From NCBI GenBank assembly GCA_030684645.1, contig JAUXUF010000179.1, positions 40,279 to 104,278 on the forward strand: a stretch of 64,000 nucleotides of DNA, written 5' to 3'. The notes under the pieces were generated by a model. It was not told where the DNA came from and made no database searches. It saw only the letters and a list, made by a program, of their open reading frames with translations. Positions 1-64,000 of the stretch are shown piece after piece; positions within the stretch are counted from its first letter, which is position 1; the number at the start of each line of letters is the position of its first letter. The DNA is from Bacteroidota bacterium. GTDB lineage: Bacteria > Bacteroidota > Bacteroidia > Bacteroidales > Prolixibacteraceae. A program made the translations under genes and the position numbers.

Positions 1-339
1 TTCCGTCATGTCGTATGTCGTGCCATCCATCATACACATAAATCTACGCTTGTCATCAGGATAGCGTACTACCGCTAAGTGTGGTTTTCCAACGTGTTCA
101 AGTGTAAACCGATATCCAAAGCGTGACAATGGAACTGCTTCCGCTTCACGATAAGACCCTATAGGAGAAGATACTACCTTTACATCTCCATGTGAAAAAT
201 AAACATCCGCAGGATAATTTTTCGTACAGTCAAAACTTTGAACTAATTTTTGTTTGGGTTCTTGTTCATGTCTGTTGGTACAGCATGAAAATAAGCATGC
301 AAATACCAATAAAAAATTAAGAAAAAAAGGTTTTGCCAT
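1..339 (-). CDS. 5' part of a lipoprotein, putative glycoside-hydrolase-like protein (runs off window start)
   Basis: Not in the ORF track; read manually. ATG at 339 opens a stop-free frame to base 1: MAKPFFLNFLLVFACLFSCCTNRHEQEPKQKLVQSFDCTKNYPADVYFSHGDVKVVSSPIGSYREAEAVPLSRFGYRFTLEHVGKPHLAVVRYPDDKRRFMCMMDGTTYDMTE. Has a lipobox-like LFSC and lies 26 bp downstream of the preceding gene. The GH-like call rests only on context. Confidence 0.7.
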   Translation of the reverse strand, partial: MAKPFFLNFLLVFACLFSCCTNRHEQEPKQKLVQSFDCTKNYPADVYFSHGDVKVVSSPIGSYREAEAVPLSRFGYRFTLEHVGKPHLAVVRYPDDKRRFMCMMDGTTYDMTE

Positions 340-365
340 CTCTCTGCTTTTTATAAAATAAATTC

Positions 366-2459
366 TTACTCGTTTACGATTAATCTAACCTGCCAGGGAC
401 CAACCTCCGGAATGATAAATTTCTGATACGGTCCGTCTGACCCCATCGACCGGATGACGGTTTCCCGGCATGCCATATCGTAGAGTTTAATGGTCTTATT
501 TTCTGTCCGTAACATCAGTATTACGTTTTTAGCGGGATCGAATGAAGAATTGGTGAAAGCCAGGGCTATCTTTCCGTTTTGCGGTTCACGTATCCACAGG
601 TTGATCTTCTGGAAGGAAGCAATATAACCCGACAGTTTATCTTTAGAAAGCCAGCGAAAAACGGCTTTCATTTGCGAACTTTTAGAGAGGTTTTCCATGA
701 AAATCCAGGGATAATATCCTGCCACGCAAATACGCCCACCCAATTTATTTTCAAATATTCCTGACGTACAGGCCGAAACTTCTCTGCCAGTGTAGTCAAC
801 TAAACCGGAAAGCGCCTGAGCTTTTTCGCCGGTTTTCCGGAGTGTAAAGGCAGGTGATTTCCAAAACGATTGCCGGTTATCACGTTTCCTGCCGGCAAAT
901 TGGCCGTTTAGTGGATGGCTGGTGAATTTCTCAATCCGGTCAATTTTTTCTGAACCCACCACTTCGAAGCCGGTTAGGTCGCCAAATCCCATATCGTTCA
1001 ATTGCTGTAATGTTTCGGCATCCATATAAACTCCGCCGGAAAGCAGGGTTTTGATCTCCTCCTTCGAAAGGGCAAAAACATTATCCTTGCCAATGATCGT
1101 AACCTGTGCGTTTTTACCTGAATAACAAGTTGGCAACCCAATGTTGTAAAGATCGTGGCTAACCAGCGGATTTCCTGAACTTAGCCAGTTGCCCTCCGCC
1201 AATTTCCCGGTAATAAAACTGTTTTTATTCCAGAAAGTTTGGATTCCTGAAATTTCAGTACGCCCCAAGGATTTGGCCAGCAGGTCAAAAAATGGTCTGG
1301 ATTCCTGCAACCGGGCCACAAGCGGCTCGTATTCATCAAGTGGCTCATCGTACATGGAAAGCACATTAAAGGCAGCCCCGGTACAGCCTGCCGCAATATG
1401 CGAACAGGCTTCGAGCACTACCATATTGGCTGCTTTTTTCAACCGTTGATAAGGAAAGCATTCAATCTCTGACTGGATGGAAATCACCTCTTCAGGCAAT
1501 ACAGAAACCTGCCTGCCAATATCGTGCGACTTTCCAACCAATTCATTGGTATTGTTGTCGTTATAATAGCCACCTCCTGGTCTCCACATCACCGGGATAT
1601 GGTTGGGGCCGGCAAGTATTTTTGCCCAGTTGTCAAAATCGTAACCTTCATAAAACCGGTCGCCGGTCATAAAACCAAGAGGCATGGCCTGATTAATTCC
1701 GTGCACTGTTTTTTCAATCAGTTCAAAAAGACGGGAAATGGTATTCCGGTTGTGTTGGAGCCATGCTTCCCGAAGTATCAGCTTTTCTTCCACGGGGCTT
1801 TCATCCAGCGCTTTTTTCAGACTTTCACGTGAGTATTTCATGCCTGCTTCTTTCTCAAAAATCTTCAGGCAATTATCGCAAAAACAGCCAAGCCCGATGG
1901 GCATGTGGCCGAAACGGATATCATCATCAATCCAGATATAGTCAGGATTTGCCTGTGCGGTTAATTGATAAATATTCCGGATATATTCCCGCATATTTTC
2001 ATCATTCGGGCAAAAAGAACCATGACATACCTCCCCGTCAATGTTGGTCATGAAGGTATAATTGCCTTTCAGCGAGTTGTCCAGATTTTCATTGTGATGG
2101 CCAATGGTAGTCAAAATGTTGATCCCGGTTTTGAACCCCCTTTTCCGGGCCTGTTCCATACGTTCCTTTAAAATTACGGTCCGCTGCCTGATAACATCAG
2201 GAGGAAGCGGGGCATGTGTTTCCGAAGTAAAAAAAGTGATCTCGTCAGTGACGCTTTTGTACTTGTCAAACAAATCGAAAAGCTCATTACAGCGAGTTTC
2301 AGACATCCAAATCGGAACTCCGATCCGGAAAGAAATGAAGGCCTTCTCAACTTTTGTATTCTTTGAACCGGATGGTTTTGCAGATCCTCCTTGTTTGTTG
2401 GCCACCTGATTGCAACCAAACAGCATGAATACTGAAATAATGACAATAATTTTGTTCAT
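366..2459 (-). CDS. Unassigned lipoprotein with GH42-like architecture (TIM barrel, CxCxxC, trimerisation-like domain)
   Basis: 697 aa ORF with lipobox LFGC. Motifs DYIWIDDDIR, GCFCDNCL (resembles the GH42 Zn-cysteine cluster) and IQSEIE, plus a middle domain ending LLSGGVYMD like GH42 domain B. Confidence 0.55.
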   Translation of the reverse strand: MNKIIVIISVFMLFGCNQVANKQGGSAKPSGSKNTKVEKAFISFRIGVPIWMSETRCNELFDLFDKYKSVTDEITFFTSETHAPLPPDVIRQRTVILKERMEQARKRGFKTGINILTTIGHHNENLDNSLKGNYTFMTNIDGEVCHGSFCPNDENMREYIRNIYQLTAQANPDYIWIDDDIRFGHMPIGLGCFCDNCLKIFEKEAGMKYSRESLKKALDESPVEEKLILREAWLQHNRNTISRLFELIEKTVHGINQAMPLGFMTGDRFYEGYDFDNWAKILAGPNHIPVMWRPGGGYYNDNNTNELVGKSHDIGRQVSVLPEEVISIQSEIECFPYQRLKKAANMVVLEACSHIAAGCTGAAFNVLSMYDEPLDEYEPLVARLQESRPFFDLLAKSLGRTEISGIQTFWNKNSFITGKLAEGNWLSSGNPLVSHDLYNIGLPTCYSGKNAQVTIIGKDNVFALSKEEIKTLLSGGVYMDAETLQQLNDMGFGDLTGFEVVGSEKIDRIEKFTSHPLNGQFAGRKRDNRQSFWKSPAFTLRKTGEKAQALSGLVDYTGREVSACTSGIFENKLGGRICVAGYYPWIFMENLSKSSQMKAVFRWLSKDKLSGYIASFQKINLWIREPQNGKIALAFTNSSFDPAKNVILMLRTENKTIKLYDMACRETVIRSMGSDGPYQKFIIPEVGPWQVRLIVNE

Positions 2460-2622
2460 GGTTATCTGTTTCTAAATTTATTAATCAAAAATTTATTGTG
2501 CCGGATCATTTTATACAAACACTTCAACTATCAAAGAAGTATTCATCAATCCACATTCATGTACTTCATTAACAAGTGGGACTTTTTAAAAACAAAATGG
2601 CAGATTACGAAAAATATATCCA

Positions 2623-5600
2623 TTACTTTTCAGTATTATAAACATCAAATTGACTTATACCTGCATTTCTTGATTTCACCCTTAATTTATCTGTAAGTAT
2701 TTTGTCGAAAGGTTTTGCCCAGATTTTACCATAAGTCATTTCATTATATAAGGTAATCCATTTACCTGAGCTATCTATGTATTGAATTTCAAAAGGATAA
2801 CCTTTCCCTCTGGTTGCAACAGGTAATGTAAAATGAATTTCAGCTCTGCTGATTGATTGCTGCTTTGGAAAGGTTAGTTGCAAGTAATTATTGGTTGAAT
2901 CGGCTGGTTGTGCTTTCCACTCCGTTTTATCGTCACTGTCTGTTGCATTTTTTGCCGGAAAACCCGGTTGTTCACTTGAGGCTGATGCTGTTGCCGTTTT
3001 GCTTAATGAGTTTTCAAAACTCTGTTTCTCTACGATGGGCAATATTTCTCCACTCATTTCTAATTTTACAATAACATCTGCACTATTTTTCGGATAGTCT
3101 TCACATGTTACTTTTATTCGTTGGGTATCGCTATTTACTTTTATTTTTCCATCGGTCAATACCTCTGTTTTTAAAATTGAAAGCGGTATTGGTGGCAGTG
3201 TTATTTCTTTTGTTTCAGGATTGGTTATGTGCAGATAAATGGTGTTGTCTTTGAACACACTAACTCCCCAATCTCCCGCTTTGAACGGCCCGGCTTTTGT
3301 ATCGTATAAACTTTCCCCGTAGTTCGATAGCCATTCCCCGCTAATTTTCTGTTTTTCAATATTTTCGGGGACTATTATACCATCAAGTAAAGGGTCAACT
3401 CCATACAGGTAGCTGTAATCTGTTCCGGCTACCCTAACTATTGTTTGAATACGGTGTTCTAAAGTAGCAAGATTGACAATATCTGCTTTGCGGCTTTCAG
3501 GTGTGACTTTTAACGAAGCAATCTTCCCATCTTTATAGCTACATGTTATTACCGTATTATAAGGGGCGTAAAGTTTAAAATCAACATTCCAATCTTCCGG
3601 AAAACCAGGCAGCAGATATATTTTCCTGTCATCATATTGTATCAACATGGATTGTAATGCATTTATGGTAACACCTCCATGGCATTGGTCGGGTGTCCAA
3701 TCAAAATGTGCATTCCAAAATGCGGGGAAGCGTTTGGGCACAAATCCCTCCAAAGATTCGGATGCTTGAAAGGAATCAGCATAGGGTGCCCTGTCATGAA
3801 AATTTATGCCCAGCAAAAAGGCGGTTTCCTTTGGCAATCCTAAGTATGCGCTAACAGAAGGCATCTGCGACCATCCTCCTGTCCTGACCCATTGCCTATC
3901 GTTAACCCCATCGAGACTGATCATACGTAAAGCAAAAGAAAGCCTTGCAGCATCGAGCATATTATTTTTATAATGGGTAATCTGACGAAATGGAAATACG
4001 GAATAAAATTCAGGGGACTCTACTATTTCACGTCCTACATACCTATCGCCTACGGCTATCAGTGTTTGGCCATGTACTGTTCGCGTAGAAACTTCTGGAA
4101 GTTCTTTTAAGAAGGAACTCCACTTTTGGTAACGGATTTCGCCTATCCTATTTTTATCTATGCTTATTAACCTCCCAAGCAAATATTTTAGACCAGTCAA
4201 CTCAGTTACTGAGTTAATTACCCCCTGATAGGTTTCTACCGCTCCGGTCGGGCCTATTATACGCTTTCCATTAACATCCTTTTTTGGAAACTGAAGATTA
4301 AAAAATTCGATGTAAGCATCGGCACAAGGAAGTAAGGTATCTGCAAGAAATTTTTCATTCGGATTAAAAATGTAATAATCTGTAAGCATTGCCGTTAACT
4401 CGATGCCCGCAAGAAAGTGGGATGATAAATGTGGTGGTAATCTTATACCAAAAACAGAAAGCCCTTTTAAATTTACAGCTTCAACCTGTACGGCCGCATC
4501 ATCGTATCCAAACCAGTTTTTTGCTCTTGCTTTGGCAACATCAAAAGAGCTATTTATATAACTTTTCAATGGTTTCATCAGTTGAAAATCACCACTTGTT
4601 GCCATTGGGTAATATGGATGGCGGGTATTTTGCCACATAAAAGTAAGGTCTCCCCATGCCCGGTAATCGGCATCAACGGAAGCCTTCAATTTCCCTAAAA
4701 AATTCCATGTCCCTTTTGGTGCATCTACGTTATAAATATTGCCATTGAAGGGAACAGGAGTTTCTCCACGATTTGTGCAGCCATTTATATATCGCTGACA
4801 TATATATTTTTGAGTAAACATAAAGGCGTCAGGAAATCCAGTTAGGTATATCCAACTTCTTTTCCAAAAATCACCCCACCATTTCTTGTGTGCAGTAAAT
4901 GCCCTTTCGTTGTTTATTTTTGCGTATTCTTTTGTTTTTGATTCCAGTAGATTTACCCATTCTGAAGGCTTTTCACACTGTTTGGTTAATAAGGTAATTG
5001 CTATATCTATTTTTTTTATAGCGGTTGCTTTTAATGATTGTGCTCCGCTTCTTTTAAAACCTTTCCCTTGCATCAATGAACCAAAAGTAAGAAATTGTAA
5101 CGGGTCCTTTACTTTTTCTTTTATGCCGGAACCTAAACCTTCACTCTCCAATCTTTGACTCCATTGTGTTTCCGATGAATTTTGATGGTACCATATTACG
5201 CTATCAGACTTATTGTTTATTACTACATCTCCGTATAATGCTTCCTGAGATGTTGGTGATTCCGCAATTTTAAGTTTTCTCCATAATTCATATTGAACTT
5301 CTACTGTGCGTATAATATCGCTTGTTCCCTGTAAATGAATTACAGGATTATTTGCATCCATCCACAAACGCATATTTAGGGCCTTACCATTCTCCCCTGC
5401 TTTTATGGTTATCGCTCCTTCTTTCAATTCCAGTGTTTGATTAAACGGTAAACCCTTGACAAATGGATTATCGCTGAATTTCACCCTGACTTTCCCTTGT
5501 TTTATATTAAATTGGTCATCCCCAAAAAAATCAGTACCGCTGATATAAAACTGTAAATCTCCATTTGGTTCTACCCATATATTTACACCTTCAGAGCCAT

Positions 5601-5757
5601 TACCCAGTGGCATTGCGCCATAAGAATTATCACTTGGAGTATTCCATACTACATTGTATTTGGAAATATCTTGTGTACTTTGTGAGAACAGAGATATATT
5701 GGAAGAAATTACAATAACAGTAAAGAACATCTTCAATCTTTTCAATACTTGCTCCAT
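2623..5757 (-). CDS. DUF5703-type GH95-like (alpha/alpha)6 glycosidase fused to a GH29-type C-terminal domain and an F5/8C (CBM32-like) module
   Basis: 1044 aa with signal peptide. N-terminal YNVVWNTPS..AMPLGNG and C-terminal LQSMLIQY..IYLLPGFPEDWNVDFKL are GH95-like. These are followed by GEWLSNYGESLYDTKAGPF..WGVSVFKDNTIYLHI (GH29 C-terminal signature) and ATASASSEQPGFPAKNATDSDDKTEW (F5/8C). Confidence 0.7.
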   Translation of the reverse strand: MEQVLKRLKMFFTVIVISSNISLFSQSTQDISKYNVVWNTPSDNSYGAMPLGNGSEGVNIWVEPNGDLQFYISGTDFFGDDQFNIKQGKVRVKFSDNPFVKGLPFNQTLELKEGAITIKAGENGKALNMRLWMDANNPVIHLQGTSDIIRTVEVQYELWRKLKIAESPTSQEALYGDVVINNKSDSVIWYHQNSSETQWSQRLESEGLGSGIKEKVKDPLQFLTFGSLMQGKGFKRSGAQSLKATAIKKIDIAITLLTKQCEKPSEWVNLLESKTKEYAKINNERAFTAHKKWWGDFWKRSWIYLTGFPDAFMFTQKYICQRYINGCTNRGETPVPFNGNIYNVDAPKGTWNFLGKLKASVDADYRAWGDLTFMWQNTRHPYYPMATSGDFQLMKPLKSYINSSFDVAKARAKNWFGYDDAAVQVEAVNLKGLSVFGIRLPPHLSSHFLAGIELTAMLTDYYIFNPNEKFLADTLLPCADAYIEFFNLQFPKKDVNGKRIIGPTGAVETYQGVINSVTELTGLKYLLGRLISIDKNRIGEIRYQKWSSFLKELPEVSTRTVHGQTLIAVGDRYVGREIVESPEFYSVFPFRQITHYKNNMLDAARLSFALRMISLDGVNDRQWVRTGGWSQMPSVSAYLGLPKETAFLLGINFHDRAPYADSFQASESLEGFVPKRFPAFWNAHFDWTPDQCHGGVTINALQSMLIQYDDRKIYLLPGFPEDWNVDFKLYAPYNTVITCSYKDGKIASLKVTPESRKADIVNLATLEHRIQTIVRVAGTDYSYLYGVDPLLDGIIVPENIEKQKISGEWLSNYGESLYDTKAGPFKAGDWGVSVFKDNTIYLHITNPETKEITLPPIPLSILKTEVLTDGKIKVNSDTQRIKVTCEDYPKNSADVIVKLEMSGEILPIVEKQSFENSLSKTATASASSEQPGFPAKNATDSDDKTEWKAQPADSTNNYLQLTFPKQQSISRAEIHFTLPVATRGKGYPFEIQYIDSSGKWITLYNEMTYGKIWAKPFDKILTDKLRVKSRNAGISQFDVYNTEK

Positions 5758-5834
5758 ATCGTATTTTGATTTACCAATTTGTCAGTGATATTTTTTTTAA
5801 GATAGAATAAACTTTTTAAGCTGGCTCAATTGCC

Positions 5835-7145
5835 TTACTCAAGAATAATAATGGTATCAAGGTCATCCCAACGGTCTGATGATTTGAGTGTCAGATATAC
5901 AGCAGAGTCTGTTTGCTGCAAATCAATAGTATGATTGCTGGAGAATAAACGGGCCGAATTAAAACGACGTTTATCTGCCGGTACAGGAAGTTCCAATCTT
6001 TGCCCTTTAGGCGGCAAGAAAACATGCAGGTAAGTTTTTCTGCCATCAGGTGATTCTGTCGCTACATATTGCGTCCCTGATAATGGTTGACCTTCTTTTG
6101 TGATATATGCCCTTCCAGGACGCGTTCCGAAAAGTGACTCACCGGCTTTATCAACGAAACTGCCTAATTCCTTACAGAAAGAGCGGACGCCAGGTTCCCA
6201 TCTGCCACCGGGATGAGGGCCAAAAGACCAGCAGGTTCCTCCTCCAATCCTATTGCTTACTGTCGCCTGAAGTATCGTATACCGGTAAGCCAATTCAGGA
6301 TTAAATGTAACCGTATTTACTTTTGCCCACCATTCTCCGGTAAGCCTTTGACATCTTACCCAGCTTGTTGCCGGAAAGGGGGGGAGCATATTATCTTCTT
6401 TGGCTGAAAAGTCAGCACATAAAGGATTAAAACCGCTGTTTTGAATTATCCATGATTCCGGATTACGGTCGATTATAGTCTTTCGCAGCCGTGCTGCATC
6501 GACTTGTTCTGGAAGGCCCCCATCAATAAAATAACCGGAAACATCTTTTCCATACCTTTTTCCCAATTCTCCCAAAAACTCATTAATAAAATCGTTCCAT
6601 CGGGTAAATGGAGCGCCATCATTCCACCCTACGCGTTCCTGGTCTTCTTTGGTAAAATCATGTCCGTCACTTGGATGAACATAGAGCAATAAGCGAATAT
6701 TTTTTGCTTTCAATGCCTTTATCATATCCTTAATAACATCGCGTTTTGAACAGTGACCCGGTAATTGACGTTTCATTACCTCGCTGGGGAAAAGCACGTT
6801 CATATTGGCATGAAAAGTAGTAAATACAACGTATTGCGCCCGCATGGATGCCGCCAAAGCAGCTAAATCATTTACATCAAGGTTATCGGCCAACTCATCA
6901 AGGCTTTTTACTTTTGAGGTATCTGCCCACAATGTTGAACCCCATTGATATGGCTTACCAACATACGTATAATGTACGAAAAGTCCCAGTTGCATTTTCT
7001 GAAAAGCGATTCTCTTTGCAGATGCAGCATCATTCCCTGATATTTCTGCATTAGCAGTTACATTTTGTGCCTGTAATTTATTACTGCTTATTACAACAAG
7101 TAATAGAACATAAACAATGTATTCTAATTTATTAAAATTTTTCAT
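5835..7145 (-). CDS. Divergent GH29 alpha-L-fucosidase-family protein
   Basis: 436 aa with signal peptide. Motifs FQKMQLGLFVHY, AQYVVFTTFHANM, RDVIKDMIKALKAKNIRLLLY, nucleophile region YFIDGG and GESLFGTRPG. Confidence 0.75.
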   Translation of the reverse strand: MKNFNKLEYIVYVLLLVVISSNKLQAQNVTANAEISGNDAASAKRIAFQKMQLGLFVHYTYVGKPYQWGSTLWADTSKVKSLDELADNLDVNDLAALAASMRAQYVVFTTFHANMNVLFPSEVMKRQLPGHCSKRDVIKDMIKALKAKNIRLLLYVHPSDGHDFTKEDQERVGWNDGAPFTRWNDFINEFLGELGKRYGKDVSGYFIDGGLPEQVDAARLRKTIIDRNPESWIIQNSGFNPLCADFSAKEDNMLPPFPATSWVRCQRLTGEWWAKVNTVTFNPELAYRYTILQATVSNRIGGGTCWSFGPHPGGRWEPGVRSFCKELGSFVDKAGESLFGTRPGRAYITKEGQPLSGTQYVATESPDGRKTYLHVFLPPKGQRLELPVPADKRRFNSARLFSSNHTIDLQQTDSAVYLTLKSSDRWDDLDTIIILE

Positions 7146-7171
7146 GTCGTTACTTTAATTTTATATACAAC

Positions 7172-9703
7172 TTATTTAACATTGTCGTAAATAGACTCTA
7201 TTGTAACCGGGCCAATTAGTCCTGATGAAATCAAGGGTGAGTCCTTCGTAAAGTAATTCCATGTTGTGAAACAGTAACGCCCCTTTGACGGACGTTGCTC
7301 TTTTTTCAAAAACCAATCGGGAAATTCTTTTAAAAAACTACCGGCCTTGAAATAAGTGTACCCCGGTAACCATTCACAATCAGCAGGCTCCTGTTCGTCA
7401 CCGATCAGACGGTTAGCCCATACATTGGTGATTTGAACCTCGATCTGATTGCCTTTCTCTTTAAGCAACATGGCCGGAAGTTTTACATTCCATGGAGCTG
7501 TCCATACAACGCCAAGATCTTTGTTGTTGAACACTACCCGGGCCACATGTTTCACAACGCCTAAATCCAAATAAAACACAGATTGTTTATCCGCAATTTG
7601 TTTGGAGGGCACATCGAACGAAGTCTTGTAAGTGGCTGTACCACTATAGTATTTAATGCCCGGTTCGGAATAATTTGTCCAATCATCCAAAGATGTAAAA
7701 GTTACCGGTTTTGCAGGGCCGCCCCATACGGGATCAAATGTAACCTGCCACGGTCCCTTGATTGTTAAAACTTCTTTCATTGAAGGAAAATTACTTTTCC
7801 CATCAGGATCAGGTTTAAATGCCTTATTACGGAATACAACGAAATAACTTTGTGCATCATCAAACTTTAAAGGGATGGAAGTTTTATCATTGATCCATTC
7901 AAATTTTGTAAGGTTTCGCGTGGTTCCTGTAACAGGGTCCCAAAGCTCCGGCTGCATTCCTGAAATGTTGAAACTACAGGTTGCGCTGCCAATATTATGA
8001 GACAAATTTGCGACAAAATAGATATTTGTGCTGCCCATTTTCCGATGAATCGATTTTATCTGAAGGCCGCCTTCCGTATTGACTGCACTAAAATCATCTT
8101 CGGATTTTGTGGATATGCTGCCCCATTGTAACAAAGCCTGGCAGCGCTGCCAGTACTTCACCATGGCTTCTGATTGATTCCACCAGGTTTGAATCCGGTC
8201 AAAATGAGAACCCCATTGACCCATGGTTGCTCCTGGCTTGTAGCGATCATCCCAGGATTGCTGTACAAACCGGTGTATAATTATCCGATTTACGCCTGCA
8301 CAGAAAGCGCCATCGCCAATGGGCTTAAACCACGAAGGGGTTTCGCTCCACCTGCTGTACAGAGGTTGGCCGGTGAAGGCCTCCGCCTCAATTATATTCT
8401 GTCCCGATTTTCTTAATGCGGCCACTGTCGGTTCCAGTTGATAGGGTGTATAGGCTCCTTTATCGGTCCAAAATTCAGTCATTACATTATGCACAAGAGG
8501 CATAACATCATCTTGCCGCCATGGCCCGCCATAGGGTTCGCACAAAAAAGTAAGATTGGCCGCACGTAGTTTTTTTGAAATCGTAGTGAAGTAAACATCC
8601 CTATACAAATCTTTAATTGTGGCCTCAAAATCATTTCTGAATTTTAATGAATCTTCCCTGCTTCCGATTTTTCTTCCAGCAAATGTGACGAGGTAGGGAG
8701 TTAAATCGTATCCTCTTCTCTTTAAGAATTCTACCTGCATTTTGGGTGTCCAGGTAGGATTGCCTGCTTCGTAACTATCAAAATGAACATGGGAAAATCC
8801 AGTTCCAATTAAATCGCCCAAATGCTTTTGGATTTCTGAGATAACATGGTCGATATGAAAATCAACCGCTTCCTGGCTCATTTTATCACATTCAAAACCT
8901 GTTGCCTTCCATTGTGCAGGGAAAATAAGCGCTCCCGTGGTCGTATGCCCGAACCTATAAATGGTCCATTCTCCCATTGGTGCATCCCAATCTATCTGAC
9001 CATCGGATTGCATCTTACCCGTTAAATTTATTACACTGTTTTGAGCAATAAAACCAGTGGAAGGCACAGCTAATACTGCAATATCTTTATAATACGTTTT
9101 TCGTGCCGGTATCTCTGGTATCTCTTCCAAGCCTGTTTCGCGATTGTACACAGGGAACGGATGATTTGCCCGTGGATCAACTTTGGGGCGCTCTAATCTC
9201 AAACTGATATGTGAATTACCCGCGACAGTCTGGTTGGACCAGCAAATTTCCTGCATCGAAAGTTCAGGAGTAATCCAGGAGCCACCGCTTGTTTCGTAAC
9301 CCGGACAGTTAAACATCCCAAAATCCATTCCCAGTCGTTTTGATTCTTCAGCAGCATAGCGCACCAGCTTCCACCAGGGCTCTGTCCATGAAATAATCTC
9401 AGGTGTTGGGCTTTTCCCAATCTCGCCTGCTAAAGATGTTGTTATGTCAGCAAGGCTGAACATGGTTGTCCTGTTAAATCCCGCCTTTTTCAGCGCTTCC
9501 AAATCCCTGGTAATACCTACTTTGCTCAAATTCGAACCCATCCACATCCATAAGACTCCGGGTTTTGCACTTTCAGGAGGATTTCTAAAAGCTTCGGCGG
9601 GGTCAGTCACAGCAATAGAACGATATGTTATAACGCTTTGGGCCTTCAGTGTTAAAGAAATAGAAATTATAATTCCAATTGTAAGAAATTTTAATTTTTT
9701 CAT
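7172..9703 (-). CDS. GH106 alpha-L-rhamnosidase-family protein
   Basis: 843 aa with signal peptide. Motifs FRNPPESAKPGVLWMWMGSN, GFECDKMS, HFDSYEAG, EAEAFT, AFCAGVNRIIIHRFVQQ, and C-terminal LDLGVVKHVARV..WTAPW and VTNxWANRLIGD-like segments. Confidence 0.85.
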   Translation of the reverse strand: MKKLKFLTIGIIISISLTLKAQSVITYRSIAVTDPAEAFRNPPESAKPGVLWMWMGSNLSKVGITRDLEALKKAGFNRTTMFSLADITTSLAGEIGKSPTPEIISWTEPWWKLVRYAAEESKRLGMDFGMFNCPGYETSGGSWITPELSMQEICWSNQTVAGNSHISLRLERPKVDPRANHPFPVYNRETGLEEIPEIPARKTYYKDIAVLAVPSTGFIAQNSVINLTGKMQSDGQIDWDAPMGEWTIYRFGHTTTGALIFPAQWKATGFECDKMSQEAVDFHIDHVISEIQKHLGDLIGTGFSHVHFDSYEAGNPTWTPKMQVEFLKRRGYDLTPYLVTFAGRKIGSREDSLKFRNDFEATIKDLYRDVYFTTISKKLRAANLTFLCEPYGGPWRQDDVMPLVHNVMTEFWTDKGAYTPYQLEPTVAALRKSGQNIIEAEAFTGQPLYSRWSETPSWFKPIGDGAFCAGVNRIIIHRFVQQSWDDRYKPGATMGQWGSHFDRIQTWWNQSEAMVKYWQRCQALLQWGSISTKSEDDFSAVNTEGGLQIKSIHRKMGSTNIYFVANLSHNIGSATCSFNISGMQPELWDPVTGTTRNLTKFEWINDKTSIPLKFDDAQSYFVVFRNKAFKPDPDGKSNFPSMKEVLTIKGPWQVTFDPVWGGPAKPVTFTSLDDWTNYSEPGIKYYSGTATYKTSFDVPSKQIADKQSVFYLDLGVVKHVARVVFNNKDLGVVWTAPWNVKLPAMLLKEKGNQIEVQITNVWANRLIGDEQEPADCEWLPGYTYFKAGSFLKEFPDWFLKKEQRPSKGRYCFTTWNYFTKDSPLISSGLIGPVTIESIYDNVK

Positions 9704-9711
9704 TTTCCCTT

Positions 9712-12696
9712 TTAGTTTTTTTGCAGGTTTTCTATGGTTTTTATATCCTTGTATTCTTCATCTGATCCTTTGAATAAACCGTCAAGTACCAGGGTACTTT
9801 CCGGATTAGACAAAAGCAATTGTTTTAATACCTGTTTATCGGGAAAATCATTTATCGGTTTATTATAGTTCCAAAGGGTGCCGTAATTATCCTTTTCAGG
9901 TGCACCAACAAGGAGAATGCGGAATTTCAGATTTTTCAGCAATGCAAGGTTTTTGTTGAATTCGTCCGGATTACCCAAAATAAGTGCTGTAACTGGAGCC
10001 ACATACAGATTTGGCTCATTTACAGATTTAATCAAGGCTGAGATTTGCTCAAGATTACCGGGATTTCTGCCTGAAGCCATTCGCAAATTAACATTGATTT
10101 TATGCTTCGCAGCATATTGGCATATCACTTTTATGGTATTTTGCAATGATTCATTGAATTTTTCCATGGTGAAATTGATTTCAACCTTCCGGTGTGTGGT
10201 TAGGATCAGATCGCTGGCTCCTAAAACGGTCATTTTGTCGATAACCGATTTTATGGCTTCCATGCTTCGGGCATACTCAAGAGAATCACTGTTTACCAGC
10301 CGCAAATCAGGGTAAAGGTTAATTCCAGATGAAAAATCCACGATCACCTTTAATCCTTGCCGGTTTATCCAGCCGGATTCATTGGCAAGAATTGATTTTT
10401 CTTTTTCAAGCAGGTATTTCCAGTCAATTATTATCCTGTCGAAATTTTGAAAAAAAGTGGGACGAAGCAGGATTTCATCTTTTATGGATGAAATATTCCT
10501 AAGGGTTAGCCCCCTGTTTACAGGATTTGGCGCCGGTTGAATAAACGGGACATCCTCAATGTTGTTCTCTTCCATTTTAATATTAAAGATACGGATATCG
10601 CCTCCTTTAATTGTTTTTCCGGTATTCTTTCCGGTATTGTTGACAAAATTCCTGGGGAGGAAGCCAATGGCTTTTTGTTCTGAACAATCCAGCGGCAGTT
10701 CGGTAATCTTTATTATTTTGCCGGCATTTGAAGTGATTTGCAAGGGTTTCTCAAGCCAGGAATTATTGCAAACCGCTACTGTAAATTCCCCTTTGCTTTT
10801 ACGGCAGGTTATCAAACTGAGATCTTCGCCTGAGTTGAATATTTCATTTCTGCTGAAGATATCACCAAGGATTAACTTAACATGATTCAGCAAAGGGAAT
10901 GGAGTTTTAAAAGTCGAATCAATAGCCGATTTTGGGATACCCCGGGGATTTGAACCCAATCCGAAAGAAGAGGCAAAAGCCGTTATCTTTCCCAAACCAA
11001 CGGCATGTTCAATTACAAGTGGTTTATTATTGCAGGTGGCAATTGTATTCGTTTCTCCGGGAAAATGGATATCCTTGATCTGAAAGGCAGATTCTTCCTT
11101 CAGTTTGGTTTTGTTGTATGAAACCGATGCATTGTTATTAAAGGTTATATCATCCTTCCCGGTATTTATGCCGGATAATCCATCGGGCATATTTTCCAAA
11201 CTTCCAGCTGTTATAATCAGATGGCCTCCGGATTCAACATATTTTTCCAGTTTATCCTTTATTTCATAACCACCCTTTAGTTTGTCCGCGATAACCAGGA
11301 CAGGGTATTGTTTCAGCAACCATAACGGGCAATCACTTAGGATACAATCTGCTATATCGCCATGCGGAGTCGGTGCAATAAACCCTGTTTCATCATGAAA
11401 ATAAGAGGCATCCTGATATCCGGGATAAAGCATATTTAAAATGCCATCAGTTAAATAATCACCTTCTTCGTAAGGAAGGTTGCCCCAAACGCGATAAACA
11501 TTATTGGTATACTGTTGTCGGGGGAACGTCCAGCCGGAGAAAAAATCGACCATTACTGCAACCGGAGTGTAAAGATTGCCCGGATTGCCATATTTTTTTA
11601 CCCATTTATTTGCTGATTGCTGGATTTTCCCAATTGGGCTCAACTCTTCCTTTGACTTATACCGGATTTCTTTTTCATATTGGGCAGGAACCTGATACCA
11701 TCCTGGATCATTCTTATTGAAAAATGAGCCCTCGAATCCAACTGCGACACAGTTATACATGATGTGGCTATAAATCAATCGTTTGAGTAAACTCAGGCTG
11801 GTTCCTTCCATATCGCCACCATTATCGCTCGTGATGCCAGAATAGTTTTTCCAACCCCACCGGTTAAATACTGAGGCATTTCCAAACCAGGGCACACCAT
11901 ATTGTTTACCTGCTCCTCTGATAAAAGAGTAATATATCTGGCCATTGGGTAACGCTTGGGCAGTTTCAGCCCCAATCATGGTAGAAACTCCCTCCTTGAG
12001 CAAATAATGTCCAAAATTCAGCGAGATAAGTATTGTCATTTTATTCCCGAGCCTGTCGGTCAAACCCTGAAAATGGTTTTGAAAATTCAGGTATTGTTGT
12101 TCCCGGCTACCGCCGGGAGATATCATCTGACTGGCATACAGTCCGATGTACCTGCCGTCCTGTTCTCCATTGTCCATACCCAGCCAACGGGGCCCAAGTT
12201 CTTTTTCAAATAAGTTGAGTGCGTTCTGCGGAACCGAAAATTCCTGGCCGGAACAGTCGCGGCATGAAGAGCCGGGTACATAACCCCAAATATCAAATAA
12301 ATAAAGTCCTCTCTTTTTCAATTCAGATACAATCTCAGGTAGGTCTTTCCGGTAAATCAGGGGATACTTTGGCCATATAATATTACCAAGGCCATATTTG
12401 ACGGTATAATTATCCAGCGATTTTTTATAGTCACCTTCTAAGCTGCGCAATGCCATAAATTGGATTTGATTTCCGAAGGTTCCCGCATCCGGCGGTTTTA
12501 CTAAACGACGGGCATCATCAGGATGTTGGCGGGGATTCATCGGATAATTATACATTCTGATTTTATTGACACCTGTTTCCGTCTGCGAAAAACAGGAATA
12601 ACCCGAAATGCCAAAAATGATTATCAGGGAAATAATTTTTTTAAAATTCATTTTCATTTCATTTATTTTTTGATGAAGGATTATTAAAACTGCCAT
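9712..12696 (-). CDS. Unassigned secreted GH-like protein with C-terminal xylose-isomerase-like TIM barrel (probable start 12657)
   Basis: 994 aa ORF; the signal peptide begins at MKMNFKK (ATG at 12657). Putative barrel motif WLGMDNGEQDGRY. GH42-domain-B-like segment YPVLVIAD..KLEKYVESGGHLII. The last ~270 aa resemble AP-endonuclease-2/isomerase barrels (SMEAIKSVIDKMTVLGASDLIL). Confidence 0.5.
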   Translation of the reverse strand: MAVLIILHQKINEMKMNFKKIISLIIIFGISGYSCFSQTETGVNKIRMYNYPMNPRQHPDDARRLVKPPDAGTFGNQIQFMALRSLEGDYKKSLDNYTVKYGLGNIIWPKYPLIYRKDLPEIVSELKKRGLYLFDIWGYVPGSSCRDCSGQEFSVPQNALNLFEKELGPRWLGMDNGEQDGRYIGLYASQMISPGGSREQQYLNFQNHFQGLTDRLGNKMTILISLNFGHYLLKEGVSTMIGAETAQALPNGQIYYSFIRGAGKQYGVPWFGNASVFNRWGWKNYSGITSDNGGDMEGTSLSLLKRLIYSHIMYNCVAVGFEGSFFNKNDPGWYQVPAQYEKEIRYKSKEELSPIGKIQQSANKWVKKYGNPGNLYTPVAVMVDFFSGWTFPRQQYTNNVYRVWGNLPYEEGDYLTDGILNMLYPGYQDASYFHDETGFIAPTPHGDIADCILSDCPLWLLKQYPVLVIADKLKGGYEIKDKLEKYVESGGHLIITAGSLENMPDGLSGINTGKDDITFNNNASVSYNKTKLKEESAFQIKDIHFPGETNTIATCNNKPLVIEHAVGLGKITAFASSFGLGSNPRGIPKSAIDSTFKTPFPLLNHVKLILGDIFSRNEIFNSGEDLSLITCRKSKGEFTVAVCNNSWLEKPLQITSNAGKIIKITELPLDCSEQKAIGFLPRNFVNNTGKNTGKTIKGGDIRIFNIKMEENNIEDVPFIQPAPNPVNRGLTLRNISSIKDEILLRPTFFQNFDRIIIDWKYLLEKEKSILANESGWINRQGLKVIVDFSSGINLYPDLRLVNSDSLEYARSMEAIKSVIDKMTVLGASDLILTTHRKVEINFTMEKFNESLQNTIKVICQYAAKHKINVNLRMASGRNPGNLEQISALIKSVNEPNLYVAPVTALILGNPDEFNKNLALLKNLKFRILLVGAPEKDNYGTLWNYNKPINDFPDKQVLKQLLLSNPESTLVLDGLFKGSDEEYKDIKTIENLQKN

Positions 12697-12714
12697 ATCT
12701 TCTTCTATTATAAA

Positions 12715-14049
12715 CTAATGTGAAATATTTTCGCCTATATCTTCGAGTGTTCTCCCTTTAGTTTCCGGAAAATATTTCCATACCACAATTACCTGAATAA
12801 TCATCATGATCGAAAAAAACAGAAATGTATGACCTACTCCAAATTGAGATGTTTTCGCAACCACCGGAAATAAAAATGTAATTAATGCAGCAAAAAACCA
12901 ATGGGTAAAACTACCGAGGGATTGCCCTTTCCCACGAATGCTATTCGGAAATATTTCAGCGATTAATACCCAAATAACAGCGCCTGTTGAAAAACCGAAG
13001 AACATAATATAAGTCAATAAAAGGACCAGCAAGCCGTATCCTGAGAAATCCTGCATGTAAAATATTTTGGCTACAAGGCCCAAACATATTGACATTCCAA
13101 TGGAGCCGACGATCAGTAGTTTCTTTCGCCCAACTTTGTCTATAAGTACCATCCCAACAATTGTAAATATTCCCATCATAAGGCCAACCAGGATGGATTG
13201 AAACATTGAATCGGCATTGGTAAGTCCGCTTAGTTCGAATATGCGCGGTGCGTAATATAAAATAGCATTGATCCCTGAAAACTGATTAAACATCGCCACC
13301 AAAAATGCAATAGAAATTGGCTTGAAGTAGATCCGGGAAAATAAACGTTGATTGCCATTGGATGATTTTGCCATACTTCCCTTTATCTCTTCAACCTCTT
13401 CGTCTATTGAAGCGATCTCAATCTTTTCCAGAATGATTTTTGCTTTTGCTATTTGTCCGATTTTAATAAGAAATCTCGGGCTCTCAGGGATTAAAAATAG
13501 CAAGCTAAAAAACAGGAATGCCGGAATACCGGCAACGCCAAGCATCCATCGCCACGGCTCAGCCCCGACATTGCGCAGTAGAAAGTTGGAAACATAAGCG
13601 ATTAAAATCCCGGAAATAACATTGATCTGAAACATCGCTGTCATCCTTCCCCTGATTTTTGCCGGCGAAATCTCTGCAATATACATTGGAGCTACTACAG
13701 ACGAAGCGCCAACCCCGATACCTCCGAGAAACCGAAACAGAATAAACAAACTCACATTACTGGCAAGGGCGCTTCCAACGGCCGTGATGACGTATAATGC
13801 CGCAATTATAAAAAGGATGGGTTTTCTGCCATACCGGTCGGCCGGTTCTCCGGAGATAAATGCCCCTAATACAGTTCCAATTAATGCGGAAGAAATTGTA
13901 AATCCGTGCCAAAACGGGCCAAGCTGAAATAAGCTCTGGATGTGTTTTTCAACTCCTGAAATAACTGCGGTGTCAAAGCCAAATAGAAAGCCGCCCAAGG
14001 CTACAATGACTGACCAGATTAGAACTTTTGTGTTTGTTTTGTTCTTCAT
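12715..14049 (-). CDS. Sugar porter family MFS transporter
   Basis: 444 aa with 12 hydrophobic segments. Motifs LGGFLFGFDTAVISG, DRYGRK, PMYIAEISP..RG, PESPR, NQFSGINAILYYAP, DKVGRK and PETKG. Confidence 0.95.
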   Translation of the reverse strand: MKNKTNTKVLIWSVIVALGGFLFGFDTAVISGVEKHIQSLFQLGPFWHGFTISSALIGTVLGAFISGEPADRYGRKPILFIIAALYVITAVGSALASNVSLFILFRFLGGIGVGASSVVAPMYIAEISPAKIRGRMTAMFQINVISGILIAYVSNFLLRNVGAEPWRWMLGVAGIPAFLFFSLLFLIPESPRFLIKIGQIAKAKIILEKIEIASIDEEVEEIKGSMAKSSNGNQRLFSRIYFKPISIAFLVAMFNQFSGINAILYYAPRIFELSGLTNADSMFQSILVGLMMGIFTIVGMVLIDKVGRKKLLIVGSIGMSICLGLVAKIFYMQDFSGYGLLVLLLTYIMFFGFSTGAVIWVLIAEIFPNSIRGKGQSLGSFTHWFFAALITFLFPVVAKTSQFGVGHTFLFFSIMMIIQVIVVWKYFPETKGRTLEDIGENISH

Positions 14050-14113
14050 AAATTGAAATAATTATTAAGAATTAACACGCCATGTATGCAGCCATTAGCC
14101 TTATTTCAGCCCA

Positions 14114-15757
14114 TTAATATGGATTAGAAGGGCTTAATTCCCATATTTTTACACTTTTTGCTTCTATATTCCCTCCTTCAGAGAACAAACTTATTCCCAT
14201 GCCTCCGAGTGTAGGATACACCATGCGCCCGATGGCTTGCCTGTCGTTGGCAAATACTTCTATTATTGATTTATCAACGAATATTCTCAAAACCAGTGGC
14301 TCGCCGTTTTTAATTTCCAATGGAGCTTCTTCAATTATTTTACGACCAAATTTTAAACCCGATTTTCTTGTGTCAAATTTCAGTTTCTTATCTGACTTAT
14401 CGTAATAAATTGAAGTTTCTTCACGACCATCGTCCGATACACCAACTTTTACCCCATATTGCATGGCATTATTAGGCTGAATTGTTACTTCAAGTTCCAT
14501 TAATTCATGACCAGATTGATTCAGTTTAAATTCACTGCCGGAGGCTACTTTCACATTTGTGATTGTCGATTCTTTCATCCTCAGCGTCTTCAGTTCTTTT
14601 ACAGGTCTAATTCTCAGGGTTCCATCCTTACCAAGCCACAGCGAACGGGGAAGTCCATAAGTCCCTGTCCATCCCCAATATTTTTTTATCGAATCCGGAC
14701 GATCATCAAATATCCAACTCCACATAATTTGTCTCCCTTTACCGTCTATCAATGCTTCCGGTGCAAAATAGGCATTGTCTTTCCAGGTCATACGACCATG
14801 ATTATTGGGATAAAAATGATCATTTTTGTAATCGCCAATATAATACTGACATCCTTTGTTGTGGCTAATCGAAAGCAAAAGGTACTTATTGCTTGGCCTT
14901 CCACCATCAGGAGAAGAGGGTAAAGGAAGAAAAGAGGGACACATATTGTCCTCCGAAGCATCTGTCCACTCCCGTTTTGATTCATAAAAACGATGAATAT
15001 AGTTCCAGTCTTTAAGGTTTTTTGACTTAAATAGATAAAGCCGGTCACCCTGTTCATCGGCAGGTGAATCAGCTTTTCTACCATACTTGTTTAATACCAT
15101 TAAATTACCTGTTAGCAGGTAATAACTTCCATCTTTTTTCCAGATGTTCGATGGGTCAGCAGAGCCTACATGTATCTCTTTCCCTGATGCGTCCTTCATT
15201 TCGGTGATACCCCATTCAGTAGATTTAATCACCGGATTACTTCCTGATTTCTCCCATTTATTAAAGTTATGATCAGCGCTTTTTGCAAGGCCAATACCTC
15301 TATCGCCCCACAACATCCAATAGGATAATACCGCCGAACCATCATCATCAACAAAAGCTCCTCCGCTAAAACAACCTTCATCACCATCACCAGGACCAAT
15401 GGCATCGGGATGAAAGCGCCAATGCAACATATCTGTACTTGATACGTGCCCCCAGGCAAAGCCATTTCCCGTACTGTTATAGAGAAACATCAAATGGTAA
15501 CGTCCATCATGATAAAAGGCGCCATTAGGATCACCTGGTCGCCCATCATCTTCCGGAAAGCAGAAGTGATATGCCGGTCGATAGGGGTCTGCCAACAGGC
15601 GCTCTCTAAATTCCCGGGTTGCTTTAAGGACTTCTTTTGAAATGTCTTGATTTGGATTAACAAGAGCAGGAACTGGTGCCGGATTATTTTGCGAAAAGGC
15701 AGATAAATGCAATAATAAGAAGGCCATAAGTAAAAGCAAAAAATGTTTCATGATCAT
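14114..15757 (-). CDS. GH32-like glycosidase with non-canonical motifs
   Basis: 547 aa with signal peptide. Motifs RPAYHF, GDPNG, WGHVSSTDMLHW, FSGGA, YFAPE..GRQIMWSW, LPRSL, and C-terminal LRIFVDKSIIEVFAN. Confidence 0.9.
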   Translation of the reverse strand: MIMKHFLLLLMAFLLLHLSAFSQNNPAPVPALVNPNQDISKEVLKATREFRERLLADPYRPAYHFCFPEDDGRPGDPNGAFYHDGRYHLMFLYNSTGNGFAWGHVSSTDMLHWRFHPDAIGPGDGDEGCFSGGAFVDDDGSAVLSYWMLWGDRGIGLAKSADHNFNKWEKSGSNPVIKSTEWGITEMKDASGKEIHVGSADPSNIWKKDGSYYLLTGNLMVLNKYGRKADSPADEQGDRLYLFKSKNLKDWNYIHRFYESKREWTDASEDNMCPSFLPLPSSPDGGRPSNKYLLLSISHNKGCQYYIGDYKNDHFYPNNHGRMTWKDNAYFAPEALIDGKGRQIMWSWIFDDRPDSIKKYWGWTGTYGLPRSLWLGKDGTLRIRPVKELKTLRMKESTITNVKVASGSEFKLNQSGHELMELEVTIQPNNAMQYGVKVGVSDDGREETSIYYDKSDKKLKFDTRKSGLKFGRKIIEEAPLEIKNGEPLVLRIFVDKSIIEVFANDRQAIGRMVYPTLGGMGISLFSEGGNIEAKSVKIWELSPSNPY

Positions 15758-15789
15758 TAATTTCGGAAAAAATATTCACTTTATCTTGA

Positions 15790-17373
15790 TTACCACTGCA
15801 TTGCAGGGAATAATTTCCAGGCCTTTATTTCCTCTGCTTTGATGGGTGCATCTTCAGCAAAAACCTGAACATTGACTGCATCTTTCAGTGTTGGATAGAT
15901 TACCTGAGTAATACATTGACGGCCATTGGCAAAGACTTCAAGCATTGATTTGTCGAGAAAAATGCGAAGCCTAACTTTTTCGCCAGATTTTACCGTAAAT
16001 GGGGCATCTTCGGTTTCAATAACCGGGTTGTTTTTTGGATCAGGAGATGCAAATGCCATCGCGAACTCTGTATAATCGGGTTTATTCAGCCCTGATTGAC
16101 GCATGTCGATTTGTAATTTATCTTTATCGCGGTCAATAACTATTGGCGTTTGCTCACGCCCGTCTTTTGAGCAAAAGACTTTGACTCCAAATCGTTTTGC
16201 TTTTCCAGGGGAAATCACAATATCCATTTCAATACTATTTCCGGCAATATTGTTTAGCGTTACAGACTGACCTGCTGCGACCGAAAACGGTTTTTCTTCG
16301 GTTGGGTTATACCTTAAGTGCTCTACTTCCTTCGGCGGCTCAATATTCAACGAAAGTTTGTCTTTCGACAATGTCAGCACCCGGGGCATCGACATAGTTC
16401 CGCTTGAAACCCCTGATTTCCGGTCAAGTACCCAGGCCCACAGAATACGTCTCCCCATATTGTCAAGAAGGGTTTCGGGAGCAAAAAAAGTTCCGCCCGG
16501 CCAGTTCATACGGTGATGCGACTCAGGATTAAACTGTTTGCCATCCCATGTACCAATATAATATCGCCCACCTCGGGCATGACTGATACAAAGAAGCACC
16601 CATTTATCGCCGAGCTTAAAAAAATCGGGGCATGAAATATCTTCAAAATCATTTACCCCCGGCATATTATGGGTCATAAATCCTCCAATTTTCTTCATGG
16701 GTTTGTCATAGGAATCTCCAACATAAAGAACCGGAGGATTAGGATGTTTGGCGCTAGGTACGCCTCCGGAAATCTGATAATAAGTATCTCCATCGACCCA
16801 CATGTGTGGATCCCAACCTGGCTTTGCGATAGGATTTGTTTTCGGTTTTGTCCAATGATTCATATCTTTCTGATTACCATAGGCAACACAATTCCCATCT
16901 GTACCTAAACCATGATAGGCCAAAACCACATTTCCATCGTTGGCCAAAAACGCATTACCGCTGAAAATGTCATGTTCAGGGTCGCCGGAAAGAGGTTGTA
17001 AGTCGTTAGAATACCAGCGCCAATGAAACAAATCGATACTTGAAAGATGTTGCCAATGACAACTGTTTTCATCTTGATAGATATGCCAAAGATGATAAAC
17101 ACCATCTATGAAAATGGCCCCATTCGGATCGAATGGAAAGCCCTTGCCTTCTGCAATAGTAAGATGCCATGCAGGACGTATCGGATCGTTCAGTTCTGCA
17201 CGGTGTATCCGTCTTGCTGCCTCGATATCTCCCGGCATTATCCTCTTTATCCGCGTTGTATCTGTCTGCTCTTGTGCTTTTGAGGTAATATTTAATAAGA
17301 AGAGCGTTGCTATAAGAATTAAAAAATATTTCATTTGAAAGTGTAATTTAATATTAAAAAAGTACTTTCTCAC
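15790..17373 (-). CDS. GH32-like glycosidase with non-canonical motifs (probable start 17334)
   Basis: 527 aa ORF; the signal peptide begins at MKYFLIL. Motifs RPAWHL, FDPNG, WQHLSSIDLFHW, IFSGNA, CPDFF, FFAPETLLD..RRILWAW, MPRVL and LRIFLDKSMLEVFAN. Confidence 0.9.
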   Translation of the reverse strand: MRKYFFNIKLHFQMKYFLILIATLFLLNITSKAQEQTDTTRIKRIMPGDIEAARRIHRAELNDPIRPAWHLTIAEGKGFPFDPNGAIFIDGVYHLWHIYQDENSCHWQHLSSIDLFHWRWYSNDLQPLSGDPEHDIFSGNAFLANDGNVVLAYHGLGTDGNCVAYGNQKDMNHWTKPKTNPIAKPGWDPHMWVDGDTYYQISGGVPSAKHPNPPVLYVGDSYDKPMKKIGGFMTHNMPGVNDFEDISCPDFFKLGDKWVLLCISHARGGRYYIGTWDGKQFNPESHHRMNWPGGTFFAPETLLDNMGRRILWAWVLDRKSGVSSGTMSMPRVLTLSKDKLSLNIEPPKEVEHLRYNPTEEKPFSVAAGQSVTLNNIAGNSIEMDIVISPGKAKRFGVKVFCSKDGREQTPIVIDRDKDKLQIDMRQSGLNKPDYTEFAMAFASPDPKNNPVIETEDAPFTVKSGEKVRLRIFLDKSMLEVFANGRQCITQVIYPTLKDAVNVQVFAEDAPIKAEEIKAWKLFPAMQW

Positions 17374-17374
17374 T

Positions 17375-20230
17375 TCAATTTACACTGACAGGCACCAAGA
17401 TGTGATATTTCCCGGAACCTAAAAGCAGGACCGTTTCTTTTTCATTCCAGTGCTTTTTATCAATCATAGCCGATGGAACCGGTTTTGAATTTAATTTGAT
17501 CCGATCTTGGTTCTCACAGGGTATAACTACTGATGCACTGGTATTTACAGGTATCTCAATGCTAAGGGAAAACAGGCCATTCTCCAATTTCCAGCTGGAG
17601 ACAATACAACCGTACATCGTGTTATACGATCCTTTAGCCCATGTTATAGTCCCCCCGGGTTGCGGATGAATAACAAAATGTTTATACCCTGGTTTTGCTT
17701 CATCCAGATTGATTCCTAAGATTACTCTATACATCCATTCGCCTACCGACCCAATTGAATAATGACAAAATGAATTCATTCCCGGATTCTGAAATCCTCT
17801 TCCTTTCACATATCCATCCCACCGTTCCCAGATCGTTGTGGCACCCTGATCAATTGAATAAAGCCATGACGGAAAACGCTCTGATTCCAGCAATTGGTAA
17901 GCTATGTCATTTCGCCCCCTCTGTGTGAGTTCCTTCATCAACATTGGGGTAGTAATAAATCCAGTGGAAATCCGCCAATCGTATTCTTCGATACACTCAA
18001 TCAAATGGTCAAACGCCTTTTGCTGTTTATCTTCCGGCAACAAGTCGAAATTTAAGGCCAGCGCATAAGCTGACTGGGTATTCCCTTTTATCCGGGCATC
18101 CTCATCAACGTATGTATCGTTGAATTTTTGTCTGATGCTCTCAAACAATTTTGAATATTCCTTCGCATCCTCTTTATAACCCAAAATGGCAGCCATTTGC
18201 GAGAACAGCCGTACAGAATTAGCATAGAAAGCGGTTGCAAAAACATCTTTGGGAACCTCTCCCCTCTGGTTGGAATATCCTTCGGCAATAATTGTATTTG
18301 CATTGAGCCAGTCACCATATTGGTTTCCCACATCGTTCAGCCACAAATGATCATGATTTTGCCTGGTGATGTTCTCCAGGTATCTTTTCATGGCATCATA
18401 ATGCTGGCTCAAGAGTTCTGTATCTCCGTAGTTCAGGTACATCCTCCATGGCACTATAATCCCCGCATCGGCCCAGGCGGGTGCGTTACTAAACCTTATA
18501 TCCGGTTTGTTTGCATGTGGGGCAATATCCGGAAATGCGCCTCTCTGAGACTGGGCATCCCTGATATCTTTGACCCATTTGGTATAGAATGCGGCCATAT
18601 TCATGTTAAACATGCTGGTCTGACAAAACACCTGTGCATCACCCATCCATCCCATCCGTTCATCGCGCTGCGGGCAATCGGTGGGCACACTGGTCATGTT
18701 GTCACGCTGGGTCCATAAGATATTGCTCCACAGCTGATTCAGTTTTGGATTGGAGCATTCAAAGGAACCTGTAACTTCCGGACTGGAAGAGATGACGCAG
18801 GCTTTGATCATCTCCCTGGCGGGAGCACTCCTTAATCCGGAAACCTCAACATAACGGAATCCGTGATAGGTAAAAGAAGGTTCAAACATATCATTTCCTC
18901 CGGAGAGAATATAGTTATCTTCCTGAATTGCAGCTGCTAGATTTTCGGTGTATAGTGAACCATCCTCATTAAGCATCTCGCCATGTCTGATTTTGATGAA
19001 ATCTCCTTTCTTTCCCTTTATTTTGAGTTGCGTCCATCCGGTGAGGTTCTGACCGAAATCGATGATAAACTTTTCATCCAGTGGAAATATATTTATGGGC
19101 GACAGGGTTTTATAAACACGAATCGGTTCATTCTTCTGTGCTTCCAGGTTTTTATGGATTGTATGATCAACATACGCATTTTCCCACAAAGCATCATCAA
19201 AGTCAACATCCTTCCATCCGGAAGGGATTTTCCGCGCATCAATGGTCTGACCTAAAAAATTGTCGGCAGATAAAATATAACCTTGCGTATTTATCTTCCA
19301 TGATCCATCGGTAACCACAACCTGATTTGTTCCGTCCAGGTAATCTATGTCCAGCTGGGCTATCAGTCGTCGGTCATTTCCGTACACGCCCCTGCGGGGA
19401 TAATCGGCATGCCATTTGGTGGGGCCCAGCATACCGAGGTACCATCCATCGCCTAAAACAGTAGAAAGTACATTTTCCCCCTGCATGAGATCCTTGCTGA
19501 TATCGTATACTTGATACTGCACTCTTTTGTCATAGTTAGTCCATTCGGGGGTCAAAACCTGATCTCCGACCTTATTCCCGTTGAGTCCCATTTCGTAATA
19601 TCCCAGCGCTGACGCATAAAGGAAGGCTTTCTTAATCCCGGGCTTTACCATAAATTTCTTTCGCAACATCGGGGAAGGAGGAGGAATAGGCCTGACATTT
19701 TTCAAAGCCCCATCCTTTCCCGGATTGTAATGATCAAGATACTGTTTATATGCTTTTTGTGCCAGGTCGGGCTGAGCTCCAATCCATTTTGCCTGCCAGT
19801 CTGTTTCTTCGAGTAACCCCATGCTCCAGAAAGCAGTTTCACTCCAGAAAGCAGTTTCACTTTCGTTCATCCAGACCTTCACTTTCCAATAACAAAGCTG
19901 CATGCTACCAGGCGGTTTTCCGCCGTAAACAATTTGTGTGCTTGCATCCGATTCAACCTTTCCACTGTTCCAAAGATCGGCATCCTCATCCAACAGTTTT
20001 TCAGGAGAGCTGGCGACCAGTATTTGATATGCCGTTTGTTTTTGGTTAAAAAAGTCGTCTTTTACCGCATCCAGCTGCCAGCTCAAACGGGGTCCAGGCA
20101 CATCAATCCCCATTGGATTGGTCAGGTACTCACATTTCAGTCTGGTCACTATTATTTTTGCCTCTTCCCGGGAGCAGGAGAAGATAAGAAATGGAAATAA
20201 CAACAAGATTATTTTAAGTAGCTTTATCAC
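17375..20230 (-). CDS. GH78 alpha-L-rhamnosidase (lipoprotein)
   Basis: 951 aa with lipobox IFSC. Motifs LKCEYLTNPMGID, DFGQNLTGW, FTYHGFRYVE, PTDCPQRDERMGWMGD, GDWL, ATTIWERW and MNSFCHY. Confidence 0.95.
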   Translation of the reverse strand: MIKLLKIILLLFPFLIFSCSREEAKIIVTRLKCEYLTNPMGIDVPGPRLSWQLDAVKDDFFNQKQTAYQILVASSPEKLLDEDADLWNSGKVESDASTQIVYGGKPPGSMQLCYWKVKVWMNESETAFWSETAFWSMGLLEETDWQAKWIGAQPDLAQKAYKQYLDHYNPGKDGALKNVRPIPPPSPMLRKKFMVKPGIKKAFLYASALGYYEMGLNGNKVGDQVLTPEWTNYDKRVQYQVYDISKDLMQGENVLSTVLGDGWYLGMLGPTKWHADYPRRGVYGNDRRLIAQLDIDYLDGTNQVVVTDGSWKINTQGYILSADNFLGQTIDARKIPSGWKDVDFDDALWENAYVDHTIHKNLEAQKNEPIRVYKTLSPINIFPLDEKFIIDFGQNLTGWTQLKIKGKKGDFIKIRHGEMLNEDGSLYTENLAAAIQEDNYILSGGNDMFEPSFTYHGFRYVEVSGLRSAPAREMIKACVISSSPEVTGSFECSNPKLNQLWSNILWTQRDNMTSVPTDCPQRDERMGWMGDAQVFCQTSMFNMNMAAFYTKWVKDIRDAQSQRGAFPDIAPHANKPDIRFSNAPAWADAGIIVPWRMYLNYGDTELLSQHYDAMKRYLENITRQNHDHLWLNDVGNQYGDWLNANTIIAEGYSNQRGEVPKDVFATAFYANSVRLFSQMAAILGYKEDAKEYSKLFESIRQKFNDTYVDEDARIKGNTQSAYALALNFDLLPEDKQQKAFDHLIECIEEYDWRISTGFITTPMLMKELTQRGRNDIAYQLLESERFPSWLYSIDQGATTIWERWDGYVKGRGFQNPGMNSFCHYSIGSVGEWMYRVILGINLDEAKPGYKHFVIHPQPGGTITWAKGSYNTMYGCIVSSWKLENGLFSLSIEIPVNTSASVVIPCENQDRIKLNSKPVPSAMIDKKHWNEKETVLLLGSGKYHILVPVSVN
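19824..19861. repeat. 18-bp perfect tandem duplication inside the GH78 gene
   Basis: ctccagaaagcagtttca occurs twice in tandem, encoding SETAFW-SETAFW in frame. Confidence 0.9.
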
Positions 20231-20296
20231 GTTTTATAACATTAAAAATGGCAATGTATTTTCCTGTCAACCAACTAATTAATATTCTTTCTATTA

Positions 20297-21694
20297 CTAT
20301 TTTGACCAATTATCGGTGCGAAATGGTGAAACAGGTAGCTTTTCGACGCTAAACAAATTTCCTATGGCTTGGTTGCTGAAAGAATAACGAACAGAAGCCG
20401 GCGCTTTTACTTTTTTACCCGAAACTATCAACTTATTACCCTCAACTGTTGCATTGGCAGGATAAAAGACTTTATCAGCCCCTGCAATAAATAATTCATC
20501 AACTTTTTTACCGGCTATCATTATATCCGAATCAAAATATACGATAAGTTTGTTTTGATTGATTTCCATTTTCTGATATGTCGGACATTTCCAGGCGATA
20601 TTGGCCTGATTATAGGTTTTGAACAAAGCTAAATTAGCTAACCGATAACCCACATCATGTTTATTTTGCGGATGAATATCTGTAACATTATCCACTAAAT
20701 CGGAGACAACGACCATCCCCGCATTCTTATTAGTAAGGCATTGAATTTGTGCTTCTCTTAAAAAAGCAGCAGAGTCTTTTGCATAATTCTTAAAAGGAGC
20801 TATTTGCACATAATAGAATGGGAATTCCTTATTCCAATCCTTTCTCCATTCTGCTATCATCGTTGATAATAAACTTCGGTATGCTGATGGAAATGCTGTA
20901 TTGGATTCCCCCTGATACCAAATGGCTCCGGCAATGGTATAATGAGTAACCGGAGCTACCATGGCATTGTACGCAGAACCGGGCTCGCAAGGCCACCATG
21001 GATATGCTTTTTGCATTTCGGAAGATGCCTTGTAAATAGGATTACTCTTGATAATATCTGCCGAAATCCATGGTTCAATAGCAGTACCACCCCAGGCTGA
21101 TTGAATAATGCCGATCGGAACATTTAAGTCCTTGTTTAATTTCCTGGCAAAGTAATAGGCTACCGCGCTAATTTCTCTGATTGAGGTTGAGTCGCAGACC
21201 TCCCATTTTGTCATGCAATTATCCTGCGGGTAGTTAGCAGTGGTTTTTCTAACTTTACAAAATCTTATATTGGGATTATTTCCGACAAGGGCATCTCTTC
21301 CCACTTCTTTAATACCAAGGTAATTATAACTCGCTTCCATATTTGATTGACCCGAACAGAACCACACTTCACCGACCATTATATTTTGCAGGACAAGCTT
21401 GTGTCCCCCACTCCCACTGATGGTAATGGAATATGGTCCCCCTGCCTTAGGCGTGTTAATGTATACCGCCCATTTGGCATTGTGATCTGCTGTAATGGTA
21501 TCAGTTCTATTGCTCCACGATGGAGTAATGGCAATTACTTCTGCCGGATCTGACCATCCCCAAATCTTAACTTTGGTGTTTTGCTGGAGAACCATATTAT
21601 CTCCAATGAGTGAAGGTAAAGCAATATCTGCCATCGCATTAATTGCAATAAACAACACACTGATCACCAAAAGCATTTTTTTAATTAGTTTCAC
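20297..21694 (-). CDS. Sialate O-acetylesterase (SASA, SGNH) family carbohydrate acetylesterase
   Basis: 465 aa, GTG start, signal peptide. Motifs LPSLIGDNMVLQQ, GEVWFCSGQSNME, WGGT, WYQGESN and DIHP. Confidence 0.92.
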   Translation of the reverse strand: MKLIKKMLLVISVLFIAINAMADIALPSLIGDNMVLQQNTKVKIWGWSDPAEVIAITPSWSNRTDTITADHNAKWAVYINTPKAGGPYSITISGSGGHKLVLQNIMVGEVWFCSGQSNMEASYNYLGIKEVGRDALVGNNPNIRFCKVRKTTANYPQDNCMTKWEVCDSTSIREISAVAYYFARKLNKDLNVPIGIIQSAWGGTAIEPWISADIIKSNPIYKASSEMQKAYPWWPCEPGSAYNAMVAPVTHYTIAGAIWYQGESNTAFPSAYRSLLSTMIAEWRKDWNKEFPFYYVQIAPFKNYAKDSAAFLREAQIQCLTNKNAGMVVVSDLVDNVTDIHPQNKHDVGYRLANLALFKTYNQANIAWKCPTYQKMEINQNKLIVYFDSDIMIAGKKVDELFIAGADKVFYPANATVEGNKLIVSGKKVKAPASVRYSFSNQAIGNLFSVEKLPVSPFRTDNWSK

Positions 21695-21942
21695 GTGTTT
21701 ATAATTTGTTTTTTAAAGGTCGAATGGAACTCGCATATGAAATTTTCCTCCATGGTGTTTTTGAGATACTCACTTACAGTAGTTTTGTAGTCCCACTCGT
21801 ACTCCGAATCCAAATGAGTGTAGCTTACGGTGTATAGCACCCTGTTTTTTGAAATGTCGTATTTGGCCCGCCTGTCAACTGGTTGCGAAAACGACAGCAA
21901 GGGCAGTAACACGAATAAAAACAGAAAGAATTTTTCTCTCAT
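21691..21942 (-). pseudogene. Truncated GH38 alpha-mannosidase (N-terminal fragment only)
   Basis: 83 aa: a signal peptide, then LYTVSYTHLDSEYEWDYKTTVSEYLKNTMEENF, matching the GH38 start motif (HxDxxWxW..T). Homology stops there and the frame ends in a GTGA overlap with the esterase start. Full-length GH38 proteins are many hundreds of residues longer. Confidence 0.75.
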
Positions 21943-22035
21943 GAATTATGATTTAGTTTTCTCAGATTTCAATCCCGCATGCAGCAAGACTTTCACTTTG
22001 ATGATTTTAGCAATTTACAGTTAATGTATTCCACA

Positions 22036-22054
22036 TGTCAATCAATAATTGACA
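22036..22054. promoter_or_regulatory. Perfect 7-bp inverted repeat, possible operator
   Basis: TGTCAAT-caata-ATTGACA, located between the conserved 44-bp motif and the GH38 start. Confidence 0.3.
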
Positions 22055-22077
22055 CTTGTTAAAAATAGATTTACCTG

Positions 22078-22121
22078 TTGCCAAATACTTCTGCTATTTT
22101 GGAGAAAGCACATTGAATATT
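22078..22121 (-). promoter_or_regulatory. Conserved 44-bp intergenic motif, copy A
   Basis: Minus strand aatattcaatgtgctttctccaaaatagcagaagtatttggcaa; 36/44 identical to 46234..46277. Both copies are intergenic, in the same orientation and upstream of a gene start. Confidence 0.6.
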
Positions 22122-22179
22122 AACCTAAAAGTTAGCCAAATAAACTTTATCCGGAAGAAAGAATCAAAATTCTTAGGAA

Positions 22180-22813
22180 TCAATCCCGAAGATGAAACAA
22201 GGCACCGGCTGGTATTTCCTGTTCTTCGATTACAGGGCCTTCCCAGCTGACGATGTTAAATTTCCGGGCGCCCAGCTGGAAATACTTCTCAAGAATCTCA
22301 TATTTTCCTTTCCGGAGGGCAATGGTTTTTTGCCCGCCACTTAGGAATATTTTACCGTCAGGATATAGCGTGCACCGGTCGTTGACCTTGATGGGAAAGG
22401 TGTACCCGAAATAGTCTTCCCGCTTGCGGTGTTCAATGGTAAAATTGGTGATAATGCCGGTTCAAATTCTTCAGATACCGGGCAGTCTTCTTTTGCCGCT
22501 CCCCAGCTTTTGTTGGGCGAAACTCCCATTTCGAAAGCCAGTTCAGATCCATTCAGAATATCATTGTGAGTAAACCTCGATATGGAATAAGCTGGCTGAA
22601 CTCCATAATTGTTTTATTGGAATAATGATAACCGGAAGAGCCATCCAATCTTCCCAACGGGTATCCGGACTTATCTGTACCATCCCGAATGGGACAGTCG
22701 CTCCCGGAAAAGTATGCCCGTGTCCACGGGTGCCGATCATTGGATCAACGAGAGCGGTATAATCAGTTTTACTCTTTTTTACTGAACAGGCAGTGTAGCT
22801 CGATTCGTTTCAT
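22180..22813 (-). pseudogene. GH92 alpha-mannosidase relic collapsed by multiple internal deletions and frameshifts
   Basis: Manual translation in shifting frames gives MKRI.., ..TACSVKKSKTDYTALVDPMIGTRGHGHTFPGATVPFGMVQISPDTRW, WDGSSGYHYSNKTIMEFS (GH92 N-terminus), FTHNDILNGSELAFEMGVSPNKSWG (end of catalytic domain), then REDYFGYTF..IALRKGKYEILEKYFQLG..VSWEGPVIEEQEIPAGALFHLRD* (PA14). The 634 bp compare with about 2.95 kb for the intact GH92 genes here. Confidence 0.85.
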
Positions 22814-22979
22814 TGGATTTGGATTTCTGGAATTTATTAAAAAACTGAATACCATCTAAATTCATCCCATCCGGTAAAGGGAGGATATGATAAACGTTAC
22901 CACCCCTGAGAAATCTGCTTTTCCATCAGATCAAATATTTAAGCTTACTGTGATGTTTAATTTTAAGTGGACACCCTAA

Positions 22980-24500
22980 TCAATCTATTTTCCTGAAGGT
23001 TGTATCTGTTAATTTTACTTTTTGACTTTTCAGGGCGTTAGGATTAGGGCCACCGACAAAATCTTTAAGAACAAGATCCTTCACTTCAAAACATTCAATT
23101 CCATTGGTGAAAAATCCCGGAAGATCGTCACCCCAACTCAGCGTGAAATCACGAATGGCGATATTATCTACATATTGAGCATAAATTCCGGGAATATCAT
23201 GTTCAAAGATCTGGTCTTCAATGTTCGCAGCTGGACGTAAGTCAAAGTTACCACCATAACCCATGGTTTCCCTGCCTTTTCTAAGGTGAAGCTGAACGTT
23301 ATTGAACTGAATATTCTCCAAATGACTTTCTTTTTGTCCGTATATGAATATTCCCTGTTCTCCTGTGGAAATGATATTATTGAACTGCACATTTTTAATC
23401 TGACCGACAGGTTTTCCTTCAAACCTTGTTATGGCAGATAAATGAATGGGTTCCCCGTGTCCCCACCACTGTCCGTTGTACAGGCGGGTTTCAATCATGA
23501 TATTTGAGAAGATCAACTCTTCAATTGATGATGAATCCCGAGCATAGATGCCAATTCCCCTGTTTGACTCAGAAATCACGATATTACTGAAAATACACCT
23601 GCGTATAGGGTGTTGGCCATATCCGATTCGTATGGCAGACGATCGGGATTGAAGATGGCAATTGTTCACCTGGATATTCTCTGCATAAATGGTTTTGTTC
23701 CCATGTATGTATTTATCCTGTTCTTTTGAATTGAACCCGGGAGTATCCTCAGTCCGTGTAAACCCGGTTACAACAATGTCATCATCACCGGCACGAATAT
23801 CACAATTGGCAATCCGGACATTTCTGGAAACCGTAAGGTGAATCCCATCGCTGTTTGGGATCATCAGGTTATTTAAAATTGAAATCCCATCTATCAGAAC
23901 ATCTTCGCAATATCCAATTCGTGTTGCCCAGACTGGCGTGTCTTTTATTGTAATACCCTTAATGGAGACATGATTGCAATGGTAAAAAACAATGGCAATG
24001 CCGGGCATTTGTTTTCGTTTCAGTGGGCCATCGGTAAAAAAGGTACCCTCCGGCATGTACCCTTCTTTTTGCCTGATTATTTTTCTGTCAAATTCAGGAT
24101 ATAGATGATTCTGGTCTGATTCATAAAAACTGGTTCCCAGACCATTTAAAGTCCCTTCCCCAGTGATACTGACATTATAAGCATCCTGGCAAAATATCAT
24201 ACCATATCGTGAGGAGGAGATTAAAAAATCGTCCAAATTTTCACTGGATCTGAGTTCCGCCCCTGTTTCCAGGTGGAGATTGATGTTACTTTTCAGAATA
24301 ATAGTGCCGGTGATAAATGTTCCAACCGGAACAATAACTGTTCCACCTCCATTTTGATAACAGGCATCAATAGCTTTCTGAATGGATGAGGTGGCGATTT
24401 TATTTTCAACTGCGCCAAAATCTTTAATGTTATATTCAATACCGTAGGCAGCCCTGCAGGCAAGCAATACAAAAATTATGATGATTTTTATTGTTTTCAC
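22980..24500 (-). CDS. GH28 polygalacturonase/rhamnogalacturonase-family beta-helix glycosidase
   Basis: 506 aa, GTG start. Motifs YNIKDFGA..SIQKAIDAC..GGGTVIVPVGTFITGTIILKSNINLHL, IKDTPVW, NSDGIH and GDDD. Confidence 0.85.
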   Translation of the reverse strand: MKTIKIIIIFVLLACRAAYGIEYNIKDFGAVENKIATSSIQKAIDACYQNGGGTVIVPVGTFITGTIILKSNINLHLETGAELRSSENLDDFLISSSRYGMIFCQDAYNVSITGEGTLNGLGTSFYESDQNHLYPEFDRKIIRQKEGYMPEGTFFTDGPLKRKQMPGIAIVFYHCNHVSIKGITIKDTPVWATRIGYCEDVLIDGISILNNLMIPNSDGIHLTVSRNVRIANCDIRAGDDDIVVTGFTRTEDTPGFNSKEQDKYIHGNKTIYAENIQVNNCHLQSRSSAIRIGYGQHPIRRCIFSNIVISESNRGIGIYARDSSSIEELIFSNIMIETRLYNGQWWGHGEPIHLSAITRFEGKPVGQIKNVQFNNIISTGEQGIFIYGQKESHLENIQFNNVQLHLRKGRETMGYGGNFDLRPAANIEDQIFEHDIPGIYAQYVDNIAIRDFTLSWGDDLPGFFTNGIECFEVKDLVLKDFVGGPNPNALKSQKVKLTDTTFRKID

Positions 24501-24618
24501 TCAAAAATATTTTAGTTAATAAATTGAATATATGTGTGTTCTCAAAAAAACTCTCATGCCAAAAGAATTTCACTTCGAACAATATTTTCATCTTCTTTTT
24601 GTGCCGCTTCCTTTAAAA

Positions 24619-26961
24619 TTAATTCCGCGGCATGTTCGTTTCATCTGCCTTAATCTCAAGAACAAGTACACTTCCGGCAGGCATTTTCTCAGTCCTTGCA
24701 ATAATTCCTGAATTGTAGCTCTTTTCTTTTCCGGTACCAACTCCGTCGATCACTTTTACCCGATACCTTGCGGCTTTGGGTAGTTGGTATTGTATGGGAT
24801 CTAAAGTGTAGTTAATGGTGTGTGATGTGTTATCCAGGTTGGTGAATACCAGTCCAAGGGCGCCATCCTCACCCTTCCACGCAGAATGTGAAACAGCTGC
24901 CATCTCCAATTTCTTTTCATTCTTCCCCCATGGGGTACTCAGAACCGGATTGTCTCCTTCAAGCTTCGGAGGACGCACCATTTCACCATAGAACAGGAAT
25001 TTCTTTACCGACTCCTTTACCAGTGACTTGCATAAAACCTTTAAATATTTAGCCTCCGGACTTTCCAGATTCACGGTATTTGGATCAAACCATCCCATCT
25101 GCTCACCCCATAAAAACATTCGTGCGTTACCCATCTTGAAGGATAATCCTGAACTGCCGGTACCCTGACCATAAAGTAAACAGTATCCGGAATATACATA
25201 ATCAAACAACGGTATATGATCAGGTATGATACTGGAAGTATTAATTGCCAACAAGCCGTCAAAAACATCAATATAAGGTTCTGCGAAATCTTCAGTCGTA
25301 AGAATTATATCCGGATTAATCTTACGGGCATTTTCGTGGGTTAGCTCAATCCCCTTCCTGTTGCCGTCGATCCAGTGATGTCCTCCACCAAGAGGATGCC
25401 CATGGGTGGGATCAAAACAATAGGCCGGCTGGCATGATGCTGTTTGATCCATATACACACCGTTCACTCCTAACTCAGAAACCATCCTGGTTACTATTTC
25501 AGACAACTTATTTTGCCAAACCTTTGTGGTTGGGCACATTATTGCGAATGGATTATCAGCCCAATGTTCCTTCATAATTGCAAGGTCCTGCCAGGCGCAT
25601 GTATTCCACTTCGAATAACTTATTAAATCATCAAATAACATAAATGGCGCTTTGCAGGCAGCATCCTGAGGATGTTCGTTGCTCCAGCTTTTTGAATTCA
25701 TATCCCAAATCCGGCTATTGATGTAGGGTACTATTTTTACACCCGCGCTTTGCAACTGTCTGGCCATCTTTGAAAACCCTTCAACAGGAGGGAAATAGTC
25801 CGGATAGTAGGTGTCAAATGGATTCTCAGTCCAGCCATACCATTGAAACGCGGTAGGGACATCCAGGTACTTTGCAAGAGGTATCATTTTATTGGTCGTC
25901 AGACCTTCCGTCCATGATACAAACCATATTGGGGTATTCAGATACCATTTGGGGATATCCTTCCGCTGGGATAGTTTACCCTTTGCGCACCATTTCTGAT
26001 TAATTACCCACTCGCGATAGATCTTTGATGCTGTTATCCAGTCCCCTTCGTAAACTCCGACTACTGCCTCATACGGCATCCTATAGCTGCTTTGGCTTCC
26101 AGGAATACCCATTCCCTCCGGATAGTTCCTTATACTGTATTTCAGACTTCTGTCTTTTTCATCGACATCATAACCGAATTTTTTTACATTAGCTTTTGAA
26201 TCGTGCGTGGCAAGATATAATCCATTGTTATTCTTTCCTTCAAAAAGAGTGCTGAATTGCATGTTACATCTTGCCGACGGATAACTCAAAACCTGTGGCG
26301 GCCTGGGATCCTCATCGAACTTCTCCGGGATCCTTTTAACGGGATTTTTTAACAGGCAGCCGATAAAATCAGGATATGCCAACTGCATATCTTCATCCTC
26401 TGATGCGCTCAACCCTTTTATTGAAGGATACGCTACTTCCCATGTCCCAAAATGCCTGCTATTATTTTCCACATTAATCTGCCAATAAGAGAGGGACGAT
26501 TCATCCAGCCTTACCGTAGCATCCACATTAACTGACTTTTCCTCAGTGCCCAGCGTAATACCCTTCCAATACAGATGCAGGGTGAGATTGCTGCCATCAG
26601 CCGATTTTTCTATATTATATGTCCGGGTACATGCTACATTGTTGTCAATAGTTACGAGGTGATTAGAGGAGTGTTTGAATTCGATCTCCCACAGTGTACT
26701 TCCCTTCGTTTGCCCCAGCAGAAAATCATGATCCTTCTGCACATTTTTTATGCTATACAAACCGAATCCATCTTCTTTAAAAAACTTCAATCCAATAATC
26801 CCATTGGATATGGATATGCCGTTTGTGGTTTCTTCTATCGAAAAGTCCGGTGCGACAGTCTTCTCCGTATATTTAAATGCCATTGTTTCAGTAACTGAAA
26901 AAAATGAAATTATCAGAAGAAATACAAAAAACTTAAGCGGAAAAGTAATTTTACGAAACAT
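24619..26961 (-). CDS. DUF6259-type putative glycoside hydrolase
   Basis: 780 aa with signal peptide. Segments QWYGW..FDTYYPDYFP..GF, VPYINSRIWD and GVNGVYMDQ, plus TTEDFAEPY, are recognised from memory as DUF6259-like TIM-barrel features. Confidence 0.55.
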   Translation of the reverse strand: MFRKITFPLKFFVFLLIISFFSVTETMAFKYTEKTVAPDFSIEETTNGISISNGIIGLKFFKEDGFGLYSIKNVQKDHDFLLGQTKGSTLWEIEFKHSSNHLVTIDNNVACTRTYNIEKSADGSNLTLHLYWKGITLGTEEKSVNVDATVRLDESSLSYWQINVENNSRHFGTWEVAYPSIKGLSASEDEDMQLAYPDFIGCLLKNPVKRIPEKFDEDPRPPQVLSYPSARCNMQFSTLFEGKNNNGLYLATHDSKANVKKFGYDVDEKDRSLKYSIRNYPEGMGIPGSQSSYRMPYEAVVGVYEGDWITASKIYREWVINQKWCAKGKLSQRKDIPKWYLNTPIWFVSWTEGLTTNKMIPLAKYLDVPTAFQWYGWTENPFDTYYPDYFPPVEGFSKMARQLQSAGVKIVPYINSRIWDMNSKSWSNEHPQDAACKAPFMLFDDLISYSKWNTCAWQDLAIMKEHWADNPFAIMCPTTKVWQNKLSEIVTRMVSELGVNGVYMDQTASCQPAYCFDPTHGHPLGGGHHWIDGNRKGIELTHENARKINPDIILTTEDFAEPYIDVFDGLLAINTSSIIPDHIPLFDYVYSGYCLLYGQGTGSSGLSFKMGNARMFLWGEQMGWFDPNTVNLESPEAKYLKVLCKSLVKESVKKFLFYGEMVRPPKLEGDNPVLSTPWGKNEKKLEMAAVSHSAWKGEDGALGLVFTNLDNTSHTINYTLDPIQYQLPKAARYRVKVIDGVGTGKEKSYNSGIIARTEKMPAGSVLVLEIKADETNMPRN

Positions 26962-27032
26962 TTGAACCTCCTTTTTTTATTATGAATTTTTATTAATCAA
27001 CCTGTTACCCGATTTAATACAAATCAAATAAA

Positions 27033-27710
27033 CTAGTCCTTCAGGCAGCGCACAGAAAACCCAATACTCTTACCATAGCCGTATCTGCCGATATAGCTGA
27101 CAATGCCAGTCATGTACCTGGGCCAGGCCATGTAGGCATTAAACTCAGAAGAACTCCACCAGCCGCCGTAGTTTCCAAAGTGGCTGAATTCTCCACTGAT
27201 GCTACGGTAGCTACCCGGAAGTGCTGTAAAACCTGTTTCGTTGGTTGCGCCCGTATTTGGGCTTTGCCAGTGTGCTGTGCCGGTTTCTTTTAGTTTACCA
27301 CCGGCAATTTTGGCACCTCCCAAATAGTCTGTTAGTGTGGTCCATTCGGCATCAGTGGGGATATGCCAGCCAGTTGGGCATACATTACGGCTGTCTGTTA
27401 CTGCATACCATGTATATAACCTGCCATAAGCAGCAACGTTACGCTCATCGCCATTATAAGCCCATTGGTATTTTGGCGTACTTTCGCCTGATACATCTAA
27501 TGTGGCTGGAGTTGTTGTACCAATTACATCACCATTCCGGTATCTGGTGACTTTCAGATTTTCTTTCATCCATACCTGAGTACCAATGCTAACTGTTTGG
27601 TATACATTGCCATCAATGTCGGTTACTGTCAGCGTGTTTTGTGCATGTAGCCCGGTCAAACCTATGCCCAACAGGAGTAAGGTGCTTAATTTTAATTTCT
27701 TGTGTCGCAT
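27033..27710 (-). CDS. FISUMP (Fibrobacter succinogenes major paralogous) domain protein
   Basis: 225 aa with signal peptide MRHKKLKLSTLLLLGIGLTGLHA. Motifs VTDIDGNVYQTVSIGTQVWMKENL, YGRLYTWYAV, NVCPTGWHIPTDAEW, TGFTALPG, WWSSSE and terminal GFSVRCLKD. Confidence 0.92.
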   Translation of the reverse strand: MRHKKLKLSTLLLLGIGLTGLHAQNTLTVTDIDGNVYQTVSIGTQVWMKENLKVTRYRNGDVIGTTTPATLDVSGESTPKYQWAYNGDERNVAAYGRLYTWYAVTDSRNVCPTGWHIPTDAEWTTLTDYLGGAKIAGGKLKETGTAHWQSPNTGATNETGFTALPGSYRSISGEFSHFGNYGGWWSSSEFNAYMAWPRYMTGIVSYIGRYGYGKSIGFSVRCLKD

Positions 27711-27743
27711 TTTTGTTACCTGTTTTTAAATTTAACATTAAAG

Positions 27744-27772
27744 GACACCTTAAAAAACAATTTTTTGGTGTC
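27744..27772. terminator. Intergenic hairpin (terminator-like or REP-like)
   Basis: GACACC-ttAAAAAA-caa-TTTTTT-GGTGTC, lying 19 bp past the stop of 27791..30544. Confidence 0.35.
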
Positions 27773-27790
27773 ATGAATTAGAATAATAAT

Positions 27791-30544
27791 TTAAAACATC
27801 CGGGGAAGACCCAGTTGCGCCTTTCCAGATGAATGATACCTGACGTTTTCATTTGGCAGTGGTTTTTCACTGACGACAGACCACGACCGGAGATCTTTCC
27901 CTTCAGGAAAAATCATGAAAACTTCGTTTGCTTTTGTTTTGATCTCCACAATATTCCCGCTAATCATCTGACTGTTCTTTTTCAGGTTTGATTGTGCAAC
28001 GGCCTTGTTCCAGGGCAATTCCAGTTTAAAGGCGTTCCCCGACAAACTTTTGATACATATCCATTGTACATCTCCGGATTTAATTTCCGCAGAAACAACA
28101 AAGCCACCTTCGGCATGGAGTGTAAACCTACCGGTTTTATTGGCCGGAAAAGCGGGAAAGATCCGCAAAATGCCGTCGTAACTCTGGAGCAGAGATTCGT
28201 TCATGGCTGTTGCCAGCACCGACATCGATTCCATCGACATGTGACGGAAGGGCCATACCGGCAGGGGAACTTTCTCTGCATCCGGCGAACCAATTACGCT
28301 TACCATATTTGTTCTGAAAAATAACTCTGCATCCTTATTTATTTCGCCACTTCCATCAATATGGCCCCAGCCATTGCAGTATATCTGCCATCGTTCAGGA
28401 AAATGTTTCAGATCAATGGCAAGTTCATTGGCAAGGCCTAAACGTGCCATGACTATAGGAACCGGATCCCAACCCATACATTCAGTACCATATAAAAGCG
28501 TAGTAGCAGTCATCACATTAAATGAGGTACTATCTTTTTGTGCCAACCCAATCAATCCGGATGGAAAAACAGGCGACCAGGGAACTGCGGGAAATATGCC
28601 GTCCAATACTTTTAATTCACTCCTTTTGCTTTGGTTATCGCCTCCCTCAAATAGAAAAGCATATTCAGGGTCATCGGTTTTGTAATGGGTGGTCAGCCAT
28701 TTATTTTCTTTAATCCCCCAGCCAGCCGCTACAATTTCATCTGTCGGAACAGCATATCCTTTAAAAATACCCCAGTTCATTTTATACCCGGCCTCTTCTT
28801 TAATAATTAACCCTTCACTCACCTTTACGACAGGAAGCGGTGTTAAACTTCCCAATATCTCTTTCCATTTTCTTGCTTCCGGAATATCCATACCCGACAC
28901 TCTCAATGCTTCCAATGCTGTTGCAAACAGGGTCTTTGCATAAACCAGTTCAGTGAGGCCATCCTTAAGTTTTATCCATCCTTCATAACCTGTACTTTCC
29001 TTAGCATGGTATAAGCCATCATTCCCTTTTACAAATAGTGATTCAAAAAACCTGGCTGCTTCAATAATGAATGGAAGGGCTTTTTCATTTAAATATTTTT
29101 TATCGGAAGTATATTGGTACTGTCGCCAGAATTCCAAAGCTATTTCAGCAACGGGAGTATGATTATCTTTTACATCCGTATCAATCCTGTTATATCCATT
29201 CCTGTTCGTGACATCGGAAATAAAAGCCCCATCAGCATTATAAAATTCCTTTGCATCTTTTTTTGCATGTCGCAGGGAATTAAACCTGAAATCCAGGTAT
29301 GGGCTAACAAGTTCGTGGAAACCTGCAGCATTCAATGGCCAGTACAACTGTTGCTGGTTCCAGTGAAAATAGAAATTCCATTGTTGTACATCGTGGCTCC
29401 AGCTCCACAAGCCATTGTTGAACCGCCCGGGGTATTTGCCCCCCTGCGACGCATTTGCATAATACATGGTGAGATACCAAAGGTTGTTCAGGTAATTATC
29501 TCCGTAATCCATGAACGAGCGGTTCCAGATAGATTTCCAGGATTCAGAATGGGATTGCCGGAACGGCTCTATACCTGTATTGCGTACAGAAGCGAGCCTA
29601 TTTTTCACTTCGGAAACCGGATCGCCAACGCTGGGGGATGTGACAGAAAAAGCAAGCTGCACGTTCTTTTGCCGGCTTCCGGTTAACTGGATCGCTGCAC
29701 AACGAGAATGCTCGCGGGAATAGTTCACAGTTAATTCATTGCTCTGAATCACACTGCCACCTATGGCAAATGTGCCGCCCGTCAATTTTTGGGTAATGAA
29801 AACACCTTTATCATCGACAAAAGCTTCGGTACCTGATAGCCCTATCGAAGCATCCCTCTTCATCCGGGTGTACCACATGGAGAAAGTTCTGGACCCAAAC
29901 CGTTCAACCGATATTTTTAACGGAACATCTTCATTCAGATCGCTTCCCAATTCGCAAAACAAATTTCCTGATTGATGATCGATAAATGCCTTTAAGCTTA
30001 CTTTACCGAACGGGCTTGTACCATCCAGGCTTAAAGAAGCATCAGCCAGGTTAAGACGGGCTTTAAAATCAGAAAGATACAAGGTATTAAAAACCGGAAA
30101 ATTGAAATCGATGGTGATCCTGCAGGCATGGCGTTGCGTGGTATAGTAGTCGTATTTCTCATTCCAGGTTTCAAACTTTTCGGACTTCGCATCATCCCAT
30201 AGATCGCATTTATTCAGCACAATAATTATTTTTGAATCCTCGCACCACATAAGTGACCCAACTTCACCATTACCCAAAGGGATACCCTGCATAGGATCAA
30301 CCGGAGGACTTTTGTACACCAAATCGTATTGAGAAACCCGGCCGGGCCATGCTATTTCCCATTGAAACTCTTTTGGGCTAAAAGCAGAACCAATTGTTGT
30401 TTGCGCGCTTGTAACTGAAGTTTCATTTATCTTAAAAGCCCGGGGAGCAATAGAACCAACTGCTTTAGTGGTGGTTTGAGCAAGAATTAACGAAAATAAA
30501 AAAGGGGAAAGTACAAAGAGAAAAACGAGAAAAAATTTTTTCAT
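27791..30544 (-). CDS. GH95-like (alpha/alpha)6 glycosidase, tandem paralogue 1
   Basis: 917 aa with signal peptide. Motifs QGIPLGNGEVG, LNKCDLWD, GKYPGRFNNGLW, FHWNQQQLYWP and ESLLQSYDGILRIFPAFP. Confidence 0.65.
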   Translation of the reverse strand: MKKFFLVFLFVLSPFLFSLILAQTTTKAVGSIAPRAFKINETSVTSAQTTIGSAFSPKEFQWEIAWPGRVSQYDLVYKSPPVDPMQGIPLGNGEVGSLMWCEDSKIIIVLNKCDLWDDAKSEKFETWNEKYDYYTTQRHACRITIDFNFPVFNTLYLSDFKARLNLADASLSLDGTSPFGKVSLKAFIDHQSGNLFCELGSDLNEDVPLKISVERFGSRTFSMWYTRMKRDASIGLSGTEAFVDDKGVFITQKLTGGTFAIGGSVIQSNELTVNYSREHSRCAAIQLTGSRQKNVQLAFSVTSPSVGDPVSEVKNRLASVRNTGIEPFRQSHSESWKSIWNRSFMDYGDNYLNNLWYLTMYYANASQGGKYPGRFNNGLWSWSHDVQQWNFYFHWNQQQLYWPLNAAGFHELVSPYLDFRFNSLRHAKKDAKEFYNADGAFISDVTNRNGYNRIDTDVKDNHTPVAEIALEFWRQYQYTSDKKYLNEKALPFIIEAARFFESLFVKGNDGLYHAKESTGYEGWIKLKDGLTELVYAKTLFATALEALRVSGMDIPEARKWKEILGSLTPLPVVKVSEGLIIKEEAGYKMNWGIFKGYAVPTDEIVAAGWGIKENKWLTTHYKTDDPEYAFLFEGGDNQSKRSELKVLDGIFPAVPWSPVFPSGLIGLAQKDSTSFNVMTATTLLYGTECMGWDPVPIVMARLGLANELAIDLKHFPERWQIYCNGWGHIDGSGEINKDAELFFRTNMVSVIGSPDAEKVPLPVWPFRHMSMESMSVLATAMNESLLQSYDGILRIFPAFPANKTGRFTLHAEGGFVVSAEIKSGDVQWICIKSLSGNAFKLELPWNKAVAQSNLKKNSQMISGNIVEIKTKANEVFMIFPEGKDLRSWSVVSEKPLPNENVRYHSSGKAQLGLPRMF

Positions 30545-30647
30545 ATTCCTGAAATTTTTAAACGATCTATTTATAATTGTACTTATGAGTTTATAATTTT
30601 GTTCATGTGCATCTGGATCAATTGGTGTATTACTGATTTTTTATCAT

Positions 30648-33332
30648 TTAAAACATCCTCGGAAGTCCCAACTGAGCTTTGCCTGAAGAATGATATTTGA
30701 CCTTTTCATTTGCAACTGGTGTTTCAGCGACCACCGACCATGAATTGAGGTTCTGTCCTTCAGGAAGGATCATGATTACTTCATTTGTTTTGGTTTTGAT
30801 CTCCGCAATATTTCCACCAATCATCTGGCTGTTTTTCTTCTGGTTTGATTGCACAATGGCCTTGTTCCACGGCAATTCCAACTTACAGGGATTTCCGAAC
30901 AAACTTTTGATGCCAATCCATTGTACAACGCCTGATTTAATTTCCGCAGAAACAACAAAGCCACCTTCGGCATGGAGTGTAAACCTCCCCGTTTTATCGG
31001 ACGGGAACGCCGGAAAGATCCGTAAAGTGCCGTTATAACTTTGAAGCAATGATTCGTTCATGGCTGTTGCCAGTACCGACATGGCTTCCATTGACATATG
31101 GCGGAAAGGCCACATAGGAAGCGGAAATTTATCTTTGCTGTTCACGTCCCTGACTGTGTTCGTCCTGAAAAACCATTCATAATCCTTGTTTATTTCGCCT
31201 TCCAGTCCCCAGTGACCCCAGCCATTGCAATAGATCTGCCATCTGCCGGGGAAACGTCCCAGGTCAACTGCTAATTCTTTGGAAAGTCCGAGACGCGCCA
31301 TAACAACAGGAACAGGATCCCAACCGGTGCCTTCCGATCCGTATAAAAGGGTGGTGGCAGTTGATATTTTAAATATACTGCTATCCTTTTGGGCTAACCC
31401 TATCACTCCGGATGGAAAAACAGGAGAGGAAGGAACAGATGGGAATATCCCATCTAATAACTTCAACCCATTGTTGGGATAATATCGGCTATTTATGCTA
31501 TCACTTTTGCCAACCGGATTATATACTGTCAGTAATTTGTTTTCTTTAATTCCCCAACCGGCAGCCAGAATTTCGTTTGTTGGGGAAGATTCACCTTTAA
31601 AAAATCCACGCTTCAATTGGTCGCCCGAGCCATTACCTTTAATCGTTTCTTCGTCGGTTTTTATCACCGGAAGAGGTGCCAGGTGTCCCAGGATATCTTT
31701 CCACTTTGTGGTTTCCGGGAAACTGGCGCCAGCCACTTTAACTGCTTCCAGCGCTGTTGAAAACAAGGCCTGTGCATAGACCAGTTCGGTTAGTCCATCT
31801 TTCAATTTTATCCAACCTTCATATCCGCTGCCCTCTTTGGCATGATACAACCCGTCAGTTTCTTTTACCAAAATGGATTCATAAAACCGGGCCGCTTCTA
31901 CAATAAATGGGAGGGCTTTTTCTTTTAGAAATTTTTTGTCGCAGGTATATTGATATTGCCGCCAAAAATCAAGGGCAATCTCGGCTATTGGTGTGTGGTT
32001 GATTTTTTCGCCTGAAGAGTTGTATCCCCTGCGTTCAGTTACATCCGAAATAAAAGCGCCATTGGAATTAAAATATTCCTTTGCATCTTTTTTTGCCTGG
32101 GGCAGGGAATTAAACCTAAAATCGAGGTATGGATTGACCAGCTCGTGGAAACCTGCGGCATTCAAAGGCCAGTACAATTGTTGCTGGTTCCAGTGGAAAT
32201 AGAAGTTCCAGTTCTGCACATCGCGGCTCCAACCCCACAGGCCGTTGTTAAACCGTCCCGGATATTTACCTCCTTGCGAAGCATTGGCATAAAACATGGT
32301 CAGGTACCAGAGGTTGTTGAGGTAGTCGTCCCCATAATCCATGAATGATCGGTTCCAGATCGATTTCCAGGCTTCCGCATTAGACTGCCGGAACGGCTCC
32401 AACCCTTTTCCGCGTACAGACGACAGTGCATTCTTTACTTCAGAAACAGGATCAACACCGGGAGATGTGACAGCAAAAGCAAGCTGTGCTCTCTTTTGCC
32501 GGTTTCCGGACAACTGAATTACCGCACACCGCGAATGCTCGCGTGAATAGTTCACCGTTAACGCGTTATCCTGAATGACACTGCCACCAACAGCAAAGGT
32601 GCCGGACGATAATTTTTGTGTGACAAAAGCCCCGCTCTCATCTGCAATTGCTTCTGTTCCTGATAACCCGATGGAAGCATCCCTGTTGATCTGGCTATAC
32701 CAGTGCGAAAAAGTTCGTGAACCAAACCGTTCCACAGCGATGTCGACCGGAACATCTTCATTCAGATCACTGTTCAATTCATAAAACAGAAGACCGGATT
32801 CATGATCGACAAATGCCTTGAGCCCTACTTTCCCAAACGGACTTGTTGCTTCAAGACTTAATGAACCGTCAGCCAGATTGAGCCTTGCCTTAAAAGCGGA
32901 AAGGTATAAAGTACTAAAAACCGGGAATTTGAAATCGATCACGATGCGGCAGGCATGGCGCTGCGTAGTGCTGTAATCTTCTTCTTTTCCGCTCCAGTTG
33001 TGAAACGGGCCAAATGTGGCATCGTCCCACAAGTCGCTTTTGTTGAGCACAGCTATTATTTTTGAATCCTCACACCAGAACAAGACTCCCAAGTCGCCGT
33101 TCCCCAGCGGAATTCCCTGCATTGGGTCAACAGGTGGGCTGAGGTAAGCCAAATCGTATTGCGAAACCCGTCTGGGCCAGTCAATTTTCCATTCAGCAGT
33201 TTTCGGATCAAAAGCTGATTGAATACTCCTATTAGCATTCGGCTGTTTGGCAAAACCCGTAGAACAGCTCAAAAAGTAAATTACACCTGTTAAAACAAGC
33301 CATCTTATTGCCCGTATTTTGCTCTTTTTCAT
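30648..33332 (-). CDS. GH95-like (alpha/alpha)6 glycosidase, tandem paralogue 2
   Basis: 894 aa, colinear with 27791..30544 with long identical peptide runs and the same C-terminus HSSGKAQLGLPRMF. Confidence 0.65.
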   Translation of the reverse strand: MKKSKIRAIRWLVLTGVIYFLSCSTGFAKQPNANRSIQSAFDPKTAEWKIDWPRRVSQYDLAYLSPPVDPMQGIPLGNGDLGVLFWCEDSKIIAVLNKSDLWDDATFGPFHNWSGKEEDYSTTQRHACRIVIDFKFPVFSTLYLSAFKARLNLADGSLSLEATSPFGKVGLKAFVDHESGLLFYELNSDLNEDVPVDIAVERFGSRTFSHWYSQINRDASIGLSGTEAIADESGAFVTQKLSSGTFAVGGSVIQDNALTVNYSREHSRCAVIQLSGNRQKRAQLAFAVTSPGVDPVSEVKNALSSVRGKGLEPFRQSNAEAWKSIWNRSFMDYGDDYLNNLWYLTMFYANASQGGKYPGRFNNGLWGWSRDVQNWNFYFHWNQQQLYWPLNAAGFHELVNPYLDFRFNSLPQAKKDAKEYFNSNGAFISDVTERRGYNSSGEKINHTPIAEIALDFWRQYQYTCDKKFLKEKALPFIVEAARFYESILVKETDGLYHAKEGSGYEGWIKLKDGLTELVYAQALFSTALEAVKVAGASFPETTKWKDILGHLAPLPVIKTDEETIKGNGSGDQLKRGFFKGESSPTNEILAAGWGIKENKLLTVYNPVGKSDSINSRYYPNNGLKLLDGIFPSVPSSPVFPSGVIGLAQKDSSIFKISTATTLLYGSEGTGWDPVPVVMARLGLSKELAVDLGRFPGRWQIYCNGWGHWGLEGEINKDYEWFFRTNTVRDVNSKDKFPLPMWPFRHMSMEAMSVLATAMNESLLQSYNGTLRIFPAFPSDKTGRFTLHAEGGFVVSAEIKSGVVQWIGIKSLFGNPCKLELPWNKAIVQSNQKKNSQMIGGNIAEIKTKTNEVIMILPEGQNLNSWSVVAETPVANEKVKYHSSGKAQLGLPRMF

Positions 33333-33342
33333 AGATTTGGAC

Positions 33343-34329
33343 TTATTGTTTCGCGGTTAGTCTTGTTAACGGGATATTTTTCGGAAAATGGTTTTCAAAA
33401 AATGCTTTCTCTGTCCCGTCATACATGGCCACCCGGACTGTCCCCCAGGTTTCCTGATCGCCAGTGGCATAATACAGGTAGGTTTTCCCTTCGTATTCAA
33501 GAATATCCACATCCGAGTTGTTTTTTCCTTCTCCTGCTGCGGCCTCCAGTATCGGATTATATGGGCTTAACTCCCAGGTTTCCAAATCCGTGGATCGCGT
33601 CAGATATGAAATCCAACCGTTATGCCCATTTAATGGAGCATGTACATAAATGACATAGTAATATGGTTTGAAATAGCGGATAAGCGGACAGGCCGAATAT
33701 TCATGGTTTTCGCCGGTAAAAGTCAATCCCGGGATTTTTTCCCATTTTGCCAAATCGGCTGAACGGGCAAATTTGAAGCAAAACTGGACCGGTTTATCCG
33801 ATTCGTATGCCATTACATATCCTTTGTCGGCGAGGCACACCGAAGAATTAAACAAGTGTTCGTTGCCTTCGGGCAGAATTACCTTTTCGGTTTTCCAGTT
33901 TATCAGATCGGTGGTGGTTAACCTGTCGATCCCTGTGGAATTCATTACCCTTCCAAAATCGGTAAATTCCAGGGCAAAAACATTCAGTTCGTTGCCGTTT
34001 ACATAGGCCGAAACAAACGAATGTCCCTGACCAAAGCGGGCAACTTGCTTGCCTGTTTGCAAATCGTCGATGTACAGATAGGCATCTTTCCCTTTGGCTT
34101 CACCCAATCCGGGCCGGTAATTCGAAACGAGCAGGAGTCGGGACTGGAAAATCACCGGCGTATTTTCCATCGGGGTCCTTCCTATATCAGAAAAGGCAAA
34201 GGGCATCTTCACAAGTACAGGTTTCTGAGCCTTCTGAGCAGACACTGTCGGGGTAAAAAACAGAAGGAATAAGCAACTCTTAATAAACAATCCTATTAAT
34301 CTATTTCTGAAATAATTATTTTTAATCAT
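33343..34329 (-). CDS. Unassigned five-bladed beta-propeller glycosidase-like protein
   Basis: 328 aa with signal peptide. Blade repeats TTDLINW, RSADLAKW and RSTDLETW; YSACPLI; ELSPYNPIL; NNSDVD..YLYYATGDQ. These resemble GH43/GH32/GH130-type propellers. Confidence 0.55.
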   Translation of the reverse strand: MIKNNYFRNRLIGLFIKSCLFLLFFTPTVSAQKAQKPVLVKMPFAFSDIGRTPMENTPVIFQSRLLLVSNYRPGLGEAKGKDAYLYIDDLQTGKQVARFGQGHSFVSAYVNGNELNVFALEFTDFGRVMNSTGIDRLTTTDLINWKTEKVILPEGNEHLFNSSVCLADKGYVMAYESDKPVQFCFKFARSADLAKWEKIPGLTFTGENHEYSACPLIRYFKPYYYVIYVHAPLNGHNGWISYLTRSTDLETWELSPYNPILEAAAGEGKNNSDVDILEYEGKTYLYYATGDQETWGTVRVAMYDGTEKAFFENHFPKNIPLTRLTAKQ

Positions 34330-34421
34330 GGGTGTCAGGTCTAAATTTGAATAAATCTTGTCATCTTAATTTTACTGAACTTATTTACCACGGAGCTGTC
34401 CTATCATAGTATTTAAATTCA

Positions 34422-35597
34422 TTATTTTAATAAAGGTTTGGGGATAGCCATATAATCGAATAACTGATCCGGCCATTGATTGATCCGTTCGAATCCTTCA
34501 GGAACTGGCTGACTGAACTGAACGTAAGCCTGAACTTTCCCTTTGGTGGTGTAGCTGACAGCCTTGCCATCCTCGCCCGAAGTAAAAACACTATAACCGG
34601 CAAGGATGCAGTCTTCCAGATCAACATGTAATTTCCCCGTTGCCTTATGGCCCTGGGTACAAATGATTCCCGTTGACTTGCCACCCATTTCCGGCTGAGT
34701 AAAGTTTAATACAATAAAATGACAACCAACGGCCCGGACATTTACGCAATTACTGGCATACGACATGGCCAACGCATTATCCGGATGGACAAGCGTACAA
34801 TCTTCCATAATGAGATGAGGGTATCCGGGCATTGTTTTTTCCCAGCCCCCAACCAATACGGCGCCAGTATCTCCAACCCAGTCGAGGGCCAAAAAGTAGC
34901 ATCTCCTGAAAATACTGGGTTCATCGGGGCGAACAAGCGGATAACAAATTCCCCCGCCAAAAGCACGGCCAATGCCAACGCAATCTTCCAATATCACAGT
35001 GAAACCTTCTCCGCTTTTATCGGTAAGGTCCCAAAAAAATCCTGCATCGCCACCGGAGGTATAGAGATTGCGAAGAATCCACCTATCCCAACAGATGCTG
35101 GAGAATGTTTGCTCTGTGAACTCAGGCCTCCAACCTTTGGAAGTGGCGCGAATCGTTGACCACCAATCGTAGCTCTTAAAACCTTTTTGAGGATCGCCTG
35201 AATCGATGATAATCCGGCCGGTAGCTCCGGAACCTAATTTGCCATCGGTATCTCCAATTAACAAATTATAGGCTCCCTGTGCCCCTTTGTACGCTGTGGA
35301 TAGATTGGCCTCGACATAGGTATCGGGCCGAATCATGATTTGATGGCCGCCCTTTTCATCAGGAATGGCCGACAATGCTGCCTGGATAGTGTGGTACGCC
35401 TTTCCCCAGCTACTTCCATCTGAGTTATCGCCTGACTTTGACACATAAATGTTTTTTCCTTTTCTTCCCAGATAATCCGGAGAAGACGGATCGACTGTAC
35501 CAGATCCAGAAGCAAATACTTTCGGTATAAACGACAAACACATTAATAGAACAATCAGTGCCCTTAATCCATTCCTGTATTCATTTTTTGTAATCAT
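34422..35597 (-). CDS. Secreted hypothetical protein with pectin-lyase-like beta-helix N-terminus
   Basis: 391 aa with signal peptide. IYVSKSGDNSDGSSWGKAYHTIQAAL..IMIRPDTY is the typical cap of right-handed beta-helix proteins. Confidence 0.5.
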   Translation of the reverse strand: MITKNEYRNGLRALIVLLMCLSFIPKVFASGSGTVDPSSPDYLGRKGKNIYVSKSGDNSDGSSWGKAYHTIQAALSAIPDEKGGHQIMIRPDTYVEANLSTAYKGAQGAYNLLIGDTDGKLGSGATGRIIIDSGDPQKGFKSYDWWSTIRATSKGWRPEFTEQTFSSICWDRWILRNLYTSGGDAGFFWDLTDKSGEGFTVILEDCVGIGRAFGGGICYPLVRPDEPSIFRRCYFLALDWVGDTGAVLVGGWEKTMPGYPHLIMEDCTLVHPDNALAMSYASNCVNVRAVGCHFIVLNFTQPEMGGKSTGIICTQGHKATGKLHVDLEDCILAGYSVFTSGEDGKAVSYTTKGKVQAYVQFSQPVPEGFERINQWPDQLFDYMAIPKPLLK

Positions 35598-35681
35598 AGT
35601 TTATTTCTACCTGATGTTATATTCCAGTAAACAGCTTGAATATTCTTCACAAAGTCAACAGTGATTTTGATCCATTTCAAT

Positions 35682-37631
35682 TTACTCTGTAATTCCCTTC
35701 CATTGGTCTGTCCGGAAGGACGATGCAGGAAGATCAGCGCTGTTGTATAGGTTGGCATCATCTGGATTGCTTCCCCAGGCATAGCGGACAGCCACAGGAT
35801 GCTGAACATCAGGGCAGGAGACCTCAATGGTGTTAATACCTGTAATTACAGCCTTGGCCCAATAAAACTGATGATCTTCACCAGCCACGGCAAAACCTTT
35901 GAGATAACCGTATTTGTCTTTTATTTTCAGCCCGGTTCCGACCTGATCAAAAGTCAGGGTAACCTTGGTTCCGATGACGTTCATCTTTTGGTAAACCGGT
36001 CCGCTGAATACTAAATCCTGATGATAAGCTACTTTTAGAGCTGCCAATGCCAGCCTGTTTCCAACCGTTTGTTTGTCTTTGGGATGAATATCGAGTGCAT
36101 CACCTACATCAGTAATGACGGCCATTCCCGTATTGGGCAGGGCCAGGGTTTTGCTTTGCGCTTCCCTCAATTCAGCCCAACTGCTTTCTGAAGGTATTGA
36201 ATCGGCCTTCATAAAGTTTGCCAACTGCACAAAAAGGAAAGGAAATTCTCCCTGATTCCAATGTGTCCGCCAGTCTTTGATCAGATCAGGAAAAACCCTT
36301 TGATATTGTTTGGCCCTCCCGGCATTGCTCTCTCCCTGGTACCAGATTGCACCTTTTATTCCATAGGGAACCAATGGGTTAATCATTCCATTGTAAAGAA
36401 GGGTGGGATATGAATTTGGGCTCAAAACAGTGTTGAATTTCACCAGGCCCAATTTATATTTCCAATTTCCGCTCAGTGATATAGTACGGTTTTCGCATTG
36501 CAGCCTGAGCATGGCGGTGTCACCATAAATACCGCAGTTACCACCGATATCCTCTACCTGAACGGTGAGTATATTTTTACCTGATTTCAACAAACCAGCC
36601 GGAATTTTATAGACCCGTGATTTTTCGGCCATCAGGATGGTAGATCCGATTAAGGTTCCATTCAGGTAACTGTGATCAGAATCGTTGATTTTAGCCAACC
36701 GTAGGGTCGCTGGTTTACCTGCCTCCGCCGGCAAAATATTGATCTCTTTTCTAAACCAGATGATTCCGTCCACCCCTTCCAATCCATTTTGCTCTATATA
36801 TCCGGGTAGTTTCATTAATTTCCAGGCTGAATCGTTAAAGTCAGGATCTGCCCAAATGGGTTGATCACCTTTCATGCCCAGATCAACGGTTGAGTATTCT
36901 CCTACTCTTTCCCGAACTTCCTTTTCAATAGTTTTGGCATAATCATCGAGATTTATTTTTTTTAATTGTGACAGTTGTCCGGCAAAATCAGGGTCCTTTT
37001 CAATCGTTTCGCCGCTGATCCAGGTTTCGGCTATTGTTCCACCCCATGAGGTGTTGATGAGTCCAATCGGAACTTTTAGTTTTTCATAGAGCGCCCTTCC
37101 AAAGAAATAAGCTACGGCCGAAAAATGGTGAGAGGTAGCCGGAGAACATTCCTGCCATTCACCTTCTTCAAGCTGATCCTGGGGAGTTTGAGAAATCCGC
37201 TTTTTAACGGTAAAGAGGCGGATCTCCGGATAATTGGAAGCCTCGACTTCAGATTCTCCGTTATTGGCAGAGATCAGGTTGAATTCCATATTGGATTGTC
37301 CTGAACAGACCCAAACCTCACCGATTTTTACATTATCAAAGGTTTGAAGGTTTTTCCCTTTTACCGTCATTTGATAAGGTCCGCCAGATTTCATGGCAGG
37401 CAATTTAACCAGCCATTTGCCCTCCTTACTTGTTTTTGCAAACACAGTAGCCTTTTCGATCGTTACCGTTACTTTCTCACCGGGGGAAGCCCATCCCCAT
37501 ACCGGGATCTCAATCCCTTGCTGCAACACCATATTGCTGTTAAAAATTGGAGGAAGTTTAACCTGAGCTGATAGGTTGCCGGCTATTATTAGCAGCAGCA
37601 GTGTTGTCCATTTTTTTGTAGTTGAAATCAT
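35682..37631 (-). CDS. Sialate O-acetylesterase (SASA) with inserted sugar-binding beta-sandwich
   Basis: 649 aa with signal peptide. Motifs GEVWVCSGQSNME, WGGT, an insert DGIIWFRKEI..LKSGKNILTVQV, WYQGESN and DIHP. Confidence 0.92.
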   Translation of the reverse strand: MISTTKKWTTLLLLIIAGNLSAQVKLPPIFNSNMVLQQGIEIPVWGWASPGEKVTVTIEKATVFAKTSKEGKWLVKLPAMKSGGPYQMTVKGKNLQTFDNVKIGEVWVCSGQSNMEFNLISANNGESEVEASNYPEIRLFTVKKRISQTPQDQLEEGEWQECSPATSHHFSAVAYFFGRALYEKLKVPIGLINTSWGGTIAETWISGETIEKDPDFAGQLSQLKKINLDDYAKTIEKEVRERVGEYSTVDLGMKGDQPIWADPDFNDSAWKLMKLPGYIEQNGLEGVDGIIWFRKEINILPAEAGKPATLRLAKINDSDHSYLNGTLIGSTILMAEKSRVYKIPAGLLKSGKNILTVQVEDIGGNCGIYGDTAMLRLQCENRTISLSGNWKYKLGLVKFNTVLSPNSYPTLLYNGMINPLVPYGIKGAIWYQGESNAGRAKQYQRVFPDLIKDWRTHWNQGEFPFLFVQLANFMKADSIPSESSWAELREAQSKTLALPNTGMAVITDVGDALDIHPKDKQTVGNRLALAALKVAYHQDLVFSGPVYQKMNVIGTKVTLTFDQVGTGLKIKDKYGYLKGFAVAGEDHQFYWAKAVITGINTIEVSCPDVQHPVAVRYAWGSNPDDANLYNSADLPASSFRTDQWKGITE

Positions 37632-37703
37632 TGTGTTGGCTTTAAAAATTGTTAAAATATGAGGATCAGATTTTATGCTTTCTGACGTCGGATCTATGGC
37701 ATG

Positions 37704-38897
37704 CTATTTCTCTATATTTTCGTTTTTCAACCTTCTGAAATTATTTAGCCGGTGGAATGTCAGGTAATTGGCATTATGAAAATTATCTGCTCCACCGAAT
37801 TCATCATCGTGTGCTGTGCGTGATAAGAAGATGATATCCCGTCCATCAAATTGCCAGTCAACATATTGAAATCCATGTTTTAATACATCCGGATGATGGA
37901 GCAGAACCTTGTTTACAGTCCAGTTTTTCAGGTCGGATGAACTTTTAAGCACCAGGGTATTTCGAACCGAGCTTGCATCCATTCCTGCGAATTCAGTAGT
38001 AATCATGTTGCATATGGTCCAATAACGATTCGATTTCTGATCGAATCGAATGGAAAATTTTCGTGCCCCTCCCACAAAATCCATAAAACCGTTTGAAGGA
38101 CTAAAAGATGCTTTCAATCCATCTTCGCTGATATTGACCACTGCGGTCAATTCGCGTCCTTTTTCAGAAGTGGCTACCCTAAGGATATCGACAAGCTTCC
38201 CTTCCGGGGTAACGACAGCATTCCCTTCTATCCATCCGCCAAATCTACCATCGAGATATGTTGGATTATGGGTTAAAAAATTGGTTGTAGTCCAGCTCGA
38301 TGCACTTAAAAGATCTGCATCTATGGGTGCAGAAATGATCATCACACTGTATCGTACGCCCCATTTCGTACTTTCCGATTTTGCATTTTCGATGGCACGC
38401 CAGATTCTTCCGTTGTGAATCAACATGGGCATGGGGGCTGTATGATATTCGCCTTCAAGTAACAACCCGTTGGCATTGGACGTTGGTTCGCTCCAGGAAA
38501 CTCCGCCATCAAGAGATCGGCGGATAATCAGGTTGCCATGATGTTTCCAAGTTCCCATGATATATAATGCCTGCTTGTGGACAAAGAGGTTGGACCAGAA
38601 TTGACCATGAATATCCGAGATTTTTTTCCATGATTTTCCGCTGTTTGTTGAATTGTAAACCGAAGTTAAGGCCTGCTCATGTTCTGTTGTTGCGGGTCCG
38701 AAATAGTCGTGTGAAGCTATATAATCGCCATTGGTAAGGATGCAGATACTTGGCGAGCCTATGTAGGTTTTTGAAGATGCCGGAATATGATTAACAACTA
38801 CACCCGGCACTTTTCCCTGCTGTGCCATTAACGGTAATAGGGCAACTTTTACCAACAACAGAAGAAGAATAATAATGAAAGATCTTTCTATTTTCAT
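37704..38897 (-). CDS. Sialidase-like Asp-box beta-propeller (non-canonical)
   Basis: 397 aa with signal peptide. Asp-boxes STNSGKSW, SLDGGVSW and SSDLKNW; N-terminal YIGSPSI in place of FRIP; HGFQYVDW. Confidence 0.65.
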   Translation of the reverse strand: MKIERSFIIILLLLLVKVALLPLMAQQGKVPGVVVNHIPASSKTYIGSPSICILTNGDYIASHDYFGPATTEHEQALTSVYNSTNSGKSWKKISDIHGQFWSNLFVHKQALYIMGTWKHHGNLIIRRSLDGGVSWSEPTSNANGLLLEGEYHTAPMPMLIHNGRIWRAIENAKSESTKWGVRYSVMIISAPIDADLLSASSWTTTNFLTHNPTYLDGRFGGWIEGNAVVTPEGKLVDILRVATSEKGRELTAVVNISEDGLKASFSPSNGFMDFVGGARKFSIRFDQKSNRYWTICNMITTEFAGMDASSVRNTLVLKSSSDLKNWTVNKVLLHHPDVLKHGFQYVDWQFDGRDIIFLSRTAHDDEFGGADNFHNANYLTFHRLNNFRRLKNENIEK

Positions 38898-38919
38898 AAC
38901 ATGCCATTTTTAAGTAAAA

Positions 38920-41913
38920 TCATTTCTTCTTATGAAACAATACCGATGCAGAAATTTCCTGTTTTTCAATCCCTGGTCCCTGCCACGATACTTTCAGTCC
39001 ATTGCTCCCGCCTTCCTGAAAATAGTTGACCAACAGGGGATGCAATCCTGCCTTTAACGAAACTGGCTTGTAAATCTCTGTGAACGGGTGCAAGCCATCG
39101 TTATTAATCAGGTTTTCACCATCGATATACAATTTCCCTCCGTCGTTAGTAGCCAGATAAAAAGTATAAAGCCCATCTTCCGGAATACGGATAAATCCTT
39201 CGTAATCGAAGGCAAAATATCGTTCTTTTTCACGGGGCTGAATTGTAAAGATGGACACAAACCCGCTTTTCACCGGTTCAGCGTTTCTGAAATCATTCAC
39301 CATCCTGAAAAAACCATGAAAATACCTGAACAAAAGGCCATTTTCAACTTCACCCGGTAAAACAGGCTTACTCATGATTGCCTTTTTCAATTCAACAAAT
39401 GCCGGCAAACTCATCTGATCATCCAGGTAGGCCCGCATTTTTATCATAGTTGTCTTATTTATAACAAATGGTTCCTGATAAAGTCTGGAATTCAGATCCG
39501 GCTCCAAACCATCAGTTGTATAATGAATTTCTGCCCCTTTGGTATCACAGGCCAGTTTGACCAAATTTTCCTGAAGGAACATTCTTTTGGTATCAATAAT
39601 GTATGGAGTAGTTACTATCGGCGGAACATCCATGATCTGGGGATGCTCACAACCAGAAGCCCACTTTTTATTGGGTTCCGCGCCCATTTTCAGGACAAGC
39701 TTTCCTCCTTTAACAAATTCAGCATGTTTGATCCAGAATTGGTTTAATTCCTTTCCATTCAGCGTCGCCGACTGGATATAACGGTTCTTCGAGGATGAAT
39801 TTTTGGCTTCGATAATGAACTTGCTGCCCTGATAGAATTTTGGATCGAGTTGAATAGTCACCTTTTCGAAAATCGGACCCGACAGTTCATAAACAGGTTC
39901 AGTGGAAGCGCCTCCGTCCATTTCAAATAAACCAATGGCGCTCATCACGTACCATGCCCCCATCTGACCTTCATCCTCATCACCCGGATATCCGTCAAAC
40001 GGAGTAGTTCCATAATAATGATCGAGTATTTCGCGAACCCAGTATTGGGTAAGCCAGGGCTTTCCGGAATAGTTGAAGAGCCAGCCAGCCTGCATGTTCG
40101 GCTGGTTGCTGTGGTTTACAAACGGGCTGGTAAAAATCGGGCGCGACTTTTTGAAGCCTTCTTCCAGCCGCTTATTGAATTCATCCACACCCATCAGTCC
40201 AATCAATCCTTTCAGGTCGTGCGGTACAAACCAGCTGTATTGCCAGGCATTGGCCTCCACATAATCCCGTGTTCCAAAGTTATCTTCTTTCCCTACCGCA
40301 CTTTTCACAGGAGTAAACTCTTCGAGCCAGGGTCCACCGGCATATTTGGGCCGCATGTATCCGGTAGAAGGATCGAAAACATTGCGGTAATTCTGTGCCC
40401 TTTTCATGAAATAGTGATAATCGTCCGTTTTACCCAGCGATTTGGCCATTTGTGCCACGCACCAGTCGTCATAAGCATATTCCAGCGTATTCGATACCGG
40501 GCCTTCATCCGCCGGTACAAATCCCATTTCCTTGTATGGCATCAGATTTCTATTTCCAACAAATCCGCCACATTCATGAGCCCGGGCAGGATTCATCTGC
40601 ACTTCGCGCATGGCCTTATAAGCCTTTTCGGCATCGAAACCACGAATACCCTTTTGCCAGGCTCCCACAATAATAGGGATTTCGTGCTCGGCCACCATTA
40701 TGCTCGAATATTCCACACCAGCCGGTCCGTTCGACAACCAGCCACCTTTATCATAAATTTCAAGCTGCGACTTTGCCCATTTTTCTGAAACATCAGGTGT
40801 TATCAGGCTCCACAACTGGTTCAGGTTCCAGAAAGTCATCCAGAAGGCATCGCAACCTAAAACCGGCGAATTGGGGTCTGCCAGTTGCTGCACCCTTTCA
40901 CACATATCCATGTATTTTCCGTTTACATCGCTGTAAATGGAACGGGCGCTGTACGAACGGTAGAGGTTTGTATAAAATTTGACTTTGTCGATTTCGGTAC
41001 CGCCTTCTACTTTTATCCTGCTCAGAATATCGTTCCAAACATTTCTTGCATTCAGGCAGGCTGCATCAAAATCCCAATTAAACGGCCCAAGTTCGATTTC
41101 CAGATTAGAACGCGCTTGTTCGGTGCTTACATAGGATATACCGGTTTCCATTAAAACTTCCGGATCCTTTTCGGTGTTGAAATATAAAAATGCGCCGATA
41201 TCAAGATTATCCTCCACTTTCAGTTCGGAAGTTTCACTCAAGATCTGTTCTCCCTGCCAGCCGTTTATTGACTCAAAAGGCCTGTTAAAACGAGCCACAA
41301 AATGCAGCATGTATTCATTCCAGCCCGAATTCCGTTTCACAAAACCTTCAATTTCTGTGTCGTTCACCTTTCGGATTTGTGCTTCAATGATGGTTGATTT
41401 GTCCTCCTCTGGAACCTGTAAATCAAAAAGAATGTGACCTTTATCTCCCTTTGGGAAAGTGTATCGTTGAAAACCACCCCGGGTCGTAGCCGTGAGTTCA
41501 GCTTTAATTTCATATTTTTCCAGCAGAACCGAATAGTAGCCAGGCGAGGCTTTTTCGGTTTCGTGTTTGATGGGCGAGCGATAACCAATGTCAGGCCCAT
41601 CAGATTTTCCCGGTTGAATGCGCAATTTTCCGGTGCAGGGCATCGTAAGGAAACTGCCCATGGCCCACGAATGCACATGACCAAATCCGCAAATGCTGTT
41701 GTTTTTGTATTCGTAACCGGCATCCATTGTGTAGTCGTCGGTGTTGTCAGGGCTTAGCTTGACCATCCCAAAAGGTAAACATGGCCCGGGGAAAAGCATC
41801 CAGCGATTTCCTGAAGTTCCGAGAAAAGGATCGACATAGTCAACCGGTTCCTTTGGTTTGGTGCATCCAACAGCAAGCAGAATACACAACAGATAAATAA
41901 AAATCCTACTCAT
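38920..41913 (-). CDS. GH92 alpha-mannosidase + Fn3-associated + PA14 (lipoprotein)
   Basis: 997 aa with lipobox AVGC. Motifs VDPFLGT, PFGMVKLSPD, VEANAWQY, GDEDEGQMGAW, IHYTTDGLEP and NNDGLH (PA14). Confidence 0.93.
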   Translation of the reverse strand: MSRIFIYLLCILLAVGCTKPKEPVDYVDPFLGTSGNRWMLFPGPCLPFGMVKLSPDNTDDYTMDAGYEYKNNSICGFGHVHSWAMGSFLTMPCTGKLRIQPGKSDGPDIGYRSPIKHETEKASPGYYSVLLEKYEIKAELTATTRGGFQRYTFPKGDKGHILFDLQVPEEDKSTIIEAQIRKVNDTEIEGFVKRNSGWNEYMLHFVARFNRPFESINGWQGEQILSETSELKVEDNLDIGAFLYFNTEKDPEVLMETGISYVSTEQARSNLEIELGPFNWDFDAACLNARNVWNDILSRIKVEGGTEIDKVKFYTNLYRSYSARSIYSDVNGKYMDMCERVQQLADPNSPVLGCDAFWMTFWNLNQLWSLITPDVSEKWAKSQLEIYDKGGWLSNGPAGVEYSSIMVAEHEIPIIVGAWQKGIRGFDAEKAYKAMREVQMNPARAHECGGFVGNRNLMPYKEMGFVPADEGPVSNTLEYAYDDWCVAQMAKSLGKTDDYHYFMKRAQNYRNVFDPSTGYMRPKYAGGPWLEEFTPVKSAVGKEDNFGTRDYVEANAWQYSWFVPHDLKGLIGLMGVDEFNKRLEEGFKKSRPIFTSPFVNHSNQPNMQAGWLFNYSGKPWLTQYWVREILDHYYGTTPFDGYPGDEDEGQMGAWYVMSAIGLFEMDGGASTEPVYELSGPIFEKVTIQLDPKFYQGSKFIIEAKNSSSKNRYIQSATLNGKELNQFWIKHAEFVKGGKLVLKMGAEPNKKWASGCEHPQIMDVPPIVTTPYIIDTKRMFLQENLVKLACDTKGAEIHYTTDGLEPDLNSRLYQEPFVINKTTMIKMRAYLDDQMSLPAFVELKKAIMSKPVLPGEVENGLLFRYFHGFFRMVNDFRNAEPVKSGFVSIFTIQPREKERYFAFDYEGFIRIPEDGLYTFYLATNDGGKLYIDGENLINNDGLHPFTEIYKPVSLKAGLHPLLVNYFQEGGSNGLKVSWQGPGIEKQEISASVLFHKKK

Positions 41914-41980
41914 TTTATCAAATTAGTTAGTTAATATTCAATACAGTAACAACTATTGAAAATAAACTACAACAAATATT

Positions 41981-44923
41981 TCAAGTCGGGCTTAGTAATT
42001 TACAAAACAGTTCTTTTGCCTGAATCTCATGCTTTTCCAAACCCGGGCCCGACCAACTTACCGATAAGGATTTGCCACCTCCACACTGGAAATATTTCAC
42101 CAGAATCGGATGCAGGCCAGCTTTCAATCCAATACTTCCGGGTTCTTCCTTTGAGCCATGATTGGCATCATTTTCAATCAGTTCCTGCCCATCGATGAAC
42201 AGTCGGCTTCCATCGTTTGAGATCAGGTAAAAGGTGTAAATTCCATCTTTGGGCACACGGATGAAACCATGAAAACGGTATCCGTAATAATTGTCTTTGG
42301 ACGCAATTTTAATGCTAAATACATCGGTAATACCCGAGCTGACAGGGGTGGAAATATCCAGATCGTCAGTAGTGACAAAGAATCGTTCGAAATAATCGTA
42401 TGCGAGACCTTGTTTTTCACTGACAATGTTAACCGGTCCACTCAGAATCGCTTTTTTAAACTCTATACTAATCGGGGTCGTTGGTGTCAGATCTTTACCG
42501 AACGCACGCATTTTTAAGGTACAGGATTCTTTTATAACAAATGGCGTGGAGTACAAAGCTGATTCTTCTCCGGGTTCCTTACCATCCAGCGAATATCTTA
42601 TCTCAGCATCCTTGGTGTCGCAATCGAGGCTCACCGTTGTTGATTGGCCAAATAAAGTTTCTCCGGATTTGATGTATGGAAGGGAAACGACCTGAGTGCC
42701 ATTTTCTGACCAGGGTCTTTCCGTTGGGTCACTTCCCCATTTTTCATTGGGCTTTGGGCCCATTTCAAAAGTCAGGACTCCGCCTTTCATAATATCTTCA
42801 TGACGAAGAAATGAATTCGGATATACCTTTCCGTTTAGTTTTGCCGACTGAATGTAACTATTTTCAGCCGAGCTGTTTTTTGCCCTGATCACGAATTTCT
42901 TTCCACTCTCCAGATTGATAGTCGCTTTTGCAAATAAAGGAGCGCCTATGGCGTAGATGGTTTGTCCGGGTGCTACCGGATAAAATCCCATCGAACTTAG
43001 AATGTACCAGGCAGATATTTGTCCGCAATCGTCGTTTCCGGCCAAACCTTCCGGCGAATTGGTATAAAGTTCAGTCAAAATCTGATGAACAAGTTTCTGC
43101 GTTTTCCATGCCTCACCCACATAATCATACAAATAAGCCAGGTGATGTCCGGGCTCGTTGCCATGCCAGTATTGCCCGATCTTGCCCCGTTCGCCAGGGC
43201 CTGTGTTCAGCGAAAAAAGCACATCGAGCCATTGTGAAAATTTCTGATCGCCACCCATCAAGGTCTTCAATCCATCCACGTCGTGCGGTACAAATAGGTA
43301 CTGGTAAGCATTTCCTTCAGAATAAGCTGAATTGACCAACGGATCGAATGGTTCGAGCCAGCTGCGATCGATGTTTTTGCCCCGCATAAATCCGGTGGAC
43401 GGATCGAAAACATTTGTATAGTTATGGGCCCGCTGGTGAAATTCAGAATAATCATCCTTCTTCCCCATTTCTTTGGCCATTTGCGAAATACACCAGTCGT
43501 CGTAACAATATTCCAGGGTCTTGGAAACCGACTCGCCTTGCCGGTCCGCCGGAAGAAACCCGATTTTTTTGTAGTATTTCAGGCCAAGTTTATCGAGTTC
43601 GGCGCTGTGTTTGATGGCCTTGAAAGCTTTTTCCACATCATAATTCCGGATGCCTTTCATGTAGGCATCCACAATCACCGGAACCGCATGATAACCCAAC
43701 ATATCGTCGGTGTAGTTTCCGGCAAGCGGCCACATCGGCAAGCGGCCACCATCGTCATAAATCTGCAAGAGCGTTTTTACGAAATCAGTGGTCCGTTTCT
43801 GATCGATGATGGTGAACAGCGGGTGCAACGCGCGGAACGTATCCCAGAGTGAAAATACCGTGTAATTCGTAAAGCCTTTTGCTGTATGCACCTGGTGATC
43901 AACGCCACGATACTGCCCGTCAACATCCATAAATACATTCGGGCTTAAACAGGCATGGTACATCGAGGTGTAAAAAACAGTCTGTTGTTCAGGCGTTCCA
44001 CCTTCAACTTCAATTCTTGACAATGCTTCATTCCACGATTTATTGGCTTCATGTACCACCCGATCAAAATTCCATTCCTGTATTTCTGCTGCAAGGTTTT
44101 TCCTTGCACCTTCAGCGCTAACTGCCGAGGTTCCCACTCTCACCAAAACAATTTCATTTTTTTTGGTTTTGAAACTGACCACGGCTTTTACATTTTTACC
44201 ATGTGCTTCTGATGAGCCTTTCTGAATCGAATCATTTAAAGCGACATCGAACGATGAAAATGGTCTGGAGAATTCGGCCACGAAATAAACATACTGATCC
44301 CATGCCCAGCCATGCGAACGGCGTAATCCTTCAACCGCTGTATCGCTTATTTTCTTAATATACAGGTCGTCGGCTCCAAAGGGATATGCCAGGTCAATAA
44401 TCACATGTGCGCTGTCGGTTTGGGGAAAAGTATATTGATGAAAACCACATCGTTGTGTGGCGGTCAGTTCTGCTTTTACCTGATAGTCTTTCAGGAATAC
44501 GCTGTAATATCCAGGCTTTGCAGTCTCCTGCCGGTGATCAAACGACGACCGGTACCCCGACTTTGTATTCATTTCGTCACCCGGCTGCAACTGAATTTTC
44601 CCAACGGTAGGCATAAAAAGTACATCGCGGTACTCCGGTTCGCCGACGCCGCTCAAGTGGGTATGCGAAAACCCAATGATGGTGCTGTCGTTAAAGGCAT
44701 ATCCACCGCAGGAATTCATCCGCGTATCCGGACTCAGCTGTACGCTTCCGAATGGAACAGAGGCTCCGGGATAAGTATTTCCATCAGCCGCACCACCGAT
44801 GAATGGGTTGGCCAAATGTGTATAGTCGCTGTGCGATGTGGTAATCTGAGAACATGAACTGAGCATCGTCAAACTTATCGCAAACAGTGAAATTAGTTTT
44901 GCTGGTTTCATTTGTGTATGCAT
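41981..44923 (-). CDS. GH92 alpha-mannosidase + Fn3-associated + PA14 (lipoprotein)
   Basis: 980 aa with lipobox LSSC. Motifs NTYPGASVPFGSVQLSPDT, FSHTHLSGVG, FSLWDTFRA, EGNAYQY, GNDDCGQISAW, IRYSLDGKEP and ENDANH. Confidence 0.95.
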   Translation of the reverse strand: MHTQMKPAKLISLFAISLTMLSSCSQITTSHSDYTHLANPFIGGAADGNTYPGASVPFGSVQLSPDTRMNSCGGYAFNDSTIIGFSHTHLSGVGEPEYRDVLFMPTVGKIQLQPGDEMNTKSGYRSSFDHRQETAKPGYYSVFLKDYQVKAELTATQRCGFHQYTFPQTDSAHVIIDLAYPFGADDLYIKKISDTAVEGLRRSHGWAWDQYVYFVAEFSRPFSSFDVALNDSIQKGSSEAHGKNVKAVVSFKTKKNEIVLVRVGTSAVSAEGARKNLAAEIQEWNFDRVVHEANKSWNEALSRIEVEGGTPEQQTVFYTSMYHACLSPNVFMDVDGQYRGVDHQVHTAKGFTNYTVFSLWDTFRALHPLFTIIDQKRTTDFVKTLLQIYDDGGRLPMWPLAGNYTDDMLGYHAVPVIVDAYMKGIRNYDVEKAFKAIKHSAELDKLGLKYYKKIGFLPADRQGESVSKTLEYCYDDWCISQMAKEMGKKDDYSEFHQRAHNYTNVFDPSTGFMRGKNIDRSWLEPFDPLVNSAYSEGNAYQYLFVPHDVDGLKTLMGGDQKFSQWLDVLFSLNTGPGERGKIGQYWHGNEPGHHLAYLYDYVGEAWKTQKLVHQILTELYTNSPEGLAGNDDCGQISAWYILSSMGFYPVAPGQTIYAIGAPLFAKATINLESGKKFVIRAKNSSAENSYIQSAKLNGKVYPNSFLRHEDIMKGGVLTFEMGPKPNEKWGSDPTERPWSENGTQVVSLPYIKSGETLFGQSTTVSLDCDTKDAEIRYSLDGKEPGEESALYSTPFVIKESCTLKMRAFGKDLTPTTPISIEFKKAILSGPVNIVSEKQGLAYDYFERFFVTTDDLDISTPVSSGITDVFSIKIASKDNYYGYRFHGFIRVPKDGIYTFYLISNDGSRLFIDGQELIENDANHGSKEEPGSIGLKAGLHPILVKYFQCGGGKSLSVSWSGPGLEKHEIQAKELFCKLLSPT

Positions 44924-45020
44924 TTTGTCAATTTTTAGAATATTCTGAAGCTAGTATGGGCTTCACCTGAAGTGAAACTTTTACCATAGACTTTTACTTG
45001 GTTGTTATGTAATGTATATT

Positions 45021-45048
45021 GTAGAGACGTTGCATGCAAGGTCTCTAC
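45021..45048. repeat. GTAG-type REP palindrome
   Basis: GTAGAGACGTTGCATGCAAGGTCTCTAC is a near-perfect 28-bp palindrome with one mismatch, starting with the GTAG tetranucleotide. It lies 11 bp past the dehydrogenase stop. Confidence 0.75.
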
Positions 45049-45059
45049 GCCGATCCTAT

Positions 45060-46055
45060 TTAATCCCGGCTGTCATTTGAATAAACCAGTCCCCAGGGTT
45101 TTCTTATCTGATCTATGATTTCCATGATTTGGATGGACTCGTCCAGGGACATGAGCGGGGATTCTTTTAATCCTGCCTTCAGGCAGTTCATGACTTCCTC
45201 TGCTTCGTAATTCAATGCGTTTCCGATTATTTGTTCTTCAATGACTTCCACTTCTTTTTTGCCTATAAATAATGAAGCTTTCGTTGGTACGGCAAAAACG
45301 TCATGGATTTTAATGTATCCATCGGTACCCAATATATACGCTTCGTTTGAAGCGGCAGTTCTCAAGGCAAAAGATAAATCAGCCATTTCGCCCTTATCAT
45401 ATTTCAGGATGGCAACACCTTGTTCGTCAGAACCCCATTCACCAATATGACTCATGCCAACCGCATCCACCGGCGGCTTCTGAAAAATCATGGACGCAGA
45501 AGAGATGACATAAACGCCAACATCCAGCAGACTTCCACCACCCAATTCAGGATTTAATTGCCGGGCTCCGGGCTGAAATTCTCCACGTGCGCAACGGGAA
45601 GCCTTAACCATACGCACCTCCCCGATCCGACCTTCCTGTATCCATCGGATAATCTTCTTGATTAAAGGAACATGGCGGGTAATCATCGCTTCCATGAGGA
45701 ACACATTTTCTTCACGGGCTACCCGTACCATTTCCCGGGCTTCAGCAGCATTCACAGTGAAAGCCTTCTCACACAAAACAGCTTTTCCTTTTCGCATACA
45801 CATCACACTATTTTCGAGGTGAAAGGTGTGAGGAGTTCCAATATAAACCACATCAATATCAGGATCATCTGCCAATTCCTGATAACTGGCATAGGCTTTT
45901 GGAATATGGTGTTTGGCAGCAAACTGATTGGCTGTATCCATGTCCCTGGATGCCACTGCTGCAAGCTCGGCTTCGGGCAAAATGGCCAATGCATCAGCAA
46001 ACTTGCCTGAAATATGCCCCGTGCTTATTATTCCCCATTTGATTTTGTTCTTCAT
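45060..46055 (-). CDS. Gfo/Idh/MocA family NAD(P)-dependent oxidoreductase (probable sugar dehydrogenase)
   Basis: 331 aa, no signal peptide. Motifs IKWGIISTGHIS, DVVYIGTPHTFH, AVLCEKAF, FLMEAM and GGGSLLDVGVY. Confidence 0.93.
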   Translation of the reverse strand: MKNKIKWGIISTGHISGKFADALAILPEAELAAVASRDMDTANQFAAKHHIPKAYASYQELADDPDIDVVYIGTPHTFHLENSVMCMRKGKAVLCEKAFTVNAAEAREMVRVAREENVFLMEAMITRHVPLIKKIIRWIQEGRIGEVRMVKASRCARGEFQPGARQLNPELGGGSLLDVGVYVISSASMIFQKPPVDAVGMSHIGEWGSDEQGVAILKYDKGEMADLSFALRTAASNEAYILGTDGYIKIHDVFAVPTKASLFIGKKEVEVIEEQIIGNALNYEAEEVMNCLKAGLKESPLMSLDESIQIMEIIDQIRKPWGLVYSNDSRD

Positions 46056-46062
46056 AAATTTT

Positions 46063-46083
46063 TTTGTGAAATATTTGTGAAAT
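46063..46083. repeat. 10-bp direct repeat just upstream of the dehydrogenase start
   Basis: tttgtgaaat-a-tttgtgaaat, with an 11-bp period. Confidence 0.5.
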
Positions 46084-46233
46084 CGCGGGTTTGAGCATAA
46101 ACCTGTGTAAAAGTGCCGGATAATACAGAACTAAAAAGAAGCAGGAAAAGGAATCTGGAAGTTCTCATTATGGAATATTTTATTCGTTAGCGTCATTTTA
46201 TCGTTGGACAATCTTCAAAAATACGATAGACAT

Positions 46234-46277
46234 TTGCTAAATACTTCTGTAATATTGGTTAAAGCACATTAAAAATT
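46234..46277 (-). promoter_or_regulatory. Conserved 44-bp intergenic motif, copy B
   Basis: Minus strand aatttttaatgtgctttaaccaatattacagaagtatttagcaa; 36/44 identical to 22078..22121. It lies just downstream of a terminator and upstream of 46055. Confidence 0.6.
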
Positions 46278-46320
46278 GATATTTGACTATGGAGATTCGA
46301 CTATTCAGTCCGGACTAATT

Positions 46321-46364
46321 GAAAACTCCCGTCATCCTGAATCGACTTCAGAATGATGGGAGTT
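46321..46364 (-). terminator. Intrinsic terminator after 46442..49405
   Basis: Minus strand AACTCCCATCATTCTGAA-gtcga-TTCAGGATGACGGGAGTT followed by TTC; an 18-bp stem with G-U pairs. Confidence 0.65.
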
Positions 46365-46441
46365 GCATTTATTCATTTTTCCGTTTTTGAGGTTGGCTTT
46401 CTATCAAATGAATTTTCCGATTCGCTCCTAACGTTTTGAAG

Positions 46442-49405
46442 CTATTTGTCTTCAACCCAAAGTTGAAAATCTTCAAAAAACACTTTCGAAACCTTTTGGT
46501 CGTTGGAGCCGCCGGCTAAACCGATGTCCATTTTCTTTGCCAGACCAGGGATTTCTCCGGATTCTCTCGATAAGATCCATGTTTTACCGTCAAAGCAGTA
46601 ATATCCTGAAAACCGGTCACCATGCCTGACCAACTTCAACCAAACCGGAAACGGATTATCGACACCATAATTTTTACTTTTTGCATTGTGCATGCAGCCG
46701 TTGCCAAATTCGTCCCATTGGACACCATTTCGCTTGGTGGTCGTCAACATGAGAACCGAACCCAAATTACCTTCTTTTGACTGATTACTTTTCGACAAAT
46801 CGTTCCGCGTAAATATTCCGGCCCGGAACCATTCGCTGATTCCTTCACTGAACCCTATAACTTTTACAGTAGCCACAAAATTCCCTTCAATCGCCCCATT
46901 CAGATAGATGGTTCCGTAGGAATCTTCGGCATGCAAAAAATCGGTTCCGGCTGCTGAAATTTCATAATGGTTCTTCCTGATATCGTATTCAAAACTACAG
47001 GGGTTAGCTGTAGCTGAGCAATAGCTTAGAAATGAAGATCTGGAGAGATCAATTTTTTTGGCCGGATAGACCTTGATGTTGATTGGTTGCAGGTTGCCAA
47101 TGGTAACTGAATGGGAACCAGATTCAGCCAAATATGCAAACTGTACCTGTTTCGATTCATTTCCTTTAAAATTAATTTCTTTTACAACGGCGACTTTGCC
47201 ATCAACAAGCAATTCAATTTTTTGCGATTTCTGATCACTTCTCGCATTCTGAGCTTCAACGCTGACAAAAAGAGAATCGCCCAAAGGGATTTCCGACAAG
47301 ATGGTTTTTAAATCGTGGCAGATAATAAAAAGTGGGTCACCCGAAATAAGAACTTCATTGGCAGCAGTTTGACCAATAGCCATAGTATGTTTGCCCGGAT
47401 CAAAAAACGTGTAGGAAAACTCCATTTTTCGCGCATTGTTCGAAATGACCGGGAACTTCTGAACATCTGCAACTTTTCCATCCACGTAAAGATAAACATC
47501 AGCAATTCCGGTGGAACCGGTGTTATTAACAGTTGCAGACACTGAAACATTACTCCCGGTCGTGAACCGATCAGCTTTTACCTGCAAATTACTGCAACCC
47601 AAATCAACTGACCCGTTAATGATTTCTTCCGGAACATTAGCAGGTGTTTCTATACTGAAATTATCCTGATACACATTATCAACCGGATAGGCAGCACAAT
47701 ATTTTAGTTCCCCTTGTTTCAGGTTGTAATAAATGTTATCGGTAACTTTCCACCCCAGCGACATATTCTGGAAAAAGAAACCGACATTTTCGTTAGTCGC
47801 AGCAGGGTGAACATCATGAATCAGGTTATTCCTGACCACTGAACCGGGACTCAAACCATAAACGGCAATCCCGCCTTCATCATCCCGTTTCATATTGGTA
47901 AACGACACGTGGTTGTATTCTGCCAAATGACTTCCGTCGCTGGTCTCTTCGATGTTAGGCCAGGATCCAAGCGTAATTCCGTAGCTTCCGGTATTGGAAA
48001 TGTAATTGTGCGAAACAGTCGTCCGGATAGCATTGGATGTGGATATTCCGGTTGCAGCAATCAGCGTATTGGTGACCTTGTTAAATGAAATCACATTGTC
48101 GCTCACCACATCGTTCCAGTTTTCGGGTTTTGGATTACCGGATACATTGATCCCGCTACCTTTTACATCATTGATAACATTTCGGCTAATCAGGTTGTGG
48201 TAACATCCAGGGCCAAACCTGATGGCTGTCTGGCCCACATTTTCAATTCTGTTTTTCAGTAATTCACAGTTTTTTGAGTATTGAAAAGAAAGTGTTGCAC
48301 CTCCTCCTGACCGGGTATTTTCAAATTTTAGGTTATAGAACCTAAGGTTCCGGACAGGTTTTTCACGCGTACCGGAAACATCAATCAGCTTATCTAATTT
48401 GGGAACCTCAACCGAAGCCAGATTGGGATCTCCTATTTCCTGATCAGGAATGAAACTGATGGTCTGTTCATTTTTATTGAAATACCATTCTCCAACCGTA
48501 TCCATTAATGCTTCAATATTCTCGACATAGTATTTGGGCGGAACGATCAGCAATTCAGTAGAAGGGTCGGTTAGCCAGGCCATATGTTTTTTTTCGTCAA
48601 TCCGCGCTATACTTGTATGAATACCACCCCACCTGACCGTCATGTGAATCCGGTTTGTCTCCATTCCTTTCCACGATTTAAGGTCGCCTGCTCTGTATTT
48701 AAAAAATTTGGCGTCGTTGGGTTGTCCATCGGTAAGAAAATAGCCACTGTTTGGCGTGCGGGCCAGCGTGAGCCGTTTGCCATTGGCATACAAGTCATCT
48801 ACTTCTGTCCTGTTTAGACTGGCCATCCATTTTCCACCGTTCAGTTTTTTCCAACCGGTTATTCTTTCCCCTCCTGAAATAACAGGCGTTTCACCGGGAT
48901 AGGCCGCATAAATGACATAGTAATCTTTAAGTTCGTGGTATTCAAATGCGCCGGTTGGCAGGTCAGTTTCCACACGTTCGCCACCATCGGTTGCAGAGAA
49001 CTCCAGTGTATTGTCTAACGAATAGACTCCATCGCGGATTAATACCAAAATATCACGACCAACCCCAAACTGATGAGGCGTTCCTATAAATCGTTTATCG
49101 ATCGCTGGTTTTTTGAGCTGATAAACTTCATCCTTCAATTTTTTTACTGCAGTTTTTGCCCGTTCAATGGTAGCAAATGGGCCATCGGTTCGATCTTTGT
49201 TGGGTTCAGCCAGTTTCCCTGTCCAATTATCATCTCCTGAAGGAGACACGTAAAAATCTGCGGCTGTTCCTTTCAGTTCATATTCAACTTTCTCAATTCC
49301 CCGAACCATCCGACCCTGAGCAAAAACCTGATAATCCGAAAGAAACAGGGTGATCAGCATCAATAGACTGATAACACTTATAACTGGCTTAAAACTGGTT
49401 TCCAT
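46442..49405 (-). CDS. GH141-like right-handed beta-helix glycosidase with CARDB-like Ig domains and C-terminal ConA/DUF1349-like domain
   Basis: 987 aa with signal peptide. Motifs DFYVSPSGDDNWTG..DGPFATIERAK, AAYPGETPVISGG, LARTPN, YYVENI..LMDTVGEWY, SVVRNNLIHD, then VSATVNNTG..VYLYVDG and VWLKLVRHGDRFSGY. Confidence 0.65.
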   Translation of the reverse strand: METSFKPVISVISLLMLITLFLSDYQVFAQGRMVRGIEKVEYELKGTAADFYVSPSGDDNWTGKLAEPNKDRTDGPFATIERAKTAVKKLKDEVYQLKKPAIDKRFIGTPHQFGVGRDILVLIRDGVYSLDNTLEFSATDGGERVETDLPTGAFEYHELKDYYVIYAAYPGETPVISGGERITGWKKLNGGKWMASLNRTEVDDLYANGKRLTLARTPNSGYFLTDGQPNDAKFFKYRAGDLKSWKGMETNRIHMTVRWGGIHTSIARIDEKKHMAWLTDPSTELLIVPPKYYVENIEALMDTVGEWYFNKNEQTISFIPDQEIGDPNLASVEVPKLDKLIDVSGTREKPVRNLRFYNLKFENTRSGGGATLSFQYSKNCELLKNRIENVGQTAIRFGPGCYHNLISRNVINDVKGSGINVSGNPKPENWNDVVSDNVISFNKVTNTLIAATGISTSNAIRTTVSHNYISNTGSYGITLGSWPNIEETSDGSHLAEYNHVSFTNMKRDDEGGIAVYGLSPGSVVRNNLIHDVHPAATNENVGFFFQNMSLGWKVTDNIYYNLKQGELKYCAAYPVDNVYQDNFSIETPANVPEEIINGSVDLGCSNLQVKADRFTTGSNVSVSATVNNTGSTGIADVYLYVDGKVADVQKFPVISNNARKMEFSYTFFDPGKHTMAIGQTAANEVLISGDPLFIICHDLKTILSEIPLGDSLFVSVEAQNARSDQKSQKIELLVDGKVAVVKEINFKGNESKQVQFAYLAESGSHSVTIGNLQPINIKVYPAKKIDLSRSSFLSYCSATANPCSFEYDIRKNHYEISAAGTDFLHAEDSYGTIYLNGAIEGNFVATVKVIGFSEGISEWFRAGIFTRNDLSKSNQSKEGNLGSVLMLTTTKRNGVQWDEFGNGCMHNAKSKNYGVDNPFPVWLKLVRHGDRFSGYYCFDGKTWILSRESGEIPGLAKKMDIGLAGGSNDQKVSKVFFEDFQLWVEDK

Positions 49406-49470
49406 AGAATAATATTTTTAGTCCTACAACCTTTCGAAATCAATAAATTAGTTTTTTAAATAACCCAAAT

Positions 49471-50793
49471 TTAATTTAACGCCGGAAGCCCCAGGTCTTT
49501 TCTTAATTTGGCAATGGCCCAGCACCACCATACTGATTGTTCGCCATTTCCGCAATCTGCCTTTACCCATTTCCCTCCACTAAAACTCATACTTTCCAGG
49601 TAAATAGGCTTATCCGCATGGTATTTATTCAAAAATTTGAAACACTCGAGTATTTTATCATAGGCTCCTTCCTGTCTGCAATATTCGATATCCCAACCTA
49701 AACCTTTTCCTATTACAAATTTGGAAATCTGTCCGCTTTCATCATATTCGCCAGCCAAATATTTGAGGCTATTATCCAACTCATCGTTAATGTAAAGTGT
49801 TTGTTTGAGCAAATCGATGGTATTTCTCAACACCTGATGATCCAGCGGTTCCCATTGAGCTGCAACCGGACCGTAACACAGCCACCCCATTCCGGTGAAT
49901 GGACGTCCCCAGTTGCCATCTGGCAGGCGCATTTCCAAATACACTTTTTTTCCATCCACAACCCGTGTTAAATGTTTATCAACTCCACCCTTTAGCACCT
50001 CAAGTCTTGTCTTCAGATATTGGTATAATTCGGTATCGTTTCTTCTTTCCGCCAGCTGCATCATACTTTGTGCTGCTGCACCAACAAAACTTTGCGTTAA
50101 CAGATCAAAAGCCGACCACATTCTTCCCTCCCGGCTATGTTCGAGTGCGCAGTTAAATACCAGGTGGATAGCATTGCAAGAGAAGTTGCTTTTATTTATG
50201 TAGTAAAAGTAGGGCTGATCCAAAAATGACATCACCTCTTTTTTGGCTATTTCATAATACTTATTTTCAAAGTCCGGACGGTCTTTTTTTAAGCAGAACC
50301 TTGCATAGGCCATAACCACATGGGCACGTCCATCAATTTCGTCTTCGGTTTCAAACCATTGCTCAAAGCTTCCATTACCTAATATTTTTAAGGAATCGAT
50401 TACATGAGGAACCTTCGCCAAATGGTTCCGAATCATTGAGTTAAATACAAATTCCAACGAGCGTTGTATTCTCATATAATCTTCTGTCTCGAACAGCAAC
50501 GAGACATACCCTCCAATAGTCCGGGGAAATTCTCCTCTGTAAGACCCTGTTAACGATTCCTGCAAATATCCATCTGCCTTCATTCTGGAGGTAAGGGAGA
50601 GGTAAGTATTCCGGTAGATTTTAGAGATTGTTCCATGTTCCAGCTCATAGATCAATTGTTTTTTTATTTGAATCATGGATTCATCAGCGCTTGTAACTTT
50701 CGGGTCGCTTTTTGGGCCATTCACGTTCGGAGGTGCAGCGATGCCAATTGTTACCGTCAGCAAAGCAAAAATCAGCAATATTAATCTTCTCAT
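49471..50793 (-). CDS. Unassigned secreted six-hairpin (alpha/alpha)6 glycosidase-like protein
   Basis: 440 aa with signal peptide. Predicted helix-rich, with acidic loop motifs YRGEFPRT, ETEDEIDGRAH, LEHSRE, FDLLTQSF and GNGEQSVWW. The fold call is by eye. Confidence 0.4.
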   Translation of the reverse strand: MRRLILLIFALLTVTIGIAAPPNVNGPKSDPKVTSADESMIQIKKQLIYELEHGTISKIYRNTYLSLTSRMKADGYLQESLTGSYRGEFPRTIGGYVSLLFETEDYMRIQRSLEFVFNSMIRNHLAKVPHVIDSLKILGNGSFEQWFETEDEIDGRAHVVMAYARFCLKKDRPDFENKYYEIAKKEVMSFLDQPYFYYINKSNFSCNAIHLVFNCALEHSREGRMWSAFDLLTQSFVGAAAQSMMQLAERRNDTELYQYLKTRLEVLKGGVDKHLTRVVDGKKVYLEMRLPDGNWGRPFTGMGWLCYGPVAAQWEPLDHQVLRNTIDLLKQTLYINDELDNSLKYLAGEYDESGQISKFVIGKGLGWDIEYCRQEGAYDKILECFKFLNKYHADKPIYLESMSFSGGKWVKADCGNGEQSVWWCWAIAKLRKDLGLPALN

Positions 50794-50872
50794 CGTTCGT
50801 TGTAATTTTTCGTGGTTAATTTGTTCATATAAATAAGATAGTCAAACCGACTAAAATTTATTATTAAAGGAT

Positions 50873-53599
50873 CTATCGAACTATTTTAAGCTGTCCGGTG
50901 GATTTTATATCCGAAGAAGAACTACCGGCCATTAACCTGAATATTCCCGGTTCAACAACAAATAATTTTTTGTTTACGTCCCAAAAAGCCAAATCATTTA
51001 CCGGAAAAACAAGTTCAACTACCTTGCTTTCATTGGGTTTTAGCGAAACTCTTTCAAAACCAACCAGTTGTTTTTCAGGCCTTAGAACACTCGATTTTTC
51101 GTCGTGTGCATACAGTTGCACCACTTCCTCTCCGGCGCGGTTACCCCTATTTTTAATTTCAATTTTTACCGATACACTTCCTGTCTGATCAACAGGCCTG
51201 GATGAAACCTGCAACTTTCCATATTTAAACTGGGTGTAGCTGAGCCCAAATCCGAATGGATAAAGCACCTCGCTTATTTGTGATTTATCGCTCACGTTAT
51301 TCCCGTACATGTAAGTCCGCCCGTTGCGGATATCATAGTCACTGATTGAAGGCATTTTTTCAACCGATTTATAGAAAGTCATTGGCAAGCGACCTGCAGG
51401 ATTATAATCTCCAAAGATGACATCGGCCAAGGCATTTCCCGATTCCTCTCCATTGAACCATGCCTCGATAATTGAAGGAACATTTTCCTGAACCCAGTTA
51501 ATGGACATTGCCCCACCATTCTGCAGAACGACTATTGTTTTCGGATTGGCTTTAAACACCGCCTTAACCAAATCTTCCTGATCGCCAGGCAAATCCAGAT
51601 CAGAACGATCGACACCTTCTTTTTCCACGCTTCCATCAGTCCCTAAAACCACAACTGCCACGTCAGCATTTCGGGCTGCCTCAACTGCTTCTGCGAATTT
51701 ATCAGGATTCTGGGGCGCCCCCCAAAGTTTGACTGCTGCGTTATACCACTGTTCGGTATATTCGAGGCGCAGATCGTATTGTTTTCCCTTCTCCAATTCA
51801 ATTTTCACGGCAGCCGACGAACGGTTCCTGTTGAGCGTTTTATCGATGATCTTTTTACCATCAATGTAAAGTCGGATAGCATCGTCGAAATCGCCGCCAA
51901 TGTAATAAGGGCCCGAAACAGGGGCAATCAGTTTACCGGTCCACCTCACCGAATAGTAATCAACCGGCAGGCCAGGAACAGCAGCGCCTCTGCCAAAATT
52001 AAAATCAATCAGGGGATCAATGCGGGTTAAAACAGGTTCACCCGAACAATCTGTATTGTTGAAGTACTCGCCTTTTAAACCGTGCTCGCCGGGTTTTCCG
52101 CCAACTGGAATTAAATATTCTGTGGGAATGGCAGGCAGGCTTATTTTAATGTCGGTGCCTTTCACAAATTTCACTCTGATGCTGTCCAGTTTGTTAATGA
52201 TTCCCTGTAGCGGAGAAACTACATGGGAAAAGGCGCCGATGTACCCGCCCAGCTGGCAAACCGCGGCGTTCGGTCCAATTACTGCAACCGTTTTTACTTT
52301 ATTTTTATCCAACGGTAAAACCGCACCCTTGTTTTTCAACAAAACAATCGATTCACGCGCTATTTGCCGTGCCAATTCGAGATGGACATCACTGTGAACC
52401 ACTGAAAGTGGGATTTTAGTGTATGGCACCAATTCCGGAGGATCGTACAGTCCGAGCCGGAAGCGTGAAACAAGGATCCGGAACACGGCCGAATCGATGG
52501 TGGCTTCCGAAATCATCCCTTTCCGTACAACATCAGCCAGATGATCCCTGAAACAATCACCGCATTCGATATCCATGCCGGAGTTCAGTGCCAGGGCAAT
52601 GGCTTCCTCAGGGCCGGTTACATACTTATGACCTTCGTAAAAATCTTTAAGCCCGTTGCAATCGGAAACCACAGTTCCATCGAATCCCCATTCACCGCGA
52701 AGAATATCAGTCAGAAGTTCTTTATTTCCTGAACAGGGAACACCGTTCAGTCGGTTATATGCCGACATAATCTGTTCTGCTTTTCCTTCCTGAACAAGCA
52801 CCTGGTAGGGCTTCAGGTAATATTCACGTAAAAGTTGTTCATCAACATTGGAAGAACCATTGTGACGGCACCATTCTTCGTTGTTCAAAGCAAAATGCTT
52901 AGGTCCGGCTATCCCTTTCAGGTATTTGGGATGGTCGCCCTGGATACCTTTCACAAACTGAAGGCTGAGTTGCGAAGTAAGGTACGGGTCTTCACCGTAA
53001 CATTCTTCGGTACGTCCCCAGCGTGGGTCGCGTGCCATTTCGACAACCGGCGCCCAGAAAGTGAGCGTTGATTTGTTCATCTTAGCATGGAAACGGGGCC
53101 TTGCCTCATCCGACAATGCATTGCCAATGGCAAGGTTCATTTTCCTGTCCCATGTAGCGGCCTGTGCAATAGCTACCGGAAAAATAGTTGGAAAATCGTC
53201 TGCACGGGCGCTAACGCAATGACCTGCCTCGCCTCCCCACTGGTACCCCAAAATGCCAAGGCGCGGCAAATCAGTCGGAATACGAGTCATCATCTGCGAA
53301 AGTTTTTCTTCCAATGTCATTCGCGACAGCAAATCGGCAACACGCACTTTAAAAGATTGATTATAATCCATGTAAAGCGGTTTTTCGTCTGCTTTCTGCG
53401 CAAATAATGCGATGCTCTGAAAAACAAAAAATAAAAAGATCAGAGTATTTTTAAGTCTAAAGGTTAAGTCATGTCCGAAGAGTCTTTTTTTTGCCACGAA
53501 GGCACTAAAGCTCAATGTTACACTAAGAAAATTTTGCTTGAACTTTATTCTTTGTGTGACTTTCTGACTTGTCGCCTTGGTGGCATTTCTTTTTTCCAT
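50873..53599 (-). CDS. GH3 beta-xylosidase/glucosidase-type enzyme with PA14 insertion (5' end uncertain)
   Basis: 908 aa. Motifs RVADLLSRMTLEEK, ARDPRWGRTEECYGEDP, KHF, nucleophile motif VVSDC, PA14 insert GLKGEYFNN..YSVRWTG, EGVDRSDLDLPG and YPFGFGLSYT. Confidence 0.93.
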   Translation of the reverse strand: MEKRNATKATSQKVTQRIKFKQNFLSVTLSFSAFVAKKRLFGHDLTFRLKNTLIFLFFVFQSIALFAQKADEKPLYMDYNQSFKVRVADLLSRMTLEEKLSQMMTRIPTDLPRLGILGYQWGGEAGHCVSARADDFPTIFPVAIAQAATWDRKMNLAIGNALSDEARPRFHAKMNKSTLTFWAPVVEMARDPRWGRTEECYGEDPYLTSQLSLQFVKGIQGDHPKYLKGIAGPKHFALNNEEWCRHNGSSNVDEQLLREYYLKPYQVLVQEGKAEQIMSAYNRLNGVPCSGNKELLTDILRGEWGFDGTVVSDCNGLKDFYEGHKYVTGPEEAIALALNSGMDIECGDCFRDHLADVVRKGMISEATIDSAVFRILVSRFRLGLYDPPELVPYTKIPLSVVHSDVHLELARQIARESIVLLKNKGAVLPLDKNKVKTVAVIGPNAAVCQLGGYIGAFSHVVSPLQGIINKLDSIRVKFVKGTDIKISLPAIPTEYLIPVGGKPGEHGLKGEYFNNTDCSGEPVLTRIDPLIDFNFGRGAAVPGLPVDYYSVRWTGKLIAPVSGPYYIGGDFDDAIRLYIDGKKIIDKTLNRNRSSAAVKIELEKGKQYDLRLEYTEQWYNAAVKLWGAPQNPDKFAEAVEAARNADVAVVVLGTDGSVEKEGVDRSDLDLPGDQEDLVKAVFKANPKTIVVLQNGGAMSINWVQENVPSIIEAWFNGEESGNALADVIFGDYNPAGRLPMTFYKSVEKMPSISDYDIRNGRTYMYGNNVSDKSQISEVLYPFGFGLSYTQFKYGKLQVSSRPVDQTGSVSVKIEIKNRGNRAGEEVVQLYAHDEKSSVLRPEKQLVGFERVSLKPNESKVVELVFPVNDLAFWDVNKKLFVVEPGIFRLMAGSSSSDIKSTGQLKIVR
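53493..53584. repeat. Palindromic REP/MITE-like element within the 5' extension of the GH3 ORF
   Basis: Left arm GCCACGAAGGC pairs with right arm GCCTTGGTGGC (one mismatch). Inner repeats cactaaag / cactaag / ctttgtgtg. Confidence 0.55.
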
Positions 53600-53614
53600 A
53601 GCTTTATTATCTGT

Positions 53615-54772
53615 CTATTTGATGAATTTATTGGGAATATAGAGATACGATTCGCCCCAAATCAATACCACTACCGGATATTTGGAAGCTTTTAGTTCGG
53701 CATAATTTAATTCCAGGTATTTGTCGTCGCCCCAAAAAGGAAGCCTGTCCCAAACGGTGTGCCCCAGTTCCAGCTCATGTCCGGGCAATATCAATTCAGG
53801 ATTAAAACCCCGGGCAATCCTGAAAATATCCATCGTCCACGCATTGGGCATAAACACGTCAACATGATGTTTTTTGGCTACCTGATCAATCCAGTCGTAG
53901 TCAATCATGAAATCCCCTTCGTTAATCTGATCGCCAATATGGGCAAGGGTAATTCCTTCCGGAGTTTTAACCAGGTAAACATTGTTGATGGCTGAATGCA
54001 ACTGGTGGCCCGGATAGACATACAAACCGAGTATGTATTTTTTAAGTTTCAACTGCTGAAGCTTTTCAGCTACCCGTTCAGGATGGATTATTTTGGAATA
54101 AACAGGATCGTTAGGCCAGGTCTCTTCAGTCGCCAAAACCGGAAGCCCCAGGGCAATAAACTGCTGTGCCATTTTCAGGTCAGCATGATCTTCGTGCCGG
54201 TGGGTTATCAGCAGCGCATCGCATTGGCGGACGATCCGCTGAATTTCATCCTGATTCATAGCAAAGTCTTCTGATTGCGAAGTTATTCCACTAACCAGGT
54301 CAAAAGCAAGAGTGACAGTTTTGGTTCGTGCGATGAATCCCATATCATAAACTTTCCAGATCCGGACCCCTTTTTCGACCTTGGTCGTTTCAAGTTCCCG
54401 AATTACCTGATTGACGCGGGCATGAAAAAACTCCTGAACTGGTCTCCGGTAAACGGCAAAATGTTCATGAAAGACGGCATCCATCAGCAGTTTGGCAGTT
54501 GTTCTTTCAAAATTATCATGAACAACAGGAGAGTATTTTGAAAGAACTGATTGAACCGTATCTAAAAAGACTTTGGCCTGCCGGTCGAGGTAATCATTGT
54601 CCTTTTGGCTCAGTTGAGGATCGGGCAATCCTCCTCCTTCCTTCTTGTCATACATTTGTGCTGACAGCTCCTGAAATCCGGAGAGAACAAAGAGGATCAG
54701 CAGAAAAATGAGGTGCAATTTTAGTTTTCTCATTCTGAGCATATTAGTAAAGGGAGACTCGTTAAACCACAT
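53615..54772 (-). CDS. Secreted MBL-fold metallo-hydrolase (UlaG-like; probable start about 54733)
   Basis: 385 aa with signal peptide MRKLKLHLIF... Metal motif THRHEDHAD, plus HIGDQ and ILPGHELE. Confidence 0.85.
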   Translation of the reverse strand: MWFNESPFTNMLRMRKLKLHLIFLLILFVLSGFQELSAQMYDKKEGGGLPDPQLSQKDNDYLDRQAKVFLDTVQSVLSKYSPVVHDNFERTTAKLLMDAVFHEHFAVYRRPVQEFFHARVNQVIRELETTKVEKGVRIWKVYDMGFIARTKTVTLAFDLVSGITSQSEDFAMNQDEIQRIVRQCDALLITHRHEDHADLKMAQQFIALGLPVLATEETWPNDPVYSKIIHPERVAEKLQQLKLKKYILGLYVYPGHQLHSAINNVYLVKTPEGITLAHIGDQINEGDFMIDYDWIDQVAKKHHVDVFMPNAWTMDIFRIARGFNPELILPGHELELGHTVWDRLPFWGDDKYLELNYAELKASKYPVVVLIWGESYLYIPNKFIK

Positions 54773-54775
54773 TGA

Positions 54776-55798
54776 TTATCTGAAATTCCTTGCTGTTTCA
54801 ATCATCATTTTCAAGTTCTCTGAAGGTGTATTGGGCGGAATAGCACAACCTGCATTGAGAATAAACCGACTTGAATTCTGATAGACCGTTAATAATTCAA
54901 GTGTCTTTTTCTGAACAGAATCAACTGTACCCAAAGCTAAAACTCCGCTTGGATCAATATTCCCAATGAGCGCTGTTCGATCAGAAAGAGTATTGTAGAT
55001 TTTAGAAATGTCAGTTTTATAGTCCAATTCGAAAGCGTCAGCTCCGGTCAACAGCATGTGATCCAGAATAACCTCCGTATTGCCGCAAATATGTAAAGTG
55101 TACGCAACACCGGCATGATGAGCTACTTCCACGATTTTCTTTTCGTAAGGCATCGCATATTTTAAATACATTTCAGGTGAAATCATTTCAGGTCCTGCCG
55201 GGCTATCGCCATTGGAAACCATATCGCAACCGGTTTGGGCCATTAGTTTGATAAACTGTGAACTGGCATCGGTACAATATTCAAGCAACAATTCAAGTTG
55301 TTCGTCGGTTTCTATCATCAAATCGAGCATCCAGTTTTGTGCCCCGCGCATCATACTGGCCAGAGAGAAAGGCGCCTGGTCGCAGTTTCCGCGAATGTAA
55401 ATCTCATCTTTAAAATAATCCTTCAGTAAACGAACTGATTCCAGCCAAACCTGAATGTACTTGTAATCTTCAACTTTGCATGGTTTCAGGTTGACCGCAT
55501 CTTCCAGATTTGCCAGATTGCCAAGGTGTGTGCGGGCCGGGTCATCGACAGGAAAATCAACAGGAACCCCAACTGCACCGGCAAGGGTTACGGTGTCGAG
55601 ATCAACCAGAATGCCGTCATACTGATATTTTTCTACTGAAGCGATAAAGGTTTCTGCGATAACCCTGGGGCTATTGCGGTATTGCTCCATGGTAACTCCA
55701 TGCTCTCTGGCTGCCATCATGAAATTATGAAGCATCACAGGAACTTTATCTGTTTTTTCTCCTATTAATGCAGCGTTTATTCGTTCAAATCCGTTCAT
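54776..55798 (-). CDS. URO-D-fold, MtaA/CmuA-like Zn-dependent methyltransferase family protein (not HemE)
   Basis: 340 aa, cytoplasmic. Motifs MNGFERI..ALIGEKTDKVPV, EAVGVPV-like AGAVGVPV, APFSLASMMRG, MISPEMY, LHICG, LIGNIDPSGVL..GT and ILNAGCAIPPNTPSEN. It lacks the HemE RQAGR motif. Confidence 0.85.
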   Translation of the reverse strand: MNGFERINAALIGEKTDKVPVMLHNFMMAAREHGVTMEQYRNSPRVIAETFIASVEKYQYDGILVDLDTVTLAGAVGVPVDFPVDDPARTHLGNLANLEDAVNLKPCKVEDYKYIQVWLESVRLLKDYFKDEIYIRGNCDQAPFSLASMMRGAQNWMLDLMIETDEQLELLLEYCTDASSQFIKLMAQTGCDMVSNGDSPAGPEMISPEMYLKYAMPYEKKIVEVAHHAGVAYTLHICGNTEVILDHMLLTGADAFELDYKTDISKIYNTLSDRTALIGNIDPSGVLALGTVDSVQKKTLELLTVYQNSSRFILNAGCAIPPNTPSENLKMMIETARNFR

Positions 55799-55814
55799 AA
55801 TACTTCTCTAAAAA

Positions 55815-57167
55815 TTAACAAAGCACTTCCTTTTCAATCTGCTCCAGCGTTTTGCCTTTGGTTTCAATGATCTGTATTTTCAAATAAATGAATCCAATGA
55901 AAGTAACTACCGCAAAAAAGATAAAGGCATAACTCATTCCCAACTGCTGTGCTGCCTGGCTGATCCCAAAAAATCCAATGACAACCGGGAAGAGAAAATT
56001 GAGGGAGGCGCTGACTACCCAGTTCGCAAAAGAGCCCATTGATGCGCCTCTTGCCCGAATTACGTTTGGAAACATTTCGGACAACAACACCCAAACTACG
56101 ACCCCTTGTGATGCTGCAAAAAAAGCAATATACGCTACCAATAATGCCACTAACCAATAACCAGTAATATTTCCTGTAAGAAGTCCATAGCCAAACAATC
56201 CAAGAACTACCACCATTCCCATCTGTCCGAATAGTAATAGTTTTTTCCTTCCCACTTTATCTATGATTGCCATTGCAATAAGTGTAAAAAGCAAATTTGT
56301 AGCACCTAATATGACACTCTGGATCATGGAAGAGCCACTGGAAAAACCGGCAATGCTGAATATCTGGGAAGAATAATAAAATACAACACCGATACCAGTG
56401 AGCTGACTAAAAATTCCTACAAATATTCCGATGTAGATTATTCTACGATACGGTTTCTTAAATAAATTAATTCTTTTACCTGCATTTTCTGTTTGGATCG
56501 ATTCCTGAATTTCAAGGATCGTCTGTTCCGTATCAATTTCATGAGATGATAATTCTTCAATATTTTTCCGTGCTTCTTCTATTCGACCTTTTTTCACCAG
56601 CCAGCGCGGACTCTTCCTGATCACCAAAAGCATCAGGAAAAACGCAACTGCTGGAATAGCGCCGCTAAAAAGCATCCAACGCCAGTTTTGGTCTCCCAAA
56701 TCAAGCAACAAATAATTGGATATCAGCGACAATAAAATTCCAAGCACAATTGCCAGCTGAAAGGTAGATGCCAATAAACCCCGGTGTTTGGGTGGAGAAA
56801 TTTCGGAAATATATACCGGACAAAGCACGGAAGCGCCACCAATAGCCAAACCGCCAATAAACCGGAAAAGAATGAACGAACTGATATTTGTTGCCATTCC
56901 ACAGCCAACTGATGAAGCAAAAAACAGGATGGCCAGCAATTGCAGCAAGCGTTTTGCCCCATATACATCGCCTGGTTTTCCAATCAGGATAGTACCTAAT
57001 ATACATCCAATCAGGGCTGAACTCACTGTCCATCCCTGCAATGCAGAACTAAGCTGAAAGTACTTTACCAAATCGAGCATGGCCCCATTGATGATTACCG
57101 TGTCGTAACCGAATAACAAGCCTCCCAAGGCTGCCGCAACAGTACATTTTATAAGTATTTTATTCAT
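55815..57167 (-). CDS. Sugar porter family MFS transporter (XylE-like)
   Basis: 450 aa. Motifs LGGLLFGYDTVIING, PVYISEISP..RG, SPRWL, SQLTGIGVVFYY, DKVGRK, WVLLSEMFP and ETKGKTLE. Its ATG overlaps the upstream GH3 stop (57164-57167). Confidence 0.95.
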   Translation of the reverse strand: MNKILIKCTVAAALGGLLFGYDTVIINGAMLDLVKYFQLSSALQGWTVSSALIGCILGTILIGKPGDVYGAKRLLQLLAILFFASSVGCGMATNISSFILFRFIGGLAIGGASVLCPVYISEISPPKHRGLLASTFQLAIVLGILLSLISNYLLLDLGDQNWRWMLFSGAIPAVAFFLMLLVIRKSPRWLVKKGRIEEARKNIEELSSHEIDTEQTILEIQESIQTENAGKRINLFKKPYRRIIYIGIFVGIFSQLTGIGVVFYYSSQIFSIAGFSSGSSMIQSVILGATNLLFTLIAMAIIDKVGRKKLLLFGQMGMVVVLGLFGYGLLTGNITGYWLVALLVAYIAFFAASQGVVVWVLLSEMFPNVIRARGASMGSFANWVVSASLNFLFPVVIGFFGISQAAQQLGMSYAFIFFAVVTFIGFIYLKIQIIETKGKTLEQIEKEVLC

Positions 57168-59545
57168 TTCTTTGTTTTTACACTCAGTTCATTCAATTCA
57201 AAATTCAGTAACGAATAAGGGTACATTACATTATGTGCCTTCTCTGCGACCATTTCTTCAGGTAAAGTAAATGAAGCTTTGAGCCGGATATCTTTCGATG
57301 ATGCACCCATGCGAACTTCATAAATCCCTTTATCGGCTACCCAAGCACTGATTCCACTCCAGAAGGAAGCCAGGGAACGTGCATCGAGTTCAAAAGTCAG
57401 ATTCTGGCTTTCTCCCGGTTGCAGCAGCTTTGTTTTGGCAAATCCTTTCAATTCCTGAACCGGTTTTTCAATTTCAGTATTTGGGGCTGCCAGGTATAGT
57501 TGAACCACCTCTTTCCCTGGTACCTTTCCAGTATTTTTCACAATTACGTTTACTTTCATCTTACCGGTGAAGGTAGGGCTACTCAACTTTAAATCAGAGT
57601 ACTCAAAGGTTGTATAGGAAAGTCCATAACCAAATTCGAAGGCAACAGGCACTTTAAATGAGTCGTAGTAACGATAGCCCACGTAAATTCCTTCGTTGTA
57701 TAACACAGGATTAATATTTGCTTTTTGAGATTCAGGTTCGATTGTAAAGTTTGGGGCAGAGGGCACGTCTTCATACTTAATCGGGAATGACACCGGCAAT
57801 TTTCCTGAAGGATTTACAGAACCTTTCAGCACATCGGCTACTGCATTGCCACCCTGTTCACCTGTTTGCCAGGCAAGCAGAATGGCATCCGGAAGGTCTC
57901 TCCAGCTGGCAGTTTCAAAAGCGCCACCAACATTTAGGATTACCACAACCTTTTTCCCGGCAGCATGATAAACCTCGCACACGTCCCGTACTAAATTTTG
58001 TTCCACATCATCCAGTGGAATATAACCATTGTCGTGTCCTTCGCCACCAGAGCGGCCTATCATAATAACAGCAATATCGGATTCTGCAACCTGCTTTGCA
58101 ATGTCAGCTTTTGATATTTTCAGTTCAGGATGAAATGGAATTATCCGTCGTTTAAAATAGTCTGTTACCTTGCTGCTATTGGAAAATATGGTGTCTACAA
58201 AATTTGAATAGGTATCATCGAGGTATTTTACAACCTGAAATCCTGCATTTTTTATCCCCTCATTCAGCGTTACCGAGTGAATTGGTTTCGACTCGCCACT
58301 GCCCGATCCGCTGGCCACAAAAAAATACGAACCTTTACTGAAAAGTGCAACTGTTTTCACATTGGCACTGAATGGCAGTGTCGTATTGCTATTCTTAAGC
58401 AAAACCATCGCCTCACTGGCAGATTCTCTGGCGAGTGCAACGTGGGTAACCTTATCGAATTTTAAAGATGGCTTGTAGCCTTTGGAGCGAGGTGTTTTCA
58501 TCTTGAATTTCAAAACGTATTCTACACTCTTATCGATCTCTTTTTCATCCAGCGTTTTGTCTTTCAGGGCTGCTTTAATCTCATCAATTTCAGCCTTGCT
58601 ACCACTCATCAGGAGGTTGCTTCCGGCCCTAACTTTTGCCACCGCACTGCCCAGACCATCCCAGTCGGTCATGAATAGTCCGTCGAAACCCCACTCCTGA
58701 CGCGTAACGATTTTTAGCAATTCAGGATTTTCAGCCGTATAGAATCCGTTAAACTTATTGTAGGAAGTCATGATTGACCATGGATGGCCTTCCTTCACCG
58801 CAATTTCAAAACCGCGCAGGTAAATTTCCCGTAAGGCCCGCTGACTGATAATTGCATTATAACTCCTTCGGTTGGTTTCCTGATTGTTGGCTGCAAAGTG
58901 CTTGATGGAAGTTCCTACACCTTGCGATTGCACGCCACGGACATAAGCTGCCGCCATTTTTCCGGACAACAGCGGATCTTCCGAAAAGTACTCGAAGTTA
59001 CGGCCACACATCGGATTGCGCTGTATATTCAGTCCCGGTTCCAGCATAATATCCACGTTAGATTCTTTCACTTCGTTGCCAATGGCCTCACCCACTTTTT
59101 CGATCAGGTCAGTATTCCAGGTTGCTGCCAAGGATGTTTCACTTGGAAAAGCGGTATAGCGAACTTCCTGAGTCGAATCTTTAGGATTGGTGCCGGCAAT
59201 GGTTATACCGCCCATTACAGTTGATTTTATACCCAACCGGGGAATGCCCCACACGCAACCATCCACCGTCGGGGTAAAAAGTGATGCACTTTTCGGAAAT
59301 GTATTATCCTCGATACTGATTCCAGATTTTGGGTCGTAAACAGGTATTCCGGGAGGTGGTGTTTTTCCATCTCCAACTCCGACGATGAGCGCTATCTTTT
59401 CGTCTATAGTCAGTGCCGCAATAACATCTTCCAGCTTGTCTTTGCCCAATTGCGGATTACTGCTTTTTGGGGCAACGCATGATTGCAGGCCGAGTTGAAG
59501 CACAATCAGAAGTGAGATAAACCTAATCGAAATTTGAATCTTCAT
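57164..59545 (-). CDS. GH3 beta-glucosidase-type lipoprotein (tandem copy 1)
   Basis: 793 aa with lipobox LQSC. Motifs RNPMCGRNFEYFSEDP, KHFAANNQE, nucleophile FMTDW, SGGEGHD and YNEGIYVGYRYYD. Confidence 0.95.
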   Translation of the reverse strand: MKIQISIRFISLLIVLQLGLQSCVAPKSSNPQLGKDKLEDVIAALTIDEKIALIVGVGDGKTPPPGIPVYDPKSGISIEDNTFPKSASLFTPTVDGCVWGIPRLGIKSTVMGGITIAGTNPKDSTQEVRYTAFPSETSLAATWNTDLIEKVGEAIGNEVKESNVDIMLEPGLNIQRNPMCGRNFEYFSEDPLLSGKMAAAYVRGVQSQGVGTSIKHFAANNQETNRRSYNAIISQRALREIYLRGFEIAVKEGHPWSIMTSYNKFNGFYTAENPELLKIVTRQEWGFDGLFMTDWDGLGSAVAKVRAGSNLLMSGSKAEIDEIKAALKDKTLDEKEIDKSVEYVLKFKMKTPRSKGYKPSLKFDKVTHVALARESASEAMVLLKNSNTTLPFSANVKTVALFSKGSYFFVASGSGSGESKPIHSVTLNEGIKNAGFQVVKYLDDTYSNFVDTIFSNSSKVTDYFKRRIIPFHPELKISKADIAKQVAESDIAVIMIGRSGGEGHDNGYIPLDDVEQNLVRDVCEVYHAAGKKVVVILNVGGAFETASWRDLPDAILLAWQTGEQGGNAVADVLKGSVNPSGKLPVSFPIKYEDVPSAPNFTIEPESQKANINPVLYNEGIYVGYRYYDSFKVPVAFEFGYGLSYTTFEYSDLKLSSPTFTGKMKVNVIVKNTGKVPGKEVVQLYLAAPNTEIEKPVQELKGFAKTKLLQPGESQNLTFELDARSLASFWSGISAWVADKGIYEVRMGASSKDIRLKASFTLPEEMVAEKAHNVMYPYSLLNFELNELSVKTKK

Positions 59546-59554
59546 ATCTTTATA

Positions 59555-61933
59555 TTATTTGCTATTCCGGCTCAACTCCTTCATAGCAAAATTGGGGAAC
59601 AAGGCATCATGCACTTTTTCGACCACTACATCTTTTCTCAAATTAAAAGAAGCTTTTAGGCGGATATCTTTCGATGACGCGCCAATGCGAACCTCGTAAT
59701 CGCCCTGATCGGCCACCCACGAGCTGATGCCACTCCGGAATGAAGCCAGCGAGCGGGCATCCAGTTCAAAAGTCAATTGCTGGGTTTCATCCGGTTGCAA
59801 CAGCTTTGTTTTTACAAATCCCTTTAATTCCTGATCAGGTTTCTCAACTTCCGAAGTTGGAGCCGAAAGATAGAGTTGGACTACCTCTTTGCCCGGAACT
59901 TTTCCGGTATTTTTCACTGTAATTTTCACCTCCATTTTATCGGCAAAAGTTGAGCTACTCAACTTCAGATCAGAGTATTCAAAGGTTGTGTACGACATAC
60001 CATAGCCAAACTCGTAGGCTGTTGGAACCTTAAAAGTATCGTAATAGCGGTACCCAACATAGATACCTTCTTTGTAAAACGAATTGACCGGATTGTCAGC
60101 AGGCTCTCCGGGGAAAGTTGTTGCAGAAGGTACGTCCTCGTATTTTATTGGGAATGAGTCTGGCAGCTTACCAGATGGATTAACTGCACCTTTTAGAATA
60201 TCGGCAACGGCATAGCCGCCTTCCTGTCCGGGCTGCCACGCGAGCAGAATGGCATCGGGATAGTTGCGCCAGGAGGCTGTTTCGCAAACACCTCCTACAT
60301 TGAGCACCACCACGACCTTTTTCCCGGCAGCATGGTATGCATCGCACACATTTCGCACCAGCTCGATTTCTGTTTCAGAACTTGGGAAATAGCCGTTTTC
60401 ATAACCTTCGCCACCACTTCGGCCCAGAGTAATAACGGCAATATCGGTATTCGGTATTTGTTTTTCAATTTGTTGCCTGGTCATCGCCATTTCCTCATGA
60501 AACGGGATCAGCCTTTTTTTGAAGTGAGGTGGAGCTTTACCATCTTTAACACCATTAGCAGCCAGCATGACGGGATTATTGAAAAAATCAGGAACCAGAT
60601 TTTTTTCCATGATATCCGCATTGAAGGCCGTGAAAGCATCCTCCATTTCTTTCAATACCTGAAAACCTGCGGCTTTGAGCCCCTGGTTTATGGAAACAGC
60701 ATACTTATTACTCCGGATGCCCCCGCTACCAGTGCCTGACTCAATCAAATAGTAGCCAATTTTACCAAACAAGGCGACTGTTTTCACGTCATGAAAAGGA
60801 AGAGCATTATTCTCATTTTTAAGAAGCACCATGCCCTCAGTTGCTGCCTCTCTGGCAATTGACGCATGAGCTTCCAGTTCCGGTTTCATGGTTGGGACAT
60901 GGCCATTCATGCGAGGTGAGTTTAGCTTGAGCTGCAGGTTATAAACCAGATTTTTAGCGAGCATACTCTCATCCAGCGTTTTGTCTTTAAGCGCTGCCGT
61001 CAGTTCGTTAACCTCATCCATGTTTCCTCCCATCAGCATGTTGTTACCAGCCCTGACTTTGGCCACGGCACTTCCGTAACCGTCAAAATCAGTCATGAAA
61101 ACTCCGTTAAATCCCCATTCCTGACGGACAATGTCCTGAAGCAATTCAGGATTTTCAGCGGTATAGAAGCCATTTAACTTGTTGTAAGAAGTCATGATTG
61201 CAGCGGGTTTACCTTCTTTCACGGCAATTTCAAAACCACGCAGGTAAATTTCGCGCAAAGCCCTTTGGCTAACCACAGCATTGTAGGTCCTACGGTTTGT
61301 TTCCTGATTATTCGCCAGAAAATGTTTTAAAGTGGCGCCAACTCCATTGGATTGGAGGCCAATGACAATGGACGCAGCCATTTTTCCGGAGAGTAAGGGA
61401 TCTTCGGAATAATACTCAAAGTTGCGTCCGCACTTCGGATTGCGATGAATGTTTAATGCCGGCATCAGTACCACATCGTTGTCGTATTCCAGCAACTCAT
61501 TTCCAAAGGCCTTTCCTACTTTAGCCAGCATTTCGATGTTCCAGGTGGCTGCAAGACAGCTCGAAGTAGGAAATGCTGTAGAATAATAATACTCAGTACT
61601 TCCGGCCGGATGAGGATCCCTGTTCACTCCGGAAGGGCCATCGGTTAGTGATGAATTCATAACAGAAAGACGTGGAATAACCATTTTTGAATTTTGGTTG
61701 GCAATAATGATTCCGGTGCCTTGCTCAATGGTTTTTGAATTGGTTGCAGGCAAAAATTTCCCATCGCCAACGGTCATGCCAATTTTTTCTTCCGGAGTCA
61801 TGGCTGCAATTACATCTTCCAACTTAGCTTTACCCAGCTGTGGCTCTGTACTTTTACCGGTACTGCAAGCCTGAATGGCCAACACAATCACAACCAGGAG
61901 TGTAAAAATCAATGTCGAAATTTTTTGTTTCAT
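59555..61933 (-). CDS. GH3 beta-glucosidase-type lipoprotein (tandem copy 2)
   Basis: 792 aa with lipobox IQAC. Motifs LTDGPSG, RNPKCGRNFEYYSEDP, KHFLANNQE, FMTDF and SGGEGYE. Confidence 0.95.
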   Translation of the reverse strand: MKQKISTLIFTLLVVIVLAIQACSTGKSTEPQLGKAKLEDVIAAMTPEEKIGMTVGDGKFLPATNSKTIEQGTGIIIANQNSKMVIPRLSVMNSSLTDGPSGVNRDPHPAGSTEYYYSTAFPTSSCLAATWNIEMLAKVGKAFGNELLEYDNDVVLMPALNIHRNPKCGRNFEYYSEDPLLSGKMAASIVIGLQSNGVGATLKHFLANNQETNRRTYNAVVSQRALREIYLRGFEIAVKEGKPAAIMTSYNKLNGFYTAENPELLQDIVRQEWGFNGVFMTDFDGYGSAVAKVRAGNNMLMGGNMDEVNELTAALKDKTLDESMLAKNLVYNLQLKLNSPRMNGHVPTMKPELEAHASIAREAATEGMVLLKNENNALPFHDVKTVALFGKIGYYLIESGTGSGGIRSNKYAVSINQGLKAAGFQVLKEMEDAFTAFNADIMEKNLVPDFFNNPVMLAANGVKDGKAPPHFKKRLIPFHEEMAMTRQQIEKQIPNTDIAVITLGRSGGEGYENGYFPSSETEIELVRNVCDAYHAAGKKVVVVLNVGGVCETASWRNYPDAILLAWQPGQEGGYAVADILKGAVNPSGKLPDSFPIKYEDVPSATTFPGEPADNPVNSFYKEGIYVGYRYYDTFKVPTAYEFGYGMSYTTFEYSDLKLSSSTFADKMEVKITVKNTGKVPGKEVVQLYLSAPTSEVEKPDQELKGFVKTKLLQPDETQQLTFELDARSLASFRSGISSWVADQGDYEVRIGASSKDIRLKASFNLRKDVVVEKVHDALFPNFAMKELSRNSK

Positions 61934-61938
61934 TTTGT

Positions 61939-64000
61939 CTATTTTTTAGTTTGATTTAGTTCGTCTAATGGAAAGTCAGGATACAGCACGTTATGTGCTT
62001 TTTCAACAATAATTTCTTCAGGCAGGCTGAATGACCCTTTGAGGCGAATGTCTCTGGATGAAGCACCAATACGCACCTCATAACTGCCTTTATCTGCTAC
62101 CCATGCGCTGATACCGCTCCAGAAGGATGCCAGTAAACGGGCATCCAGTTCAAAAGATATGAGCTGGCTTTCGCCCGGCTGAAGCAGCTTTGTTTTGGCG
62201 TATCCTTTGAGTTCCTGAATTGGTTTCTCAATCTCTGTATTTGGGGCTGACAGATAAAGTTGCACCACCTCTTTTCCCGGAAGCTTCCCGGAGTTTTTGA
62301 CAGTTACATTTACCGTCATTTTTCCTGAAAATGATGGGCTACTCAATTTCAAATCCGAGTATTCAAAGGAGGTATAGGAAAGGCCAAAGCCAAACTCATA
62401 GGCATCAGGTACCCTGAAGGTATCGTAATACCGGTAACCCACGTAAATTCCTTCGTTGTACAATTGCGGCAATGTGCTGATGTGAACCTTTCGATGACCA
62501 AGGAAAGCATATCCCTCATATTTTCCATCGGTATAAAGCGTCGGAACTGTATCTTCAGGAATCCCGTTGGCTAAATATCCATTATCGGTAATTATTACCT
62601 TGTTGGGAAATGTTTTGGAGGATGGCACATCAGCGTATTTTACAGGTACAGTGGTGGGCAGTTTTCCTGAAGGATTCACATCTCCTTTTAAAACGTCAAC
62701 CAGCGCATTGCCTGCTTCCTGACCCAGCTGCCAGGCCATAAGGATCGCATCAGGGTAATTGCGCCAGCTGGCCATTTCAATGACTCCCGGTACATTCAGT
62801 ATAACCACCACTTTTTTCCCGGCAGCGTGATATGCCTCTGAAACATTTCGAATTAGTGCCTGTTCGGTCTCCGACAGGTTGAAAAAATCATCCTCACGCC
62901 TGTCCCATCCTTCGCCTGAATTACGGCCAATGGTGATGATCGCCAGATCGGAACTGGATACTTGTTCTGAAATAATTGACCTAGGAAGGACTAACTCGGG
63001 ACAATAGGAAATCATGTATTTTTGCCACTTCCACCAGGTCAGTTTTTTAGATTCTTCAGCCCTGACTTTGGTAAGTTGATTCGTGTACCAATCTGCCAAA
63101 GGTTTATTCACCAGGTAATACCTTTTCGTCAGTGCTTCATCAAGTGAAACAACATATTCGTTATTCACCAGGGCACTGCCTGCTCCTCCAACAATGAAAT
63201 CGTAGGATGTTTTGCCAAAAAGAGCCACTTTTTTTACTCCGCCAAAAGGCAAAGCATTGCTGTTTTTTAGAAGGACGATGGCCTCAGTAGCTGCCTCATG
63301 GGCTGTTGCAGCGTTTTCCTTCAGGTTTGGCTGGTACGATGGTTTGTATTGTTTAAATCGAGGGGTTTTCTGAATCAGGGTAAGCACCCGTGCCAGATTT
63401 TTATCCAGCACTTTCCCGTCCAATTTTTTATTTTTTAAACCGGCAAGCAGTTGATTCTGTTCGATGGATTCACCGGGCATCAGAAGATCACTTCCGGCGG
63501 AAACCTTAGCCACGGCATCGGCTCCACAGGTCCAGTCTGTTAAAACTACGCCTTCAAAGCCCCATTCCTTTCTCAGGATAGAATCAAGCAAATCAGGATT
63601 TTCGCAGGTATAGCGACCATTGAGCCGGTTGTACGATACCATGACTGTCCACGGTTTTGACTCTTTTACGGTAATTTCAAATCCTCTGAGATATATTTCG
63701 CGTAAGGCACGCTGGCTTATCACTGAATTTTGAGTCTTCCGGTTGGTTTCCTGATTATTGGCCAGAAAATGTTTGATCGAAGTACCAACTCCCATCGACT
63801 GAACTCCTCGGACCAGAGCTGCCGCTGTTTTTCCGGAAAGCAGCGGGTCTTCTGAACAATACTCAAAATTGCGGCCGCACAAGGGATTTCGCTGGATGTT
63901 CTGTCCCGGACCCAGAAGAATATCAGAGTTGTATTCCAGCGACTCATTTCCCATGCCTTTGCCGACTTTCTCAATCAGTTCATCATTCCAGGTAGCTGCC
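61939..64000 (-). CDS. GH3 beta-glucosidase-type enzyme (tandem copy 3), 5' end beyond the window
   Basis: The frame stays open upstream of the listed Met at 63954 (..AATWNDELIEKVGKGMGNE..) to the window edge. Motifs RNFEYCSEDP, VLTDW and NSGEGWDR. Confidence 0.93.
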   Translation of the reverse strand, partial: AATWNDELIEKVGKGMGNESLEYNSDILLGPGQNIQRNPLCGRNFEYCSEDPLLSGKTAAALVRGVQSMGVGTSIKHFLANNQETNRKTQNSVISQRALREIYLRGFEITVKESKPWTVMVSYNRLNGRYTCENPDLLDSILRKEWGFEGVVLTDWTCGADAVAKVSAGSDLLMPGESIEQNQLLAGLKNKKLDGKVLDKNLARVLTLIQKTPRFKQYKPSYQPNLKENAATAHEAATEAIVLLKNSNALPFGGVKKVALFGKTSYDFIVGGAGSALVNNEYVVSLDEALTKRYYLVNKPLADWYTNQLTKVRAEESKKLTWWKWQKYMISYCPELVLPRSIISEQVSSSDLAIITIGRNSGEGWDRREDDFFNLSETEQALIRNVSEAYHAAGKKVVVILNVPGVIEMASWRNYPDAILMAWQLGQEAGNALVDVLKGDVNPSGKLPTTVPVKYADVPSSKTFPNKVIITDNGYLANGIPEDTVPTLYTDGKYEGYAFLGHRKVHISTLPQLYNEGIYVGYRYYDTFRVPDAYEFGFGLSYTSFEYSDLKLSSPSFSGKMTVNVTVKNSGKLPGKEVVQLYLSAPNTEIEKPIQELKGYAKTKLLQPGESQLISFELDARLLASFWSGISAWVADKGSYEVRIGASSRDIRLKGSFSLPEEIIVEKAHNVLYPDFPLDELNQTKK

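Follow-up and report, generated by a model that had tools for sequence, protein, structure and literature searches.

A SusC/SusD-less CAZyme array in a groundwater Prolixibacteraceae genome, read as a probable composite of at least three glycan-trimming gene blocks

Introduction

In Bacteroides thetaiotaomicron, the polysaccharide utilisation loci (PULs) for RG-II bring together enzymes of the GH78, GH106, GH95, GH141, GH28 and GH29 types with acetylesterases. Verrucomicrobiota and Planctomycetota follow another pattern, with SusC/D-independent CAZyme islands that combine exported exo-glycosidases for glycans rich in fucose and rhamnose with inner-membrane permeases; to our knowledge, these phyla have no Sus paradigm at all. 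For the Bacteroidota themselves, CAZyme clusters without susC/D are already catalogued in PULDB (Lapebie et al.), and such loci have been seen mostly as variants or fragments of PULs (PMC6499787).

Here we analyse a stretch of 64,000 nucleotides (the window) from a groundwater member of the Prolixibacteraceae (Bacteroidota), represented by a 99%-complete MAG in 408 contigs. We favour, with a probability of about 0.6, the reading that the window represents the central part of a composite island made of at least three glycan-trimming blocks and not one polysaccharide utilisation locus.

Results

Extent and gene content of the array

The window belongs to a same-strand array of 48 genes and 96.7 kb (C381:15948-112662), all of it on the 141-kb contig C381. 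The genes run from C381:15969 to 112411, so the cluster passes both window edges, as a preliminary description had supposed. That description had also placed every credible gene on the minus strand and had counted about 25 CAZyme or CAZyme-like genes. Both statements agree with the ORF listing, in which 31 of 31 long ORFs are on the minus strand and about 21 recognisable CAZymes are accompanied by 3-5 CAZyme-like orphans; the five plus-strand ORFs of at least 150 aa are each nested in a minus-strand gene.

The window genes encode glycosidases and esterases for export, together with MFS sugar permeases and a small number of accessory enzymes. Pfam assigns them to GH106, GH78, GH28, a divergent GH29, GH32 (two), GH92 (two), GH3 (four) and SASA-type esterases (two), and there are three GH95-related proteins (one of the DUF5703 family), a GH141-related beta-helix protein, a DUF6259 protein and a Fib_succ_major protein. 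Outside the CAZymes we found two Sugar_tr MFS permeases, a GFO/IDH/MocA oxidoreductase, a URO-D-like and an MBL-like protein. Most families named in the preliminary description are thus present, with the exception of its sialidase-like member, whose BNR_2 match (26 bits) lies below Pfam cut-offs, as does a GH43-like match of 25 bits; its single GH92, single GH32 and single GH3 were undercounts. It was right that several members are uncharacterised, since for five proteins neither PDB nor NCBIfam gave a match and Pfam none that is significant.

The whole array holds more than 30 GH/CE genes and three MFS permeases, with five alpha-mannosidases (four GH92, one GH38), a glucosaminidase-like GH2 and GDPDs among its products. 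Signal peptides of the SPI or lipoprotein type are present on almost all array enzymes, and the locus has the co-localised CAZyme genes with export signals that are expected of a canonical PUL.

The array occupies a site that is empty in close relatives

In all six congeners examined, the spt-like gene and the 303-aa gene that flank the array lie only about 190 bp apart, which identifies the 96.7-kb array as an insertion between two genes that stand side by side in close relatives. The 105-nt flank spacer of these congeners maps to C381:15840-15947 and so fixes the breakpoints at C381:15947/15948 and 112662/112663. The usual hallmarks of mobility are missing: no tRNA was found on C381, the scanned ORFs contain no integrase or transposase domains, and composition is near that of the host (GC 42.8% against 41.2 ± 2.0%; tetranucleotide distance within 1 SD).

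Genes between positions 366 and 21694

Coordinates of features in this and the next section are those of the window, and all features lie on the minus strand. The gene at 366..2459 encodes a 697-aa orphan with a lipoprotein signal peptide, for which Pfam, PDB and NCBIfam gave no match. It is part of a block that is conserved beyond the genus, and its orthologues in the Prolixibacteraceae genomes G172, G214 and G220 (78-84% identity) adjoin GH95-like and GH36-like genes. Next to it lies a 1044-aa DUF5703-family protein (2623..5757; DUF5703_N 3e-67) that is distantly related to GH95 and carries a GH29-type C-terminal domain (residues 766-905 match GH29 C-terminal regions) and an F5/8 type C module. 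It matches PDB 9HMB and 9HYQ, both named "DUF5703 domain-containing protein", at 7e-77. A divergent GH29 alpha-L-fucosidase-like protein with a signal peptide (5835..7145; Alpha_L_fucos 4.8e-18, 66 bits) and a GH106 alpha-L-rhamnosidase (7172..9703; Glyco_hydro_106 1.3e-121) follow.

The 994-aa orphan exported protein (9712..12696) has a weak C-terminal xylose-isomerase-like TIM barrel; its only Pfam signal is a sub-threshold AP_endonuc_2 match, and PDB and NCBIfam gave none. Orthologues occur in 12 of 201 family genomes (58-73% identity, one farther at 33%), with none in other genomes of the genus, and the one in G214 sits within an operon headed by FecR-SusC-SusD. The adjacent MFS sugar porter (12715..14049; Sugar_tr 2e-109), a predicted inner-membrane importer, has an 83% identical orthologue that adjoins a GH32 pair in G214.

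Two GH32-fold paralogues of 547 and 527 aa (14114..17373) have both the N- and the C-terminal Pfam domain above threshold, which places them in the family by fold. Alignment with PDB 7VCO shows that the nucleophile Asp is kept, but RDP is changed to ADP or WDP and the Glu of EC to Met or Ser (MC/SC), with an ED pair upstream, so that the canonical catalytic set (the Asp of WMNDPNG, RDP and the EC acid/base) is incomplete in both. The preliminary description had spoken of remodelled active-site motifs. The differences are real in this pair, but they are not a local remodelling, as orthologues from another genus, 74-79% identical, show these variants too. Because they are conserved across genera, and the genes checked show dN/dS of about 0.05-0.11, they are best regarded as stable traits of uncharacterised subfamilies. 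A GH78 alpha-L-rhamnosidase (17375..20230; five Bac_rhamnosid domains, 2.8e-126) and a SASA-type carbohydrate acetylesterase (20297..21694; SASA 6e-20) complete this part.

Genes between positions 21739 and 64000

Fragmentary ORFs at 21739..22715 are gene relics. They comprise a GH38 5' fragment with its promoter region, 82% identical in nucleotide sequence to C381:29449-29848, and a GH92 5' fragment (22658-22715), 81% identical to the GH92 5' end. Beyond them lie a GH28-type beta-helix glycosidase (22980..24500; Glyco_hydro_28 2e-18), a 780-aa DUF6259 protein (24619..26961; DUF6259 3e-81), which has no PDB or NCBIfam match and is probably an uncharacterised glycosidase, and a secreted protein with a Fib_succ_major domain (27033..27710; PF09603 1.2e-47).

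The tandem pair at 27791..33332 encodes GH95/GH65-related (alpha/alpha)6 proteins of 917 and 894 aa (Glyco_hydro_95_cat 1e-19 to 1e-20) that share 73% amino-acid identity, with dN/dS 0.11 and dS 1.7; the family has members of 65-78% identity in 29 of 201 Prolixibacteraceae genomes. We considered GH95 membership for these two and the 1044-aa protein and rejected it, as the profile is matched only in part (67-286 of 408). Scores are 69-74 bits for the tandem pair and 23.6 bits for the 1044-aa protein, and matches to GH95 structures in the PDB are no better than 2e-13. By these comparisons, the pair represents a conserved family of its own and the 1044-aa protein a member of the DUF5703 family.

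A GH43-like 328-aa protein (sub-threshold match) and a 391-aa orphan (33343..35597) have orthologues (63-85% and 72-79% identity, respectively) that adjoin GH95-like genes in G220, G172 and G214. They are followed by a 649-aa SASA-type esterase with a beta-galactosidase-like binding domain and a 397-aa BNR_2-like protein (35682..38897), and by two GH92 alpha-mannosidases (38920..44923; Glyco_hydro_92 6e-154 and 2e-186) with Fn3_assoc/CHB_HEX_C and PA14 modules and orthologues of 67-70% identity in G214 and G215. The GFO/IDH/MocA oxidoreductase (45060..46055), assigned by Pfam and devoid of a signal peptide, heads a transcription unit, has a hairpin downstream of its gene and is 81% identical to its orthologue in G214.

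The 987-aa parallel beta-helix protein at 46442..49405 (Beta_helix and Big_7 domains) is related to GH141, matching PDB 9RX2 at 2e-28 and the GH141 enzyme BT_1002 at 1.8e-9, and has a 69% identical orthologue in G214. It is neighboured by a 440-aa orphan exported protein (49471..50793) without a Pfam, PDB or NCBIfam match, by a GH3 enzyme with an inserted PA14 domain (50873..53599; Pfam; orthologues of 70-71% identity in G214 and G215) and by an exported MBL-fold protein (53615..54772; weak Pfam match). MBL-fold orthologues occur in 29 of 201 family genomes and come directly after GH3 in G214 and G215. A URO-D-like protein and an MFS sugar porter (54776..57167; URO-D 4e-67, Sugar_tr 6e-103) are absent from between GH3 and MBL in those two genomes, and the pair is a 2.4-kb insert in the GH3-MBL run; of 24 congeners searched, two have a URO-D orthologue (64-67% identity). 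The window closes with three tandem GH3 lipoprotein paralogues (57164..64000), the third ending beyond it at C381:104706, which are 53-59% identical to each other at the amino-acid level (dN/dS 0.08) and 74-77% identical to orthologues in G214 and G215.

The array lacks SusC/SusD and linked regulator genes

Pfam searches of all ORFs of at least 150 aa detected no TonB-dependent receptor, SusD, HTCS, ECF sigma, anti-sigma or LacI protein in the array, so this claim of the preliminary description holds for the window and for the full array. Annotation of the flanks, which had been suggested as a check, revealed no susC/susD pair or regulator just outside, and the rest of the 141-kb contig is equally free of SusC, SusD, HTCS, ECF/anti-sigma and LacI genes. 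All 31 SusD matches and all 55 TonB-receptor Plug matches of the genome fall on contigs other than C381, and tblastn with 22 of its own SusC/SusD proteins against C381 gave zero matches. Because the genome is a MAG of 408 contigs, cognate SusC/D genes may lie on an unassembled or unbinned piece. A sigma-54 regulator, a histidine kinase and a small AraC protein encoded beyond the downstream end are backbone genes that island-free congeners also have, and the ROK protein of the array starts at its ATP-binding motif and has no N-terminal HTH. The locus thus has neither the adjacent susC/susD pair nor the linked HTCS, SusR or ECF/anti-sigma genes of a canonical Sus-like PUL and is a SusC/D-less CAZyme gene cluster in the PULDB/dbCAN sense.

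Blocks of the array occur as separate loci in relatives

Gene order in other Prolixibacteraceae indicates a mosaic structure of the array, with at least three blocks. Separate block loci are seen in G214, G172 and G215; in G214, the matching blocks are on two contigs, or about 1.1 Mb apart on one contig. Block A (GH2-ROK-MFS-DegT ... GH3s-MBL-GH3(PA14)-GH141-like-MocA-GH92s) is syntenic in G214 and G215 at 70-91% amino-acid identity, likewise without SusC/D, and no SusC/D gene lies within 80 kb of the block A arrays in these two genomes. Block B consists of GH32-GH32-MFS-994aa; in G214, the MFS gene and the 994-aa gene are separated by a FecR-SusC(STN)-SusD cassette. Block C (GH43-like/391aa/GH95-like ... 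697aa/GHL10/GHL6/446aa/GH36-like) is contiguous in G220, G172 and G214, and FecR-SusC-SusD heads it in G172a and G214b, whereas here it is interrupted by other genes over about 25 kb.

The cassettes are missing here from blocks B and C, and our genome contains no orthologues of them (best identity: SusC 38%, SusD 35%, FecR 52%), while the enzymes of the cassette-bearing blocks are 58-92% identical to those of the array. Any direction for this difference, be it cassette loss here or gain elsewhere, is tentative, as it is drawn from a small number of relatives. Between the blocks we found hairpins, longer gaps and gene relics. Predicted activities also differ, with alpha-mannosidases, beta-glucosidase-type GH3 enzymes and a glucosaminidase-like GH2 in one block, and rhamnosidases, fucosidase-like enzymes, GH28 and esterases in others. 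Tandem paralogues and three relics, of GH38, GH92 and MocA genes, attest to turnover. In the genes checked, dN/dS is 0.05-0.11, which shows that they are maintained.

A conserved promoter element marks some of the transcription units

A conserved 77-nt promoter/operator element, a candidate regulatory site, lies at 46204..46279 of the window on the minus strand. It consists of an upstream site, TTAATATTTAATGTGCWTT..CCAAAATA, a TTTG at -33 and a TAnnTTT(G/A) box at -7. The genome contains four copies at E ≤ 1e-15, and the next match is at E 0.23; one copy lies in the GH38 relic (22049-22125, 2.5e-18). The element is also conserved in G215 and G214, where it precedes GH38, GH92 and further operon heads and its spacing is fixed. 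It would serve at least two units of the array, the GH38 operon and the MocA-GH92 operon, and one operon on contig C275.

As two operon heads of the array carry this conserved element, control in trans is implied, and the element-bearing units may answer to a trans-encoded regulator. The earlier finding of no regulator is accordingly correct for genes, but does not extend to control. Gaps, hairpins and promoter copies suggest that the array is transcribed as several units, whose number is uncertain since most of its intergenic gaps lack a strict Bacteroidetes -7 box.

Discussion

With its contiguous GH/CE genes, the lack of a susC/susD pair, a host that also has canonical PULs and parts that match PULs in other genomes, the array resembles the susC/D-less clusters of PULDB. 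It departs from them in its size (48 genes, 96.7 kb), in the concatenation of several blocks at one insertion site, in the absence of FecR-SusC-SusD from two blocks alongside a block A that is SusC/D-less in other examined genomes too, and in having its own conserved promoter element. Purifying selection on its genes argues against a mere prediction artefact. The canonical ECF/FecR/SusC(STN)/SusD PULs of G172 and G214 share with it co-oriented exported enzymes of 58-92% identity in the same order, but the array lacks susC/susD and sigma/anti-sigma genes and the genome has no orthologue of them elsewhere.

Like the RG-II PULs, the array combines GH78, GH106, GH95-, GH141-, GH28- and GH29-type enzymes with acetylesterases. 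In contrast to them, it has no susC/D or HTCS, its GH95-like, GH141-like and GH29 members are no more than distantly related to characterised enzymes, its additional mannosidase, GH3, GH32 and GH2 blocks are foreign to RG-II breakdown, and the RG-II-specific GH137-GH143 were not identified in it. The dense run of exported exo-glycosidases with inner-membrane permeases and no SusC/D recalls the islands of Verrucomicrobiota and Planctomycetota; here, however, the host is a member of the Bacteroidota with 31 SusD proteins, and homologous blocks in sister genera use SusC/D. We conclude that the array represents a type of locus already known, but on an unusually large scale, and that it includes several orphan enzyme families.

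In the composite island that we favour, the blocks would have come together head to tail at one site, the 3' end of the spt-like aminotransferase gene, with blocks B and C corresponding to loci that elsewhere have the FecR-SusC(STN)-SusD cassette missing here. Judged by signal peptides and families, the enzymes would be periplasmic or membrane-tethered exo-glycosidases and esterases. Their predicted targets, assigned from family membership alone with several members divergent or orphan, would be rhamnose (GH78, GH106), fucose-type sugars (GH29, DUF5703, GH95-like), mannose (GH92, GH38), glucose, xylose or GlcNAc (GH3), GlcN (GH2), GalA (GH28), acetyl groups (SASA) and glycerophosphodiesters (GDPD). 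Released sugars would enter the cytoplasm via the MFS permeases encoded in the array and be processed by the ROK kinase, the DegT aminotransferase and the MocA oxidoreductase. Since no outer-membrane importer is encoded here, oligosaccharide substrates would come via SusC/D pairs or porins encoded elsewhere.

The preliminary description had proposed a single decorated, acetylated, deoxy-sugar-rich heteroglycan as the target. One giant PUL-like system for such a glycan, be it RG-II-like, a microbial EPS or algal, would explain the shared orientation, the tight spacing and the presence together of GH78, GH106, GH29, GH95-like, GH141-like, GH28 and acetylesterases, as in the Bacteroides RG-II loci. 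We consider it unlikely, because the array is a patchwork of blocks that stand apart in G214, G172 and G215 and differ in predicted activity; five alpha-mannosidases, four GH3, a GH32-fold pair, GH2 and GDPDs misfit one glycan, relics, hairpins and separate promoters lie between the blocks, and the 77-nt element is found on only some units. It also seems doubtful that the array is the enzymatic part of a canonical Sus-like system with dispersed parts, its dedicated SusC/SusD and sigma/anti-sigma genes being elsewhere. The 31 SusD proteins and 55 plug-domain receptors on other contigs, the trans control shown by the common promoter element, and the C275 operon, which bears the same element and adjoins GH38/GH29 genes in G215, would fit such a split. 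Against it, a 99%-complete MAG holds no orthologue of the relatives' SusC, SusD and FecR, identities of at most 38% for SusC/D are at paralogue level, and the block A arrays of G214 and G215 are themselves without SusC/D within 80 kb.

That the array is a decaying remnant, PUL fragments without transporters and regulators that drift towards pseudogenes and have no current function, would be in line with the three relics, the missing FecR-SusC-SusD cassettes and the published view of most susC/D-less loci as fragmentary PULs (PMC6499787). It is very unlikely in the light of 48 intact long ORFs with signal peptides kept, dN/dS of 0.05-0.11 even in old tandem paralogues with dS >1, and SusC/D-less synteny conserved across genera. 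Hardly credible is a chimera of several organisms' CAZyme loci created by assembly or binning. The MAG does consist of 408 contigs, and among the listed Logan contigs one link, at window 21671-21793, is uncovered, the sequence there being repeated; yet independent Logan contigs (run X1) tile the window and both island junctions with 0-5 differences and an even depth of about 10-13x, a second study (X2) yielded a contig that bridges the downstream breakpoint, and composition is homogeneous. The public runs that hold array sequence are DNA metagenomes only.

A bolder version of the composite-island reading, which we put forward only tentatively, is a distinct SusC/D-independent mode of glycan use in Prolixibacteraceae. 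It would rest on conserved multi-operon arrays of periplasmic exo-glycosidases and MFS importers, with a dedicated promoter/operator and a trans regulator. In this genome, canonical PULs of the ECF/anti-sigma/SusCD type would have been converted to that mode by losing the entire signalling and transport cassette and would then have been concatenated into one island. The bacterium would scavenge oligosaccharides that other members of its community set free, and the island would contain at least five unrecognised glycosidase families. Candidates for such families are the 697-aa, 994-aa, 391-aa and 440-aa orphans, the DUF6259 protein, the variant GH32 and the GH95-like proteins.

Glycan use by Bacteroidota is usually predicted from susC/susD pairs, a rule that would miss these 48 genes, although they are maintained enzyme and permease genes of which many have no paralogue elsewhere in the genome. 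The island gives a number of orphan or variant enzyme families a clear functional setting, and its conserved promoter element offers a handle for finding the regulator. Homologous blocks with and without FecR-SusC-SusD provide a natural comparison for what the cassette contributes and for how a bacterium may live without it, for instance as a scavenger of oligosaccharides in groundwater communities.

Extent and gene content of the array

The window corresponds to C381:40279-104278 in a host genome of 5.2 Mb in 408 contigs. It contains 31 long minus-strand ORFs, and the few plus-strand ORFs of at least 150 aa lie inside minus-strand genes. The single-strand organization claimed in the preliminary description is thus borne out. 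The predicted extension past both window edges also holds, since ORF calling over the whole 141.6-kb contig C381 shows that the same-strand run continues on either side to a total of 48 genes (C381:15969 to 112411).

Pfam searches assigned minus-strand genes of the window to GH106, GH78, GH28, a divergent GH29, two GH32-fold, two GH92, and four GH3 enzymes (one GH3 with PA14), two SASA-type esterases, three GH95-related proteins (one of the DUF5703 family), a DUF6259 protein, and a Fib_succ_major protein, together with two Sugar_tr MFS permeases, a MocA oxidoreductase, a URO-D-like protein, and an MBL-like protein. The same strand encodes a beta-helix protein related to GH141. Two earlier calls, "sialidase-like" and "GH43-like", gave sub-threshold matches only. 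Downstream of the window follow GHL10/GHL6-like genes, a GH36-like gene, GH92, DUF3089, and GH38, and further on DUF4838, a malectin-domain protein, GDPD, and two GH29 genes. Upstream lie the remainder of the third GH3 gene, GDPD, a DegT aminotransferase, and an MFS permease, then a ROK kinase and a glucosaminidase-like GH2.

With few exceptions, the enzymes have an N-terminal signal peptide of the SPI or lipoprotein type; none is present on the MocA oxidoreductase, the URO-D-like protein, or the permeases. Pfam scans revealed no C-terminal sorting domains for type IX secretion, and an Rfam scan of the window for RNA elements gave no match. Five proteins of 697, 994, 780 (DUF6259), 391, and 440 aa are orphans for which PDB and NCBIfam searches returned no relatives. 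The 1044-aa protein is a member of DUF5703, a family with solved structures (9HMB, 9HYQ) on which a literature search yielded nothing.

Judged from relatives of the flanking spt-like gene, the host represents an uncultured genus of Prolixibacteraceae; by this gene, Sunxiuqinia and Gaoshiqia are the nearest named genera (~85% identity). We found the array sequence in groundwater metagenomes only. Logan contigs (assemblies of public sequencing runs) from run X1 are an independent assembly, probably of the same sample. They cross both island junctions and tile the window, with 0-5 differences and a depth of 10-13x. The sole stretch that the listed Logan contigs leave uncovered (window 21671-21793) is within repeated sequence. 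The downstream breakpoint is also crossed by a contig of run X2, from a second study. Coverage in X2-X4 is 2-6x with short contigs, too sparse to show which of the blocks described below are carried by other strains.

The array occupies an insertion site next to an spt-like gene

All six congeners examined carry an empty site, in which the homologue of C381:13867-14775 follows within ~190 bp of the spt-like gene; the backbone genes beyond it, including the sigma-54 regulator and the histidine kinase, are those found downstream of the array. None of 50 relatives has array-gene homologues within 10 kb of spt. A 105-nt spacer common to relatives maps to C381:15840-15947, which places the breakpoints at 15947/15948 and 112662/112663 and gives an insert of 96.7 kb. 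As judged from these flanks, the array is an insertion at the spt-like site. The DUF4382 gene represents a second, small insertion.

We found no tRNA on C381 and no integrase or transposase domains in the scanned ORFs. Recent foreign origin was rejected because GC content and tetranucleotide usage of the array are inside the normal range of the genome and the closest homologues come from within the family. Duplication of the genome's own genes was rejected as well, the best paralogue outside the island being at most 51% identical; about 14 array genes have no paralogue outside C381.

The surroundings of the site are also altered. Between the spt-like and RNase HII genes sits a zinc alcohol dehydrogenase gene (L004:9960-10442, where L004 is a stretch of C381 beyond the window; C381:114105-114638) that is cut to its C-terminal 160-178 aa, compared with 345-410 aa in congeners. 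Upstream of RNase HII, the conserved neighbors are swapped for a class D beta-lactamase-like transpeptidase-fold gene and a POT transporter. The truncated dehydrogenase and the swapped neighbors indicate that several rearrangements are clustered around the insertion site.

The array is composed of blocks found at separate loci in relatives

The URO-D gene did not serve as a synteny anchor, as an orthologue was present in only 2 of 24 congeners searched and the neighborhoods were not syntenic; we therefore used flank- and block-based comparisons. By synteny, the array is a mosaic of at least three blocks. Block A (GH2-ROK-MFS-DegT ... GDPD-GH3s-MBL-GH3(PA14)-GH141-like-MocA-GH92s) has syntenic counterparts in co-oriented arrays (70-91% identity) of G214, which belongs to a different genus, and of G215, a congener with nothing inserted at its own spt site. 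No SusC/D was present by these arrays within the 80 kb examined. Block B (GH32-GH32-MFS-994aa) recurs in G214 at 71-83% identity, where genes for a FecR anti-sigma factor, an STN-domain SusC, and SusD plus four further genes lie between the MFS and 994-aa genes. Block C comprises the 391-aa orphan, GH43-like, GH95-like genes, the 697-aa orphan, GHL10, GHL6, a 446-aa protein, and GH36-like. It is contiguous in three other family genomes (G220, G172, and G214; 58-92% identity) and headed by FecR-SusC-SusD in two of four loci examined. In the array it is interrupted by ~25 kb containing Fib_succ, DUF6259, GH28, relics, SASA, GH78, block B, GH106, GH29, and the DUF5703 protein. The SusC, SusD, and FecR proteins associated with blocks B and C in relatives have no orthologue in the host genome, with best identities of 38, 35, and 52%, respectively.

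G214 has the three blocks distributed over two contigs, or separated by ~1.1 Mb within one contig. Such a mosaic of blocks from separate loci does not support the earlier interpretation of the cluster as a system for one decorated heteroglycan. The gene families of the array are patchy across the family, each occurring in 12-29 of 201 genomes, and the best match often comes from another genus instead of a congener, a hint of intrafamily exchange.

Gene turnover and conserved active-site variants

Tandem paralogues include three GH3 genes and two each of GH95-like, GH92, GH32, and GH29; the GDPD pair represents dispersed paralogues. These two exported GDPD proteins (L002:2787-4922, on another C381 stretch beyond the window, and L004:696-1535) are encoded at opposite island ends, share 60% identity, and are otherwise without paralogues in the genome. 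The pair suggests phosphodiester-substituted substrates among the targets, e.g., phosphomannan or teichoic-acid-like polymers.

The island contains three gene relics. A GH38 5' fragment with its promoter and a GH92 5' fragment lie in a 1.3-kb gap (window 21695-22979), and an 81-aa MocA-like remnant (L004:1642-1884; C381:105841-106083), 75-80% identical to full-length genes of G215 and G214, lies in the 383-bp DegT-GDPD gap. The URO-D-like and MFS pair (window 54776-57167) forms a 2.4-kb insertion between the third GH3 and MBL genes, which are directly adjacent in G214 and G215; URO-D identity to the two congener orthologues is 64-67%. For paralogue and orthologue pairs, dN/dS was 0.05-0.11 with dS >1, indicating that the genes have long been maintained and that the duplications are not recent.

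The preliminary description had also proposed repeatedly remodelled active-site motifs. The sequence variants are real in the GH32 pair (window 14114-17373), which keeps the nucleophile Asp and has ADP or WDP for RDP, a replaced EC Glu, and a retained ED pair two residues upstream. They are not local, as 74-79% identical orthologues from another genus show the same pattern. On this conservation, the variants are stable features of an uncharacterised subfamily, probably with non-fructan or altered specificity. This conclusion covers the GH32 pair. The GH95-like pair represents a family whose members in 29 genomes share 65-78% identity.

Transcription units and a conserved 77-nt element

Judged by its gaps and hairpins, the array would comprise about six to eight transcription units, with strong hairpins after the spt, DegT, GDPD, MocA, and GH38 genes. 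Immediately past the 3' end of the MocA gene is the near-perfect palindrome GTAGAGACGTTGCATGCAAGGTCTCTAC (window 45021-45048), a probable terminator hairpin that would separate MocA from the first GH92 gene.

Searching the intergenic gaps strictly for TAnnTTTG returned two sites only, and more was learned from aligning the motif copies without gaps. A 77-nt element has four genome copies at E <=1e-15 (next match, E 0.23). One precedes the MocA-GH92 operon (window 46204-46279), one is the relic copy (window 22049-22125), one precedes the GH38 operon (C381:29772-29848), and one precedes an operon on another contig (C275:42040-42116). The counterpart of the C275 operon in G215 adjoins a GH38 gene inside the array. 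In G215 and G214 the element recurs, ungapped and with constant spacing, ahead of GH38, GH92, and further operon heads. Its 3' end reads TTTG ... TAnnTTT(G/A), an arrangement resembling the Bacteroidetes -33/-7 promoter, and is preceded by a conserved site, TTAATATTTAATGTGCWTT..CCAAAATA. We read the element as a promoter plus a putative binding site of a regulator encoded elsewhere, which would mark a small regulon.

Absence of SusC/SusD and a linked regulator

In agreement with the preliminary description, we found no TonB-dependent receptor, SusD, HTCS, ECF sigma, anti-sigma, or LacI domain, and no susC/susD on C381 beyond the window. All 31 SusD proteins and 55 plug-domain receptors of this Bacteroidota genome are encoded on contigs other than C381. 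The ROK protein was rejected as a hidden regulator: it is a kinase of 307 aa that starts at the ATP-binding motif, without an N-terminal DNA-binding domain. The sigma-54 regulator and histidine kinase near the array are conserved backbone genes common to congeners. The locus thus lacks two defining features of Sus-type PULs, the susC/D pair and a linked regulator, but works like their periplasmic half.

The observation in the preliminary description is confirmed, and the kind of locus is already known. PULDB lists 2,533 susC/D-less CAZyme loci, judged to be mostly fragmentary PULs (PMC6499787). The array fits this category but is large by comparison and differs in its concatenated origin at one insertion site, in the lack of the signalling and transport cassette from two blocks, in a SusC/D-less block that is conserved across genera, and in having its own promoter element. 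Most likely, the array encodes periplasmic exo-glycosidase batteries coupled to MFS import, which would receive oligosaccharides through outer-membrane transporters whose genes lie elsewhere; several units, controlled in trans, would drive the expression of the batteries.

Follow-up and report, generated by a model that had tools for sequence, protein, structure and literature searches.

A GH29-like protein with alanine at the position of the fucose O2-binding histidine belongs to a large uncharacterised superclade

Described GH29 enzymes and the fold of P0001

Family GH29 is among the most intensively mined glycosidase families, in connection with the synthesis of human milk oligosaccharides, the turnover of mucin and plant glycans, and diagnostics. 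To our knowledge, nearly all of its characterised members are α-L-fucosidases, and the two known exceptions have changed the O4/C6 side of the pocket. In the α-L-glucosidases ClAgl29A/B (PDB 7XSF-7XSH) and the exo-α-L-galactosidase BpGH29 (7LJJ/7LNP), substitutions in the −1 subsite retarget GH29 to other L-sugars (PMC9774334); there, the O4/C6 side is altered (e.g. His34 to Asp) and the second histidine (His199) is kept as the O2 ligand. For the fucosidase TmFuc, the published table of active-site residues lists His129 (His136 of BT2970) as the hydrogen-bonding partner of fucose O2, confirming the structural premise of the original prediction for this locus, and assigns Phe32 to the C6 pocket and His34 to the hydrogen bond with O4 (PMC11796335). 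The position of the acid/base residue is known to vary within GH29-A (PMC11189522), and two active fucosidases, TfFuc1 and BF3242, carry asparagine (N246 and N240, respectively) where an arginine is otherwise found (PMC11796335).

P0001 is encoded on the reverse strand of the window, i.e. the whole stretch of 64,000 nucleotides analysed here:

5835..7145 (-): GH29-like open reading frame with an ATG start codon, encoding P0001 (436 aa), a (β/α)8-type barrel followed by a C-terminal β-sandwich
7068..7145 (-): N-terminal signal peptide MKNFNKLEYIVYVLLLVVISSNKLQA without a lipobox Cys, read by eye from the sequence

The by-eye reading of a Sec-type signal peptide suggests that P0001 is exported. 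PF01120 (Alpha_L_fucos) matches the whole domain with 66.2 bits (E 4.8e-18, profile positions 28-345 of 345; gathering cut-off 25.2 bits), so that the family placement goes beyond a short motif, although the score is far under the 123-329 bits of the canonical paralogues in the same genome. The AF2 model (pLDDT 92, pTM 0.87) has the barrel and β-sandwich architecture of GH29, and the top Foldseek matches to it were all GH29-A fucosidases (TM 0.65-0.73, 15-19% identity, E down to 5.5e-22). A search of NCBIfam returned no name for P0001. P0001 has the GH29 fold and is apparently active.

The HANMN motif, the active site and the lineage

The residues of P0001 were mapped by profile alignment to BT2970 and by MAFFT alignment with four canonical paralogues from the same genome, the roles being taken from PMC11796335 and PMC9774334:

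6972..6980 (-): F56-V57-H58, corresponding to TmFuc F32 (C6 pocket) and H34 (O4 hydrogen bond), both kept (profile and MAFFT alignments)
6921..6953 (-): β1-α1 loop PYQWGSTLWAD, in which T71 and D75 are conserved and the canonical Glu-Trp pair (TmFuc E66/W67, hydrogen bonds to O3 and O2) is not (HMM and MAFFT alignments)
6789..6839 (-): motif AQYVVFTTFHANMNVLF, residues 103-119, with H112 (TmFuc H128) kept, A113 at the position of the lost TmFuc H129, and M115 for the canonical Gly
6657..6683 (-): Y155-V-H-P-S-D-G-H-D163, with Y155 corresponding to TmFuc Y171 (sugar platform, hydrogen bond to the nucleophile) (MAFFT and clade alignments)
6516..6530 (-): F206-I-D208-G-G, with D208 the catalytic nucleophile (TmFuc D224, BT2970 D229) and F206 at W222 of the C6 pocket (alignments)
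6438..6443 (-): Q235-N236, with N236 at the position of TmFuc R254, between both catalytic residues (alignment with own-genome paralogues)
6393..6410 (-): F-S-A-K-E250-D, with E250 the predicted general acid/base (TmFuc E266, BT2970 E288), from alignment only
6327..6341 (-): T-G-E-W272-W, with W272 the canonical Trp/Phe of the C6 pocket (BT2970 W316, TmFuc F290) (MAFFT)
6195..6200 (-): W316-E317 in the β8 loop, a superclade-specific pair with no canonical counterpart (clade and MAFFT alignments)

The motif AQYVVFTTFHANMNVLF has 8 of 17 residues identical to the family pattern quoted in the original prediction and aligns without gaps to the K-H-H-[DE]-G-F segment of GH29. In the profile alignment to BT2970, QYVifTTwHANMNvLfPSe stands directly over KYVKITTKHHEGFCLWPSK with no gap, and the MAFFT alignment gave an identical register; both agree with the ungapped match claimed at the outset, in which the first histidine is kept and the second, otherwise typical of GH29 (TmFuc H129), is Ala113. 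The predicted retention of the nucleophile in FIDGG likewise held, since D208 aligns to the W-x-D-G motif and is present in all 150 aligned superclade sequences. Every one of 34 aligned homologues (50-86% identity) has H112 and A113, and all but a few of 50 related loci, with identities as low as 31%, have HANMN; for this reason the change from His to Ala is, on the aligned sequences, neither chance nor a sequencing error. As far as these sequences go, A113 is a clade-defining lineage trait and not a one-off.

P0001 is part of a large uncharacterised GH29 superclade and, within it, of the HANMN subclade. The superclade (membership at E <= 1e-30) comprises 267 clusters at 50% identity, with conservation counted in about 145-150 aligned representatives, and has the signature W-H-[not H]-x-M ... 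Y-x-H-P-x-D-G-H-D. The PDB sequences nearest to the clade profile reach only about 70 bits. Fusion partners are CBM32 (19/57), CE2_N and SGNH esterase domains, in keeping with an enzyme whose glycan substrates are decorated, and a single superclade member is fused to PF06439. Within the HANMN subclade all 42 named loci are MAGs, and at class level the clade is rare (1 of 301 genomes). Relatives are publicly annotated as α-L-fucosidase; PF26376 is listed for some homologues, and none of ten superclade clusters looked up had an informative name.

Among 145 aligned representatives of the superclade, histidine does not occur at position 113 (0/145), H112 is present in 143 and M115 in 91. Position 113 is occupied by A, Y, F, G, S, C, L, K or R, Tyr or Phe accounting for 33/145, and because of this high variability it may line the aglycone side instead of O2. 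The idea that Met115 fills the space freed by Ala113 was rejected, as the sizes of residues 113 and 115 did not compensate for each other.

Both histidines that bind O4 (TmFuc H34 and H128) are kept in P0001 as H58 and H112, the former being His in 133/142 aligned superclade sequences. The C6 pocket is similarly maintained, with W, Y or F at position 206 in 144/150 sequences and W272 in 139/150, and N236 is found in 135/151. E250 falls in the alignment on the Glu of the D-F-x-T-P-E segment of canonical paralogues and is invariant in the close clade and present in 120/146 superclade sequences, this being an alignment in a family where the residue shifts. For the β1-α1 loop the HMM and MAFFT alignments disagree in register, and under neither of them is a Glu or Trp column conserved, in the clade or in the superclade. 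H157 (canonical Ser) and G161 (canonical Trp) are specific to the superclade; in 166 aligned rows, gaps included, Y155 was counted in 144, H157 in 134, D160 in 107, G161 in 113, H162 in 94 and D163 in 111. W316 (133/150) and E317 (122/150), conserved in the superclade, are candidate new sugar ligands. Within the close clade H58, H112, A113, H157, D160, D208, N236, E250, W272, W316 and E317 are all invariant.

Gene neighbourhood and co-occurrence

The gene of P0001 is flanked at short distance by two further glycosidase genes, all three lying on one strand:

7172..9703 (-): upstream neighbour (26-bp gap), GH106 α-L-rhamnosidase, homologue of BT0986 from the B. thetaiotaomicron RG-II locus (PF17132 E 1.3e-121; PDB 5mqm E 3e-106)
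2623..5757 (-): downstream neighbour (77-bp gap), GH139-family enzyme with an additional GH29-type β-sandwich and CBM32 (PDB 9hmb E 7e-77, 9hyq E 1.5e-72)

GH139, the family to which the structures 9hmb and 9hyq belong, is the only one known to be specific for 2-O-methyl-fucose, and its member BT0984 employs Asn412 with Gln411 as the base, Glu561 as the acid and Trp683 in subsite −1 (PMC12282258). Alignment of the 2623-5757 product to 9hyq demonstrated that the equivalents of Q411, N412, E561, W683, W403, D723 and E641 are kept, with N639 replaced by Ile and N729 by Cys, and in its catalytic residues the adjacent GH139 enzyme is intact. Full-length GH139 homologues were found in 5/5 genomes carrying the P0001 gene vs 3/14 non-carriers (Fisher p = 0.005, kinship ignored), in a sample of 19 genomes from one family, including three congeners.

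GH106 genes have many paralogues in every genome and are uninformative as a profile marker, only their adjacency being informative. Such adjacency to a P0001-type gene was also seen in the loci L005-7, L010, L020 and L026, with a GH106 gene nearby in L066; in the sampled neighbour ORFs (about 35 non-redundant loci from Bacteroidota and Verrucomicrobiota) GH106 was the immediate neighbour in 5/58. Rhamnosidases also stand beside distant members of the superclade, and the adjacency recurs across phyla. The neighbourhoods are otherwise heterogeneous, some loci being devoid of any glycan genes (L003). In six loci of one subclade (L016, L017, L018, L024, L029, L034) the flanking genes encode Gfo/Idh/MocA oxidoreductases and a 3-keto-disaccharide hydrolase (PF06439), and in L008 an AP_endonuc_2 TIM-barrel gene and a Gfo/Idh/MocA gene precede the P0001-type gene.

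The window further encodes a GH141-like β-helix protein as well as GH92, GH3 and GH32-like genes, and many hallmark RG-II families (GH137, GH140, GH143/142, GH127 and PL1) were not seen in it. A scan for promoters and terminators gave no excess over shuffled sequences, and hence no operon boundaries were called. Elsewhere in the genome there are at least five canonical GH29 genes (123-329 bits; HH motif in four by pattern scan), so that plain fucose is already covered. The original prediction had taken a methyltransferase-like gene of the window as independent support; this MtaA-like gene lies about 48 kb away, and its close orthologues occur in 2/5 carriers vs 3/14 non-carriers (p = 0.40). 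The proposed link to this MtaA/URO-D-like 'demethylase' gene was consequently dropped.

Substrate readings and comparison with known enzymes

The evidence leans towards P0001 being a functional, exported, retaining exo-α-L-glycosidase of the GH29-A fold that acts on a terminal fucose-like sugar differing from L-fucose at C2, and possibly at C3. Beside the observed fold, residue conservation and gene associations, we infer catalytic competence, retention and the nature of the sugar. The half of the −1 subsite that is kept consists of the catalytic D208 and E250, the platform Y155, N236, the O4-binding H58 and H112, and the pocket for the C6 methyl group (F56, F206, W272). The replaced half is the side reading O2 and O3 (TmFuc His129, Glu66 and Trp67), its place being taken by the variable loop 113-116 together with the new conserved H157, G161, W316 and E317. 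Because the clade has consistently lost the histidine but retained its catalytic pair, O4 ligands and C6 pocket, it is reasonable to suppose that specificity has changed at the C2 side of a fucose-like sugar. The substrate would then be a terminal 6-deoxy sugar with an axial 4-OH that is unlike plain L-fucose at C2 and possibly C3, such as a fucose carrying an O-methyl group, an O-acyl group or a branch, or else a C2 epimer or derivative. P0001 would probably act in sequence with the GH106 and GH139 enzymes, presumably co-transcribed with it, on a rhamnose-containing complex glycan, candidates being the side chains of RG-II or a microbial or algal polymer rich in methylpentose. More tentatively, the whole superclade may form a distinct GH29 subfamily of retaining exo-glycosidases for a C2-modified or C2-epimeric 6-deoxy-L-hexose in rhamnose-rich glycans (e.g. 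2-O-methyl-L-fucose, acylated or branched fucose, 6-deoxy-L-talose), with loop 113-116 tuning the substituent accepted. If so, it would be the first GH29 specificity set on the O2 side and would give the inverting GH139 a retaining counterpart.

The lost hydrogen bond to O2 may nevertheless be taken over by another residue (e.g. N114, N116, H157 or D75), which would leave an ordinary α-L-fucosidase in a clade set apart, like many GH29-A clusters, by nothing more than its preference for linkage or aglycone. P0001 has indeed kept every determinant of fucose recognition concerned with catalysis, O4 and C6, variable active-site loops and broad specificities are known from GH29-A (PMC11189522), the asparagine variant at the arginine position is shared with the active TfFuc1 and BF3242 (PMC11796335), and the public annotation of the relatives points the same way. 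Practically all characterised GH29 enzymes, the L-galactosidase and L-glucosidase variants among them, nevertheless have the second histidine (PMC11796335, PMC9774334), which occurs in none of the 145 superclade representatives; both O2 ligands (His129 and Trp67) have been lost together, the genome already holds its canonical GH29 genes, and the Pfam score of P0001 is low beside theirs. An ordinary fucosidase is therefore considered a doubtful, if serious, alternative. Since this branch never has the histidine that grips the 2-hydroxyl, the sugar that P0001 removes is probably like fucose but not plain fucose itself. A special case of such a C2-altered substrate is the one put forward originally, in which Ala113 opens a pocket at O2 and P0001 is a retaining α-L-fucosidase that is either specific for 2-O-methyl- or 2-O-acetyl-L-fucose or tolerant of it. 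Its basis has in part stood up: O2 is bound by His129, the HANMN subclade invariably has Ala with the catalytic pair and the O4 and C6 determinants kept, the GH139 gene is adjacent and its full-length homologues co-occur, the near-invariant Met115 two residues away could pack against a methyl group, and SGNH and CE2 esterase fusions exist among the relatives. A single His to Ala change is nonetheless too simple, because the Glu-Trp pair is lost as well, pointing to changes at O3, and H157, G161, W316 and E317 are new and invariant. Moreover, the Tyr or Phe often found at position 113 fills space rather than freeing it, residues 113 and 115 do not compensate for each other in size, the esterase fusions imply deacylation ahead of glycoside cleavage, the adjacent GH139 enzyme with its base, acid and −1 Trp may already supply 2-O-methyl-fucosidase activity, and the MtaA-like gene cited in support does not co-occur. 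In this narrow form the proposal is plausible, though unlikely.

The non-conserved ligands of O3 (Glu66) and of O2/O3 (Trp67) would suit an O3-branch-tolerant fucosidase, one functionally like GH141 BT1002 that releases 2-O-Me-Xyl-α1,3-Fuc or a similar branched fucose from structures of the RG-II chain A type. The flanking genes are homologues of RG-II enzymes, and a 2026 preprint reports GH29 genes as recurrent in RG-II PULs with no role assigned (10.64898/2026.03.13.711244). Yet the pocket argument for such an enzyme is pure inference, a GH141-like protein is itself encoded in the window, many hallmark RG-II families are not seen there, and the GH92, GH3 and GH32-like genes fit RG-II poorly, all of which makes it improbable. 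Precisely the residues reading O2 and O3 would also be changed in an enzyme acting on an oxidised (keto) or redox-modified sugar within an oxidative route of glycoside cleavage, and the oxidoreductase and PF06439 genes in the six loci of one subclade, the gene order in L008 and the PF06439 fusion in one superclade member are consistent with such a route. The neighbours in this window are, however, plain hydrolases, and genes of the Gfo/Idh/MocA and DUF1080 types abound in these phyla and may represent independent GH109-like enzymes. We know of no precedent for a GH29 enzyme acting on keto-sugars, and a role of this kind is very improbable. Loss of a normally essential substrate-binding histidine could, finally, indicate a catalytically dead, GH29-derived carbohydrate-binding protein, but hundreds of lineages show little or no variation in the nucleophile, acid/base, Tyr and Asn, and all conserved residues lie together where the strands of the barrel have their C-terminal ends, so that this is hardly credible.

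A superclade of some 270 clusters that systematically has no O2 ligand would, under the favoured reading of a sugar altered at C2, mark an unexplored specificity. Should its members handle methylated, acylated or branched deoxy-sugars, they would fill gaps in the breakdown of RG-II-like or methylpentose-rich polymers by anaerobic freshwater, sediment and termite-gut bacteria, would offer a retaining and hence transglycosylation-capable tool for such sugars, and would call for caution with the blanket annotation 'alpha-L-fucosidase'. Should P0001 prove an ordinary fucosidase, the supposedly essential second histidine would be shown to be dispensable.

With regard to known enzymes, P0001 has the two-domain fold in common with BF3242 (9EU1/9EU4), TfFuc1 (9EU2/9EU3) and BT2970 (2WVV and related entries), with TM scores of 0.65-0.73. 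It resembles them in the nucleophile Asp, the aligned acid/base Glu, the Tyr platform, the O4-binding pair of histidines and the aromatic C6 pocket; TfFuc1 and BF3242 share with it the Asn in place of Arg at the position of N236, and the D-x-H motif following the Tyr is shared as well. It differs from all three in overall sequence (15-19% identity), in having Ala for the O2-binding histidine, in the non-conserved Glu-Trp pair, in H157 for Ser and G161 for Trp, and in the new pair W316-E317. The best single-sequence match in the PDB is the 530-aa 'Alpha-L-fucosidase' of entries 9PNJ/9PNK (E 1.1e-11), for which a literature search found no paper. This protein likewise has no second histidine (FTCAHGTQHW), but with 70 bits to the clade profile vs more than 240 for listed members it is placed outside the superclade, and it has Y-Y-N-P-N-S-G instead of Y-x-H-P-x-D-G-H-D as well as an N-terminal extension of about 200 aa.

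Relative to ClAgl29A/B and BpGH29, P0001 represents the opposite case, the O4/C6 side being kept and the O2/O3 side changed. The ClAgl29A/B-type replacement of His34 by Asp and polar recognition of O6 are not found in P0001, and a switch to α-L-glucosidase or α-L-galactosidase type was rejected on account of the retained H58 and the aromatic C6 pocket (F56, F206, W272). BT0984 (9HYQ; PMC12282258) represents GH139, the only family known to require the 2-O-methyl group on fucose, a homologue of which adjoins the P0001 gene and co-occurs with the clade. Being an inverting enzyme with an (α/α)6 fold, it is unrelated to P0001, of which it could be a functional partner or an analogue.

Active site of the GH29-like protein P0001

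5835–7145, minus strand: open reading frame translated into the GH29-like protein P0001, 436 amino acids
6789–6839, minus strand: AQYVVFTTFHANMNVLF, residues 103–119 of P0001

P0001 starts with a predicted hydrophobic signal sequence and matches Pfam PF01120 (Alpha_L_fucos) with 66.2 bits, the cut-off being 25.2. Its AF2 model is confident (pLDDT 92, pTM 0.87), and the structures nearest to it are the GH29-A enzymes BT2970, BF3242, TfFuc1 and AlfB (TM 0.65–0.73, 15–19% identity). The replacement of the second histidine of the GH29 HH pair by alanine, together with a retained nucleophile motif, was confirmed: H112-A113 falls ungapped on the pair in three independent alignments, i.e. phmmer of P0001 against PDB chains, a 34-sequence profile against BT2970 (KYVKITTKHHEGFCLWPSK over QYVifTTwHANMNvLfPSe) and MAFFT of P0001 with four canonical GH29 paralogues from the same genome, and FIDGG is aligned with the W-x-D-G nucleophile motif.

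The active sites of GH29-A have been tabulated in a 2024 structural paper (PMC11796335). In the Thermotoga maritima fucosidase (TmFuc), His129 hydrogen-bonds O2, His128 binds O4 or O3, His34 binds O4, Glu66 binds O3 and Trp67 binds both O2 and O3; Tyr171 serves as the platform, Trp222, Phe290 and Phe32 form the C6 pocket, and Arg254, replaced by asparagine in TfFuc1 and BF3242, lies between the catalytic residues (PMC11796335). The premise of the original prediction, that the second histidine (His129 of TmFuc) binds the 2-OH of fucose, is thus correct, and it is consistent with a paper on an α-L-glucosidase, in which O2 is bound by the second histidine and a tryptophan (PMC9774334).

Counterparts of TmFuc residues in P0001 (profile alignment to BT2970 and MAFFT alignment with the canonical paralogues of its own genome)
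TmFuc F32 and H34: P0001 F56 and H58, kept
TmFuc H128: P0001 H112, kept
TmFuc H129: P0001 A113, lost
TmFuc Y171: P0001 Y155, kept
TmFuc W222 and D224: P0001 F206 and D208, kept
TmFuc R254 (Asn in TfFuc1 and BF3242): P0001 N236, Asn type
TmFuc E266: P0001 E250, aligned
TmFuc F290 (BT2970 W316): P0001 W272, kept

The Glu66-Trp67 pair, situated in a loop for which the two alignments differ in register, has no conserved counterpart in the lineage of P0001, where T71 and D75 are conserved instead. Behind the platform tyrosine, P0001 has Y-V-H-P-S-D-G-H-D compared with the canonical Y-Y-S-x-x-D-W-H-x-P-D, so that His157 is new and Gly161 replaces the tryptophan. In the 34-sequence alignment viewed on the AF2 model, all conserved positions are found at or just past the C-terminal ends of the predicted barrel strands, a pattern expected of an intact active site. 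As judged from the alignments, the −1 subsite of P0001 would be rebuilt in its O2/O3 half, with the O4/C6 half and the catalytic machinery retained.

Conservation and distribution of the lineage

A word-indexed search yielded 144 homologues, and the 120 listed, all sharing at least 50% identity, originate from Bacteroidota, Verrucomicrobiota, Planctomycetota, Acidobacteriota (Aminicenantes), Omnitrophota, Lentisphaerota, Armatimonadota and Bacillota. The closest among the matches listed comes from a Tangfeifania MAG of the Prolixibacteraceae (88% identity); the named loci are all from MAGs (42/42), with isolate names often indicating lakes and termite guts. H112 and A113 are invariant in 34 aligned homologues, and N114, M115 and N116 are almost so.

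When 1.84 billion cluster representatives were searched exhaustively with a profile, 267 reached E ≤ 1e-30; they make up the wider GH29-like lineage, i.e. the superclade, and many of them are multidomain proteins of 600–2600 residues.

Conservation of P0001 positions in the superclade (alignment of the best 150 of 267)
D208: 150/150
H112: 143/145
Y155: 144
H157: 134
N236: 135
E250: 120
W272: 139
W316: 133
E317: 122

Position 113, aligned in 145 of these 150, is occupied by A (69), Y (21), F (12), G (12), S (9), C (8), L (5), K (4), R (3), E (1) and W (1), and never by histidine; the loss of the O2-binding histidine therefore defines the whole superclade, with the HANMN proteins forming one subclade. 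Against the clade profile, canonical fucosidases reach only ~70 bits, and so does 9PNJ, from which the second histidine is likewise absent; the superclade has no member of solved structure. The clade was found in 1/301 evenly sampled genomes of the class, 5/151 of the family and 0/8 congeners; given that homologues of 50–65% identity are nonetheless scattered over at least eight phyla, this rare and patchy occurrence suggests an accessory gene that spreads horizontally.

The domains fused in 57 multidomain superclade members are mainly CBM32 (19), along with Ricin, CBM6, CBM35 and CE2_N, and in two close homologues an SGNH esterase is fused at the N-terminus. Many superclade members are multidomain proteins of 1000–2600 residues that possess PATR, SLH or T9SS sorting domains. 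Giant reading frames of 2061 and 2731 residues in a Luteolibacter MAG (L049:6020-12205) and a MAG labelled Akkermansia muciniphila (L050:4442-12637) contain a HANMN-type GH29-like domain with only ~31% identity to P0001.

Genomic neighbourhood

2623–5757, minus strand: GH139-family gene downstream of the P0001 gene (9hmb, E 7e-77; 9hyq, E 1.5e-72)
366–2459, minus strand: orphan exported protein, 697 amino acids
9712–12696, minus strand: orphan exported protein, 994 amino acids, with a weak C-terminal AP_endonuc_2 match
46442–49405, minus strand: GH141-like β-helix protein, 987 amino acids (9rx2 'parallel beta-helix repeat protein', E 2e-28; BT1002, E 1.8e-9)

The P0001 gene lies within a long same-strand run with short gaps, reading on the transcribed strand SASA esterase, GH78, two GH32-like genes, MFS sugar porter, 994-residue orphan, GH106 (matching BT0986, 5mqm, E 3e-106), P0001, GH139-like gene and 697-residue orphan. 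McIver et al. 2025 (PMC12282258) describe two GH139 structures, 9hmb and 9hyq. In alignment, the BT0984 residues Q411, N412 (base), E561 (acid), W683 (−1 Trp), W403, D723 and E641 are all matched in the GH139-like protein, which has Ile for N639 and Cys for N729 and looks catalytically competent; as extensions it carries a C-terminal β-sandwich of GH29 type (residues 766–899 match 9eu1/9eu4) and a CBM32. Both orphans lacked PDB sequence matches, NCBIfam matches and Pfam matches above threshold, and are candidates for new glycan-active families. Two further GH95-like genes, GH28, two GH92, three GH3 and additional esterases lie elsewhere in the window; neither a sulfatase nor a SusC/SusD pair was found among the window reading frames scanned. 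The GH141-like protein represents a fourth fucose-associated family there, beside the GH29-like, GH139 and GH95-like ones. The source genome (5.2 Mb, 408 contigs) has at least five canonical GH29 genes, two of which (312 and 303 bits) stand in tandem on the same contig (G000:C381:16272-18577), outside the window, ~22–24 kb before its start and ~28 kb from the P0001 gene.

In other genomes, GH106 directly adjoins the GH29-like gene at loci L005-7, L010, L020 and L026, forming with it an isolated two-gene unit in L005-7, and lies within 10 kb of it in L017, L018, L024 and L048. Such immediate adjacency was observed in >10% of loci, compared with ~0.3% by chance, as based on about six GH106 genes in the source genome of an estimated ~4,300 genes. 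When 58 operon-like neighbours from ~35 non-redundant loci were sorted by Pfam family, they included GH106 (5), Gfo/Idh/MocA (5), DUF5703_N (GH139 or GH95-like; 3), 3-keto-disaccharide hydrolase (3), GH32 (2) and DUF6259 (2). The three distant superclade members sampled are accompanied by GH106 and an MFS porter behind an AraC regulator (L066), GH78 (L067) and GH20 (L065). Among 19 family genomes, full-length homologues of GH139 occur in 5/5 carriers versus 3/14 non-carriers (Fisher p = 0.005, uncorrected for phylogeny). The lineage is genomically tied to rhamnosidases and, within Prolixibacteraceae, also to GH139. The MtaA-like gene, previously cited as independent support, fails in that role, its close orthologues occurring in 2/5 carriers versus 3/14 non-carriers of the same 19 genomes (p = 0.40).

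The TTSHANMN subclade has a conserved block of GH95/DUF5703-like, Gfo/Idh/MocA (PF19051 type), GH29-like, 3-keto-disaccharide hydrolase (PF06439) and Gfo/Idh/MocA genes; the Gfo/Idh/MocA-PF06439 block is found in L016, L017 (6038-13398), L018, L024, L029 and L034, and in L008:5877-11371 the GH29-like gene follows an AP_endonuc_2 TIM-barrel gene. Genes of these types are components of oxidative glycoside-cleavage systems. Divergent GH32-like genes also recur near the GH29-like gene (window 14114–17373, minus strand; L010:4400-6760; L019:996-2609; L021:1-1257) and may be part of the same degradative set.

Candidate substrates

The members of the P0001 lineage are apparently catalytic, conserved GH29-fold enzymes with a rebuilt O2/O3 side, and we infer a −1 sugar that is fucose-like at C4–C6 and different at C2, with a change at C3 possible. 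The 2-O-methyl- or 2-O-acetyl-fucose originally proposed does not conflict with the data, and the link to GH139 lends it some support; however, it is weakened by the competent-looking GH139 adjoining the P0001 gene, by tyrosine or phenylalanine at position 113 in other subclades, by the lack of size compensation between positions 113 and 115, and by the remodelling of the O3 ligands as well. Further candidates are an O3-branched fucose, such as that released by the GH141 enzyme BT1002, and a C2 epimer, of which 6-deoxy-L-talose is an example. P0001 could also be a normal fucosidase in which the O2 contact has been re-wired, or its lineage might work alongside oxidoreductases.

Literature searches covering GH29 together with 2-O-methyl sugars, the subfamilies and similarity networks of GH29, and GH29 in combination with GH139 and GH106 turned up no characterised or crystallised superclade member. 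GH29 genes without assigned function recur in RG-II PULs (2026 preprint, 10.64898/2026.03.13.711244). We regard the lineage of P0001 as an uncharacterised subfamily of GH29 whose −1 subsite departs from the canonical one, and as a well-defined and experimentally tractable target.

Follow-up and report, generated by a model that had tools for sequence, protein, structure and literature searches.

The window (the whole 64-kb stretch of DNA that was analysed) carries on its minus strand a run of GH3 genes, a sugar porter gene, a gene for a URO-D-fold protein and a gene for a secreted MBL-fold protein (Table 1). All features named in a preliminary description of this DNA were seen again in the ORF list and by direct reading of the sequence, and its claim that three GH3 genes, the porter, the URO-D gene and the MBL gene are tightly packed in one orientation is borne out by the ORFs and the measured spacing. 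The stop codon of the GH3 gene nearest the porter overlaps the porter start in an ATGA (57164-57167), the porter is separated from the URO-D gene by 16 bp and the URO-D gene from the longest MBL ORF by 3 bp, and a further 15 bp lead to the GH3 gene with a PA14 insert. The GH3 ORF at the window end corresponds to an 829-aa GH3 in a Logan contig from the same sample (L086), where it heads the run. Pfam confirmed the GH3 ORFs by their N-terminal, C-terminal and Fn3-like domains, and the GH3 next to the porter has a signal peptide or lipoprotein-like N-terminus. The fucose/rhamnose enzymes attributed to the cluster are also real, with GH29, three GH95-like proteins, GH78 and GH106 present in the window. 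The GH92 pair is the sole link to mannose within the window, which contains neither GH38 nor an epimerase.

Table 1. Features of the gene run and predicted zinc ligands of the URO-D-fold protein
Feature	Position	Strand	Basis or remark
GH3	61939 to beyond 64000	-	window end cuts ORF
GH3, 792 aa, secreted, tandem paralogue	59555..61933	-	Pfam domains, signal prediction
GH3, 793 aa, secreted	57164..59545	-	GH3 N-terminal, C-terminal and Fn3-like domains (Pfam)
MFS sugar-porter-family H+ symporter, 450 aa	55815..57167	-	Pfam and NCBIfam
URO-D-fold zinc methyltransferase-like protein, 340 aa, cytoplasmic	54776..55798	-	Pfam URO-D
H236 of LHICG, predicted Zn ligand (codon)	55093-55091	-	
C238 of LHICG, predicted Zn ligand (codon)	55087-55085	-	
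C318 of NAGC, predicted Zn ligand (codon)	54847-54845	-	
MBL-fold protein, secreted	53615..54772	-	HRHEDH motif, signal peptide; weak domain score
GH3 with PA14 insert, 908 aa	50873..53599	-	Pfam; continues co-directional array
Two secreted GH92 alpha-mannosidases, 997 and 980 aa	38920..44923	-	same co-directional array

The URO-D-fold protein has no signal peptide and matches the Pfam model PF01208 over its full length (residues 5-338) with 227 bits, above the gathering score. Among the NCBIfam models, the MtaA/CmuA family is nearest (TIGR01463, 168.3 bits), yet below the subfamily cut-off of 235.4; the MtbA and MtaA models score 142 and 136, both far under their equivalog cut-offs, and HemE (TIGR01464) scores 106.8 bits against an equivalog cut-off of 302.95. 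The best sequence match in the PDB is MtaA 4ay7 (E 8e-23), with HemE at E 5e-14, and identity to MtaA-type relatives is about 20%. An AF2 model has the URO-D fold (pTM 0.82), and Foldseek gives a TM of 0.75 to HemE and MtaA alike. The HxC...C signature described earlier is present, and in an alignment with the MtaA structure 4ay7, H236, C238 and C318 fall residue for residue on its LHICGN and PGCG. Of 84 orthologues none lacks the motif, and among full-length representatives of the family, down to 29% identity, 100 of 103 have it; it is therefore not due to chance. RQAGR is absent anywhere in the protein, as had been claimed, and the position of this HemE motif reads VMLHNFMMAARE. Residue D68 and a T69-G77 block are invariant in the family and are missing from MtaA. 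Judged by profile scores and motif, the protein is closer to MtaA/CmuA than to HemE and belongs with the zinc-type MtaA/CmuA-like methyltransferases.

The porter gave 346 bits with Sugar_tr (Pfam) and 339.5 bits with TIGR00879, above the subfamily cut-off of 237.8. It reaches no equivalog cut-off in NCBIfam, and its XylE score is 308.8 against a cut-off of 608. Comparison of 81 non-redundant related loci from Bacteroidales and Ignavibacteria placed the porter in the same-strand, operon-like run of the URO-D orthologue in 52 loci, and directly upstream of it in 35 (median gap 22 bp). The porter is a distinct orthologue that reaches 88% identity between loci but shares only 42% with the other porter of the window, and its identity follows that of the URO-D protein across loci (r = 0.81). 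On these sequence grounds the porter is dedicated to the URO-D enzyme, with which it co-varies, and the proposed pairing of the URO-D protein with a monosaccharide importer shows strong conservation. The other conserved partners among the 81 loci are a cytoplasmic cellobiose-2-epimerase-like enzyme (33 loci), which matches cellobiose 2-epimerase 3wkf (E 7e-86) and has no signal peptide, and a GH38 alpha-mannosidase (32 loci), mostly secreted (signal peptide in 36 of 52 GH38s). GH92, GH130 and GH20 are also found near the relatives' loci. Because of the conserved GH38 and epimerase-like enzyme and these nearby families, the best candidate sugar is probably a methylated mannose or another hexose. 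The same context displaces the sugars proposed at first (2-O-Me-fucose, 2-O-Me-xylose and 3-O-Me-rhamnose). Since the window itself has no GH38 and no epimerase, the substrate here could differ.

The secreted MBL hydrolase and the GH3s had also been counted as parts of the module. The GH3s are not among the conserved partners of the related loci, and the MBL protein forms a singleton cluster in 85 neighbourhoods. The MBL ORF carries HRHEDH (HxHxDH) with a Lactamase_B_3 score of 23.0 bits, just under the cut-off of 24, and finds weak PDB matches only (3kl7 and UlaG, E about 0.4). The NCBI call starts at M14 and gives a 372-aa product; M14 at 54733 is likely the true start, in which case the gap to the URO-D gene becomes 42 bp. 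The glycan locus would carry the MBL-fold protein as a local passenger, outside the module.

No corrinoid protein, MtaB, pterin methyltransferase or activator was found in the 64-kb window by tblastn. The earlier statement that such partners are missing thus holds for the window; in the lineage they do occur, and probably in the genome as well. In one relative (L008), the orthologue (83% identical) is followed by a corrinoid protein, a Pterin_bind protein, MTHFR and a MetH-activation-like protein. In another (L020), GH20, the porter and the orthologue (80%) are followed by AraC, a corrinoid protein, Pterin_bind and MTHFR. Two further loci (L049 and L050) combine a homocysteine methyltransferase, the epimerase, the porter, a second URO-D paralogue, the orthologue (71%), a corrinoid protein and an activator, and in L019 MtaB and a corrinoid protein are divergent from the epimerase, GH38 and the orthologue. 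The corrinoid protein bears the DxHxxG motif (GDLHDIGKN) and lies within 10 kb in only about 8 of 84 loci. Elsewhere, the corrinoid hub is found in glucuronoxylan/xylose loci, where GH115, GH67, GH10, CE15, SusC/SusD, a sugar kinase and a xylose-isomerase-like gene adjoin it; the hub belongs to sugar catabolism. The same groundwater metagenome contains a 13,278-nt contig (depth 11.1) collinear with the arrangement of AraC, corrinoid protein and MtaB. The depth of the window's own contig is 10.8, and by this equal depth alone the two probably come from the same genome. The link of the relatives' orthologue to corrinoid machinery supplies what an O-methyl-sugar demethylation module requires.

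Overall, these results suggest that, in these anaerobic Bacteroidales, the URO-D enzyme may remove methyl ethers from imported sugars in an oxygen-free reaction. The most favoured reading, to which about an even chance is given, is that of a substrate-specific methyltransferase I for an imported O-methyl sugar, probably a methyl-mannose, whose methyl group it would hand to a corrinoid protein with its gene elsewhere. In bacterial systems of this kind, methyltransferase I is substrate-specific, and the corrinoid protein and methyltransferase II are shared. The original proposal of O-methyl-sugar demethylation is thus supported in part, by the porter link and the corrinoid linkage in relatives; its candidate sugars and the MT2-like role that it assigned to the enzyme are not. 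Transfer from substrate to corrinoid (MT1) is the more likely role compared with that of MtaA (MT2), since the linked systems already own an MT2, either pterin-binding or a homocysteine S-methyltransferase.

Direct sequence evidence is confined to the components of the first two steps, in which secreted exo-glycosidases (the GH3s and GH92s in the window, a GH38 alpha-mannosidase in most relatives) would free a methylated monosaccharide in the periplasm and the dedicated MFS sugar:H+ symporter would take it in. The predicted cytoplasmic Zn site (H236, C238, C318) would then bind the methoxy oxygen and polarise the O-CH3 bond, by analogy with Zn and methanol in MtaB, and the methyl group would pass to Co(I) on a separate corrinoid protein of the MtaC/MtbC type, leaving the free sugar. 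From methyl-Co(III), the shared pterin-binding methyltransferase II could transfer the methyl to tetrahydrofolate for MTHFR, and FTHFS, present in the locus of one relative (L090), could add its oxidation to formate; in some lineages, the homocysteine S-methyltransferase may instead use the methyl to form methionine. Oxidised Co(II) would be repaired by the MetH-activation-domain-like protein, and in relatives the cellobiose/mannose-2-epimerase-like enzyme would process the demethylated hexose. In this genome, the corrinoid components would be encoded beyond the 64-kb window.

Other readings of the enzyme have been weighed. The nearest sequences are MT2 enzymes (MtaA 4ay7 and the NCBIfam MtbA and MtaA models), which speaks against the favoured reading, and H-x-C...C is the classically thiol-activating Zn site of MtaA. 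The ether-cleaving MT1s MtvB, OdmB and VdmB have Zn ligands that differ from H-C-C, and cleavage of an alkyl (sugar) methyl ether is not known for any corrinoid methyltransferase. The enzyme could then be a true MtaA-type methyltransferase II that passes methyl to a thiol or another acceptor, with the proximity of the porter reflecting co-regulation with glycan breakdown, and the L019 orthologue that adjoins MtaB and a corrinoid protein would fit, as would the contig with the same pair from probably the same genome. This reading is nevertheless unlikely, as an MT2 is already there (Pterin_bind in L008 and L020, homocysteine methyltransferase in L049), MtaB is adjacent in just 1 of 84 loci, and no feature is better conserved than the pairing of porter and enzyme, yet methanol requires no sugar porter. 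We also know of no report of coenzyme M from Bacteroidales. Somewhat less probable again is a Zn enzyme with the URO-D barrel that needs no corrinoid and modifies the imported sugar itself, possibly by thiol addition or transfer (cf. epoxyalkane:CoM transferase), by MetE-type alkyl transfer or by another Zn-assisted sugar conversion. The URO-D superfamily includes such corrinoid-independent Zn enzymes (PMC10418091), most loci and this window have no corrinoid gene within 10 kb, and the invariant D68 and T69-G77 block would find a place here. Against it, the orthologue lies repeatedly, in independent lineages, beside a corrinoid protein and activator, with or without MT2, and several URO-D paralogues directly adjoin corrinoid proteins in the same neighbourhoods.

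A corrinoid-dependent MT1 may also act on a donor other than an O-methyl aldose, either a methylated cyclitol (pinitol) or an S-methyl sugar (methylthio-pentose). The sugar-porter family also includes inositol transporters, and methyl thioethers are the donors for H-x-C...C enzymes of the MtsA type, so that the H-C-C zinc site would suit an S-methyl sugar; the porter's scores under every equivalog cut-off leave room for such a substrate. This donor is improbable, as GH38, the epimerase-like enzyme and the nearby GH92, GH130 and GH20 point to hexoses from mannosides or N-glycans. Ordinary uroporphyrinogen decarboxylase (HemE), the name that many relatives bear in databases, is effectively refuted, as had been anticipated. 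The Pfam match, the JGI and NCBI names and the equal Foldseek rank of HemE and MtaA structures would agree with it, but the HemE score is far below its cut-off, a Zn Cys/His motif is present and RQAGR is not, and no haem genes are found in the neighbourhoods, where the conserved context is a sugar operon.

Among known systems, MtaA/MtbA and the MtaA/CmuA family (TIGR01463; 4ay7) are the best sequence relatives of the putative methyltransferase I and share the URO-D barrel and the aligned H-x-C...C; a separate MtaC/MtbC-type corrinoid protein is likewise found beside relatives of the enzyme. Here, unlike MtaA/MtbA, identity is low and the family score sub-cut-off, the operon with a sugar porter is conserved, the host belongs to Bacteroidales, and the role is probably MT1 with partner systems that own their MT2. 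The methyltransferase domain of CmuA indicates that the MtaA/CmuA family is also capable of the MT1 half-reaction. The MtvABC, OdmABC and MtaABC systems of acetogens and Desulfitobacterium likewise combine an MTI specific for its substrate with a corrinoid protein, an MTII that binds pterin and forms methyl-THF, and an activator. This gene set is matched in L008 and L020 by the corrinoid protein, Pterin_bind and MTHFR, with the activator in L008; the window itself has no such set. The MTI of aryl-ether O-demethylase systems is a URO-D superfamily protein, and the Zn of MtaB activates an aliphatic C-O bond, the same chemistry as proposed here. In contrast, the substrates of those systems are aryl methyl ethers or methanol and not sugars, their hosts are acetogens or organohalide respirers with the Wood-Ljungdahl pathway, and their activator is a RACE/RamA-type ATPase in place of the small MetH-activation-domain-like protein; here, the candidate MTI genes are scattered in glycan loci apart from the hub. 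For the methanol system, the MTII (MtaA) has a size of about 30 kDa in Moorella thermoacetica and in two further acetogens (PMC13391211).

The cellobiose-2-epimerase/GH130 mannan pathway of Bacteroides and Ruminococcus resembles the relatives' loci, which join epimerase, transporter and often GH130. A URO-D protein is absent from that pathway, and its transporter is of another type; the relatives' loci have a secreted GH38 as glycosidase and a monosaccharide-type porter as importer. Type 1 mlp clusters, described by Kountz and Balskus, also pair corrinoid proteins with orphan URO-D proteins of the MtaA-like kind in anaerobes, and their physiological substrate is unknown (PMC10418091). Those clusters have two or three Mlps and a Ram/RACE activase, are found for the most part in Firmicutes, contain no H4folate methylase and have methyl-sulfur or methyl-selenium compounds as proposed donors, whereas the window has a single URO-D gene and no Ram/RACE protein is found among the annotated neighbours. 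The portion of that article covered by a term search makes no mention of sugars, carbohydrates or glycosidases. A literature search found no published anaerobic sugar demethylase and no enzyme for oxygen-free removal of methyl ethers from imported sugars, so the proposed system, if true, would be O2-independent sugar demethylation without a precedent in that search. The P450 6-O-methyl-D-galactose demethylase of marine Bacteroidetes (PMC6292453) similarly removes a sugar methyl ether so that catabolism proceeds and is encoded inside Bacteroidota glycan-utilisation loci. The P450 enzyme has an unrelated fold and is oxidative, requires O2 and redox partners and yields formaldehyde, whereas the system proposed here would be oxygen-independent and would conserve the methyl group as methyl-THF or methionine.

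The flagged stretch is part of one long glycoside-hydrolase array. The window has 32 ORFs of 200 aa or more, every one of them on the minus strand, and nearly all encode secreted glycosidases or esterases. The array contains genes of GH3 (four), GH92 (two), GH95-like (three), GH29, GH78, GH106, GH32 (two), GH28 and GH43-like families, two SASA esterases and DUF6259. Despite the Bacteroidota lineage, no SusC/SusD-type Pfam family was matched among these 32 ORFs. Reading of the sequence agreed with the layout in the preliminary description (an ATGA overlap followed by gaps of 16 and 3 bp) and with its motif claim, as the URO-D protein has LHICG and NAGC and is missing RQAGR. With the NCBI start of the MBL-fold protein (M14), the gap between the URO-D and MBL genes becomes 42 bp. 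The frame of the first GH3 gene is open to the window end, and the 671-aa ORF called there starts at an internal ATG. A terminator scan found no intergenic terminator within the flagged run, promoter and terminator scans of the window were at or below chance level, and an Rfam search of the window found no RNA element.

Features of the glycoside-hydrolase array in the window
Feature	Position	Strand	Remarks
GH3	61939-64000, cut by window end	-	First in transcription order; 829 aa in L086, a contig from the same sample
GH3	59555-61933	-	Second in transcription order
GH3	57164-59545	-	Third in transcription order
MFS sugar porter	55815-57167	-	Fourth in transcription order
URO-D-fold protein	54776-55798	-	Fifth in transcription order
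MBL-fold ORF	53615-54772	-	Sixth in transcription order
GH3 with PA14	50873-53599	-	Last of the flagged stretch in transcription order
440-aa secreted protein	49471-50793	-	No Pfam match
GH92 remnant	22192-22794	-	Inside the ORF-poor stretch 21700-22980
Two secreted GH32 enzymes, then second MFS sugar porter	12715-17373	-	Fructan-type uptake unit within the same array

Three other features of the array were recorded. The collapsed GH92 gene has pieces that match aa 21-93 (N-terminus), 700-759 and 869-973 (C-terminal PA14 part) of the intact GH92s of the window; about 600 bp survive of a gene that measures some 3 kb when intact, which makes this a pseudogene with internal deletions. The 90% cluster of the 440-aa protein has as its representative a 41-aa E. 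coli fragment named 'TraA, partial', apparently an artefact of the clustering. The second porter is only 42% identical to the one in the flagged stretch.

The URO-D protein has a full-length Pfam URO-D match (227 bits). Its NCBIfam scores are 168 bits for mtaA_cmuA, 164 for the methylcobalamin:CoM methyltransferase model, 142 for MtbA, 136 for MtaA and 107 for hemE, all five below their curated cut-offs. The best solved sequence relative is Methanosarcina mazei MtaA (4ay7, E 8e-23), followed by HemE structures at 5e-14 and weaker, and the LHICGN and GC motifs align to the same residues in 4ay7. An AlphaFold2 model (pLDDT 77, pTM 0.82) has the URO-D barrel, for which a Foldseek search of the PDB does not separate HemE from MtaA (both TM ~0.75). 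The residues H236-x-C238...C318 are kept in 84 of 84 orthologues; among full-length representatives, with identities as low as 29%, 100 of 103 keep them. The family has 3,679 matches at E < 1e-10 and is strongly conserved, its top 120 clusters being 77-100% identical. Judged by sequence, the protein falls, as a divergent member, within the URO-D superfamily branch of zinc-type methyltransferases. It is not HemE, because of the NCBIfam ranking, the closer MtaA match and the kept H-x-C...C; score, motif and context together exclude that identity.

Related neighbourhoods were obtained by fetching 80 genome loci and four further loci, calling and clustering their ORFs and naming the clusters with Pfam. 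These loci come from Bacteroidales (Prolixibacteraceae, Mariniphaga, Draconibacterium, Paludibacter, Rikenellaceae, Lentimicrobiaceae) and from Ignavibacteria/Melioribacteraceae. For 81 non-redundant orthologues, the run of genes on the same strand with gaps of at most 300 bp was examined: 52 have an MFS porter in it, 33 have an AGE-family protein and 32 have a GH38. In 35 the porter lies immediately upstream of the orthologue (median gap 22 bp). The porter is a dedicated orthologue, with up to 88% identity between loci versus 42% to the other porter of the window, and its divergence follows that of the URO-D enzyme (r = 0.81). The AGE-family neighbour is cellobiose-2-epimerase-like (3wkf, E 7e-86) and predicted to be cytoplasmic; signal peptides, predicted from N-terminal hydrophobicity, occur on most GH38s and on none of the URO-D proteins. 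Other recurring neighbours are GH20, GH130, GH29, a GH76-like protein, sulfatases, GFO/IDH/MocA oxidoreductases and AraC regulators. These counts therefore describe a conserved unit of a secreted alpha-mannosidase, then a monosaccharide porter, then the cytoplasmic URO-D protein and the epimerase. Of this unit the window retains only the porter-enzyme pair; the glycosidases around it differ, and two GH92 alpha-mannosidases lie 10-15 kb downstream of the pair. Isolates carrying the pair are Puteibacter caeruleilacunae JC036 and Draconibacterium aestuarii Z1-6. The MBL-fold protein and the GH3s, which had been counted as parts of the module, are ruled out as conserved partners: the former is missing from 84 of 84 related neighbourhoods, and the GH3 cluster of the window has four members in 2 of 85 sources, three in the window itself and the fourth in one other locus. 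As a separate observation, three loci (L001, L002 and L011) encode at 14381-18748, 3 kb downstream of the genes for porter, URO-D protein and GH38, a 1455-aa protein that fuses BcrAD_BadFG with DUF2229 and is of the type of 2-hydroxyacyl-CoA dehydratase activators and components.

In relatives, the orthologue is physically linked to corrinoid modules. A 222-aa B12-binding protein (PF02607 and PF02310, motif GDLHDIGKN) lies within 10 kb of it in seven loci. Two related loci, L008 and L020, have orthologues 83 and 80% identical to that of the window, each about 2 kb or less from a hub operon in the order corrinoid protein, Pterin_bind protein (280 aa) and DUF5981-MTHFR, to which L008 adds a Met_synt_B12 activation-domain-like protein. 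An AraC gene stands between orthologue and hub in both, together with a truncated corrinoid-protein gene in L008. The L049/L050 operon consists of homocysteine S-methyltransferase, epimerase, porter, a second URO-D paralogue in which H-D-D replaces H-C-C, the orthologue, corrinoid protein and activator. In L036, another URO-D paralogue is followed by corrinoid protein, homocysteine methyltransferase and activator, and in L019 a pair of MtaB (535 bits) and corrinoid protein is divergent from epimerase, GH38 and orthologue. At least five more URO-D-fold paralogue groups occur in the same glycan neighbourhoods (L023, L036, L045, L047, L059, L074, L081, L008, L020-L022), with H-D-D, H-C-H, H-D-H or a distant H-C-C at the zinc positions, or belonging to cluster 42; some directly adjoin corrinoid proteins, and L023 has three URO-D genes and one more divergent paralogue in 21 kb.

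A search started from the corrinoid protein found its closest relatives always within the hub, an operon conserved in Bacteroidales (L087, L088, L089, L094-L096, L101, L090/L091) that goes on in L090 with a URO-D paralogue and formate-THF ligase (FTHFS). The hub is flanked by GH115 and CE15 in L088, GH10 and GH67 in L089, GH115 and a LacI regulator in L096, SusC/SusD, GH3 and CE15 in L101, and a sugar kinase and a xylose-isomerase-like gene in L087, L094 and L095, which are glucuronoxylan and xylose genes. Glucuronoxylan bears 4-O-methyl-glucuronate, and the presence of the hub in xylan loci suggests B12-dependent demethylation of this sugar from xylan. Separately, Bacteroidales have MtaB together with an MtaC-like corrinoid protein and a divergently oriented AraC gene, at L019 852-3026, at L107 10001-12200 and on a 13,278-nt contig from the groundwater metagenome run X1. 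This is a hint that the lineage, neither acetogenic nor methanogenic, uses methanol, for example from pectin.

No corrinoid machinery was found within the 64-kb window. The window derives from a groundwater metagenome, where its contig has a k-mer depth of 10.8. The 13,278-nt contig of the same run, with a depth of 11.1, is collinear with the AraC and corrinoid-protein genes of L008 and L020 and, over about 3 kb, with the AraC, corrinoid-protein and MtaB genes of L107; no contig of this run could be placed on L019. Given these depths in one run, the same organism likely has at least an MtaC/MtaB pair. No hub was located for this organism. Tetranucleotide comparison did not tie the hub locus L087 to L001, a porter and URO-D locus from the same sample (rank 22 of 68).

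In bacterial three-component systems the MTI, which methylates the corrinoid protein from the substrate, is substrate-specific, and corrinoid protein and MTII can be common to several systems. The MTII of the methanol system (MtaA) is about 30 kDa in Moorella thermoacetica and two other acetogens (PMC13391211), a size that the 280-aa Pterin_bind protein of the hub fits. The pterin-binding or homocysteine methyltransferase of the linked systems means that an MT2 is already present. The URO-D protein had been proposed as an MtaA-type MT2, a rival reading that agrees with its sequence nearness and thiol-type zinc site and is opposed by the redundancy of MT2s and the linkage to the porter. Because an MT2 is already present and the protein is tied to a sugar importer, the simplest interpretation is that it acts as an MTI whose methyl donor is a methyl sugar brought in by that importer. 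A corrinoid-independent zinc enzyme is possible, in agreement with the majority of loci, which have no corrinoid gene within 10 kb of the orthologue. The methyl donor may also differ, being a methyl cyclitol or a methylthio-sugar.

For the MTI reading, MtaB offers a chemical precedent: its Glu/Cys/Cys zinc site activates the methanol C-O bond for Co(I) attack, and a sugar alkoxide would be a leaving group comparable to that in methanol chemistry. The candidate sugar suggested by the GH38, GH92, GH130, GH20 and epimerase neighbours is O-methyl-mannose or a different methylated hexose; they do not indicate the methyl-fucose, methyl-xylose or methyl-rhamnose of the preliminary description. Green algae and invertebrates have O-methyl-mannose and other methyl-hexoses in their methylated N-glycans, and methyl-capped bacterial mannans also contain such sugars. 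With somewhat less than even confidence, we propose an O2-independent, B12-dependent hub-and-spoke demethylation of methyl-etherified sugars in anaerobic Bacteroidales and Ignavibacteria. One shared operon of corrinoid protein, pterin-binding methyltransferase, MTHFR, MetH-like activator and sometimes FTHFS, often inside glucuronoxylan loci, would be the hub, and several substrate-specific URO-D-fold MTI paralogues scattered over glycan-utilisation loci would be the spokes. The window enzyme would be the spoke linked to a dedicated sugar porter and mannoside-degrading genes. The sequences themselves establish its family, the zinc motif, conservation of the operon, physical linkage to corrinoid modules in relatives and the predicted protein locations; that it works as an MT1, which sugar it acts on, what becomes of the methyl group and that this genome has the partners are inferred.

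Sugar methyl ethers are widespread, including 4-O-methyl-glucuronate in xylan, 2-O-methyl-fucose and 2-O-methyl-xylose in RG-II and 6-O-methyl-galactose in porphyran. The only sugar demethylase known to us is an O2-dependent P450, so the fate of methyl sugars in anoxic sediments, groundwater, peat and guts is the question addressed here. These ethers are thought to slow microbial breakdown (PMC6292453). If true, the proposal would provide the first enzyme system to cleave the methyl ethers of sugars such as O-methyl-mannose and 4-O-methyl-glucuronate anaerobically, and a new route from plant and algal glycans to C1 metabolism. A B12-dependent route would name the missing enzyme for methyl-sugar use without oxygen, tie glycan breakdown in Bacteroidales to folate C1 metabolism, methionine supply and cobamide dependence, and be an extra source of C1 units in anoxic carbon cycling. 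Because isolates with the gene pair exist, O2-free use of methylated sugars becomes a directly testable question.

Full-text searches of the openly accessible literature turned up neither corrinoid-dependent demethylation of sugars nor URO-D genes located in glycan loci. Compared with the MtaA/CmuA methyltransferases, the URO-D protein scores below the family cut-off and shares the zinc motif. The acetogen O-demethylase and methanol systems have the same architecture but differ in substrates, hosts and activator. The orphan mlp clusters (PMC10418091) differ in composition and have no sugar link. The oxidative P450 sugar demethylase (PMC6292453) has the same purpose as the proposed system, which would reach it by unrelated chemistry.
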